In this document: one piece after another, positions 1 to 15,680 of the stretch | Layout: each line of letters opens with the position of its first letter | How positions within the stretch are numbered: position 1 is the first letter of the stretch | Source of the DNA: a virus | Reading direction: 5' to 3' (one strand) | Virus record (IMG/VR): IMGVR_UViG_3300045988_122518 | Length of the DNA stretch: 15,680 bases | Program-made: the position numbers and the translations under genes | Notes under the pieces: model-generated | Database searches by the model: none | The model's input: the letters and a program-made list of their open reading frames with translations, nothing else | Told to the model about the DNA's origin: nothing

Positions 1-1
1 T

Positions 2-832
2 GAAAGTGGAAGGATCACCAGAAGAAGCCATTGTAAAGTTAAAGTTGGACTGAATCTTACAGTTAGGAATAATAAATTCAGCAGGCATATCTACACCATC
101 TTGATTACGGAATAAAGTAGAAGCTTCAAGATAATAGTTACCACCAAATTTATCAGCAGTAATTTCAATCTGCTTAGCACCAGATTCACGCTCAGTGTAA
201 TAATCAACCATTACAGAGTCGCATTTAGCATAATCATTCTCTAAATCGTTAGTAGTATAAGCCGCTCCAGTAGAACGAGCAAATCCCTTTACGGTAACAC
301 TAAAACCAGTGTCTCCAGTGGTAACTCCTTCATGTGCTAAATAAGGCTCAGAAATAATTTCGCCATCCTTCATGAAGAAAACATAAACATAATCGTCATC
401 TTTATGTTCATTATCAAGATAAGGGGCATAAGAGACAGGAATAATTAATCCATCAGTTTTAATGTCTTTTTCAGTATTAGCAGGGACAATGTCTTTAGTC
501 TTATCAACAGTTTGAATAATATGTTGCTTAATCTTATTGTTAGCAGAAGCCTCAACAAGACCAGCACCGGAAAGAATCATGAAACCTTCAGGAGAAATAA
601 GAGCATCTTCCATTGTGAAGGTAACAGTACGCTCGCCTTCCCATGCGACTAAGTTAGTATTACCACGACCGCCCTGTGCGTATACGGTGGTAGCAGCGCC
701 TTCCATACTGGAAGTCTTTAAAGTGTCGAAATAAATAACTGGCTCGTTCTTATAAAATTGCTTATTACCAATCTTTTGATTAGCCTTTGCCTTTAAAACG
801 ACATCGCAAATTTCGCGTACACCAAATTTCAT
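2..832 (-). CDS. Phage structural protein, probably a tail (major tail or sheath-like) protein. The 5' end is complete (ATG at 830-832) and the 3' end is truncated by the window start; at least 277 codons; no in-frame TAG.
   Basis: Hand translation of the reverse strand gives an uninterrupted frame from ATG (plus 830-832) to position 2, with no TAA, TAG or TGA. The ribosome-binding site reads TAAGGAGGAAAAAAACCT-ATG. The sequence is Gly/Thr/Val-rich and looks beta-structural (MKFGVREICDVVLKAKANQKIGNKQFYKNEPVIYFDTLKTSSMEGAATTVYAQGGRGN...). It lies downstream of the capsid and connector genes in the late operon. The ORF track omits it because it runs off the window edge. The tail assignment rests on position and composition only. 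Confidence 0.7.
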   Translation of the reverse strand, partial: MKFGVREICDVVLKAKANQKIGNKQFYKNEPVIYFDTLKTSSMEGAATTVYAQGGRGNTNLVAWEGERTVTFTMEDALISPEGFMILSGAGLVEASANNKIKQHIIQTVDKTKDIVPANTEKDIKTDGLIIPVSYAPYLDNEHKDDDYVYVFFMKDGEIISEPYLAHEGVTTGDTGFSVTVKGFARSTGAAYTTNDLENDYAKCDSVMVDYYTERESGAKQIEITADKFGGNYYLEASTLFRNQDGVDMPAEFIIPNCKIQSNFNFTMASSGDPSTF

Positions 833-856
833 AGGTTTTTTTCCTCCTTAAAAAAT

Positions 857-1582
857 TTAATGGATATTTTTCATCCAGTTATCCGGCTTATTATCAGGCT
901 TCGCGCCTGCTAATCTAGACCGGATATCAATATCCCAATTAATATAAAGTTGATATCTTTCAACAAGGTCATAGAGTTGGAACATTGTTAAATCCATTAA
1001 ATCCTGTAAAGACATTGAATCAAGACCTATAGTAAGCATTGAAAGATACTAACTAAATATACTAGCATTAGCCGTGCCGTTTAATTCAGCGACACGTTGT
1101 CTACCTCGCATTAATTTATCGGCTATCTTTTTCGCGGCCGCATTTCCAGGATTGAATCCCATTTCTTGCGAAGCATTAGATTTAAAACAAAATATTTCTT
1201 TAATATATTCCTATAATATATTAAAATTGCTTTCGTCAATCATTATTTGTGGATCACCTTGTAAAACAATTGACCTCGGGGTAAATAAAACATTTTGCTT
1301 TGGAAACAATAATGTAAGAACCTACATAGATGCTTGTTTTTTATCGGCCATCTCTTTTTCTTTCATCATTGTCATAAATATCTAAAAATTATTTGTTTCT
1401 CTTAAAAGACTTTCGCCCGAATTCTCTATTATGTTTTTATCAATACATAAACACTAAATCCCCAAGAAAAGATCTTTTTCACCTATAAAAGAAATTTCTT
1501 TTATAGATGGCTAATGAATAGTGACTTCTAATTCAGGTATTGGTAAATCAATACCTGTCATTAAACCAAGTCTAATATCCAT
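857..1582 (-). CDS. Hypothetical structural-module protein, 241 aa, with 6 in-frame TAG sense codons (plus-strand cta at 1511, 1454, 1382, 1322, 1211, 1049). Its ATG overlaps the upstream TAA as TAATG.
   Basis: Track ORF 857..1039 continues upstream in frame through six TAG codons to ATG at plus 1580-1582. The first in-frame TGA lies upstream at 1589-1591. The stop is TAA at 857-859. The ATG shares a base with the TAA of the upstream gene (translational coupling). Product begins MDIRLGLMTGIDLPIPELEVTIH(Q)PSIK... Confidence 0.6.
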
Positions 1583-2163
1583 TATTCTTCAGTTCTTTTT
1601 TTAAAATCTTCTATAAATCTTTCCTCGTCATTAGGATTCGGCATAAATTTTTTATCTTCCTCGCCATGAACTGCCTGATACATAAGACATAAACCAGCAT
1701 ATTCATCAGTTAAAATAATTTGATTCGCACCAAGAAATTCTAACTTACCAATACCAGTTAAATGCGTTTTATCTATCATGCTATCAATTTCCGCGGCGAT
1801 GCGATAAGGGCGTAATTGATAATCTTTTAAATGCCATTGATCAAAATGACAAATAATATCGAATTCAACAATATTATCTCTAAACTCAGGATTTCCACTT
1901 TGTGTAAAATTATCAAAATTAATAATTAAATAATTTAATACACTTCCATCAACATAAAGTTTAGGAATTAACTTAATATTTTTATTAAATAATTGAATCA
2001 TTTGTTCATCATTTAAATCTGGTTTATCAATAGCATCTTTTGTTGTATAATACAATAAGCGCTTTAATCTCTCATTTTTACAGAGATGTTTTACAATAAT
2101 TTCTAAATCTTTTTCAACAGAAAGAAAACTTGATTTAGGTAAATTTACACCATTAATTTTCAT
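1582..2163 (-). CDS. Hypothetical protein, 193 aa (connector/tail region); no in-frame TAG.
   Basis: Intact standard-code ORF. ATG at 2161-2163 is preceded by AAGGAG at 11-nt spacing. Stop is TAA at 1582-1584. Confidence 0.8.
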   Translation of the reverse strand: MKINGVNLPKSSFLSVEKDLEIIVKHLCKNERLKRLLYYTTKDAIDKPDLNDEQMIQLFNKNIKLIPKLYVDGSVLNYLIINFDNFTQSGNPEFRDNIVEFDIICHFDQWHLKDYQLRPYRIAAEIDSMIDKTHLTGIGKLEFLGANQIILTDEYAGLCLMYQAVHGEEDKKFMPNPNDEERFIEDFKKRTEE

Positions 2164-2178
2164 AACACCTTTTACTCC

Positions 2179-3243
2179 TTAAAATAATGATTGAACTACG
2201 ATCGTTTTCTTATAGTCTCCATAACATAAATCGAACTATCCACTATATCCAGAAGTCCAACTTATTTCAACTGTTGGCTTTTTTGCTTCTTTAATAATTT
2301 TTAAAGAAACCGGCAACTTTTTATTATTCTTTATTTCCCATTCTAAAACAGCTTTACCATCAAAATAATAAGTATAAGTTTTTTTTGGAAAAATAAATGT
2401 TTCCCCTATAATATCAGTTGTCGTAGGATTTGGATCAATTGGTTCCGCAATTAAAGAACCAACAGTTTTATCATCTAAATTATCTTCCTACTCATTGGTA
2501 TAATATTCAGTCGCATTGATTTCTAAAATGCCAGGCATACTTATAGAATCTACAGCTTCAACACGCCAACAAATTAAATTATCTCCCTCATCCTAACCAT
2601 CTAAATAAAATTTAGTATAACGTTTAAAATATCTTAACGTATCTTTATTTTTTGGCATTAAAATATTTAATGAATAATTAGGATTATCTATACTAATTTC
2701 ATGTTTCTGAATATAATCAATTTTCGTTTCTACAGGACCGCGAATTGCTGCATAAGTAGATTTCTTCTCTCCCTCATCTACCCAATTTATTTTATAAGAG
2801 CATTTTCTAATATCTCCTCTAAAATAAGCTAATTCAGTCAAATCCTAAAGATAACAAATCCAATAGGTATTAGTTCCACACCATTCAAAAATATCTCCCG
2901 GTTTAAACTAATATTCATTTCCAACAGACAAAATCTTATCATCATAATCCTATTTCAATTTATTAGGATTAATCAAACATCTAATAGGTTTTTTATATTC
3001 CGCATCCTATTTAATAATTTCCGCGGCTTGGTATGAATTCCATACTGCTCTATCTAAACTTCTGCGTTTAGATAAAATCATACGCTCTTGTTGGCGGTTT
3101 CCGCCCATTTGACCGAGCCGGACCGCCATATAATTAACGCCTTCAACAGGGCTACCTTTAAAGGGTGGCTTATCATAAATTTCTAAGCGACCTTGCTATA
3201 ATCTAAAAGGTTGCTTACTACTATAATCAAACCCTGACGCCAT
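2179..3243 (-). CDS. Hypothetical structural protein, 354 aa, with 9 in-frame TAG sense codons (cta at 3196, 3007, 2950, 2908, 2845, 2593, 2488, 2236, 2197).
   Basis: Track ORF 2593..2841 is only the middle fragment. Hand translation extends the same frame upstream to ATG 3241-3243 (RBS AGGAGATAAATT-ATG; TAA directly upstream) and downstream to TAA 2179-2181. There is no TAA or TGA in between. Product begins MASGFDYSSKQPFRLQQGRLEIYDKPPFKGSPVEGVNYMAVRLGQMGG... and ends ...GDYKKTIV(Q)F(Q)SLF. Confidence 0.65.
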
Positions 3244-3568
3244 AATTTATCTCCTATAAAAGACTGATCGTTTCAAACACAGTCTTACGATAAAAATTAA
3301 AATCAGTATCTTGATTCTACAATCCCTCAAGTTTATTTAATAACTATAAATAAAGGGGTTCAGCGTTAAAAATCACACTAAACCCCACAATTTCATTTAT
3401 AACAGTTTCTAGCTATTTATGCCAATCTTCATTATTTTCGCGCATTGGAATTAATTTCCATAATTGATTGGTTAAGCGCAAACAATTTACTTTTATACTC
3501 TCTATTGGAATATCAAAATTATATTTAGTAATCATATCGACTTTTAAACACATCCCAATTAGATTCAT
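3227..3568 (-). CDS. Candidate small overlapping ORF, 72-113 aa depending on start (ATG at 3568, 3553, 3535 or 3445), with 4 TAG codons. Tentative.
   Basis: A second reverse frame has no TAA or TGA for about 119 codons (3584 down to 3227). That is unexpected for AT-rich non-coding DNA. It overlaps the 3' end of the 3525..4097 gene and the first 17 nt of the 2179..3243 gene. No convincing RBS. It contains the hairpin annotated separately. Confidence 0.3.
3331..3386 (-). terminator. Candidate intrinsic terminator for the minus strand: GGGGTT / AACCCC 6-bp stem with a 20-nt loop, followed on the minus strand by TTTATTTAT.
   Basis: Inverted repeat ggggtt (3355-3360) / aacccc (3381-3386). The T-rich run is the reverse complement of 3331-3354. 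The long loop makes it weak. Do not score this together with the overlapping-ORF call above: at most one of the two is right. Confidence 0.3.
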
Positions 3569-4097
3569 ACTCACCTTTGTTATTTAGACGTCTGCGTTTA
3601 TATAAACGCTACATATGGTGAGATTGTCTTTGGCATTCACCTAATAAATTCAATAGCTTTGATAGATGATTTGCCTAAGAAGTAAATTTAAAATCAGAGC
3701 CACTATATTTCATTCGAGTATTCTCAATTGAAGTGACTTGTCTTTGCGTCCAACCGCACATCATTAAAATAGCTAAAATATTAATTTCTTCTTCAGTTAG
3801 ATCACAATTAAAACTGGATCTATCAACTAAAACTTGAGGTTCTTCACCCGGTTCTGGAAGTTCCCCCCATACTGTTCCTACAATAAAATCATCCGGCATA
3901 GCATCAGATTCATTAATAGTAGCGACATCTAAATTATAATCTAAAAGATTTTTTCGCGGAAATTCAAATCCAGGAATAGCATCTATTATAAGATTCTATA
4001 AATCTCTTAGAGTATCTTCAGGGGTCAATTCCAGATACATATCATCAGTAACCTTGTTTAGAAAGCGATTATAAACAGCTGAGAATAATGTTCCCAC
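3525..4097 (-). CDS. Hypothetical head-tail connector-region protein, 190 aa, GTG start, 3 in-frame TAG (cta at 3996, 3675, 3609).
   Basis: Track ORF 3675..3899 extends upstream through TAG 3996 to GTG at 4095-4097. An in-frame TAA (4098-4100) lies directly 5' of the GTG, and AGGAGGG sits 7 nt upstream of it. The frame extends downstream through TAG 3675 and 3609 to TAA 3525-3527. Confidence 0.6.
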
Positions 4098-4116
4098 TTA
4101 ATCGCCCTCCTATAAA

Positions 4117-4710
4117 TTATTTCTTGGAGGAAGTTTCCTCGGTTTTATTAATTACTTTATATCCAGAACCGCTTGTGCGACGACCTTGAGTAGTAGGTTC
4201 TTCTCTTACTACACGACGCTTAGCAGCGGGTTCTTTCTCTACAATAGTATCTTCTTCTTTACTAGCGATATCATTAGCAATAGCTTTATCAACATCAAAC
4301 CCAGTTTTTTCCTTCAAAGCTCTACGCTTATTAATATCAGTAATAGGAAGGCTAACAGATAAATTCTTGATTAAGTCAATAATTCCAATAGGAGCAAAAT
4401 CAAGAGCATCTAAAAAAGCATCTAATGAGCCATTAAGAATTAAATCAGCAACTTGTTGCTCTGACATATTATATTCAGGTTCAGTATGAACATTAAGAGT
4501 ATGAGTTACTTCTGGCTCTAAAATTTGTAAAAAATTAGCAATTAATTCACGGCCGCCCGCCTGATAAGTTAACTTCTCTAGCTCACCAAATGGAATGCGC
4601 TTAGTTTCACCGGGCGCAAATTCACGACGCAAATTGGTATCAGGAATAGTATAAACAACTACGCTAGTGCTTCTATTTTTTACATTATAAATATCTTCAT
4701 TATTAATCAT
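4117..4710 (-). CDS. Hypothetical protein, 197 aa, with a basic C-terminal tail (…KRRVVREEPTTQGRRTSGSGYK…); no TAG.
   Basis: Intact ORF. ATG 4708-4710 follows AAGGAG at 10-nt spacing. Stop is TAA 4117-4119. It is the first gene after the capsid-gene terminator. Confidence 0.8.
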   Translation of the reverse strand: MINNEDIYNVKNRSTSVVVYTIPDTNLRREFAPGETKRIPFGELEKLTYQAGGRELIANFLQILEPEVTHTLNVHTEPEYNMSEQQVADLILNGSLDAFLDALDFAPIGIIDLIKNLSVSLPITDINKRRALKEKTGFDVDKAIANDIASKEEDTIVEKEPAAKRRVVREEPTTQGRRTSGSGYKVINKTEETSSKK

Positions 4711-4730
4711 TATTCAATTTCTCCTTTTAC

Positions 4731-4777
4731 TCATAAAACAAAAATATGGGGAGAGGGAGTTTAATCCCTTCTCCCCA
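4731..4777 (-). terminator. Rho-independent terminator immediately downstream of the major capsid gene (minus strand).
   Basis: Left arm GGGGAGAGGGAG (4748-4759), loop TTTAAT (4760-4765), right arm CCCTTCTCCCC (4766-4776). The stem is 11 bp with one mismatch. On the minus strand it is followed by ATATTTTTGTTTTAT. Confidence 0.7.
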
Positions 4778-4796
4778 TGGAATAATTTATATTAAA

Positions 4797-5903
4797 TTAG
4801 ACAGTACCGTCAAGGCGACCATCATAAGTGATAACCTTACCAGTAACTCCATCATAATTCCAAGTATACATCTGACCGAGAAGTGAAGTATCAACATAAG
4901 CACAGATGTTATTAGCGAGCATGCAAACTACGCCAACCTTCTTGTAAACCTGAATCTCACGAGAACGATCATAATTGTTGAACTCGTCAACAATAGTGCC
5001 ACCTTCAAAAGCAATCTTTACAGGCTTACCATCAGCGCCCGTAGGAATAACCCAAGCATAGCCAGGATCAATAACCTTACGAGTATTGGTTTCATCTTCA
5101 AAGCCCTGCTCAAGAATAATAACCTTAGTACCCTTGTAAGTGGCAAGACGACCATTATTCCAAAGCTCGTTCTTCATAGCTTCAGTATATCTCCAAGCCT
5201 CATGAGGAATCATCTTAACAGCAAACTCATAAGTACAATAAATAGTAGGAGTACCATAAGCAGAAGCAATAGTGATCAAACGATCCATAGCAGCTTCATC
5301 AAATCCGGCAGCCGCAACGCGGTTAGCAGGAGGAAGCTGATTGATAGAAGATCTAAGAGCAGCAGCGACTTCTTTATAAATAAGTTCATCCATACCATCC
5401 ATGATGATCTTGGTTACTTCACCAAAATCAACACGACCATCAAGGAATTCTTCGAAGCCAATCTGAGCAGCTCCGCCGATAGCGCTAGTACGTACCTCAA
5501 AGGCTTCATTCTCTTTAGGTCCGAGCTTGAAGACTTCATAAATACCAGCAAGACCAACGCGAGTTACAAACTGCTTAGCACGAGCACGATTATTAAGAGG
5601 ACGACGGAAAATAGGCTTATCACCCTGAGCGAAAGTTTTAACCTCAGCAAACTGATCATATTGCTGAATAACTTTCTTAGGAAGAACCTCATCAAGAGTC
5701 TGCTCAATCATAGAGAAAATAAGATTCTTATTTTCACGATAAAGAGCGTAAGTACCAGCCAACTCATTCATTTCATTACGAAGAGTTTCATTTAAGGCTT
5801 CATAACTAAGATTTTTTCCCTCATAACTATAAGCAACAGGAGCAGAAGGATCAGCCTTAGCAACTTGCTTCATAAGAGCAATTAAATTATTTTTATCTAA
5901 CAT
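4797..5903 (-). CDS. Major capsid protein (HK97-fold type), 368 aa; no in-frame TAG.
   Basis: Intact ORF with RBS AAAGGAG and TAA stop. The sequence (…RPLNNRARAKQFVTRVGLAGIYEVFKLGPKE…AMDRLITIASAYGTPTIYCTYEFAVKMIP…) is typical of caudoviral major capsid proteins. It lies downstream of the portal, a scaffold-like gene and a 305-aa head gene, and is followed by a strong terminator. The family assignment is from memory of capsid sequences, not from a search. Confidence 0.75.
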   Translation of the reverse strand: MLDKNNLIALMKQVAKADPSAPVAYSYEGKNLSYEALNETLRNEMNELAGTYALYRENKNLIFSMIEQTLDEVLPKKVIQQYDQFAEVKTFAQGDKPIFRRPLNNRARAKQFVTRVGLAGIYEVFKLGPKENEAFEVRTSAIGGAAQIGFEEFLDGRVDFGEVTKIIMDGMDELIYKEVAAALRSSINQLPPANRVAAAGFDEAAMDRLITIASAYGTPTIYCTYEFAVKMIPHEAWRYTEAMKNELWNNGRLATYKGTKVIILEQGFEDETNTRKVIDPGYAWVIPTGADGKPVKIAFEGGTIVDEFNNYDRSREIQVYKKVGVVCMLANNICAYVDTSLLGQMYTWNYDGVTGKVITYDGRLDGTV

Positions 5904-5920
5904 TATCCTTTTCTCCTTTC

Positions 5921-6838
5921 TTACTTAATACGCATTACCTTGACGCCCTTTTGACCATCAGGCATAGTATAAACCTTAACAACCTGCCAGGTCATTGAAT
6001 CGTCGCCAGTTTTGCTAAGAATACCCTTTGTAGCAGCAGAAGGAGAAAGCTTATCTCCAACAGCAAGAGTCTCTTCATTAATCATATTAGTAGTATAAAG
6101 ATCACCAATCATGGTCTTAAATACACGAGGAACCATAGAAGTACCAGATTCCATGAACTTCTCATGGTAGATACCCAACTTATGATATGGATCATTGGTC
6201 CAATTCATTTCATACATATCAGGAACATCAGTGAGAACCTTATCATAGTAATACTTTACAGGAACATTAGCAACCTGATGATTACTATCAAGAGTATATT
6301 CATTACCATCATAAGTAAATTTGCCGGTTTCATCAACATCATAAACACGACCAGCAATAGTAACAGTCTTTAAGCCCTGATCGGCAGAAACGGTCTGATT
6401 GATTAATTTATAGGTTTGACCCTTTTCATCAACACCATTCCAGAAACGACCACCATATTCAACCTCGGTATGCTCCCAATCATAAGGACTATAAACACGA
6501 GCCTGATAGTCATCTTTAATCATAGCAAATTCGCAGTCCCACTGCTTACTACCATCATAATGATCACGATAAAGCTTAATCTCGTTATAAACGAGCATCC
6601 ATTCACCTTCGCCAGTGAAGTTGACTTCACCGATACCATTACCATTAGCAGCATAGTCATACTTTACAAACTGACCGTTTTCAAGAATCTCAATGTCTTT
6701 ATTGGCAGGAAGTTGAGCATAGATTTGAGCATTTCTTTGTGCGGAAAGGTGATTAGGCTCGACCTGACCGTAACCAAACTCAACATACTTTGCCTGAGAC
6801 TTAATAGGAAGATTCTTATTCAAAAAGTCTTTAAACAT
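5921..6838 (-). CDS. Head-associated protein, 305 aa (possible decoration or auxiliary capsid protein); no TAG.
   Basis: Intact ORF. ATG 6836-6838 follows AAGGAGG at 9-nt spacing. Stop is TAA 5921-5923, 17 nt before the capsid gene RBS. Gly/Tyr/Asp-rich and beta-type composition. Confidence 0.75.
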   Translation of the reverse strand: MFKDFLNKNLPIKSQAKYVEFGYGQVEPNHLSAQRNAQIYAQLPANKDIEILENGQFVKYDYAANGNGIGEVNFTGEGEWMLVYNEIKLYRDHYDGSKQWDCEFAMIKDDYQARVYSPYDWEHTEVEYGGRFWNGVDEKGQTYKLINQTVSADQGLKTVTIAGRVYDVDETGKFTYDGNEYTLDSNHQVANVPVKYYYDKVLTDVPDMYEMNWTNDPYHKLGIYHEKFMESGTSMVPRVFKTMIGDLYTTNMINEETLAVGDKLSPSAATKGILSKTGDDSMTWQVVKVYTMPDGQKGVKVMRIK

Positions 6839-6855
6839 TTAGTATGTCCTCCTTA

Positions 6856-8430
6856 TTAATTTTTGTTGGCGGTAGCAAAAGCCGCCTTCACCCAAGCGGG
6901 CATATCATCATCTTCTGAACCATTATTGTTCAAATTAAAAGTAGTAGCACCATTGGGCTTATTATTTTCGTCAAGGTCGAAACTCACCTTGTTGCGAACA
7001 CAAATAACAGATAATTTAGCTTCAATATCATCAAGAGAATATTTATCAATATTTTCAACAACATCAGCCTTATCTTCATCAGAAAGCATATAGAATTTAG
7101 CAATCATATCTTCTTTATCTTTCTTTTCAGCAGCATTTTTAAATTCAGCAAGTGGAGCAATTTGCTCTTTCAAGCTATTATTTTCAGTTTCAAGAGCTGC
7201 GAATTTAGTCTGTAATTCATCATACTGAGCTTTAAGTTCAGTATATTCAACAACTTCTTCAAGAGAATAATTCTTCTTTTTCTTTTTATCATCATTCTCA
7301 CCATTGTCGCCTTTATCAGACTTATTAGAGGGCTCTCCATTATCAGGGTTCTTTTTATTATCATTGCCCTCTGATTTATTTTCACCGTCAGGATTATTTG
7401 ATTTATTATTTTTGTCCTCTTCTGCTTTCTTTTTTGAAGCATACTCATTTTCAAATTCTTCTACAGCATTAAGAGCAAACTGAGGCTCAGCCGCAGGAGC
7501 ATAATCAGTTACTTCAATCAAAGTATCAGAAGGAACGAAATTCTCTGCATCAAGAGAAAAATCCATACGATAGTATTTTTCATCCTGCTTATTCTTCAAA
7601 ACAGCAAACTTTTGTTCACCATCTTCACAAACACCTTCAATGCGATAAACAGAACAATAATTCTTTGGTTCGACAGGATACTTATTCTCAATATAAGAAT
7701 AAAGAGAATTCCACAAATTGTCGCCAATATTAACAGCGTATTGTGTAAACACTTTGGCTCCTCCTTCTTTCATAAATTCTTTAAGTTCATTCATCATGGA
7801 GAACAAAGTGTTCTTAAAACCATCATCGAATGAAAAATTCACATTGATTTGGGAGCCTTCGAAACAAGGTTCATTTTCTTCTCCCAAAATACAAAGTTTA
7901 GAAATAATTGCCTTATTTATAATAAAAAACTAAGGTTTTCCATTGCTATCTTTTGCCCACGTAGCATTTAATGTTTTTTCATCAAGCTCCATAGAATGAT
8001 TATTCCCTTTATCAACCACACGTTTACATTCAGGATACTAACCAGTCCACAAATAACCTTCAGTCATTAAATACTCACGTTCGGCAACACCATCATCCAA
8101 AAATTTCTAAAACCAAACTTTAGCTCCAAGATCAACAAAACCATAAGGGCGAGTATTATCTCTCATTCTAAATTCGCCGTTAGATAATTCAATTATCCTA
8201 TTATGTTCTTCAAAATCTTCAGCATTCTCATTAAAAAAGCCAACAATAGGACTGCCAGGAAGGCTATTAGCCATCTCAGTCGCTACATCTTTAGTAATTA
8301 CGCTTTTATTACGATTAGGTTTATCATCTACATAACAAACCTTAATTTGGCATTTAGAAATTAAAGGATTTACAGGAGTTATATTTATAAACTCACAAGG
8401 TGTATTTAATTTAATACTTGTATGTTTCAT
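6856..8430 (-). CDS. Head morphogenesis protein, 524 aa: an N-terminal globular domain (possible prohead protease or minor head domain) fused to an acidic coiled-coil scaffold-like C-terminal part. Has 3 in-frame TAG (cta at 8107, 8038, 7930).
   Basis: Track ORFs 8107..8430 and 6856..7887 share one frame and are joined by TAG codons with no TAA or TGA between them. ATG 8428-8430 follows AAGGAGG. Stop is TAA 6856-6858. The C-terminal half is K/D/E/N-rich low complexity plus heptad-like coiled coil (…ELKAQYDELQTKFAALETENNSLKEQIAPLAEF…). It sits between the portal and capsid genes. The protease idea rests on position only. Confidence 0.65.
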
Positions 8431-8439
8431 AAATCCTCC

Positions 8440-10089
8440 TTATTTCATTGCTTCTTTATTTTGAATAGTTTTTTCACTTTTCTAATCGTCAGGTTTTTCC
8501 GGACGCCCTGCCTCACCATTAGAAGTTTTAACAGTTCCAGAACCTGAGCTTCCTGAATTATTTTGAGTTTTATTATTAGATGATGAACCTTTTAAACCCA
8601 AAATATCTTCACTACCCATAGTAGAACTCATAAGAGGAGGAATCATAATTTCGCTTAAATGTAAAATCTCATTTTCAAAATGAGCTGCATTAAGAATAAA
8701 ACTCTACGAATGTCCAAGAGCAATCTAAGACAATAGTTTTGATTGTCCCATTTGTGCTTGTTCTTTATACATTTTAGAAAGTGTTTGATAATTATTCTAA
8801 GTAGTTTCTAATAAATAAAATCTAAAATTATATTTCTTATTACTACTCTTTTTTTCAATAATTCTATTAAAGAATATATTAAACTATAAAATTAAACTTC
8901 TTATTGTAGATTCATCATTTAATACTGATTTTTCTAAAGCCATATTACCATCAGTATTAAATAAATTCTATGAAATACCTAATGAATTATAAACACTACG
9001 TTCAACTTTAGCTAAATCATCTGTCGTTGTAGTAGTATTCTTATCAGACATATCAATAGAATCTACATCAGTAAATGTAGTTAAAACATCTACTCCAATA
9101 GCCCTCTATAACATCTAAACGGCATTATTATGGATATCTCTGGCTTCATCAACATCAAATATCAAATCACCATTTTTATCCATTGGGAGCTTTTGGACTA
9201 AAATTTTAAGCAACTTCTACATTTGTTTCTTGCGGTCAAGATCTTGCGCTGCATCTAAATCCATAATAGTAGGAATCGAATTTACAAAAATAGGAACATC
9301 ACTATTATTAATATTAAATTTAATACAATTTTCTGGCTCAAGAACATACCAACTACCAGTATGCTAGCATCCAACCGCTTCTTCTAAAGCAAGTTTTCCT
9401 TGCTTATATAAAACATAACCTTTAGCAAATTCTTCTGGGAATAATTTTAATACTTTTAAACGATAATTCATATCTCTAAAAGTATCAAAAAATCGCATAT
9501 CAAATTCAACAACTGGGGTATTATTTACACTATAACGTGTTCTACAATATCTAACTGGTAATTCTTGTAAAATTAGATTTTTCTCAGAAGGAACTATATA
9601 TCCATAATAGCATCCATTTTTAACGACTTGTAAAGCAATATCTCCACAAATCTTTTTAATATAACTATTATCAAAATAATTTAACATTCTATAAAAATCT
9701 TTTAAAACTTTTTCTTCTTTTACATTATCATCATAAGTCTCAGCCGCGATATACCAATCATAACGATATAAAAAAGCAACATAATTACAAACTCGTTGAT
9801 ATACACCACTTATATCATAATAAAAATTAGAAATATAACGCAAAGCATTTAAATCTTTTTCTGCAAGCGCGCGAAGCACATCAGGTTTCGTGATAATACG
9901 AGTTTGACCTGGGTATCTAATCTTACTATAATCACCAAGTTTTAAAATAGCGTCATCTAAAGTTTTTGTGCCAACTTTTATTTTTCTATTGGCATAGTCC
10001 ATGGTATCATTATAATTATATTCATAACGACCATTATAAATATCAAAACCTTTAGCATGAATCTATTCATTACGATCTTGCGTATCCAA
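8440..10089 (-). CDS. Portal protein, 549 aa, TTG start, 11 in-frame TAG (cta at 10063, 9364, 9217, 9115, 9106, 8968, 8884, 8797, 8725, 8704, 8482).
   Basis: Track ORF 9364..10002 is only the N-terminal third. The frame continues with no TAA or TGA down to TAA 8440-8442. Upstream, AAAGGAGGTGG followed by 7 nt and TTG at 10087-10089 is a much better start than the internal ATG 10002. An in-frame TGA lies at 10120-10122. It is the large gene directly after the terminase. Size and position fit a portal. Confidence 0.65.
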
Positions 10090-10102
10090 AGTTCCACCTC
10101 CT

Positions 10103-10459
10103 TTAATAACCTGCTAATTTCATTATATAATCATAAGAAATAAGGTTTTCGTCGGTATATGGAATCTCTATTAATCTAAAATCATGTAAAGCGCAAAAAC
10201 GTCTTTTTTGATTATCATTATATTGCTACTGGTATAAACCGCGCTTTCCACCAAATTTAGAACTGGCTTCATAATGCTATTTTCCCTAATACTCAATAAT
10301 GAAATCAATTTTTCCATCATCATCAAATATAACAAAATCAAAACGAAGCGGACGCCCGCTTGGGCTTTTTAAATCTGGAAAGATGTATTCCATTTTAAAA
10401 GGTAGTCCTGCTTCTTCTAAGATTTCTTCAATTTTAATTTCTCCTCTTGAAGCACGCAT
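10103..10459 (-). CDS. Small nuclease-like protein, 118 aa, between terminase and portal: putative PD-(D/E)XK / Vsr-like (DUF559-type) homing endonuclease. Has 3 in-frame TAG (cta at 10286, 10277, 10226).
   Basis: ATG 10457-10459 follows AAGGAGGG at 6-nt spacing. Stop is TAA 10103-10105. Motif …RPLRFDFVIFDDDGKIDFIIEY(Q)GK(Q)HY… resembles the (P)D…ExK/QH core of Vsr/DUF559 restriction-endonuclease-like folds. This is recalled from memory and needs an HMM check. Confidence 0.5.
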
Positions 10460-10471
10460 TTTCCACCCTCC

Positions 10472-12211
10472 TTAATTTAAAAAGCACCAATCAGCCGCAT
10501 TAAACTTTTTACGTTTTTTCTTTTTATCTTCTTCAAGTTTTAAATAATATAATCCATATTCAAAAGCCGAAAATTTATCTTTACGAATTCCGCGATTTGC
10601 CTATTTTAAAATAATATTAATACCTTCATTTTCTTCGCGTAAATTCATCATTTCTTCTTTTAATATGGAGGTTAAAGTAAATGGTTTTAAATAATCTGCC
10701 CTTTGTTCAGAAGTCATTTTTGAACCTTTTTGAGTAGCTAATAATTTTTCTTTAGCTGTTCTCTCATCTATTAAGAATTTTACCTTACCCGCTTGTAATT
10801 GAGTCTGAGCATTAGCATGACATTCAGTATTTATTGGAGCATTTGCTTTAATAACATACATAGCATCAAATTGAGTATTTGGTGTGCGATATTTTTTATA
10901 ATATCCATCATCATCATTCTCAACACCAAAATCAGGTAAAAATTCACCATCTTCATCATTTTGAGATTTTACCATATAATCCAAAAGTCCAATACCTAAA
11001 CCATTACCATCTATAACCAAAGTTTTAGCTTTATATTTATAAAATAATTTCTTTAATTTAATAGCCTGATCTTCAAAATGATCATCTGACATAGTATACA
11101 TATTTACTAAAGACTTAATAGCTGGACCTTGGGCTTGTGGTGTTACTTTAAATACACAAACTACTGAATCGCATCCTTTACGACCTACATCTACAGAAAG
11201 CACATAATAAGCTTGCGCGCCCGCACGTCCAGAAGCTTCATACTCAGGCTATAATAATTTTCTATTTCTATCAAAATGCTCTCCATTAAAGAAAGCATCC
11301 TCAACAGTTCCTGACCACTTAGATTCATATTCACGTTCAAATGAAGCTTCATTATAAGTTCCTTCATTCTTTTGGTCAGTAATAAATGTTTTACTTTGTA
11401 ATCCTACTGCAACAGGAGTTCGCCATGTTCCGCCTAATACCATACAACGATCGGGCTAAGTCACCATACGAACTAAGAAACCAATAAGTCTATCATAAGG
11501 GAATGTGCCCTTATAACCAGCAGTAGTAATATAAATTTGTGATTTATTTAATGGCTCTTGTTCATTAGTAGTGCCGTCTTTGGCTCTACGAGAAATTGCC
11601 ATAACAGGAATAATAACTTCACGAAGAATAGCATCATCAATACCAACACATTCTTCCATTAATCCACCATGACGACGTTGACCACGAGTGCTTTCACGAG
11701 CCGCAAGGTTATCCAAAACTGAACCATTTTTAAATACATATCTAACTTTATCTTTTCCTTCAAGAGTTTTTCCTCGGCTCCAATCAATTTCTCGATTAAA
11801 GCTTGGAATAAGTTCGCATATTTCTTGAACTTTATCATGAAGAATACTAGCACCTTGCTCTTTACCTCCAGAAGTAACGAACAAATGTGCGCCAGGATAT
11901 AAAATACATCTAATCATTAATGTCATAACAGACAAAAATGATTTAGAATAAGCACGAGGAAAAACCGCATAAACATACTGATAACGCATAACAGAACGGA
12001 GAAATACTCTCTAATAAAAATAAAAATTAAATTCTCCATCTTTTATTTCAGTGCGTCTTCCTCGCACCATAAAATCTACAAATAAATCAGGATATTCTCT
12101 CCAAAAGGCAACGTATTTGCGGATGGTAGGCATTACCGCTTCTACTCGCTCCGGTGATAGACCTATTTTTCTACGGCTATCACTTAACTACAATAAATCT
12201 TGTAATGCCAT
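10472..12211 (-). CDS. terL: Terminase large subunit, 579 aa, 5 in-frame TAG (cta at 12188, 12011, 11456, 11249, 10601).
   Basis: Track ORFs 11456..11989, 11249..11443 and 10601..11203 are one frame joined by TAG. The N-terminus has an ATPase with a deviant Walker A (VFPRAYSKSF). The C-terminus has an RNase-H-like nuclease (LSVDVGRKGCDSVVCVF … TLVIDGNGLGIGLLDYMV). ATG 12209-12211 overlaps the upstream TAA as TAATG. Stop is TAA 10472-10474. Confidence 0.8.
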
Positions 12212-13398
12212 TATTTATCCAAACCCTATAAAAACTCATTATCTTGCGCAGATTCCTATTCTTTAAATTCCTCAAAATCTGCGTAATCACTATCTTTGAT
12301 AGTTTTTTCAAGTTCTTCAATACTTAAATCAGCATCATCAACGATATCGCTTTCCGCGTTCTTTGCTTTCTCTTCATCTTCTTTAGCATTTTCGCGCAAA
12401 GCTTTTTCTACCATTGTACTGATATTAGTTTCATCTTCAATAAGAGTGCGAGTATAACGTTGCATATCTTGAATAGTCAAGTCCACTTTATCATGTGGCT
12501 ATTCAACATAATATCTTTCAATATATCCTTCTTTTTCACATAATTCAATTAATTCGCCAATTGAATCAACAAATTCGCCTGATTCTGCTTTATTTTGGGC
12601 AGCAGTAAATTTACCAGACTTCATTAAGCTATCATATACTTTGCTCATCTTTTGGAAACCTTCAATATCACCAATATCGATCAATTGATTTGCCTTTAAA
12701 GATGTCTTACATATTAATTTTAGCGTATCTTTATGTCCGGCGCCTTGAATATCATAAGAAGCCATCATTTCTTCATATAACTATTCAAGTTTAACCCATT
12801 CTTCAGGTTTATAAGTTTTGCCCCATTTAAGTCTTAAATAAGTGCGGTCTTCATCAGTTAAATCTAATTCTTGTTCCACTTCACCACTCTATTGTGCGAA
12901 ATAATCTTCCGTAGGGGCATCAGGTGGTGGAGCATAAACCGGCTCTTTTAATTCTCCTTCTGGAATAGTAATAGAACTTTTTTCAATAGCAGTTGCAATC
13001 TATTGAGCATCATACCCTTGACGTTTCATAGTTTGCTCTAATTTATTATTTGCCATCTACTGTAAAAATTCTGTATCTTTCCAACGATAATCTTTAAACT
13101 ATTTGAGTTTCATTTTTGACAAATAACGTCCAAGAATTGTCATACCGGTCATAGACTGCGGATCGCGTCCATATTTTTCCATTAATTTATTCCATTCATC
13201 TGGAACATAAGGAACATCCGCTTCTTGTAAAATCCATAAATAAGTATCTGGATTCCAATTATCGACGTGCATTGTCATACATTTTTTGCACATGGGGAAT
13301 TTACCATTATTAGGATATTTTTCTAAATTATTAGATGAATAAAATTCCGTGCCATTCATTGTGCGATTACATTTTTCGCAATAATATGTTTCAGCCAT
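12211..13398 (-). CDS. Putative terminase small subunit or DNA-recognition protein, 395 aa, with an N-terminal CxxC…CxxC zinc ribbon and an acidic C-terminus. Has 8 in-frame TAG (cta at 13099, 13057, 13000, 12889, 12781, 12499, 12256, 12226).
   Basis: Track ORFs 13099..13398, 12499..12768 and 12256..12486 share one frame joined by TAG. ATG 13396-13398 follows AAAGGAGAA. Stop TAA 12211-12213 overlaps the terL ATG, giving translational coupling. The TerS call rests on position only. Confidence 0.55.
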
Positions 13399-13447
13399 AA
13401 ATAAAAAATTCTCCTTTCAATTATTTATTATAAACAAAAGGACAATA

Positions 13448-14503
13448 TTAAGATTTTTTGGCCTTAGAATTTCGACAACTTTTACAAATACTATAAAAGC
13501 CATCTTTACTTGTTTTATTTTTACTAAAATATTTATTATGAGCTAATTTTATTTTACCACAACGACTACATTTTTTATATTTACCTTTTTCAACATTTAA
13601 ATAATAATTATCTAAATATTCATCTTCCGCAGTCGAAGCAATTAATTTTGGAATTTTATTACGCCATAAACTTGAAATATATTCAAGACTATGTTTAATA
13701 CCAAATTCCATTTGTATTTTCTCTTGAATGTCAATATTTTGTAAACCATCAATTTTATATTCAACGATTCTATCATAAAGAGGATAATTAGCTAAAGCTT
13801 TATCACAAAGCTTATCAAAATCCTCCATTAAATACCATAAGTCTTTATCATATTCGCCCCAACTATCTTGCTTTAATCGGGAATAATTATATAAAACCGC
13901 AGAACATATTTCAGGTCTTAATAAACTAATTCCATCAGGAATGGGAAAACCATCATCATCAAAAATAAATGTTTTATCATCTAATGGAATATAAGACTTT
14001 GATCTGGTTAATTTTGTAGGCACTATTGGACGACGATAAGCATTTTTCATAACATACTAATCTTTACGCATTTCAATAAGAGCCTTTTTAATAACAAAAG
14101 CATCTTTGCCTTCTGTTACTTTTAATTTAGCCTCCCAAACATTAATGGCTTCTCTTAACTAATTTAAACTTGGTATCTCTTCTAAATCTTTTTTTGTAAT
14201 TGTAATATGTGGTTGAAATATTGTATTTCTATTATCTGTAATTAAATTATAAATTCCATCTTCGCCATTTTCAAGTTGGGAAACAAGACCTTCAAAAGAA
14301 GTCTCACGCTTATTAACTGTAGCCATACGATTATCAGTTAATAATTTTTTCTCCTTTTTTTCTTGTTTCTCCATACAAAGAACCAAATAGTCTGCTAAAA
14401 TTTCTAAATACTTTTCAGGCGGATCTGGATTATCAGCCAAAATTTGTTCGACTAATTGATTTCTTTCTTCTGGAGTTTGTAAAGAATAATCAAGTTTTAT
14501 CAT
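13448..14503 (-). CDS. DNA-binding protein, 351 aa, with a C-terminal CxxC…DG…CKxC zinc ribbon. It is the first gene of the late operon and a possible regulator. Has 2 in-frame TAG (cta at 14159, 14057).
   Basis: Track ORFs 14159..14503 and 13448..14050 share one frame joined by TAG. ATG 14501-14503 follows GGAGGT at 5-nt spacing, directly downstream of a consensus promoter. Stop is TAA 13448-13450. C-terminus reads …KKCSRCGKIKLAHNKYFSKNKTSKDGFYSICKSCRNS. Confidence 0.6.
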
Positions 14504-14527
14504 TTTTTACCTCCAGTCTATATTTAT

Positions 14528-14556
14528 ATTATACTCGAAAAAATTTTTTTTGTCAA
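14528..14556 (-). promoter_or_regulatory. Sigma-70-type promoter for the minus-strand late operon: TTGACA – 17 nt – TATAAT, all 12 consensus positions matched.
   Basis: Reverse complement of 14551-14556 is TTGACA. Reverse complement of 14528-14533 is TATAAT. The spacer is 17 nt. The minus-strand gene starts at 14503 about 25 nt downstream. Confidence 0.6.
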
Positions 14557-14638
14557 GTTTCATTTAAAATTTTTTCTTTTTATATTTAAAAATTTTTTTA
14601 ACAAAACAAATAACTTTTGCCCAATCACTCTCCACGAT

Positions 14639-14667
14639 TTGACATTTCTTTATTTTTATTTTATTAT
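14639..14667 (+). promoter_or_regulatory. Sigma-70-type promoter for the plus-strand genes: TTGACA – 17 nt – TATTAT.
   Basis: ttgaca at 14639-14644 and tattat at 14662-14667. Downstream are AAGGAG and ATG 14697. Confidence 0.5.
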
Positions 14668-14696
14668 TATTATAAGAAAAAAGAAAAGGAGTATTT

Positions 14697-15089
14697 ATGG
14701 AAACTATTTTTATTATATTATTGAGTTGTGCGTTAGTAGCATCACTCCTTTTTTTATGGTTATATAGAAAAGCTTTTTGGGTATTGTACCAAAAAATGGT
14801 AAATTAGCAAAAAGAATTGAATAAATGGCCAATCGCACAATATGAGTGTATGCTATTGTTAAATATATTTTATAATTATGATTTTGAGGGAAGAGCAGTA
14901 GATTTTTCGCGATATGAAACGCAAGGACTAATTGTTTATAATTGTTTTCATGATGCAAAAAATAGTCCAAAAGGAATTACAAATGATGGAATTGTTTCAT
15001 CATTTTATAAACAAGCATTTGTATATGAATTAGATGATGGAACATTTGAATGGGAGGATATTGAAGATGGGATGGAACCAGCCTTTTGA
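14697..15089 (+). CDS. Small membrane-anchored protein, 130 aa, with an N-terminal transmembrane helix and 1 in-frame TAG at 14805-14807. Terminated by TGA.
   Basis: ATG 14697 follows AAGGAG at 5-nt spacing. The hydrophobic N-terminus reads METIFIILLSCALVASLLFLWLY. The frame continues through TAG into track ORF 14817..15089. Stop is TGA 15087-15089, so TGA is not reassigned. Confidence 0.6.
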
Positions 15090-15462
15090 AGTAAGAGGGA
15101 TAGACGCGGTAATATTTAGATTAGAACAAGAATATTTTAACGCAACAAGAGATAAAGACCCTTTTGTAAGAGATTGGAAATTATTTAAAACAATACGTAT
15201 TGAGCAAAAGGATAATGGGTCAAGAACAATTACTTATAAACCTTTATCAGACGCGGAAAAGGCTCAATTAAGCACCAAAGAAGAGCAAAGGGAATATCAA
15301 TTAAATAAATACAAATATGTATTAGAGCATCTAATGGAAAAATATGATACAGATACTATTAATAGATATATTGATAGTTGTAAATATAAAGATAAATTAA
15401 TCGAATATGTGGAGGAAAAATTAAATGCGGAAACCCCTCAGCCCCTTGAAGGCAGTCGCTAA
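15067..15462 (+). CDS. Hypothetical protein, 131 aa, no TAG; overlaps the upstream gene by 23 nt.
   Basis: GGAGG at 15053-15057, 9 nt before ATG 15067. Stop is TAA 15460-15462. Track ORF 15034..15462 is in the same frame; ATG 15034 or 15037 are alternative starts. Confidence 0.6.
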   Translation: MGWNQPFEVRGIDAVIFRLEQEYFNATRDKDPFVRDWKLFKTIRIEQKDNGSRTITYKPLSDAEKAQLSTKEEQREYQLNKYKYVLEHLMEKYDTDTINRYIDSCKYKDKLIEYVEEKLNAETPQPLEGSR

Positions 15463-15553
15463 AAAGTATCAGCAGAAAGCTACCTATTCTGCTACTTCTG
15501 GATTATACACTCTTATGTGGGGTGAAAAACCCAAGAGAGGTAGAAAAAAGAAG

Positions 15554-15680
15554 TCGTAATTTAAGATTTTAAATTATTCTTCGTAATTTGAAATTGAAAA
15601 TTGATTTGTTGTTTTAAATCGTACTTTGAAATTGAAAATTGATTTGTTGTTTTAAATCGTACTTTGAAATTGAAAATTGA
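15554..15680. repeat. Tandem direct repeat: 38-bp unit CGTA(C/A)TTTGAAATTGAAAATTGATTTGTTGTTTTAAAT, at least 2.6 copies (15582-15619, 15620-15657, 15658-window end), plus a degenerate copy at 15554-15580. The array continues beyond the window.
   Basis: Direct reading: copies 2 and 3 are identical over the available length, and copy 1 differs at one base. Each unit contains an internal TTGAAA/TTGAAAA sub-repeat. There are no spacers, so it is not a CRISPR array. Confidence 0.85.

What the first reader, a model, noticed from the sequence alone, without database searches (positions are those of the whole stretch)
2..6838. TAG codons are absent from the capsid and several structural genes but dense in packaging, portal and connector genes
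The major capsid protein (368 codons), the 305-aa head protein, the 197-aa and 193-aa proteins and the partial tail gene (277 codons) contain zero TAG. The portal has 11 in 549 codons, the 354-aa structural protein 9, the TerS candidate 8, TerL 5 and the 241-aa protein 6. All lie in the same operons. The skew is therefore not early versus late. It looks like selection against the reassigned codon in the most highly expressed virion components, for example if suppressor-tRNA supply is limiting. Alternatively it may act as a dosage control that lowers output of low-copy proteins. Borges et al. (2022) reported recoded-stop enrichment in late/lytic genes; this within-module skew goes the other way.
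Basis: partly seen in the sequence, partly recalled or inferred. Interest (0 to 1): 0.6.

Follow-up and report, generated by a model that had tools for sequence, protein, structure and literature searches.

The report
Abundant virion genes avoid recoded TAG
In this gut phage, which reads the stop codon TAG as glutamine, the capsid, tail-tube and two neighbouring head genes have stayed free of TAG across long evolutionary time while neighbouring genes in the same operon are full of it, so the reassigned codon probably still carries a cost that matters only in the most heavily translated genes.

Summary
The window holds 15 tightly packed minus-strand genes of an SPbeta-like, roughly 195-kb gut siphophage in which TAG encodes Gln. 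There are 53 in-frame TAGs. None lies in the tail tube, g3, g7, the major capsid protein (MCP) or g9, which together make 1340 of 4754 codons (permutation P about 5e-6).

For four of these genes (tube, g7, MCP, g9) the depletion holds in 15 lineages that are near saturation at synonymous sites. It also holds for MCP and tube in the distant complete genome Phass-1. These four genes share a separate codon bias (AAG, CGY, NNC, CAG). That bias is also present, more weakly, in standard-code relatives.

TAG does arise in these genes, but only as rare variants. g3's zero is not conserved.

Elsewhere TAG behaves like a neutral Gln codon. It is about as frequent as CAA, its sites turn over, and it shows no positional or context bias. 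The tape measure carries 79 TAGs.

The best reading is expression-dependent purifying selection against a slightly costly reassigned codon. Dosage control, chance, composition and recent gene transfer are disfavoured. This is a modest, previously unreported extension of known phage recoding biology. The same rule is known in ciliates.

The parts
2..832 (-). g1, tail tube protein (N-terminal 277 codons; the gene runs off the window). 0 TAG. High-bias class.
   Evidence: phrog_2729 virion structural protein, E=1e-50. Precomputed Pfam YomU_Tube on the orthologue in L001-L010. AAG/Lys 0.65, CGY/Arg 1.0. 0.4 TAG per 1000 codons over 58 recoded relatives.
857..1582 (-). g2, 241 aa (YomV-like). 6 in-frame TAG.
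   Evidence: 5 of the 6 TAG sites are invariant Gln in standard-code relatives.
1582..2163 (-). g3, 193 aa (YomW-like virion protein). 0 TAG here, but not a conserved TAG-free gene.
   Evidence: Lowest codon bias in the window (0.11). 2-6 TAGs in other alleles and lineages, 11.9 per 1000 codons on average. The g1-g3 block is mosaic: pS 0.46-0.58 against L003 versus 0.2 or less in the other genes.
2179..3243 (-). g4, 354 aa structural protein.
3227..3568 (-). g5, 113 aa. 4 TAG. The only gene in the window that ends in TGA.
3525..4097 (-). g6, 190 aa. 3 TAG. GTG start.
4117..4710 (-). g7, 197 aa, function unknown (YonA position by synteny). 0 TAG. Intermediate-to-high codon bias.
   Evidence: 1.6 TAG per 1000 codons over 64 recoded relatives. 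All 16 TAG-bearing alignment columns are rare, in 3 or fewer genomes. AAG/Lys 0.47. AF2 model unusable, pLDDT 47.
4797..5903 (-). g8, major capsid protein, 368 aa. 0 TAG. 10 of 12 Gln codons are CAG.
   Evidence: Precomputed Pfam PF27364 YonB. tblastn hit to the annotated major capsid protein of Bacillus phage PJN02, with matching synteny. Weak, below-cut-off NCBIfam HK97-fold MCP hit, E=4e-4. 0.5 TAG per 1000 codons in 71 relatives.
5921..6838 (-). g9, 305-aa head-module protein (YonC position, between the protease/scaffold-like g10 and the MCP). 0 TAG. 9 of 14 Gln codons are CAG.
   Evidence: pN 0.15-0.31 to distant lineages, so it is not a conserved protein. AF2 model unusable, pLDDT 46.
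6856..8430 (-). g10, 524 aa, YonD-like (prohead protease/scaffold position) with a coiled coil and a low-complexity tract. 3 TAG (intermediate class).
8440..10089 (-). g11, portal protein, 549 aa. TTG start. 11 TAG.
   Evidence: phrog_2739 portal, E=7e-82..
10103..10459 (-). g12, HNH/homing-endonuclease-like protein, 118 aa, between TerL and portal. 3 TAG.
   Evidence: phrog_9084 and phrog_559, E about 1e-26.
10472..12211 (-). g13, terminase large subunit, 579 aa. 5 TAG.
   Evidence: phrog_2, E=9e-20, among other hits. PJN02 synteny.
12211..13398 (-). g14, YonG-like TerS candidate, 395 aa. 8 TAG.
   Evidence: Precomputed Pfam YonG_N. The PJN02 gene at the same position is annotated small terminase.
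13448..14503 (-). g15, sigma-factor-like protein with a C-terminal zinc ribbon, 351 aa. First gene of the operon. 2 TAG.
   Evidence: phrog_5767 sigma factor, E=1e-54.
14528..14556 (-). Consensus sigma-70-type promoter (TTGACA-17-TATAAT, 12/12) upstream of g15. Candidate start of the operon that holds all 15 genes.
   Evidence: This is a consensus match only; function not shown.

Best explanation
The window is the head and proximal-tail part of the late operon of an SPbeta-like, roughly 195-kb gut phage in which TAG is decoded as glutamine by a phage-encoded amber-suppressor tRNA.

In most late genes TAG behaves as a near-neutral synonymous Gln codon. AT-biased mutation along the path CAA <-> CAG <-> TAG has driven it to about the frequency of CAA.

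In the few genes translated in the largest amounts, each TAG carries a small cost. These genes are the major capsid protein, the tail tube and two neighbouring head-module proteins, g9 and g7. The inferred source of the cost is residual competition from the host's UAG-reading release factor (RF1) or slower decoding, giving lost yield and truncated subunits. The cost scales with the number of times the codon is translated. Purifying selection therefore removes TAG from these genes and keeps CAG, and to a lesser degree CAA.

Shown here:
- the recoding and the TAG = Gln assignment;
- the statistical reality of the skew;
- its conservation over saturated synonymous divergence;
- the rarity of the TAG variants that do occur in these genes;
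- the independent codon bias of the same genes;
- the neutral-like behaviour of TAG elsewhere.

Inferred: that codon bias and protein role reflect expression level, and that the cost comes from incomplete suppression.
For: 1. **Recoding.** TAG read-through turns fragmented ORFs into a tight gene array. About 33 of the 53 window TAG sites are invariant Gln in 20 standard-code relatives. No gene ends in TAG. A tRNA with anticodon CUA lies on contig IMGVR_UViG_3300045988_110853, whose MCP is 100% identical to the window's.

2. **The skew is not chance.** P = 5e-6 to 5e-4.

3. **Conservation.** TAG per 1000 codons over 71 recoded relatives is 0.4 in tube, 0.5 in MCP, 0.6 in g9 and 1.6 in g7, against 6-32 in the other genes. 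In each of 15 lineages that differ at 38-56% of portal third positions (one closer pair, the window and L026, at 22%), Fisher tests give P = 5e-3 to 1e-8.

4. **TAG is specifically disfavoured.** The depletion is not just a preference for CAG. Pooled TAG/CAA is 0.08 in the four genes against 0.59 elsewhere.

5. **Polymorphism signature.** All 5, 16, 9 and 9 TAG-bearing alignment columns in tube, g7, MCP and g9 occur in 3 or fewer of 71 genomes. Other genes have 4-17 columns present in 10 or more genomes.

6. **Independent codon bias.** AAG/Lys is 0.65-0.76, CGY/Arg 0.86-1.0 and NNC 0.21-0.27 in tube, MCP and g9, with g7 intermediate. Other genes show about 0.1-0.3, 0.1-0.8 and 0.04-0.19. The CAG preference of the same four genes exists in standard-code relatives too (0.42-0.74 against 0.16-0.34).

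7. **Not recent transfer and not protein conservation.** pS to distant lineages is 0.42-0.70 in these genes. pN of tube, g7 and g9 is as high as in other genes.

8. **Independent genome.** In Phass-1 (MCP 50% identical) the MCP has 0 TAG with 15 CAG and 0 CAA. The tube has 0 TAG, the g2 and g4 homologues have 6 and 7, and the largest gene has 110. Genome-wide rho between codon bias and TAG use is -0.26 to -0.34, P = 4e-4 to 6e-3.

9. **Rest of the late operon in a 97.8%-identical contig.** The tape measure has 79 TAGs in 2770 codons, the 1105-aa tail gene has 24, and six further tail genes have 1-14. No other gene of 100 codons or more is TAG-free. Over 19 late genes, rho = -0.47 to -0.49, P = 0.03-0.04.

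10. **TAG looks neutral elsewhere.** In low-bias genes TAG makes up 0.35-0.65 of Gln codons. No site is fixed as TAG (maximum 11 of 14 lineages). Position along genes is uniform (KS P = 0.26). The +4 context is identical to that of CAG.

11. **Precedent.** Reassigned stop codons are used less in highly expressed genes of a ciliate (PMC10553269).
Against: - Expression and virion copy number were not measured. The roles of g9 and g7 are unknown because both AF2 models failed.
- Inside the window alone, the rank correlation between codon bias and TAG use is not significant (rho -0.43, P = 0.11). The pattern is two classes rather than a smooth gradient.
- g3 is TAG-free here despite the lowest bias in the window.
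- A tape measure with 79 TAGs, and 110 in the largest Phass-1 gene, means per-codon read-through must be very high, so the cost per TAG must be small.
- In crAss-like phages MCP genes do carry recoded stops (PMC7886860), so the rule is not universal.
- Relatives are not fully independent. TAG counts per conserved Gln column are about 2-fold overdispersed.
- The suppressor tRNA was found in a close relative, not in the window itself.
Confidence: 0.65

Rival explanations
1. By-product of codon optimisation. The four genes are selected for CAG, for example to match a phage- or host-supplied tRNA-Gln(CUG). TAG is lost only because it is one of two non-optimal Gln codons, with no cost specific to the reassigned stop.
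For: The same genes prefer CAG in standard-code relatives. They also prefer G-ending Lys and Glu codons and CGY. Phass-1 encodes tRNA-Gln(CUG), Lys(CUU), Glu(CUC) and Arg(ACG).
Against: CAA, the other non-optimal codon, persists at 30-40% of Gln codons in these genes while TAG is about 1-2%. Pooled TAG/CAA is 0.08 against 0.59 in the other genes, and TAG versus CAA alone is significant in most lineages. With symmetric mutational input from CAG, an equally non-optimal TAG should be about as common as CAA.
Confidence: 0.15
2. Dosage control. TAG codons are positively selected in low-copy proteins (portal, terminase, tape measure, connectors) to reduce their output relative to capsid and tube from one polycistronic mRNA.
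For: TAG-rich genes are low-copy or non-structural, and TAG-free genes are high-copy. If suppression were about 95-99% per codon, 79 TAGs would cut tape-measure yield to about 2-45% (my own arithmetic). That is in the direction of virion stoichiometry.
Against: - TAG density, not TAG count, is roughly constant in low-bias genes: TAG is 0.35-0.65 of Gln codons whatever the gene length or copy number. That matches the mutational equilibrium TAG ~ CAA >> CAG.
- No TAG site is conserved across lineages.
- There is no 5' enrichment, which would minimise wasted translation (KS P = 0.26).
- There is no special +4 context.
- Attenuation by premature termination in a 2770-codon gene would be very wasteful.
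Confidence: 0.12
3. Mosaic origin. The TAG-free genes were recently acquired by recombination from standard-code relatives and have not yet had time to accumulate TAG.
For: Standard-code relatives exist with 76-88% identical MCPs. Recombination is visible in the g1-g3 block, where L003 has pS 0.46-0.58 against the window versus 0.2 or less in the other genes. This probably explains why g3 has 0 TAG in some alleles and 4 in others.
Against: - pS between the window and every distant lineage, recoded or standard, is 0.42-0.70 in MCP, g9, g7 and tube. That is close to the other genes, so there is no recent shared ancestry.
- The depletion is seen in all 15 diverged recoded lineages and in Phass-1.
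- The rare TAG variants that do occur never spread.
Confidence: 0.04
4. Chance or base composition. The zeros follow from gene length, low Gln content or higher GC of these genes.
For: MCP, g9 and tube have higher overall GC (0.38-0.40 against about 0.30). In Phass-1, TAGs concentrate in low-GC genes. g3's zero alone is compatible with chance.
Against: - Permutation nulls by codons and by Gln-type codons give P = 5e-6 to 0.04.
- GC3 of MCP, tube and g9 (0.27-0.32) overlaps that of the TAG-rich g2 and g5 (0.27-0.28), and g7 has GC3 of 0.20.
- The pattern replicates across lineages.
Confidence: 0.03

Closest known systems
Stop-codon-recoded (code 15, TAG->Gln) gut phages with gene-family-specific use of the recoded codon (Borges et al., bioRxiv 10.1101/2021.08.26.457843; Yutin et al. 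2021, PMC7886860; Peters et al. 2022, PMC9523058)
   Same: - In-frame TAG is decoded as Gln.
- The phage encodes a suppressor tRNA(CUA).
- TAG-rich late structural genes sit next to mostly TAG-free small genes upstream.
- Close standard-code relatives exist.
- Borges et al. already compared TAG with CAA/CAG per protein family and reported families that prefer it (lysis) or avoid it (integrase).
   Different: - Here the avoidance is inside the late structural operon and concerns the most abundant virion proteins.
- It coincides with a general codon bias in the same genes.
- The word 'capsid' does not occur in that preprint.
- In crAss-like phages MCP genes do carry recoded stops.
- The explanation here is translation cost, not timing of expression.
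Phage Phass-1 / proposed Phassvirus (OQ749652; PMC10607447)
   Same: - It is the closest deposited genome: MCP 50%, TerL 45% and portal 39% identical, with the same gene order.
- It is TAG-recoded with three tRNA-Sup(CUA).
- Its MCP and tube are also TAG-free, while TerL, the tape measure and the g2 and g4 homologues are not.
- The paper lists TerL and the tape measure as TAG-containing among its marker proteins, implying that MCP is not, without comment.
   Different: - Phass-1 is 136 kb with 44.5% GC. The window's lineage is about 195 kb, and the window is about 32% GC.
- Only distant protein similarity, and no nucleotide match.
- The paper does not analyse the distribution of TAG among genes.
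Bacillus prophage SPbeta and SPbeta-like siphophages (Spbetavirus; Bacillus phage PJN02, Enterococcus phage EF1 group)
   Same: - Gene order YonG/TerS, TerL, portal (YonE), YonD, YonC position, YonB/MCP and onward to YomW, YomV and YomU tube, then a very long tape measure.
- MCP homology is detectable by tblastn at 22-40% identity.
- A sigma-like or RNAP-type late regulator lies upstream.
   Different: - The cultured SPbeta-like phages use the standard code.
- The window's phage is uncultured, gut-derived and recoded.
- An HNH gene is inserted between TerL and portal.
Reduced use of reassigned stop codons in highly expressed genes of ciliates (e.g. Oligohymenophorea sp. PL0344, PMC10553269)
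   Same: The same rule applies. The reassigned codon is used genome-wide but less in highly expressed genes, which also have higher GC and a distinct codon bias. Those authors also suggest translational inefficiency.
   Different: The ciliate case is a cellular genome with a permanently changed release factor. Here a virus must impose the code on a standard-code host within one infection, so competition with the host's UAG-reading release factor is a plausible specific cause.

Membership tests
Code 15 (TAG->Gln) recoded phage | In-frame TAG codons interrupt otherwise intact, conserved phage genes, and coding density rises when TAG is read through | tested here: met
   53 in-frame TAGs in 10 of 15 genes, including portal and TerL. 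ORFs of at least 100 aa cover 11.9 kb under the standard code and 19.2 kb with TAG read through, and they tile the minus strand.
Code 15 (TAG->Gln) recoded phage | TAG positions align with glutamine in homologues that use the standard code | tested here: met
   About 33 of 53 sites are invariant Gln in 20 standard-code relatives. Overall, 638 of about 1000 aligned residues are Q, encoded by CAA (492) or CAG (146).
Code 15 (TAG->Gln) recoded phage | TAG is not used as a terminator | tested here: met
   The 14 complete genes end in TAA (13) or TGA (1).
Code 15 (TAG->Gln) recoded phage | A suppressor tRNA with anticodon CUA is encoded by the phage | tested here: inconclusive
   No tRNA in the window or in about 50 kb stitched from the closest contig. 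A tRNA(CUA) is present on contig 3300045988_110853, whose MCP is 100% identical to the window's, and on 3300021254_000022 (MCP 83%). Phass-1 has three. So it is present in the lineage but not shown for this exact genome.
SPbeta-like siphophage structural module | Homology and synteny of the head-to-tail-tube genes with SPbeta yonG...yomU | tested here: met
   Precomputed Pfam YonG_N, YonD_N, YonB, YomW, YomV_2nd and YomU_Tube on the orthologues, in SPbeta order, followed by PhageMin_Tail on a roughly 2750-aa tape measure. Same order in PJN02. The local Pfam copy lacks these new families.
[quoted passage not shown] | The same genes show a consistent bias across several amino acids, and the bias is conserved in relatives | tested here: met
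   AAG, GAG, CGY, NNC and CAG are all raised in tube, MCP and g9, with g7 intermediate. This holds in the window, in 12 diverged recoded lineages and more weakly in 4 standard-code lineages. The bias is extreme in Phass-1 MCP and tube.
[quoted passage not shown] | The biased genes are those with the highest measured expression, and the preferred codons match the abundant tRNAs | not testable with these tools
   There are no expression data, and the host is unknown (Bacillota inferred from Shine-Dalgarno sites and MAG labels). Phass-1 carries tRNAs for CAG, AAG, GAG and CGY, which is suggestive only.
Recoding as a timer of late/lysis genes (Borges model) | Early genes are compatible with the standard code, late and lysis genes need the alternative code, and lysis genes are the most enriched | tested here: inconclusive
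   RBS-supported small genes upstream of the operon are mostly TAG-free, and all large late genes except the four carry TAG. Lysis and replication genes of this genome were not reached.

The most novel reading that the evidence does not exclude
In phages that impose a TAG->Gln code on a standard-code host, suppression is never complete. The residual termination is strong enough to shape genome architecture in two ways. It purges TAG from the few proteins made in hundreds of copies. It also lets TAG load, together with one polycistronic mRNA, help set the steep stoichiometry of virion parts, from capsid and tube down through portal to tape measure. TAG density would then be a readable, evolvable expression dial and a proxy for protein abundance in uncultured recoded phages.
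Probability: 0.15. Interest if true: 0.6.

Novelty: new variant of a known kind. Interest (0 to 1): 0.4.

Why it matters
- It gives comparative evidence that a reassigned stop codon stays slightly deleterious in a virus that must convert its host's code during each infection. It also shows where that cost becomes visible.
- It adds a second layer to the current picture of phage recoding. That picture contrasts early genes with late and lysis genes. Here there is a split within the late module between abundant and rare proteins.
- It suggests a practical rule for annotating uncultured recoded phages. TAG-free, codon-biased late genes are candidates for the major virion proteins. It may also explain why a major capsid protein was still identified under the standard code in 57% of code-15 genomes (PMC11210395).
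- It provides a simple experimental test of suppression efficiency: exchange CAG and TAG in the capsid gene.

Tried and rejected
1. **Megablast of the window against GenBank phages** found no match. Protein-mode search then found Phass-1 and the SPbeta-like phages.

2. **PDB sequence searches** with g8, g9, g1, g7, g3 and an MCP profile found nothing significant. The only near-hit was the tube against tail-tube chains at E = 0.055.

3. **AlphaFold2 models of g9 and g7**, built from shallow alignments, came out with pLDDT 46 and 47. No fold search was run, so their roles remain unknown.

4. **The local Pfam library** lacks the new Yon/Yom families, so it returned nothing for g1-g9. NCBIfam gave only a weak, below-cut-off HK97 MCP hit for g8.

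5. **An exact look-up of the 142-aa plus-strand ORF** at 15034-15462 found no record.

6. **Searching for the suppressor tRNA through the Phass-1 NrdD neighbour** found only Phass-1 relatives. Walking 50 kb along contig 118370 found no tRNA. A pattern built on the anticodon arm of the Phass-1 suppressors finally hit contigs of the window's lineage.

7. **Explanations tested and rejected:**
   - GC3 or base composition;
   - high protein conservation, which holds only for MCP;
   - recent transfer;
   - positional, context or site-conservation signals of a regulatory role for TAG.

8. **Including g3 in the TAG-free class** was rejected.

Full report
**What the window is**

All genes lie on the minus strand. 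Under the standard code the region is fragmented. When TAG is read through, 15 ORFs tile positions 2-14506 with gaps of at most 86 nt. Most have AGGAG-type ribosome binding sites. Stop codons are TAA (13) or TGA (1) and never TAG.

PHROG profiles identify the portal, the large terminase, an HNH endonuclease, a sigma-like protein and two virion structural proteins. Gene calls stored with identical or near-identical contigs carry the new Pfam families YonG_N, YonD_N, YonB, YomW, YomV_2nd and YomU_Tube, followed by a tape measure of about 2750 aa. That is the head-to-tail module of Bacillus prophage SPbeta, in SPbeta order.

The depositors of Bacillus phage PJN02 annotate the syntenic genes as small terminase, terminase, portal, prohead protease, major capsid protein and tail tube. 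g8 also has a weak, below-cut-off match to an HK97-fold capsid model.

The exact MCP sequence is indexed in 1068 blocks of the public assembly collection, on contigs up to about 197 kb. The closest contig, IMGVR_UViG_3300045988_118370, is 97.8% identical to the window. The closest deposited genome is the TAG-recoded phage Phass-1, whose MCP is 50% identical.

**TAG is glutamine**

I compared the window genes with 20 relatives that have no in-frame TAG. About 33 of the 53 TAG sites are invariant Gln in all of them, encoded by CAA or CAG.

A tRNA with anticodon CUA sits in a tRNA cluster on a contig whose MCP is 100% identical to the window's. It closely resembles one of the three Phass-1 suppressors, including the insertion in the variable region. 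No tRNA lies in the window itself.

**Checking the observation**

Five genes totalling 1340 of 4754 codons have no TAG. The rest have 53, or 15.5 per 1000 codons.

I distributed 53 TAGs at random over the genes:
- Weighted by codon number, a chi-square as large as observed occurs with P = 5e-4.
- At least 1340 codons falling in TAG-free genes occurs with P = 5e-6.
- Weighted by Gln-type codons, the corresponding values are 0.037 and 1.4e-4.

GC3 does not separate the classes.

**Is the skew conserved?**

I collected 90 loci around MCP homologues that are 76-100% identical to the window's MCP. Portal identity across the same loci is 53-97%. Of the sequences analysed (these loci plus the window), 71 are recoded and 20 use the standard code.

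Over the recoded relatives, TAG per 1000 codons is:
- tube 0.4
- MCP 0.5
- g9 0.6
- g7 1.6
- all other genes 6-32, including g3 at 11.9

In each of 15 lineages, the four-gene set is depleted of TAG relative to CAA+CAG (Fisher P = 5e-3 to 1e-8). All but one pair of these lineages differ at 38-56% of portal third positions.

Pooled TAG/CAA is 0.08 in the four genes and 0.59 elsewhere. TAG is therefore disfavoured well beyond the other non-preferred Gln codon.

TAG does arise in these genes. However, all 39 TAG-bearing alignment columns occur in 3 or fewer of 71 genomes. The other genes have 4-17 columns present in 10 or more genomes. That is the pattern expected for slightly deleterious variants.

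**Rivals tested**

*Recent transfer from standard-code relatives.* This is excluded. Synonymous differences between the window and every distant lineage are 0.42-0.70 in the four genes, only slightly below the other genes.

*Protein conservation.* This explains nothing. Only the MCP is conserved (pN 0.04-0.18). Tube, g7 and g9 evolve as fast as their neighbours (pN about 0.15-0.38).

*Mosaicism.* The same table shows mosaicism in the g1-g3 block. This accounts for g3 alleles with 0, 2 or 4 TAGs among otherwise near-identical genomes. g3 also has the lowest codon bias in the window, so I remove it from the class.

**An independent marker of expression**

I used only Lys, Glu, Arg and the NNY two-fold codons, so Gln codons play no part. 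Tube, MCP and g9 stand apart, with g7 intermediate:

| Measure | Tube, MCP, g9 | Other genes |
|---|---|---|
| AAG/Lys | 0.65-0.76 | 0.11-0.34 |
| CGY/Arg | 0.86-1.0 | lower and variable |
| NNC | 0.21-0.27 | 0.04-0.19 |

The bias is present in 12 diverged recoded lineages and, more weakly, in standard-code relatives. In the latter the same four genes also prefer CAG (0.42-0.74 against 0.16-0.34). The codon-usage class thus exists with and without recoding, and TAG avoidance is superimposed on it.

**More of the genome**

I stitched 50.6 kb of contig 118370 from four loci.
- The tape measure has 79 TAGs in 2770 codons.
- The next tail gene has 24 in 1105 codons.
- A 356-aa gene after the tube has 12.
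- Six further tail genes have 1-14.
- No other late gene of 100 codons or more is TAG-free.

Over 19 late-operon genes, codon bias and TAG use correlate at rho = -0.47 to -0.49 (P = 0.03-0.04). Within the window's 15 genes alone, rho is -0.43 (P = 0.11). The pattern is two classes plus a few intermediates (g10, g15, TerL). RBS-supported small genes upstream of the operon are mostly TAG-free.

In the complete Phass-1 genome, using my own code-15 gene calls:
- MCP has 0 TAG, 0 CAA and 15 CAG.
- Tube has 0 TAG.
- The g2 and g4 homologues have 6 and 7 TAGs.
- The largest gene has 110 TAGs.
- Genome-wide rho is -0.26 to -0.34 (P = 4e-4 to 6e-3).

**How TAG behaves where it is common**

In low-bias genes TAG makes up 0.35-0.65 of Gln codons, about equal to CAA, and CAG is rare. 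AT-biased mutation predicts exactly this on the only stop-free path, CAA <-> CAG <-> TAG. That last step is my inference.

Across 39 invariant-Gln columns, no site is fixed as TAG (maximum 11 of 14 lineages). Counts are about 2-fold overdispersed relative to a binomial. TAGs are uniformly placed along genes (KS P = 0.26). Their +4 base distribution equals that of CAG. Nothing suggests that individual TAGs are maintained for regulation.

**Mechanism**

The best-supported account is mutation-selection balance. TAG is a near-neutral Gln codon in most late genes. It carries a small cost per translation event that becomes visible to selection only in the most heavily translated genes.

The likely source of the cost is residual competition from the host's UAG-reading release factor (RF1) or slower decoding by the suppressor. 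Either would give lost yield and truncated subunits. This step is inferred, not shown.

A tape-measure gene with 79 TAGs means read-through per codon must be very efficient. My arithmetic: 0.99^79 is about 0.45, and 0.95^79 is about 0.02. The cost per codon is therefore small, and 'limiting suppressor supply' in a strong sense is unlikely.

**Comparison with the literature**

- Borges et al. described late and lysis enrichment, tested protein families for preference or avoidance of the recoded codon, and reported lysis (prefer) and integrase (avoid). Capsid is not mentioned in the preprint.
- Yutin et al. used recoded stops in MCP, TerL and portal as evidence of recoding in crAss-like phages, so MCP avoidance is not universal.
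- The Phass-1 paper lists TerL and the tape measure as TAG-containing markers and does not comment on the MCP.
- In ciliates, reassigned stop codons are used less in highly expressed genes.

I found no paper in the held library that reports this within-module depletion in phages. That is an absence in that library only.

**Verdict**

The main interpretation is supported for four of the five genes. The dosage-control alternative and the claimed conflict with Borges et al. are not supported. The finding is a modest, well-replicated extension of known recoding biology.

Noticed in passing
window 10103-10459 (- strand): A 118-aa HNH/homing-endonuclease-like gene sits between the large terminase and the portal. 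It carries 3 TAGs, so it has resided in a recoded genome long enough to acquire them. Phass-1 has a homologue at the same place with 5 TAGs.
   Followed up: partly
window 14528-14556 (- strand) and 14639-14667 (+ strand): A perfect sigma-70 consensus promoter (TTGACA-17-TATAAT) lies just upstream of g15. An 11/12 match points the other way. Together they look like a divergent promoter region between the late operon and small oppositely oriented genes.
   Followed up: no
L036-L050 (part), L068-L071, L073, L074, L090: Twenty relatives with 76-88% identical MCPs and the same gene order have no in-frame TAG at all. The genetic code has therefore switched within this phage group. The direction of the switch was not determined.
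   Followed up: partly
window 2-2163 versus L003, L006, L013 and others: The tube-g2-g3 block is mosaic among otherwise near-identical genomes. pS is 0.46-0.58 in this block against 0.2 or less in the other genes. The g3 alleles carry 0, 2 or 4 TAGs.
   Followed up: partly
L222 7726-7805 (contig IMGVR_UViG_3300045988_110853): ARAGORN calls a tRNA with anticodon UCA (labelled SeC) close to the amber suppressor in a TAG-recoded genome. The sequence looks atypical and may be a false call. If it is real, it would be an opal suppressor, although TGA still serves as a stop (g5).
   Followed up: no
L222 9078-9167; L092 12442-12532: The amber-suppressor tRNA of the window's lineage and Phass-1 'sup1' share an insertion of about 20 nt in the variable region (tRNAs of 90-91 nt). 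This suggests a common origin for the suppressor in phages whose MCPs are only 50% identical.
   Followed up: no
L093 (Phass-1 100001-135976): The Phass-1 tRNA array includes tRNA-Gln(CUG), Lys(CUU), Glu(CUC) and Arg(ACG). These decode exactly the codons preferred in the TAG-free, codon-biased capsid and tube genes. The phage may supply the tRNAs for its own highly expressed genes.
   Followed up: partly
L091-L093 (Phass-1, OQ749652): In Phass-1, 225 of the 317 TAGs in the 108 genes analysed lie in the lowest codon-bias fifth of those genes, many of them low-GC (0.27-0.36 against 0.445 genome-wide). Among them are a 3150-codon gene (110 TAGs) and a 1880-codon gene (25 TAGs). The GenBank CDS table is fragmented as if called with the standard code.
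   Followed up: partly
window 6856-8430 (- strand): g10 (YonD-like, at the prohead protease/scaffold position) contains a leucine-zipper-like coiled coil (residues about 394-429) after a long Lys/Asn/Asp/Glu-rich low-complexity tract. It has an intermediate TAG load (3 TAGs).
   Followed up: no
L127-L139 (genome contigs): Relatives of this phage are binned into MAGs labelled Mollicutes, Clostridium, Lachnospiraceae, Erysipelotrichaceae, Bacilli and even Muribaculaceae. This is probably mis-binning of phage contigs. The true host is unknown. Bacillota is suggested by the strong Shine-Dalgarno sites and the SPbeta-like relatives.
   Followed up: no
window 3227-3568 and 3525-4097 (- strand): g6 and g5 overlap by 44 nt, and g5 overlaps g4 by 17 nt. 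g5 is the only gene ending in TGA. g6 starts with GTG and the portal with TTG, whereas all TAG-free genes start with ATG behind a strong AGGAG site.
   Followed up: no

What the first reader, a model, noticed from the sequence alone, without database searches (positions are those of the whole stretch)
857..15089. TAG is decoded as a sense codon throughout this phage region (code-15-like stop-codon reassignment)
Hand translation shows about 51 in-frame TAG triplets in 10 genes. At every one the reading frame continues with protein-like sequence until TAA, or once TGA. After joining the fragments, gene boundaries fall 9-20 nt apart, each with a GGAGG-type ribosome-binding site. The joined products have recognisable architecture: terminase ATPase plus nuclease, a 549-aa portal, a 524-aa head/scaffold fusion. 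Pseudogene decay of all these essential genes at once is not credible. Other frames were checked and rejected; the adjacent no-TAG genes make the specificity visible. TGA terminates the 14697..15089 gene and TAA all the others, so only TAG is reassigned. Standard-code annotation fragments this genome badly, as the supplied track shows. The inserted amino acid cannot be read from DNA alone; Gln is assumed by analogy.
Basis: seen in the sequence. Interest (0 to 1): 0.9.

Follow-up and report, generated by a model that had tools for sequence, protein, structure and literature searches.

The report
Gut phage reads TAG as glutamine

Summary

- **Stop codons.** In the reading frame of the 14 minus-strand genes (4,477 codons) there are 53 TAG, 0 TAA and 0 TGA. 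The two other frames hold 73-356 of each of TAA and TGA.
- **Coding density.** Reading TAG as sense raises ORF coverage of the window from 70% to 96%. Reading TGA as sense gives no gain.
- **Homology.** PHROG profiles and cultured-phage homologues align across the TAGs over full gene length.
- **Amino acid.** It is glutamine. In 27 strains at 90-97.5% nucleotide identity, TAG alternates almost only with CAA/CAG. In standard-code relatives, 54% of TAG sites align to Q, against 50% for true Q sites and at most 5% for the other residue types checked.
- **Decoder.** A tRNA(CUA) lies in a tRNA cluster about 55 kb from the window in near-identical genomes (up to 97.9% identity). A minimal HDV-like ("theta") ribozyme-like sequence follows it directly.
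- **Distribution.** Early genes and the most abundant virion proteins avoid TAG.

All of this matches published code-15 phages (Borges, Peters, Babkin, Kienbeck). It is a further lineage of a known kind, so interest is low to moderate. A long-variable-arm form of the suppressor tRNA is the only unusual detail.

The parts
2..832 (-). Tail-tube-like virion protein. N-terminal 277 aa; the gene runs off the window. 0 TAG.
   Evidence: phrog_2729 virion structural protein, E=1e-50. Pfam YomU_Tube on the full-length homologue.
857..1582 (-). 241-aa structural protein. 6 in-frame TAG; TAA stop.
   Evidence: phrog_4051 aligns residues 1-240 on profile positions 4-245 of 247, across all 6 TAGs. Pfam YomV_2nd. 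TAG alternates with CAA at codons 43 and 124 in close strains.
1582..2163 (-). 193-aa virion structural protein. 0 TAG.
   Evidence: phrog_6123. Pfam YomW.
2179..3243 (-). 354-aa structural protein. 8 in-frame TAG; TAA stop.
   Evidence: Code-15 ORF. Same length as Enterococcus phage H1 gene H1_67 (353 aa) at the syntenic place. phrog_31155.
3227..3568 (-). 113-aa protein. 4 in-frame TAG; ends in TGA. Overlaps both neighbouring genes.
   Evidence: phrog_29637, E=9e-16. The public gene call has the same ends. Codon 86 is TAG or CAG among strains.
3525..4097 (-). 190-aa protein with a GTG start after GGAGG. 3 in-frame TAG.
   Evidence: phrog_3853 aligns from residue 2, E=4e-33.
4117..4710 (-). 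197-aa protein. 0 TAG.
   Evidence: phrog_30998. 0-2 TAG in all recoded relatives.
4797..5903 (-). Major capsid protein (368 aa). 0 TAG. Gln is encoded by 10 CAG and 2 CAA.
   Evidence: Pfam YonB. phrog_4088, E=1e-58. The exact sequence occurs in 1,068 blocks of the public collection. Codon counts.
5921..6838 (-). 305-aa head-module protein. 0 TAG; 9 CAG and 5 CAA.
   Evidence: TAG-free in all 13 divergent relatives.
6856..8430 (-). 524-aa protein with a YonD_N domain, a charged linker and a coiled-coil-like C-terminus. 3 in-frame TAG. A protease or scaffold role was not tested.
   Evidence: phrog_3313 aligns residues 8-503. Pfam YonD_N plus weak HALZ. No PDB relative by sequence.
8440..10089 (-). 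Portal protein (549 aa) with a TTG start after GGAGG. 11 in-frame TAG.
   Evidence: phrog_2739 portal, E=7e-82, one stretch covering residues 74-546. MT836163 aligns from residue 5 with Q at codon 9. Codon table.
10103..10459 (-). 118-aa endonuclease-like protein between terminase and portal. 3 in-frame TAG.
   Evidence: phrog_9084 and phrog_559, E=1e-26. All three TAG sites are Q in MT836163 and CAA/CAG in L151; two of the three are Q in Enterococcus phage H1.
10472..12211 (-). Large terminase subunit (579 aa). 5 in-frame TAG.
   Evidence: tblastn: 46-47% identity over about 570 aa to the annotated TerL of Enterococcus phage H1 and Geobacillus virus E3. phrog_2. Codon 67 is Q in all five reference phages.
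12211..13398 (-). 395-aa YonG_N protein at the small-terminase position. 8 in-frame TAG.
   Evidence: phrog_3314, E=2e-58, residues 2-341. Pfam YonG_N.
13448..14503 (-). 351-aa first gene of the late block. 2 in-frame TAG. Labelled 'sigma factor' only by PHROGs.
   Evidence: phrog_5767, E=1e-54. No Pfam sigma domain in it or in its E3 and H1 homologues. No PDB match.
14528..14556 (-). Perfect sigma-70-type promoter (TTGACA-17-TATAAT) upstream of the 13448-14503 gene.
   Evidence: 12 of 12 match. It is the only perfect match in each 21-kb locus, and it is conserved in all close strains and in L150.
14639..14667 (+). Divergent promoter-like site (TTGACA-17-TATTAT) upstream of the plus-strand genes.
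   Evidence: 11 of 12 match.
14697..15089 (+). 130-aa membrane-like protein. 1 in-frame TAG (codon 37); TGA stop.
   Evidence: Codon 37 is TAG in 20 close strains, CAA in 5 and CAG in 2.
15067..15462 (+). 131-aa early-side protein. 0 TAG; TAA stop.
   Evidence: The public gene call has this length. Used as the anchor for walking the genome.

Best explanation
The window is the packaging, head and proximal tail module of a roughly 181-197-kb tailed phage from gut metagenomes. Its structural genes resemble those of SPbeta and Enterococcus phage EF1.

In its late genes UAG is a glutamine codon. TAA remains the main stop and TGA a minor stop.

Decoding is most likely done by a suppressor tRNA with a CUA anticodon. 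This gene sits in a cluster of at least 18-21 tRNA genes (the loci end inside it), about 55 kb from the window, in near-identical genomes of this phage. It has no encoded CCA end. A minimal HDV-like (theta-type) ribozyme-like sequence follows it directly and would cut out its 3' end. The host then presumably adds CCA and charges it with Gln.

Shown here: the in-frame TAGs, the equivalence of TAG with Gln codons, the tRNA gene, and its position next to the ribozyme-like sequence.

Inferred from published work on other code-15 phages: early genes, which lack TAG, are translated in the standard-code host first. Late genes can be completed only once the suppressor tRNA has accumulated. Recoding would then act as a translational timer. 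The most abundant virion proteins avoid TAG, presumably because suppression competes with release factor 1.
For: Stop codons and coding density. Frame 0 holds 53 TAG, 0 TAA and 0 TGA in 4,477 codons; ORF cover is 70% under code 11 and 96% under code 15.

Homology across the TAGs. Profile and homologue alignments run full length across them, and synteny with cultured standard-code phages matches gene by gene.

Glutamine, from close strains. At the window's 54 TAG sites, 27 strains at 90-97.5% identity carry TAG 1,022 times, CAA 42, CAG 34, and any other codon 3 times; never TAA or TGA. Conversely, where a strain has an in-frame TAG, the window has CAG or CAA in 142 of 145 cases.

Glutamine, from distant relatives. 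All 567 in-frame stops in 13 more distant relatives are TAG. In standard-code relatives, 53.8% of TAG sites align to Q, against 49.6% for true Q sites and at most 5.2% for the seven other residue types checked. Among all 20 residues Q is the best-fitting by 90 log-likelihood units for close relatives and 25 for cultured phages.

The tRNA. tRNA(CUA) genes occur in contigs of the same phage, including one that is 97.9% identical to the window. Rfam scores them as tRNA at 52-56 bits. They have G73 and a weak or mismatched 1:72 pair, as tRNA-Gln does.

The ribozyme-like sequence. It starts 1-2 nt after the tRNA and aligns over the full length of the Rfam HDV-like model RF02682 (E=0.004, below the gathering score). 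All eight scanned of the 10 IMG/VR contigs carrying this sequence have tRNA(CUA) directly upstream.

Distribution of TAG. Early ORFs have 1.7 TAG per 1,000 codons, the late block 11-12, and the tape measure 38. The capsid and tail-tube genes have none.

Known relative. Phass-1 (TerL 45% identical) is filed by NCBI under 'Caudoviricetes code 15 clade' and carries three Sup-CTA tRNAs.
Against: - No tRNA lies in the window or within 10 kb of it. The suppressor was found in relatives at 96-98% identity, not on the window's own contig.
- There is no protein-level evidence.
- The commonest form of the suppressor has a roughly 22-nt variable arm, which normal bacterial tRNA-Gln lacks. Its charging with Gln is inferred from codon evolution and acceptor-stem features, not shown.
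- The ribozyme match is below Rfam's threshold.
- Only about 40% of the genome was read, so release-factor or synthetase genes cannot be ruled in or out.
- The host and its genetic code are unknown.
- The timing model is borrowed from other phages.
Confidence: 0.93

Rival explanations
1. The TAGs are real stops. The region would then be a decaying prophage or a set of pseudogenes, or the genes are genuinely split into short ORFs as a standard-code annotation shows.
For: Under code 11 the window does break into 23 short ORFs. Two PHROG families match only the N-terminal or only the C-terminal part of TerL.
Against: - There are no TAA or TGA in 4,477 in-frame codons.
- TAG sites are conserved or exchanged only with Gln codons in 27 strains and 13 divergent relatives.
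- The joined proteins align full length to homologues.
- The phage is abundant: its capsid sequence occurs in 1,068 blocks of the public collection, and the longest carrying contig is 50-200 kb in 404 of them.
Confidence: 0.01
2. TAG is decoded, but as an amino acid other than glutamine. Candidates are pyrrolysine, or Ser, Leu or Tyr, as the long variable arm of the 90-nt tRNA(CUA) might suggest.
For: ARAGORN labels the tRNA 'Pyl' because of its CUA anticodon. The 90-nt form has a class-II-like variable arm. Bacterial SerRS and LeuRS ignore the anticodon (established knowledge).
Against: - TAG sites have the substitution profile of Gln sites. Y, L, S and W sites align to Q in only 0-2.5% of cases, against 54% for TAG sites.
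- TAG exchanges with CAA, which is two mutations away, more often than with any one-step neighbour other than CAG.
- The tRNA has a normal D-loop with GG and a normal T-loop, unlike tRNA-Pyl.
- Strains carrying the short, class-I forms show the same TAG pattern.
- One long-arm relative has the canonical tRNA-Gln acceptor stem UGGGG...CCCCA-G-CCA.
Confidence: 0.03
3. There is no phage-driven code switch. Either the host itself reads UAG as sense, or read-through relies on host near-cognate tRNAs without a dedicated suppressor.
For: The host is unknown. No suppressor tRNA lies on the window or its immediate flanks. Borges et al. detected suppressor tRNAs in only about 40% of TAG-recoded phages.
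Against: - The same phage carries tRNA(CUA) in every contig that reaches the relevant slot.
- Early genes avoid TAG, as expected if they must be read in a standard-code cell.
- Eleven TAGs in the portal and 39 in the first 1,017 codons of the tape measure are incompatible with low-efficiency near-cognate read-through.
- To my knowledge no bacterium with UAG=Gln is known.
Confidence: 0.03

Closest known systems
Phage phAss-1 and the proposed Phassvirus genus (Babkin et al. 2023, PMC10607447; NCBI 'Caudoviricetes code 15 clade')
   Same: - Human-gut siphovirus-like phage with TAG read as Gln in TerL, portal and tail genes.
- Carries Sup-CTA tRNAs, including the same long-variable-arm type.
- TerL, portal, capsid and other head genes are homologous.
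- Belongs to the same wider group as Enterococcus phage EF1.
   Different: - TerL is only 45% identical.
- The genome is about 181-197 kb against 133-138 kb, and G+C is roughly 28-40% across the window against 44.5%.
- The phAss-1 suppressor tRNAs encode CCA and have no ribozyme-like sequence downstream.
- This is not a member of that genus.
Code-15 crAss-like phages and Lak megaphages (Ivanova 2014; Devoto 2019; Yutin 2021; Peters et al. 2022, PMC9523058)
   Same: TAG is reassigned to Gln in late genes of gut phages that infect standard-code hosts. The phages carry their own suppressor tRNA. Gln at TAG has been confirmed by metaproteomics for two crAss-like phages (abstract seen).
   Different: Those are unrelated lineages with Bacteroidota hosts. 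No proteomics exists for this phage. Its structural genes are SPbeta/EF1-like, which points to a Bacillota host.
Recoded phage clades of Borges et al. (bioRxiv 10.1101/2021.08.26.457843; Nat Microbiol 2022), especially the roughly 200-kb TAG-recoded 'Sapphire' clade and the 'Agate' clade
   Same: - Large gut phages. The preprint predicts Firmicutes or Bacteroidetes hosts for its clades; which phylum applies to Sapphire and Agate was not seen.
- Recoding is concentrated in structural genes.
- Standard-code close relatives exist within the same clade.
- Suppressor tRNAs are present, and the same late-gene timing model applies.
   Different: Membership could not be tested because no sequences of those clades are available to the tools. 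Lysis genes and RF2 were not examined here.
tRNA-associated theta ribozymes (Kienbeck et al. 2024, PMC10879173)
   Same: A minimal HDV-like sequence starts 1-2 nt after the 3' end of a CCA-less suppressor tRNA(CUA) in a code-15 gut phage. This is exactly the published context.
   Different: Only a sub-threshold Rfam match (26 bits against a gathering score of 44) and a hand-drawn fold support it. Self-cleavage is untested. About 90% of the published examples have Bacteroidota hosts.
E. coli supE (glnV) amber suppressor tRNA-Gln(CUA)
   Same: It works the same way: a tRNA-Gln with a CUA anticodon inserts Gln at UAG in competition with RF1 (established knowledge).
   Different: supE is a chromosomal point mutant giving partial suppression. 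Here the tRNA is phage-borne, part of a genome-wide recoding, and in most strains carries a roughly 22-nt variable arm.

Membership tests
Code-15 (TAG to Gln) recoded Caudoviricetes | In-frame TAG in conserved essential genes, while TAA and TGA stay excluded from the frame | tested here: met
   53 TAG, 0 TAA and 0 TGA in 4,477 in-frame codons; other frames hold 73-356 of each of TAA and TGA.
Code-15 (TAG to Gln) recoded Caudoviricetes | Coding density rises by more than 5-10% under code 15 compared with code 11 (the criterion quoted in PMC10879173) | tested here: met
   Window: 69.7% to 95.6%. A 73.6-kb composite of a near-identical genome: 73.2% to 85.2%. Code 4 gives no comparable gain. This used a greedy ORF cover, not Prodigal.
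Code-15 (TAG to Gln) recoded Caudoviricetes | TAG positions correspond to Gln in standard-code homologues | tested here: met
   53.8% of TAG sites align to Q, against 49.6% for true Q sites. Q is the best-fitting residue by 25-518 log-likelihood units. Codon tables.
Code-15 (TAG to Gln) recoded Caudoviricetes | Phage-encoded suppressor tRNA with a CUA anticodon | tested here: met
   Absent from the window. Present in 10 contigs of the same phage, one of them 97.9% identical to the window.
Code-15 (TAG to Gln) recoded Caudoviricetes | Recoding concentrated in late (structural and lysis) genes, with early genes compatible with the standard code | tested here: met
   Early ORFs have 1.7 TAG per 1,000 codons, the late block 11-12, and the tape measure 38. 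Lysis genes were not reached.
Code-15 (TAG to Gln) recoded Caudoviricetes | Gln found at TAG positions in the proteins (mass spectrometry) | not testable with these tools
   Needs metaproteomics of the kind reported in PMC9523058.
Code-15 (TAG to Gln) recoded Caudoviricetes | The host uses the standard code | not testable with these tools
   The host is unknown. Relatives are binned into Clostridia, Lachnospiraceae, Erysipelotrichaceae, 'Mollicutes' and one Muribaculaceae (Bacteroidota) metagenome-assembled genome. That reflects binning and is not proof of host.
Phassvirus (proposed genus, Babkin 2023) | Nucleotide similarity and synteny with phAss-1: about 80-86% nucleotide identity, a genome of about 135 kb and 44% G+C | tested here: not met
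   No megablast match to any phage record. TerL is 45% identical. Contigs are 181-197 kb and G+C is about 28-40%.
tRNA-associated theta (minimal HDV-like) ribozyme | Cleavage site (G1) within 5 nt of a tRNA 3' end | tested here: met
   The tRNA ends at L146 19719/19720 and the ribozyme-like sequence starts at 19721. The same arrangement occurs after all three forms of the suppressor tRNA.
tRNA-associated theta (minimal HDV-like) ribozyme | HDV-like nested double-pseudoknot fold with a catalytic C in J4/2 | tested here: inconclusive
   End-to-end alignment to RF02682 (model positions 1-74 of 74) at 26.1 bits, E=0.0037, below the gathering score of 44. The P1 helix with a G1-U wobble, P2 (AAACAAA/TTTGTTT), P3 and 'GCTAA' were seen by eye. 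The published descriptor was not available.
tRNA-associated theta (minimal HDV-like) ribozyme | Self-scission in vitro | not testable with these tools
   Requires an experiment.
Pyrrolysine decoding of UAG | A pylT-type tRNA: small D-loop without G18G19, a 3-nt variable loop and an atypical T-loop (features recalled from general knowledge of tRNA-Pyl, not checked in a paper here) | tested here: not met
   The tRNA(CUA) forms have a normal D-loop with GG, a GGTTCGAATCC T-loop, and variable regions of 4-5 nt or about 22 nt. The residue profile is that of Gln. pylSBCD genes were not searched for.

The most novel reading that the evidence does not exclude
Two unusual features go beyond ordinary code-15 recoding and are not excluded by the evidence.

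(1) The decoder is a previously uncharacterised class of Gln-type amber-suppressor tRNA with a conserved variable arm of about 22 nt. It is shared with Phassvirus and other large gut phages: 17 IMG/VR contigs carry it, in five acceptor-stem variants linked by compensatory changes. In this phage it is interchangeable, at one genomic slot, with two short class-I forms. All three forms are followed by the same theta-type ribozyme-like sequence. The arm could be an identity or protection element, for example for charging or for evading host tRNA nucleases.

(2) The first gene of the late block lies behind a perfect host-type sigma-70 promoter yet contains TAG codons in every recoded relative. Suppressor-tRNA accumulation, rather than transcription, might therefore time the late programme.
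Probability: 0.25. Interest if true: 0.5.

Novelty: new member of a known kind. Interest (0 to 1): 0.25.

Why it matters
**Practical value.** Annotating this abundant gut phage with the standard code shreds its terminase, portal, tail and other late genes. Any pipeline handling it must use table 15. The public collection behind look-up of encoding contigs already calls these genes at code-15 length, so the databases have largely caught up.

**Scientific value.** The window adds a well-resolved case to a known phenomenon.
- Strain-level TAG to CAA/CAG exchanges show directly that TAG is a synonymous Gln codon.
- Standard-code members of the same clade show that recoding is gained or lost over short evolutionary distances.
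- TAG appears to have replaced CAG specifically: CAG is nearly absent from recoded genes.
- The most abundant virion proteins stay TAG-free, which fits a cost of suppression.

None of this would surprise a specialist in phage recoding. The long-arm suppressor tRNA might interest people who engineer orthogonal translation systems.

Tried and rejected
**Searches that found nothing**
- Megablast of the whole window against 50,697 phage records gave no match.
- No tRNA in the window, within ±10 kb, or in the first roughly 45 kb walked to the right. Four further walking steps were needed before the tRNA cluster appeared.
- Looking up the 131-aa window protein by exact sequence: not on record.
- Pfam on ten window proteins gave essentially nothing; the local copy lacks the PF27xxx SPbeta families.
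- PDB sequence searches for the 524-aa protein, the capsid protein and the 'sigma-like' protein gave no usable hit.
- Pfam on the 'sigma factor' homologues found no sigma domain, so I do not endorse that label.
- Rfam at gathering thresholds found only tRNAs.
- A literature search for the Borges paper by clade names returned mineralogy papers.

**Readings considered and rejected**
- TGA or TAA as a sense codon: neither occurs in frame, and code 4 gives no gain in density.
- Pyrrolysine, or other amino acids, at TAG.
- A tRNA-SeC(tca) call in L162: its stems are poor, so it is probably a false positive.
- An effect of the base following TAG: no marked bias among the 54 sites.

**Not done**
- No scan for release-factor or synthetase genes. 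About 60% of the genome was not fetched, and the 26 largest ORFs of the walked region did not look like either by eye.

Full report
**1.

Under the standard code the window breaks into short ORFs. With TAG read as sense, the minus strand tiles into 15 consecutive genes from position 2 to 14503, followed by two plus-strand genes.

I count 54 in-frame TAGs in 11 genes:

| Gene | TAGs |
|---|---|
| 857-1582 | 6 |
| 2179-3243 | 8 |
| 3227-3568 | 4 |
| 3525-4097 | 3 |
| 6856-8430 | 3 |
| 8440-10089 | 11 |
| 10103-10459 | 3 |
| 10472-12211 | 5 |
| 12211-13398 | 8 |
| 13448-14503 | 2 |
| 14697-15089 | 1 |

In the reading frame of the 14 complete minus-strand genes (4,477 codons) there are 53 TAG, 0 TAA and 0 TGA. 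Frames 1 and 2 hold 137 and 323 TAA, 73 and 356 TGA, and 85 and 74 TAG.

A greedy ORF cover of the window gives 69.7% under code 11, 95.6% under code 15 and 70.4% under code 4.

Most genes have a GGAGG-type site upstream and are 9-24 nt apart. Two genes, not one, end in TGA: 3227-3568 and 14697-15089. The rest end in TAA and none ends in TAG.

**2. What the genes are**

PHROG profiles align as single stretches across the TAGs:
- portal, E=7e-82, residues 74-546;
- phrog_4051, residues 1-240 of 241;
- phrog_3314, residues 2-341;
- phrog_3313, residues 8-503.

TerL is 46-47% identical over about 570 residues to the annotated terminases of Enterococcus phage H1 and Geobacillus virus E3. It is 60% identical to an unannotated 12-kb faecal contig, MT836163.

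Gene order and lengths match Enterococcus phage H1 almost gene for gene. Paired lengths in aa (H1 / window) are 388/395, 591/579, 122/118, 525/549, 365/368, 191/190, 104/113 and 353/354.

Precomputed Pfam hits on identical or near-identical public gene calls name SPbeta-type families: YonG_N, YonD_N, YonB, YomW, YomV, YomU_Tube and a PhageMin_Tail tape measure.

Those public gene calls already have the code-15 lengths (351, 395, 579, 118, 524 aa and so on). The capsid sequence occurs in 1,068 blocks of the collection, on contigs up to 197 kb. IMG/VR holds contigs of 181-197 kb.

**3. The amino acid is glutamine**

Three independent comparisons agree.

(a) *Close strains.* In 27 strains at 90-97.5% nucleotide identity, the window's TAG sites carry TAG 1,022 times, CAA 42, CAG 34 and anything else 3 times; never TAA or TGA. 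Fourteen of the 16 variable sites switch to Gln codons. Where a strain has an in-frame TAG that the window lacks, the window has CAG or CAA in 142 of 145 cases.

(b) *Divergent relatives.* In 13 relatives from metagenome bins (capsid 73-98% identical), all 567 in-frame stops inside the alignments are TAG. At the window's TAG sites, across those 13 plus MT836163 and L031, the non-TAG codons are mainly CAA (181) and CAG (43), then GAA (46). Two members of the clade have no in-frame stops at all: L151 (capsid 87% identical) and MT836163.

(c) *Residue profiles.* In those two standard-code relatives, 53.8% of TAG sites align to Q. The figure is 49.6% for genuine Q sites and at most 5.2% for the seven other residue types checked (E, K, R, L, S, Y, W). 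A likelihood comparison over all 20 residue profiles puts Q first. The margin is 90 log-likelihood units for close relatives, 25 for the three cultured phages and 518 for all relatives.

**4. The decoder**

The window and its ±10 kb flanks hold no tRNA. I walked rightwards along IMG/VR contigs of the same phage.

The walk first crossed a region of small plus-strand genes. It then reached a cluster of at least 18-21 tRNA genes that includes a tRNA with a CUA anticodon. Rfam confirms these as tRNAs at 52-56 bits.

The contig closest to the window (3300045988_118370, 97.9% identical over 10.6 kb) carries the tRNA.

Three forms occupy the same slot, between tRNA-Val(UAC) and tRNA-Tyr, in different strains:
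- a 90-nt form with a variable arm of about 22 nt;
- a 73-nt form;
- a 72-nt form.

All three have discriminator G73 and a weak or mismatched 1:72 pair, and none encodes CCA.

The long-arm form is clearly related to one of the three Sup-CTA tRNAs of phAss-1. It occurs in 17 IMG/VR contigs. Across five variants the acceptor and D stems show compensatory changes, while the arm itself is invariant. One variant has the canonical tRNA-Gln acceptor stem, UGGGG...CCCCA-G-CCA.

**5. The ribozyme-like sequence**

Directly after each form comes the same roughly 55-nt sequence, GGTGCTAAAAACAAAACCTCCTCGCGGTAGCACTGGGTAATGCTAATTTGTTT.

It aligns end to end with the Rfam HDV-like model RF02682 at 26 bits (E=0.004). 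That is below the gathering score of 44.

All eight scanned of the 10 IMG/VR contigs containing it have tRNA(CUA) immediately upstream; the other two loci were not scanned.

This is the context published for theta ribozymes.

**6. Where TAG is and is not used**

In a 73.6-kb composite of contig 110853:

| Region | TAGs / codons |
|---|---|
| Early plus-strand ORFs | 10 / 6,044 (35 of 42 ORFs have none) |
| Late block | 35 / 3,099 |
| First 1,017 codons of the tape measure | 39 / 1,017 |
| Tail-tube gene | 0 / 328 |

In the window, the capsid gene, its neighbour 5921-6838, and genes 4117-4710 and 1582-2163 have no TAG. The capsid gene and 5921-6838 stay TAG-free or nearly so in all recoded relatives; 4117-4710 carries 0-2 and 1582-2163 carries 0-5.

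Recoded genes contain almost no CAG (0-4 per gene). The TAG-free capsid gene uses 10 CAG and 2 CAA. TAG therefore seems to have replaced CAG.

TAGs are spread evenly along the genes, with no marked bias in the following base.

A perfect TTGACA-17-TATAAT promoter lies at 14556-14528 on the minus strand. It sits just upstream of the first late-block gene, which has 2 TAGs. It is the only perfect match in each 21-kb locus and is conserved among strains.

PHROGs calls that gene a sigma factor. Pfam and PDB searches give no support for this.

**7. Mechanism, with its status**

*Shown:* the reassignment pattern, the equivalence of TAG with Gln codons, the tRNA(CUA) gene, and its ribozyme-like neighbour.

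*Inferred from established knowledge.* supE-type tRNA-Gln(CUA) inserts Gln at UAG. CCA is added after transcription. The host charges the tRNA, as proposed for phAss-1 and by Borges et al..

*Inferred by analogy.* Early, TAG-free genes are translated first in a standard-code host. Late genes are completed only after the suppressor accumulates. Abundant proteins may avoid TAG because of competition with RF1; that last step is my own inference.

**8. Comparison with what is known**

TAG-to-Gln recoding in gut phages is established. Sources are Ivanova 2014, the Borges et al. preprint read, Peters et al. 2022 with proteomics (abstract), Babkin et al. 2023 and Kienbeck et al. 2024.

NCBI taxonomy even has a 'Caudoviricetes code 15 clade' that contains the relative Phass-1.

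This phage is not a Phassvirus. TerL is 45% identical, the genome is 181-197 kb against about 135 kb, and G+C is about 28-40% against 44.5%.

It may belong to the roughly 200-kb TAG-recoded 'Sapphire' clade of Borges et al. I could not test this.

The host is unknown. Relatives are binned into Clostridia, Lachnospiraceae, Erysipelotrichaceae, 'Mollicutes' and one Muribaculaceae metagenome-assembled genome.

**9. Rival explanations**

- Pseudogenes or genuinely split genes are excluded by the frame statistics and by conservation.
- Another amino acid, including pyrrolysine, is excluded by the residue profile and the tRNA's features.
- A host that itself reads TAG, or read-through without a suppressor, is unlikely. 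The phage carries its own tRNA, early genes avoid TAG, and late genes hold up to 39 TAGs.

**10. Verdict**

The finding is a further lineage of a known kind, so interest is modest.

The least ordinary details are the long-variable-arm suppressor tRNA family and the swapping of three suppressor forms at one slot in front of one ribozyme-like sequence.

Noticed in passing
L146 19631-19720; L145 18987-19076; L163 3369-3458; L147 19290-19362; L164 5903-5974 (outside the window): Three different tRNA(CUA) genes (90 nt with a roughly 22-nt variable arm, 73 nt, and 72 nt) occupy the same slot between tRNA-Val and tRNA-Tyr in different strains of this phage. The long-arm type is shared with phAss-1 and occurs in 17 IMG/VR contigs. 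Its acceptor stem shows compensatory variation and G73 is constant. No paper that I found discusses the arm.
   Followed up: partly
L146 19721-19775, and the same sequence in 10 IMG/VR contigs (L162-L171): A minimal HDV-like (theta-type) ribozyme-like sequence starts 1-2 nt after the suppressor tRNA. It is identical behind all three tRNA forms. The Rfam RF02682 match covers the full model but scores below threshold (26 bits, E=0.004).
   Followed up: partly
L142 9681-9751, L146 9735-9805, L147 8910-8980; also L164 6550-6622: ARAGORN reports a 71-nt tRNA-like gene with a 6-nt anticodon loop (AUUUAA, 'Lys|Stop'). It sits at the start of the tRNA cluster next to tRNA-Trp and is nearly identical in four strains (one base differs in L146). 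A second such oddity has the loop AUCAUU. Rfam's tRNA model does not reach threshold on them. Their function is unknown.
   Followed up: no
window 4797-5903 and 5921-6838, compared with the recoded genes: CAG is the main Gln codon in the TAG-free capsid gene (10 CAG, 2 CAA) and its neighbour (9 CAG, 5 CAA). It is almost absent (0-4) from the genes that contain TAG. These two genes also have higher G+C (0.38-0.40 against 0.28-0.33).
   Followed up: partly
window 14504-14696: This divergent intergenic region holds a perfect sigma-70 consensus promoter facing the late block (14556-14528, minus strand) and an 11-of-12 promoter facing the plus-strand genes (14639-14667). A host-type promoter in front of a TAG-containing first late gene is notable.
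   Followed up: partly
window 10472-12211 (TerL): Two PHROG families of 'unknown function' match only TerL residues 11-210 (phrog_15503, 245 positions) and only residues 354-579 (phrog_24618, 230 positions). They look like terminase fragments produced by standard-code annotation of recoded phages.
   Followed up: no
L151 (CAAFXG010000343.1, Lachnospiraceae MAG) and L002 (MT836163.1): These are members of the same clade with no in-frame stops at all (capsid 87% and 58% identical). Recoded and standard-code phages therefore coexist at short evolutionary distance.
   Followed up: partly
L149 (CAMELE010000001.1, 163,874 bp) and L150-L161: Contigs of this phage and its relatives are deposited as parts of bacterial metagenome-assembled genomes. 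One, labelled 'uncultured Mollicutes bacterium', is 96.3% identical to the whole window. These are probably binning artefacts rather than host evidence.
   Followed up: no
L114 12399-13049 (minus strand of the locus): A 216-aa ORF with 10 in-frame TAGs lies on the opposite strand inside the otherwise TAG-poor early region.
   Followed up: no
L131 17201-21174 and the composite of contig 110853 at 53.8-63.1 kb: Just before the tRNA cluster lie several large genes with CxxxCxxC radical-SAM-like motifs, a 695-aa protein with 9 TAGs, and a 605-aa protein. By eye this looks like a peptide-modification-type cluster. No family search was run.
   Followed up: no
L134 20377-21144: A GIY-YIG-like homing-endonuclease ORF with 4 in-frame TAGs is inserted in the tRNA cluster of one strain (contig 126226) and is absent from another strain (L137).
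   Followed up: no
L162 7726-7805: ARAGORN calls a tRNA-SeC(tca) in one contig only. It has mismatched acceptor and T stems and is probably a false positive. TGA behaves as a stop throughout.
   Followed up: partly

What the first reader, a model, noticed from the sequence alone, without database searches (positions are those of the whole stretch)
10103..10459. Small PD-(D/E)XK / Vsr-like endonuclease gene between terminase large subunit and portal
A 118-aa ORF with its own strong RBS sits in the 370-bp gap between terL and the portal gene. This is a classic insertion site for homing endonucleases. Its core reads RPLRFDFVIFDDDGKIDFIIEY-TAG-GK-TAG-HY. Two reassigned TAG codons fall inside the putative catalytic/metal-binding motif. 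If TAG encodes Gln the motif reads IEYQGKQH, close to the IEvDGxQH-type signature of DUF559/Vsr-like nucleases as I recall it from memory. If that alignment holds it supports Gln decoding.
Basis: partly seen in the sequence, partly recalled or inferred. Interest (0 to 1): 0.55.

Follow-up and report, generated by a model that had tools for sequence, protein, structure and literature searches.

The report
Conserved small nuclease between terminase and portal
The 118-codon gene is real and encodes a small Vsr-type DNA-cutting enzyme read with TAG as glutamine, but it is a permanent and very strongly conserved gene of a large phage clade, not a sporadic selfish insert.

Summary
The ORF (10459..10103, minus strand) is real.

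TAG = Gln is shown directly. In diverged homologues these three positions hold only CAA, CAG or TAG. Across terL, this ORF and portal, 62% of the non-TAG codons aligned to window TAGs are CAA or CAG.

It is not sporadic. All 142 related loci carry it between terL and portal, as do standard-code relatives and Enterococcus phages. Synonymous sites are saturated, omega is 0.02–0.08, and the protein is more conserved than TerL or portal. Outgroups (SPbeta, Geobacillus E3, Lactococcus 949, Tsamsa) have terL abutting portal.

The gene therefore looks like an old insertion of homing-endonuclease type that became fixed and is now kept by selection. Its present role is inferred, probably linked to DNA packaging.

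The parts
10103..10459 (-). CDS of the 118-aa stand-alone Vsr-like (EDxHD-type) nuclease, TAG read as Gln; stop TAA at 10103-10105
10463..10473 (-). Ribosome-binding site AAGGAGGGTGG, 7 nt before the ATG; overlaps the terL stop codon
   Evidence: Read directly from the sequence.
10286..10288 (-). TAG codon 58 (Gln). This is the 'x' position of the EDxHD motif, equal to Asn208 of I-Bth0305I and His64 of Vsr.
   Evidence: 31 distinct diverged homologues hold CAA 27, TAG 4. Family column: Q 46, D 15, N 3, H 1. Residue mapping.
10277..10279 (-). TAG codon 61 (Gln), next to the catalytic His62; nearly invariant Gln in the family
   Evidence: CAA 15, TAG 10, CAG 6 in homologues. Q in 64 of 65 family members.
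10226..10228 (-).
   Evidence: CAA 16, TAG 8, CAG 7 in homologues. Homologue P0008 has CAA here and TAG at codon 79.
10205..10339 (-). Catalytic core, codons 41-85: Asp41 (10337-10339), Glu56 (10292-10294), His62 (10274-10276), Asp82 (10214-10216), Lys85 (10205-10207)
   Evidence: D41, G59, H62, D82 and K85 are invariant in 65 diverse relatives; E56 and Q61 are >=90% conserved. They align to D196, E206, H213, D222 and K225 of I-Bth0305I (residue roles from PMC3239194).
10439..10441 (-). Glu7, candidate first 'E' of EDxHD (Glu170 of I-Bth0305I, Glu25 of Vsr)
   Evidence: E in 52 of 65 relatives. hhalign pairs it with E170.
10472..12211 (-). terL (YonF-type large terminase, 579 aa, 5 TAG codons), directly upstream
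   Evidence: tblastn to annotated terminases. Alignment shows Walker and nuclease motifs retained.
8440..10089 (-). Portal gene (about 549 aa, 11-12 TAG codons). Predicted TTG start at 10089, preceded by RBS AAAGGAGGTGG that begins at the nuclease stop codon.
   Evidence: Sequence. Homologous to annotated portal proteins downstream of terL in relatives.

Best explanation
What it is (about 0.9 confidence):
- A genuine late-operon gene of a TAG->Gln recoded, SPbeta-like (YonF terminase / YonE portal) phage.
- It encodes only the ~100-residue Vsr-type PD-(D/E)XK catalytic domain. In longer relatives this domain is the nuclease module of phage homing endonucleases (the EDxHD / I-Bth0305I / 'DUF2726' type).
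- Its active site is complete: Glu7, Asp41 (metal ligand, = Vsr Asp51), Glu56, Gln58 (= Vsr His64 / I-Bth0305I Asn208), His62 (general base, = Vsr His69), Asp82 (= Vsr Asp97) and Lys85.
- The full-length enzyme can only be made when TAG is decoded as Gln. Termination at codon 58 would leave a 57-aa stump without His62 and Asp82.

History (about 0.8 confidence):
- The gene entered the terL–portal junction once, in the ancestor of a large clade. That clade includes the window's gut phages, Phassvirus, Enterococcus phages EF1/H1/VRE9 and many standard-code relatives.
- It has been inherited with its neighbours ever since under very strong purifying selection. It is therefore a domesticated core gene, not a currently mobile selfish element.

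Present role (inferred, about 0.4 confidence):
- A Mg2+-dependent, probably dimeric DNA endonuclease or nickase made together with terminase and portal.
- It would act on replicated phage DNA during genome maturation or packaging, for example by cutting, nicking or debranching concatemers fed to the motor.

Shown: gene, decoding, fold, residue conservation, synteny, selection.
Inferred: catalytic activity, dimerisation, substrate, link to packaging.
For: Gene and decoding:
- establish the gene.
- The homologue in L001-3 has CAA at codons 58/61/78 and TAG at codon 79.
- Of 542 non-TAG codons aligned to window TAGs, 338 are CAA or CAG. At conserved positions only CAA, CAG or TAG occur.

Family and fold:
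- PHROG 9084 'homing endonuclease' 1e-26, phrog_559 1.6e-26, phrog_7140 1.3e-16.
- DUF2726 matches 45 of 65 relatives.
- AF2 pLDDT 96.2 with an alpha-beta-beta-beta-alpha-beta core.
- BFVD matches are C-terminal domains of viral 'VSR homing endonuclease' and 'DUF2726' proteins.
- Catalytic columns are invariant.
- hhalign to I-Bth0305I pairs E7/E170, D41/D196, E56/E206, Q58/N208, D82/D222 and K85/K225. Residue roles come from PMC3239194.

Fixed core gene:
- Present between terL and portal in 79/79 loci and 75/75 loci that have downstream sequence, about 142 distinct contigs with TerL identity as low as ~40%.
- Also present in standard-code phages L093, L094 and L096, Enterococcus phage VRE9_3 and Phass-1.
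- pS 0.51-0.88 (as saturated as in the flanking genes), pN 0.02-0.18, omega 0.02-0.08.
- Mean amino-acid distance: 0.133, against 0.196-0.236 for TerL and 0.255-0.368 for portal. Its pairwise distances track those of its neighbours as well as the two halves of one gene track each other.

Insertion:
- terL abuts portal, with no nuclease, in Geobacillus E3 and its relatives, Sundance, FADO, Tsamsa, Lactococcus 949 and SPbeta.
- All nuclease-carrying phages share a 4-aa TerL deletion.

Contrast with true mobile genes: sporadic HNH and GIY-YIG genes occur at the same junction in only a handful of loci (L049, L051, L057).
Against: - No experiment shows nuclease activity or any role in packaging.
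- TerL keeps its own nuclease motifs in phages with and without this gene.
- Outgroup phages package DNA without the gene, so it is not a generic requirement.
- Sequence-level links to solved structures are absent. The hhalign match to I-Bth0305I is weak (E 0.021, probability 2%), so residue equivalences rest on motif order plus fold.
- Pfam DUF2726 is just below threshold for this protein.
- The protein is mildly acidic by my count of residues and has no DNA-binding module.
- One lineage (L078) shows locally raised nucleotide identity across the terL 3' end and the ORF, so some local gene conversion does occur.
Confidence: 0.6

Rival explanations
1. It is still an active free-standing homing endonuclease, or a competition nuclease. 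A dimer of the catalytic domain would cut a site in or near the terL–portal junction of co-infecting relatives that lack the gene. This would drive the gene's own inheritance or exclude the competitor. On this view its conservation reflects continual encounters with gene-less phages.
For: - The closest profiles and structures are homing endonucleases.
- The same domain is the C-terminal module of an intron-encoded protein inside terL of Staphylococcus phage phiIBB-SEP1 and of a gene splitting terL in L094.
- The position between two conserved essential genes, as a promoter-less cassette, is typical of free-standing HEGs (PMC2988022).
- Gene-less junctions exist in outgroups.
- I-Bth0305I gets most of its specificity from a central 14-bp pseudopalindrome at the cleavage site.
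- L078 shows a local conversion-like tract.
Against: - It is present in about 142 of 142 related loci, with no empty sites or pseudogenes.
- Synonymous sites are saturated and omega is 0.02-0.08, lower than for terL.
- It is co-inherited with its flanks.
- It has no DNA-binding domain (118 aa).
- The phages with empty junctions share only ~30-46% TerL identity, too diverged to be recombination partners.
Confidence: 0.2
2. It is an active nuclease with a role unrelated to packaging, for example degrading or nicking host DNA, or countering a host defence. On this view it sits in the late operon only because that is where it was inserted.
For: - The catalytic residues are intact and the gene is under strong selection.
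- TerL retains its own nuclease motifs, so no packaging deficit needs filling.
- T4 homing endonucleases can acquire host-beneficial roles (SegB; PMC13096335, abstract listed).
Against: - Host-takeover nucleases are usually early genes. This gene is tightly packed between terL and portal and carries TAG codons like the neighbouring packaging genes (terL, portal).
- There is no PADLOC hit.
- Synteny is absolutely fixed at the packaging junction across deep divergence.
Confidence: 0.12
3. It is a catalytically inactive derivative of a nuclease fold, serving as a structural or adaptor protein of the packaging or head-assembly module.
For: - The canonical Asp or His at the 'x' position is Gln.
- The protein is small, and conserved over its whole length rather than only at the active site.
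Against: - D41, E56, H62, D82 and K85 are invariant or nearly so in both short and long (bona fide endonuclease) forms.
- The 'x' position is Asn in the active enzyme I-Bth0305I, so Gln is not evidence of inactivation.
Confidence: 0.05
4. It is a pseudogene: a decayed endonuclease ORF broken by three real stop codons.
For: Under the standard code the ORF breaks at codon 58. Public databases hold such 55-60-aa fragments.
Against: - TAG interchanges with CAA and CAG at the same positions in homologues.
- Window-wide read-through restores full-length terL, portal and other genes.
- No TAA or TGA occurs in 118 codons of AT-rich DNA.
- omega is 0.02-0.08.
Confidence: 0.01

Closest known systems
I-Bth0305I and the 'EDxHD' (Vsr-like) homing endonuclease family, including phage Hef-type enzymes (Taylor et al. 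2011, PMC3239194)
   Same: - Same ordered catalytic set E...D...E-x-(N/Q/D)-G...H...D-x-x-K.
- Phage-encoded, and sited among essential conserved genes.
   Different: - Only the ~100-aa catalytic domain is present. There is no N-terminal NUMOD/HTH or zinc-finger DNA-binding region.
- It is not in an intron or intein.
- It is fixed in its clade rather than sporadic.
- It has a ~10-residue insertion (YEASSKFGGKRGLYQQQ) between the His and the last Asp, and one residue fewer between Gly and His.
- Sequence similarity to I-Bth0305I is marginal (hhalign E 0.021).
E. coli Vsr very-short-patch repair endonuclease (PDB 1cw0)
   Different: - 14% identity and no Pfam Vsr hit.
- From Vsr's description in PMC3239194, Vsr has a zinc site and intercalating Trp68/Trp86 for T:G mismatch recognition. 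I saw no counterpart for these in the sequence, but this was not tested residue by residue.
Pfam DUF2726 (PF10881) / DUF559 (PF04480), group 58 'VSR, DUF559, DUF2726' of Steczkiewicz et al. 2012 (PMC3424549)
   Same: DUF2726 is the only Pfam family with a credible match. 45 of 65 relatives hit it, and some close homologues are pre-annotated PF10881.
   Different: This protein scores 23.6 bits against a gathering cut-off of 24.7, and only profile positions 58-99 of 126 are matched. DUF559 gives no hit.
HNH endonucleases that partner terminase in HK97-like and staphylococcal cos phages (from my own knowledge: Kala et al. 2014; Quiles-Puchalt et al. 2014; not retrieved here)
   Same: A small accessory nuclease gene conserved next to the terminase and portal genes. 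This is the analogy behind the packaging-role hypothesis.
   Different: The fold and catalytic motif are unrelated (beta-beta-alpha-Me HNH versus Vsr-like PD-(D/E)XK). A functional partnership is not shown here.
Free-standing seg/mob homing endonucleases of T4 (PMC2988022)
   Same: A promoter-less cassette between conserved genes, co-oriented with its neighbours.
   Different: Those enzymes are 200-250 aa with DNA-binding domains and are sporadic among relatives. This gene is universal in its clade and evolves more slowly than terL.

Membership tests
PD-(D/E)XK superfamily, Vsr/DUF559/DUF2726 group | Restriction-endonuclease-like alpha-beta-beta-beta-alpha-beta core, most similar to Vsr-type structures | tested here: met
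   [not shown]
EDxHD (I-Bth0305I-type) homing endonucleases | Composite catalytic motif E, D, x, H, D | tested here: met
   E7 (52/65), D41 (65/65), Q58 as x, H62 (65/65) and D82 (65/65). hhalign pairs them with E170, D196, N208, (H213 one residue off) and D222. Residue equivalence is by alignment and motif order, not by superposed coordinates.
EDxHD (I-Bth0305I-type) homing endonucleases | Multidomain architecture with an N-terminal NUMOD/HTH-type DNA-binding region | tested here: not met
   The protein is 118 aa and the nuclease domain spans residues ~4-115. Longer relatives of 230-510 aa carry zinc-finger or CapR-type N-terminal regions.
EDxHD (I-Bth0305I-type) homing endonucleases | Detectable sequence homology to the family prototype | tested here: inconclusive
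   phmmer and hmmsearch against PDB find no hit, including 3r3p. hhalign of profile A1 against I-Bth0305I gives E 0.021, probability 2.3% and 82 aligned columns with a sensible register.
Homing endonuclease genes in general (functional class) | Sporadic presence/absence among close relatives, with phylogeny decoupled from the flanks | tested here: not met
   Present in 79/79 and 75/75 loci. Distances are correlated with the flanks at 0.52-0.74, like the halves of one gene. pS is saturated. Empty junctions occur only in distant outgroups.
Homing endonuclease genes in general (functional class) | Site-specific cleavage of the gene-less allele and super-Mendelian inheritance | not testable with these tools
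   Needs in vitro cleavage assays and phage crosses.
Pfam DUF559 (PF04480) and Vsr (PF03852) | HMM score at or above the gathering threshold | tested here: not met
   No hit at E<=1 with TAG=Q or TAG=X. No member of 65 relatives hits either family at E<=0.01.
Pfam DUF2726 (PF10881) | HMM score at or above the gathering threshold (24.7 bits) | tested here: inconclusive
   23.6 bits, E 4.6e-5, partial match. 45 of 65 relatives match at E<=0.01. Several 87-97% identical homologues carry a precomputed PF10881 hit.
PHROG 9084 'homing endonuclease' | Significant profile match | tested here: met
   E 1e-26 with TAG=Q and 9.3e-24 with TAG=X, protein residues 3-108 on profile positions 60-159 of 187. 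The VRE9_3 orthologue is annotated phrog 9084.
Terminase-associated accessory nucleases (HK97 gp74-type HNH) | HNH (beta-beta-alpha-Me) catalytic motif | tested here: not met
   No HNH Pfam hit. The fold is Vsr-like.
Terminase-associated accessory nucleases (HK97 gp74-type HNH) | Requirement for terminase-dependent DNA cleavage or packaging | not testable with these tools
   Only conserved adjacency to terL and portal is shown.

The most novel reading that the evidence does not exclude
A nuclease domain of homing-endonuclease origin has been domesticated into an obligatory third component of the terminase–portal DNA-packaging module in a large clade of SPbeta-like phages. This would be a Vsr-fold counterpart of the HNH–terminase partnership, acting as a cutting, nicking or debranching enzyme of the packaging substrate. 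In the recoded members, its synthesis would be gated by TAG->Gln suppression at the catalytic strand.
Probability: 0.3. Interest if true: 0.65.

Novelty: new variant of a known kind. Interest (0 to 1): 0.42.

Why it matters
1. It is a clean internal proof of TAG = Gln decoding in this phage. TAG sits at a nearly invariant Gln next to the catalytic His, and it alternates with CAA and CAG in relatives.

2. It shows that a gene which looks like a textbook selfish insert, and is annotated 'homing endonuclease' by similarity, can be a fixed gene that evolves more slowly than the terminase. That warns against annotation by family name alone.

3. It points to an uncharacterised, selectable nuclease function tied to the packaging module of a widespread group of gut and Firmicutes phages. 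Cultured Enterococcus phages (EF1, EF5, H1, VRE9_1-4) carry the orthologue, so the function can be tested genetically.

4. Standard-code annotation truncates the protein at codon 58, and public databases already hold such fragments under misleading names.

Tried and rejected
- PDB sequence searches, with the single protein and with two profiles, found nothing relevant.
- NCBIfam and PADLOC gave no hit.
- No tRNA gene, and so no suppressor tRNA, lies in the window.
- Promoter-like and terminator-like sites are no more frequent than in shuffles. The one hairpin inside the ORF (10346-10361) is not conserved in diverged homologues, so I do not treat it as a feature.
- Recent horizontal spread was tested as an explanation for the ORF being more conserved than its flanks. 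It is rejected because synonymous sites are saturated. Nucleotide identity in the ORF (0.69-0.81 in 12 of 13 diverged pairs) is at or only modestly above that of the terL 3' end. The exception is L078.
- I tested whether the nuclease compensates for a TerL that has lost its own nuclease. This is rejected because the TerL catalytic motifs are conserved both with and without the gene.
- An apparent nuclease–portal fusion in L170 is an artefact of reading TAG as Gln in a standard-code relative, where TAG is the true stop.
- I looked for a recombination breakpoint hot spot at the ORF. Mosaicism is spread over the whole module and is not focused there.
- The single-protein locus search with the L096 TerL found nothing. 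The supplementary sequences of the I-Bth0305I paper are not held, so I fetched the sequence from the phage genome instead.
I used the 99%-identical P0001 instead.

Full report
**1. Observation**

The minus strand from 10459 to 10103 holds an ATG-initiated ORF of 118 sense codons ending in TAA. An AAGGAGGGTGG ribosome-binding site lies 7 nt upstream and overlaps the terL stop codon.

The ORF has three in-frame TAG codons, at codons 58, 61 and 78.

Reading TAG through, but not TGA or TAA, turns the minus strand into a gap-free series of long genes. Every one of them ends in TAA or TGA.

- Upstream is a 579-aa YonF-type large terminase. By tblastn it is 47% identical to the annotated terminase of Enterococcus phage H1, 46% to Geobacillus virus E3 and 23% to SPbeta yonF.
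- Downstream is the portal, with a predicted TTG start at 10089.
- The ORF fills the ~382-nt interval completely.

**2. TAG decoding**

In three contigs that carry a 91%-identical homologue, codons 58, 61 and 78 are CAA. Codon 79, which is CAA or CAG in the window, is TAG there.

Across distinct diverged relatives, the three ORF positions hold only CAA, CAG or TAG. For all 19 TAG positions tallied in terL, the ORF and portal, 338 of the 542 non-TAG aligned codons are CAA or CAG. The conserved positions are exclusively Gln or TAG.

Standard-code relatives (L093, L094, L096, Enterococcus and Staphylococcus phages) have ordinary Gln codons at position 61. In one standard-code relative the same gene ends with TAG as a true stop.

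TAG = Gln is therefore shown, and the pseudogene reading is excluded. No suppressor tRNA lies in this window. Related Phassvirus genomes are reported to carry tRNA-Sup(CTA) genes (PMC10607447).

**3. What the protein is**

*Profile and sequence searches*
- PHROG 9084 'homing endonuclease' (1e-26), phrog_559 (1.6e-26) and phrog_7140 'intron encoded nuclease' (1.3e-16) match the whole protein. Replacing TAG by X costs about three orders of magnitude in E-value but keeps the hits.
- In Pfam only DUF2726 matches (23.6 bits against a cut-off of 24.7). DUF559 and Vsr do not.
- Of 65 diverse relatives, 45 hit DUF2726 and none hit DUF559 or Vsr.
- NCBIfam, PADLOC and PDB sequence searches are empty.

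*Structure*
- An AlphaFold2 model built on a 65-sequence alignment is confident (pLDDT 96.2) and has an alpha-beta-beta-beta-alpha-beta core.
- Vsr, DUF559 and DUF2726 (1cw0, 3hrl, 3r3p) form one group in the PD-(D/E)XK survey of Steczkiewicz et al. (PMC3424549).

*Catalytic residues*
- Taylor et al. (PMC3239194) define the EDxHD motif of I-Bth0305I as E170, D196, N208 (the x), H213 and D222. These correspond to Vsr E25, D51, H64, H69 and D97. They also note a conserved acidic residue two positions before x.
- I fetched I-Bth0305I from the phage 0305phi8-36 genome and aligned it to the family profile. The alignment pairs E7/E170, D41/D196, E56/E206, Q58/N208, D82/D222 and K85/K225. H62 lies one residue off H213 because the loop is one residue shorter.
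- That alignment is statistically weak (E 0.021), so the mapping rests on it together with the fold match.
- In 65 relatives, D41, G59, H62, D82 and K85 are invariant. E56 and Q61 are conserved in 64/65. Position 58 is Q 46, D 15, N 3, H 1.

The family signature is IEYQGxQHY rather than the recalled IEvDGxQH.

**4. Architecture**

The family is very large: 11,878 cluster representatives at E<=1e-3. It comes in two forms.
- Short proteins of 110-135 aa.
- Proteins of 230-510 aa with the domain at the C-terminus, behind zinc-finger or CapR-type regions.

The long form includes an intron-encoded protein inside terL of Staphylococcus phage phiIBB-SEP1. The window protein is the bare catalytic domain.

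**5. Distribution: the key result**

A terL-based scan of viral contigs returned 80 loci with TerL identity of 67-99%. All 79 that extend past terL carry the ORF between terL and portal.

A profile-based scan reaching TerL of about 41-45% identity to a distant member returned 79 further loci, 12 on contigs already seen. All 75 with enough downstream sequence carry it.

The same arrangement holds in:
- three standard-code lineages found through distant homologues (45-50% identity) of the nuclease;
- Enterococcus phage VRE9_3, with a 122-aa orthologue at 50% identity that is annotated 'homing endonuclease';
- Phass-1.

By contrast, terL directly abuts portal, with no nuclease domain in the locus, in Geobacillus virus E3 and its relatives, Brevibacillus Sundance, Bacillus FADO and Tsamsa, Lactococcus 949 and SPbeta.

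All nuclease-carrying phages share a 4-residue deletion just after the first catalytic Asp of the TerL nuclease domain. The outgroups lack this deletion. This supports a single acquisition.

**6. Selection**

Against 13 diverged relatives:

| Gene | pS | pN |
|---|---|---|
| ORF118 | 0.51-0.88 | 0.02-0.18 |
| terL | 0.58-0.74 | 0.08-0.22 |
| portal | 0.54-0.77 | 0.17-0.31 |

Where dS could be estimated, omega for the ORF is 0.02-0.08.

Over 46 distinct modules the ORF is the most conserved segment:

| Segment | Mean amino-acid distance |
|---|---|
| ORF118 | 0.133 |
| TerL halves | 0.196 and 0.236 |
| Portal halves | 0.255 and 0.368 |

Its pairwise distances correlate with those of its neighbours (0.52-0.74) as well as the two halves of terL (0.56) or of portal (0.68) correlate with each other.

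So the high protein identity comes from purifying selection during long co-inheritance, not from recent spread. One lineage (L078) shows a local rise in nucleotide identity over the terL 3' end and the ORF, so occasional local exchange does occur.

True sporadic mobile genes appear at the same place in a few loci:
- an HNH gene interrupting terL (L049);
- GIY-YIG genes on either side of the ORF (L051, L057);
- a long-form paralogue splitting terL (L094).

Their rarity gives a built-in contrast with the universal short gene.

**7. Interpretation**

The best-supported account is this. A nuclease gene of homing-endonuclease type was inserted once at the terL–portal junction. It was reduced to, or arrived as, the bare catalytic domain. 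It has since been kept as a core gene.

Its intact active site implies an active Mg2+-dependent endonuclease. Its position, tight packing with terL and portal, and TAG content suggest late co-expression with the packaging genes.

I rate a role in genome maturation or packaging as the most likely present function, at about 0.4. Behind it come:
- a still-selfish or competitive endonuclease (0.2);
- an unrelated nuclease role (0.12);
- an inactive scaffold (0.05).

TerL retains its own nuclease motifs, so simple compensation for a lost terminase nuclease is not the explanation.

I found no paper describing this gene.

**8. Verdict**

This is a real, correctly located gene. It is a member of a known nuclease group in an unusual state: domain-only, fixed, and more conserved than the terminase. 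I class it as a new variant of a known kind, of moderate interest, and experimentally tractable through cultured Enterococcus phages.

Noticed in passing
window 1582-2178 and 4117-6838 (minus strand): Four structural genes, including the YonB-like major capsid candidate at 4797-5903, contain no TAG codons at all. The two genes spanning 4797-6838 prefer CAG over CAA and sit in a higher-GC stretch (0.37-0.43 against ~0.28-0.32). In the other genes with a checked reading frame, TAG makes up 17-67% of Gln-type codons. The most highly expressed genes appear to avoid the recoded codon.
   Followed up: partly
window 10346-10361: A GC-rich 16-nt hairpin or palindrome (AAGCGGGCGTCCGCTT on the coding strand) lies inside the nuclease ORF at codons ~33-38 and scores as terminator-like on both strands. 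It is present only in close relatives and is not conserved in diverged homologues, so it is probably incidental.
   Followed up: yes
L049 5724-6596; L051 5790-6530; L057 6138-6833; L094 1225-2301: Sporadic mobile endonuclease genes occur at the same junction in a few relatives. There is an HNH-type ORF interrupting the 3' part of terL (L049). There are GIY-YIG ORFs between terL and the nuclease (L051) and between the nuclease and portal (L057). A DUF723 protein carrying a second copy of the same nuclease domain splits terL (L094). I did not check whether the terL interruptions are introns.
   Followed up: partly
L070 5735-7266 (also L071, L072): Two cargo genes are inserted between terL and the nuclease: a 359-aa protein and a 162-aa protein with a cytidylyltransferase-like GxFxxxHxGH motif.
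   Followed up: no
window about 11190-11200 (terL codons ~337-341, 'SVDVGRKG'); alignments: All phages that carry the nuclease share a 4-residue deletion immediately after the first catalytic Asp of the TerL nuclease domain (DV----GR against DVARxEGK in phages without the gene). This is a clade marker. Whether it has functional meaning for terminase cutting is unknown.
   Followed up: partly
BFVD A0A8S5M8X6; P0150, P0166, P0167 and others: Public databases contain 55-60-aa fragments of this protein cut at TAG codon 58 by standard-code gene calling. One of them is named 'RmuC family protein'. This is a mis-annotation caused by the recoding.
   Followed up: no
L026 and L039 (both on IMGVR_UViG_3300032167_000002, 402 kb): One 402-kb 'viral genome' holds two different terL–nuclease–portal modules (TerL 87% and 76% identical to the window). 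It is probably a chimeric or concatenated assembly of two related phages.
   Followed up: no
L170 5180-5260; L093, L094, L096: Recoded and standard-code phages are intermixed in this clade. In L170 terL has no TAG and the nuclease gene ends with TAG as a real stop. Recoding therefore arose, or was lost, within the clade after the nuclease was acquired.
   Followed up: partly
window 14480-15680: Gene orientation switches to the plus strand near 14500, and the GC skew changes sign there. This is a probable divergent promoter or module boundary. The ORFs there were not analysed.
   Followed up: no
L079 123-698 (minus strand; also L080, L081): A 192-aa long-form paralogue (Cys-rich N-terminus plus the same nuclease domain, with IEYDGEQH) lies ~3.3 kb upstream of terL, in phages that also carry the short gene at the junction.
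   Followed up: no

What the first reader, a model, noticed from the sequence alone, without database searches (positions are those of the whole stretch)
15554..15680. 38-bp iteron-like tandem array at the window edge: possible replication origin or genome terminus
At least 2.6 near-identical 38-bp direct repeats, plus a degenerate upstream copy. Each contains TTGAAA(A) sub-repeats. They lie in a non-coding stretch downstream of the plus-strand genes and continue beyond the window. Arrays of this kind are typical of iteron origins, initiator binding sites, pac/terminal-repeat regions, or boundaries of mobile elements.
Basis: seen in the sequence. Interest (0 to 1): 0.55.

Follow-up and report, generated by a model that had tools for sequence, protein, structure and literature searches.

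The report
Repeated box of a phage control site
The 38-bp repeats are real: they are extra copies of the first box of a conserved, single-copy ~110-bp protein-binding DNA site lying between the late (packaging) genes and the early genes of a ~190-kb gut phage that reads TAG as an amino acid, most likely its DNA-packaging start site, though this is unproven.

Summary
The tandem array is real: 27-nt degenerate copy 15554-15580, then 38-nt units at 15581, 15619 and 15657 (cut by the window edge). It is far beyond chance.

The window is a TAG-recoded, SPbeta-like siphovirus of Firmicutes. Relatives reach 190-197 kb, and there the array is internal, not terminal.

The conserved feature is not the array. 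Each unit carries a dyad-like box, M (CGTAAT-yyGAAAT-TGAAAAT-TGATTT). M is the first block of a ~110-bp module that aligns without indels across relatives down to ~68% TerL identity: M, then TTGnCCAGnCAAAA, then an AnTn tract, then CCCGAAATACACCCCC.

- The module occurs once per genome.
- It always lies 3-7 kb upstream of TerL, in one orientation.
- It sits at the left edge of a battery of at least 25 consensus sigma-A early promoters.
- M occurs 1 to at least 4 times, with periods of 20-47 nt, through independent expansions.

No RNA fold, Rfam family, promoter, marked DUE or nearby initiator gene was found.

Best guess, about 0.37: a pac-type packaging recognition site, at the same position as the mapped SPbeta pac. 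Rivals are a replication origin and a regulatory site. The window probably ends here because identical repeats break assemblies.

The parts
15554..15580 (+). Degenerate first unit (27 nt, internally deleted copy of the box). Its first six bases, TCGTAA, include the TAA stop codon (15557-15559) of the 44-aa ORF.
   Evidence: Sequence read; ORF 15425-15559. Compared with the 47-nt unit type of relatives.
15581..15618 (+). Unit 1 of the 38-nt array. It carries box M (CGTAATTTGAAATTGAAAATTGATTT) plus a 12-nt linker, GTTGTTTTAAAT.
   Evidence: nhmmer M profile hit 15581-15607.
15619..15656 (+). Unit 2 of the 38-nt array (box M plus linker).
   Evidence: nhmmer M profile hit 15619-15645.
15657..15680 (+). 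Unit 3, truncated by the window edge after the M core. In relatives the last M is followed at fixed spacing by block 2 (TTGnCCAGnCAAAA), an AnTn tract and block 3 (CCCGAAATACACCCCC). These lie beyond this window.
   Evidence: Downstream blocks are seen in relatives.
15425..15559 (+). 44-aa ORF with a basic C-terminus (KPKRGRKKKS) that ends at the start of the array. It is present only in close relatives, so it is context rather than a conserved partner.
   Evidence: No family hit.
15034..15462 (+). 142-aa ORF of unknown function upstream of the array (context only; it is replaced by other genes in distant relatives).
14528..14667 (.). Divergent pair of near-consensus sigma-A promoters. Minus strand 14556..14528 (TTGACA-17-TATAAT, 12/12) drives the sigma-factor gene and late operon. 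Plus strand 14639..14667 (11/12) drives the three small plus-strand genes that run into the array.
12211..13398 (-). YonG-like protein (395 aa with TAG read through; N-terminal zinc ribbon) immediately upstream of TerL. It is the candidate small terminase / DNA-recognition subunit that would read the module.
   Evidence: phrog_3314. YonG_N Pfam tag on the homologue in L201.
10472..12211 (-). Large terminase (579 aa with three in-frame TAG codons read through), YonF/SPbeta type.

Best explanation
Shown: the 38-bp array is a lineage-specific tandem amplification of box M. M is a roughly 27-bp imperfect dyad (CGTAAT-yyGAAAT-N9-ATTTyr). It is the gene-proximal block of a single-copy, roughly 110-bp DNA module that aligns without indels: M, 9 bp, TTGnCCAGnCAAAA, about 17 bp, an AnTn tract, then CCCGAAATACACCCCC. 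The module is conserved throughout a family of ~190-kb TAG-recoded SPbeta-like siphoviruses. It sits in one orientation at the junction between the late operon (sigma factor, YonG-like, TerL, portal) and a long battery of early sigma-A promoters. The fixed spacing, the absence of any consensus RNA fold and the dyad symmetry indicate a nucleoprotein complex assembled on duplex DNA. Inferred: the complex is the packaging initiation (pac-type) site. The YonG-like small terminase would bind M, with extra M copies adding binding sites on the terminase-gene side, as cosB R sites do in lambda. The AnTn tract would supply an intrinsic bend. Cleavage or motor loading would occur at or near the invariant GC-rich block 3. 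Headful packaging would then proceed leftward through the late genes. The window ends inside the array because identical tandem units and a segment shared between co-occurring strains break short-read assemblies.
For: The array is real and non-random. The same box is at the same place in 17 close relatives, with 1-4 copies. It is also in distant relatives, with different periods. The module aligns ungapped over about 110 nt in 37 distinct versions. The block 3 17-mer is single-copy in every family contig, including six of 190-197 kb, in a scan that was not truncated. A profile search of 1.75 Mb of family DNA gives one strong hit per locus, plus only adjacent M copies. RNAalifold finds no consensus structure on either strand, and there is no Rfam match. 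M has the strongest dyad symmetry in the module. An AnTn tract abuts block 3 in 28 of 37 versions. The module is always 3-7 kb upstream of TerL in the same orientation. The packaging genes are of YonG/YonF type. In SPbeta, restriction mapping of virion DNA put the presumed pac site between or around yonR and yonP, which is the same late/early junction, and packaging is thought to be headful (PMC8270828; gene layout). The SPbeta and Enterococcus phage H1 junctions also carry clusters of short repeated boxes. Family contigs of full size start at arbitrary positions, as expected for permuted or circular assemblies. The module is a sharp mosaic boundary.
Against: No direct evidence of terminase binding or cleavage exists. 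Contig ends are enriched about 3.7-fold just left of the module, but they are scattered over about 130 nt. Graph branching at a conserved or repeated segment explains this equally well. The module is separated from the YonG-like gene by the sigma-factor gene and, in this lineage, by three small genes. The SPbeta pac location is only coarsely mapped, and its boxes share no more than a TCGTAA hexamer with M; that clustering is not seen in E3, Sundance, H1 or Phass-1. The position at a switch of transcription direction fits a replication origin equally well.
Confidence: 0.37

Rival explanations
1. Replication origin. M boxes would be binding sites for a phage initiator, with variable iteron number. 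The AT-rich stretch and AnTn tract between M and block 3 would be the unwinding or loading region. Replication would start at the point from which late and early transcription diverge.
For: The site is unique. The dyad boxes are amplified 1 to at least 4 times on one side of a fixed core. An AT-rich interval is followed by a GC-rich block. The location is at a switch of gene orientation and GC skew. From my own knowledge: lambda ori and lactococcal phage ori ('Per') regions have tandem dyad or direct repeats next to an AT-rich segment.
Against: A single M copy is common, and the repeat period is not conserved (20-47 nt). The module is not a notable duplex-stability minimum: 4-26% of windows within 2 kb either side are less stable. 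No initiator, helicase-loader or primase gene lies within about 10 kb on either side. There are no DnaA boxes.
Confidence: 0.25
2. Transcriptional control or insulator element of the early region. A dimeric phage or host regulator would bind M, and possibly the related CCGAAAT core in block 3, to gate or shut off transcription entering or leaving the early promoter battery.
For: M is a dyad-symmetric, operator-like box. The module lies immediately upstream of the first of at least 25 early promoters. It is flanked by terminator-like hairpins in many lineages. A CCCGAAA element is about 16-fold enriched in early-promoter spacers, though present in only 3% of them.
Against: No promoter overlaps M (and my own inspection). 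Known repressor operators in this phage group are multi-copy; SPBRE/MrpR is at about 10 promoters (PMC10516654), whereas M is strictly single-site. Roughly 110 bp of indel-free architecture is more than a simple operator needs.
Confidence: 0.18
3. Physical genome end. The module would be the boundary of a long direct terminal repeat that contains the early genes (SPO1/T5-like), or a cos site, with the repeats playing the role of the short repeat arrays next to the T7 terminal repeat.
For: The layout resembles T7, SPO1 and T5 ends: packaging genes on one side and a dense set of strong host-type early promoters pointing inward on the other (the comparison rests on my own knowledge). The window and two IMG/VR contigs end in the array. 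Two metagenome contigs end 3 nt after block 3.
Against: Full-size contigs carry the site internally, at varying coordinates. There is no single-nucleotide pile-up of contig ends across lineages. No second copy of M or block 3 marks another boundary. The contigs that end in the array are those with several identical units.
Confidence: 0.1
4. Site-specific recombination (multimer-resolution, res/dif-like) site, or a functionless slippage-prone repeat.
For: Three conserved sub-sites at fixed spacing within about 110 bp recall res sites. The site is unique and is a mosaic boundary.
Against: No recombinase gene is nearby in the window or loci. The arm and spacer geometry is unlike dif or lox. Strong purifying selection on the box and module across deep divergence excludes a functionless repeat.
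Confidence: 0.05

Closest known systems
Putative pac region of Bacillus phage SPbeta (yonP-yonR junction)
   Same: Homologous packaging and structural module (YonG, YonF/TerL, YonE, YonD, YonB types). The site lies at the junction of the minus-strand late operon and the plus-strand early genes. The region holds a cluster of short repeated boxes: 5 ATCGTAA in 230 nt against 0.22 expected.
   Different: No sequence homology beyond a TCGTAA hexamer. SPbeta lacks block 2, block 3 and the AnTn architecture. SPbeta uses the YonO RNA polymerase rather than a sigma factor, is temperate, uses the standard code and is 134 kb. Its pac is only coarsely mapped and no function has been shown for its boxes.
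Lambda cos (cosQ-cosN-cosB with R3-I1-R2-R1)
   Same: The order and polarity match. A conserved GC-rich core sits farthest from the terminase genes, then a bend element, then one or more terminase-binding boxes on the terminase-gene side, all at fixed spacing. The site is unique in the genome. (Comparison from my own knowledge.)
   Different: There is no evidence of cohesive ends. The bend is intrinsic (AnTn) rather than an IHF site. The number of boxes varies from 1 to at least 4 between close strains. The site is 2-5 kb from the candidate small-terminase gene rather than abutting it.
SPP1 / P1 pac sites (repeated boxes flanking a cleavage region, headful packaging)
   Same: Repeated short boxes bound by the small terminase, intrinsically bent DNA, and headful packaging giving permuted ends and circular assemblies. 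(From my own knowledge; SPP1 is proposed as the model for SPbeta in PMC8270828.)
   Different: SPP1 pac lies inside the small-terminase gene. Here the site is intergenic, and the boxes lie on one side only of the conserved core.
Iteron-type origins (lambda ori; lactococcal phage ori/'Per' regions)
   Same: Tandem dyad or direct repeats next to an AT-rich stretch in a non-coding region, with repeat number varying among relatives.
   Different: One copy suffices in many relatives, the period is irregular, there is no strong DUE, and there is no adjacent initiator gene.
Short repeat arrays beside the T7 terminal repeat (left end: repeat array, then strong early promoters A1-A3)
   Same: An array of short direct repeats lies immediately upstream of the first strong host-polymerase early promoters, next to sequences involved in concatemer processing. 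(From my own knowledge.)
   Different: T7 has a fixed 160-bp terminal repeat and defined ends. Here there is no sign of fixed ends, and the repeat unit is a 27-bp dyad box rather than a heptamer.

Membership tests
Iteron-type replication origin | Several directly repeated initiator-binding sites, as a conserved property of the locus | tested here: not met
   Copy number is 1 in L010, L045, L047, L017, L030, L032 and L046, and 2 to at least 4 elsewhere.
Iteron-type replication origin | Regular spacing or helical phasing of the repeats | tested here: not met
   Periods are 20, 27, 28, 29, 34, 37, 38 and 47 nt in different lineages.
Iteron-type replication origin | Adjacent AT-rich DNA-unwinding element of unusually low stability | tested here: inconclusive
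   An AnTn tract is present in 28 of 37 versions. However, 4-26% of 40-nt windows within 2 kb either side are less stable.
Iteron-type replication origin | Cognate initiator gene at or next to the repeats | tested here: not met
   No replication-type family appears among neighbouring genes (PHROGs, Pfam, gene table). Small early genes of relatives were not searched individually.
Iteron-type replication origin | Supports initiation of replication | not testable with these tools
   Needs 2D gels, marker frequency analysis or plasmid assays.
pac/cos packaging recognition site | Unique site in the genome | tested here: met
   The block 3 17-mer occurs once per contig, including 190-197 kb contigs. 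The profile gives one strong hit per locus.
pac/cos packaging recognition site | Linked to the terminase genes with fixed polarity | tested here: met
   It is always 3-7 kb upstream of TerL, on the same strand relative to TerL, in all family loci.
pac/cos packaging recognition site | Positional equivalence to an experimentally mapped pac in a phage with homologous packaging genes | tested here: inconclusive
   The SPbeta pac maps to the yonP-yonR late/early junction (PMC8270828; layout). The mapping is coarse and there is no sequence homology.
pac/cos packaging recognition site | DNA ends generated at or near the site in virions | tested here: inconclusive
   Contig ends are enriched left of the module (12 observed, about 3.2 expected) but scattered, which assembly-graph branching also explains. 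Read-level data are not available.
pac/cos packaging recognition site | Bound or cleaved by terminase | not testable with these tools
   Needs biochemistry.
Physical genome terminus / direct terminal repeat | Complete-length contigs begin or end at the site; a matching repeat at the other end | tested here: not met
   The site is internal, at varying coordinates, in 181-197 kb contigs. There is no second copy in the window or the genomes.
CRISPR array | Repeats separated by unique spacers of similar length | tested here: not met
   Units abut head to tail, and the 12-20 nt linkers are themselves repeated.
Known structured RNA (Rfam) | Match to a covariance model, or a conserved fold with covariation | tested here: not met
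   No Rfam hit in the module in L014 at E up to 1, nor anywhere in L017, L019 or L046 at E up to 0.1. RNAalifold gives 0.0 kcal/mol consensus on both strands for 37 versions.
Repressor operator of SPBRE/MrpR type | Box present at several promoters across the genome, overlapping promoters | tested here: not met
   M occurs only at this site within the DNA held. It does not overlap a sigma-A promoter. SPBRE is at about 10 promoters (PMC10516654).
Partition (centromere-like) site | Adjacent parA/parB-type genes | tested here: not met
   No such genes are in the window or the neighbouring loci.

The most novel reading that the evidence does not exclude
The module is neither a classical pac nor a classical ori. 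It would be a previously undescribed 'gate' at the head of the early-gene battery of code-15 Firmicutes phages. One possibility is a combined packaging and replication start site. Another is a DNA-entry or early-transcription checkpoint, analogous to but unrelated to the T5 injection-stop signal. In either case it would be read by an unknown dimeric protein, and the copy number of its box would be under rapid, strain-level selection.
Probability: 0.12. Interest if true: 0.65.

Novelty: new member of a known kind. Interest (0 to 1): 0.42.

Why it matters
This family of ~190-kb phages that read TAG as an amino acid is common in gut and rumen metagenomes but has never been cultured, and nothing is known about how it replicates or packages DNA. 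The module is the most conserved non-coding sequence seen in the roughly 20-kb stretches examined here: identical 17-mers persist where TerL has fallen to about 70% identity. That makes it a concrete, testable handle for three things: locating the packaging start or origin, designing family-specific probes or primers, and explaining why assemblies of these phages break at this point. The rapid, independent expansion of one box also gives a natural dosage series for experiments. If the pac reading is right, it would also help pin down the still unmapped SPbeta-type pac signal.

Tried and rejected
1. Extending the source contig failed. The 142-aa and 99-aa window proteins are not on record. The 114-aa protein led only to the contig of L047.
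3. The GC-richer DNA after the array in L001 first looked like a chimera or host junction. I rejected this: L001 is internal to L014's 197-kb contig, and the DNA is the phage's early cluster.
4. M does not work as a sigma-A promoter on either strand. No hexamer pair is conserved (and inspection).
5. M is not a late (phage-sigma) promoter. No M-like motif lies upstream of the late genes.
6. By-eye comparison with host-factor sites (DnaA box, Spo0A box, CodY, cre, sigma-54, dif, parS) found no convincing match.
7. ncRNA hypothesis: no consensus fold and no Rfam hit. The GC-rich hairpin plus T-run downstream looks like an ordinary terminator.
8. A shared YCCGAAAY core linking M, block 3 and early-promoter spacers is enriched but present in only 16 of 528 promoters, so I did not build on it.
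9. The module is absent from Phass-1 1-26 kb and from GenBank phages, apart from an unannotated faecal fragment, MT835855.1.
10. TCGTAA box clustering as a signature of YonG-type packaging holds only for SPbeta.
11. Contig-end pile-up as evidence of termini: there is an excess, but not at a fixed nucleotide.

Full report
**Observation.**

TRF finds a 38-nt period, 2.6 copies and 98% identity at 15581-15680. The unit matches twice in full and never in 200 shuffles. The 23-nt core matches three times and nowhere else in the window.

A 27-nt degenerate unit (15554-15580) precedes the array. Its first bases, TCGTAA, include the TAA stop of a 44-aa ORF. The last unit is cut by the window edge.

**What the window is.**

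All in-frame stops in the terminase- and portal-like genes are TAG. Reading TAG through raises the total ORF length from 3382 to 5447 aa and restores a 579-aa TerL and a 520-aa portal. So this is a code-15-type (TAG-recoded) phage.

- PHROGs identifies TerL, portal, an HNH endonuclease and a sigma factor.
- Homologues of the neighbours carry the Pfam tags YonG_N, YonD_N and YonB.
- The nearest characterised TerL proteins belong to large Firmicutes siphoviruses: Enterococcus EF1/H1/VRE9_4 at 47%, Geobacillus E3, phAss-1 and SPbeta-like phages.
- phAss-1 and its kin are TAG-recoded siphoviruses thought to infect Clostridia (PMC10607447).
- The late genes run leftward from 14503. Two near-perfect sigma-A promoters diverge at 14528-14667.
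- Three small plus-strand ORFs of unknown function run into the array.

**Relatives and what lies beyond the edge.**

IMG/VR holds at least 220 relatives, with contigs up to 190-197 kb. The array region is present in 17 close relatives. In those contigs it is internal; for example, it lies at about 132.7 kb of the 197-kb contig.

Copy number of the core box ranges from 1 to 4 among genomes whose TerL is at least 97% identical. There are two unit flavours, 38 and 47 nt. More distant relatives have their own expansions, with periods of 20, 27, 28, 29, 34 and 37 nt, or a single copy. So the tandem array is not the conserved feature. The box is.

**The conserved module.**

Downstream of the last box, every family member has the same architecture. 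It aligns without a single indel over about 110 nt in 37 distinct versions:

1. Box M (tCGTAATccGAAATtgAAAAttgaTTT)
2. About 9 nt
3. TTGnCCAGnCAAAA
4. About 17 nt
5. An AnTn tract, present in 28 of 37 versions
6. CCCGAAATACACCCCC

M has the strongest dyad symmetry of any position in the module: 0.66 complementarity against 0.30 +/- 0.10 background.

RNAalifold finds no consensus fold on either strand, and Rfam finds nothing. The constraint is therefore on duplex DNA, which points to a nucleoprotein complex.

- The block 3 17-mer occurs exactly once per contig in all of IMG/VR, including six contigs of 190-197 kb.
- A profile of the module gives one strong hit per locus in 1.75 Mb of family DNA. 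The only extra hits are adjacent M copies.

**Context.**

Immediately to the right of the module, after a terminator-like GC hairpin, begins a battery of near-consensus extended -10 sigma-A promoters. There are 13-17 in 6 kb and at least 25 in 11 kb. All point rightward, and each precedes a small gene. This is a classic early, host-takeover-type cluster.

Among close relatives, the 4 kb to the left is fully alignable at about 96-97% identity. The 6 kb to the right is mosaic. The gene upstream of M differs between lineages and often ends in a terminator. In some lineages an HNH-like ORF even reads into M. So the small ORFs next to the array in this window are not conserved partners of the module.

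*Terminus.* Full-size contigs start at arbitrary places. In 74 family contigs from metagenomes, true contig ends are about 3.7-fold enriched 50-200 nt left of block 3. They are scattered over about 130 nt, fall in arrays or where inter-strain conservation stops, and show no common nucleotide. That is what graph branching at a conserved or repeated segment gives. It also explains why this window and two IMG/VR contigs stop inside multi-copy arrays.

*Iteron origin.* A single copy is common and the periods are irregular. The module is not a marked stability minimum. No initiator-like gene is nearby.

*Promoter.* No conserved hexamer pair exists on either strand, and there is no similar motif before the late genes.

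**Why I favour a packaging site.**

The module is unique and polar, and it is always linked to the YonG/YonF-type packaging genes. For SPbeta, which has the same layout, restriction mapping of virion DNA placed the presumed pac site between or around yonR and yonP. That is the same late/early junction, and headful packaging is assumed there (PMC8270828).

That SPbeta junction carries five ATCGTAA boxes in 230 nt against 0.22 expected. The equivalent junction of Enterococcus phage H1 has its own arrays of short boxes. A repeat-rich cis region at this junction therefore appears general in the group, with each subgroup having its own box. That is the pattern expected for a co-evolving recognition protein.

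The order of elements mirrors lambda cosN / bend / cosB relative to Nu1-A (my own knowledge): a GC-rich core, then a bend, then boxes on the terminase-gene side. Headful packaging would also explain the circular-looking assemblies and the lack of fixed ends.

Against this reading:
- The sequence link to SPbeta is only a hexamer, and its clustering does not generalise.
- The SPbeta mapping is coarse.
- Nothing here shows terminase binding.
- An origin at the point of divergent transcription remains a serious rival.
- A multi-copy operator like SPBRE (PMC10516654) fits less well, because M is strictly single-site.

**Verdict.**

| Question | Verdict |
|---|---|
| Observation | Confirmed |
| What is shown | The array is a strain-variable amplification of one box of a deeply conserved, single-copy, DNA-level control module at the late/early junction of an uncultured family of TAG-recoded SPbeta-like phages |
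| Most likely role | pac-type packaging recognition, about 0.37 |
| Rivals | Origin about 0.25; regulatory about 0.18; physical end about 0.10; other about 0.05 |
| Novelty | An undescribed member of a known kind of element |
| Interest | Moderate |

Noticed in passing
window 1-14503 (minus strand), e.g. 10472-12211 and 8440-10002: Late genes use TAG as a sense codon. All internal stops in TerL (3) and portal (10) are TAG. Reading TAG through raises total ORF length from 3382 to 5447 aa. No suppressor tRNA was found in six relatives' 21-kb loci.
   Followed up: partly
window 14528-14556 (minus) and 14639-14667 (plus): Back-to-back near-perfect sigma-70/sigma-A promoters (12/12 and 11/12 matches). 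One drives the phage sigma-factor gene at the head of the late operon. The other drives the three small plus-strand genes.
   Followed up: partly
L014 1-6500, L017 1-5300, L019 1-5500, L205 1964-13597 (to the right of the array in window orientation): Dense battery of consensus extended -10 promoters (AAaatt.Tt.aAAAaA...cTTGACAAA-N10-TgTGnTATAAT), one per small gene: 13-17 per 6 kb and at least 25 in 11 kb. GC is about 42%, against about 30% in the late region. 528 distinct promoters were collected across the family.
   Followed up: partly
L014/L010 etc., right of block 3: Among phages with about 96-97% identity over the late side, the early side is mosaic: two unrelated versions start within 20 nt of block 3, and only 9-90% of 6 kb is alignable. 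The module is a recombination or mosaic boundary.
   Followed up: partly
L030 ~5014-5100, L032 ~4184-4270, L046 ~5177-5260 (reverse strand of the loci): In some lineages an HNH/homing-endonuclease-like ORF is inserted immediately upstream of M, and its reading frame runs into M (…LSFFPELPYSEIEK*).
   Followed up: no
window 10103-10459 (minus): A 118-aa HNH/homing-endonuclease-like gene sits between the TerL and portal genes (phrog_9084, phrog_559).
   Followed up: no
window 13448-14503 (minus): The phage sigma factor (phrog_5767) carries a C-terminal CxxC…CxxC zinc-ribbon segment that also hits HNH and Lar-like profiles. It gives no Pfam hit at E up to 0.01.
   Followed up: no
L021 and L034 (IMGVR_UViG_3300032167_000002, 402,311 bp): One 402-kb IMG/VR contig carries two different family genomes, with TerL 87% and 76% identical to the window's. 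It is probably a chimeric join of two ~190-kb phages, possibly through a shared conserved segment.
   Followed up: no
L014 ~6250-6420 (reverse strand); also L017, L019, L030, L081: TTTGTGCAA/TTGCACAAA boxes, often as an inverted pair, lie 20-40 nt upstream of the -35 of the first and a subset of later early promoters. This may be a second regulator site class.
   Followed up: no
L352 14239-14463 (SPbeta NC_001884 64238-64462): Five ATCGTAA boxes (three direct, two inverted) lie within 230 nt of the yonP-yonR intergenic region, where the SPbeta pac was mapped; 0.22 are expected from genome density. I did not find these boxes described in the papers read.
   Followed up: partly
L355 22670-23440 (Enterococcus phage H1 OP534061 ~90670-91440): The late/early junction of phage H1 has two arrays of an 8-nt periodic ATATGWWC unit and five copies of the dyad AATAACAnnTGTTATT. 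The region is unannotated.
   Followed up: no
L292 (JAEIGA010327027.1) first 120 nt: Another independent expansion: at least 4 identical copies of a 29-nt unit (TCCGAAATCCAAAATCTACTTGCTCCGTAA) at a contig end.
   Followed up: no
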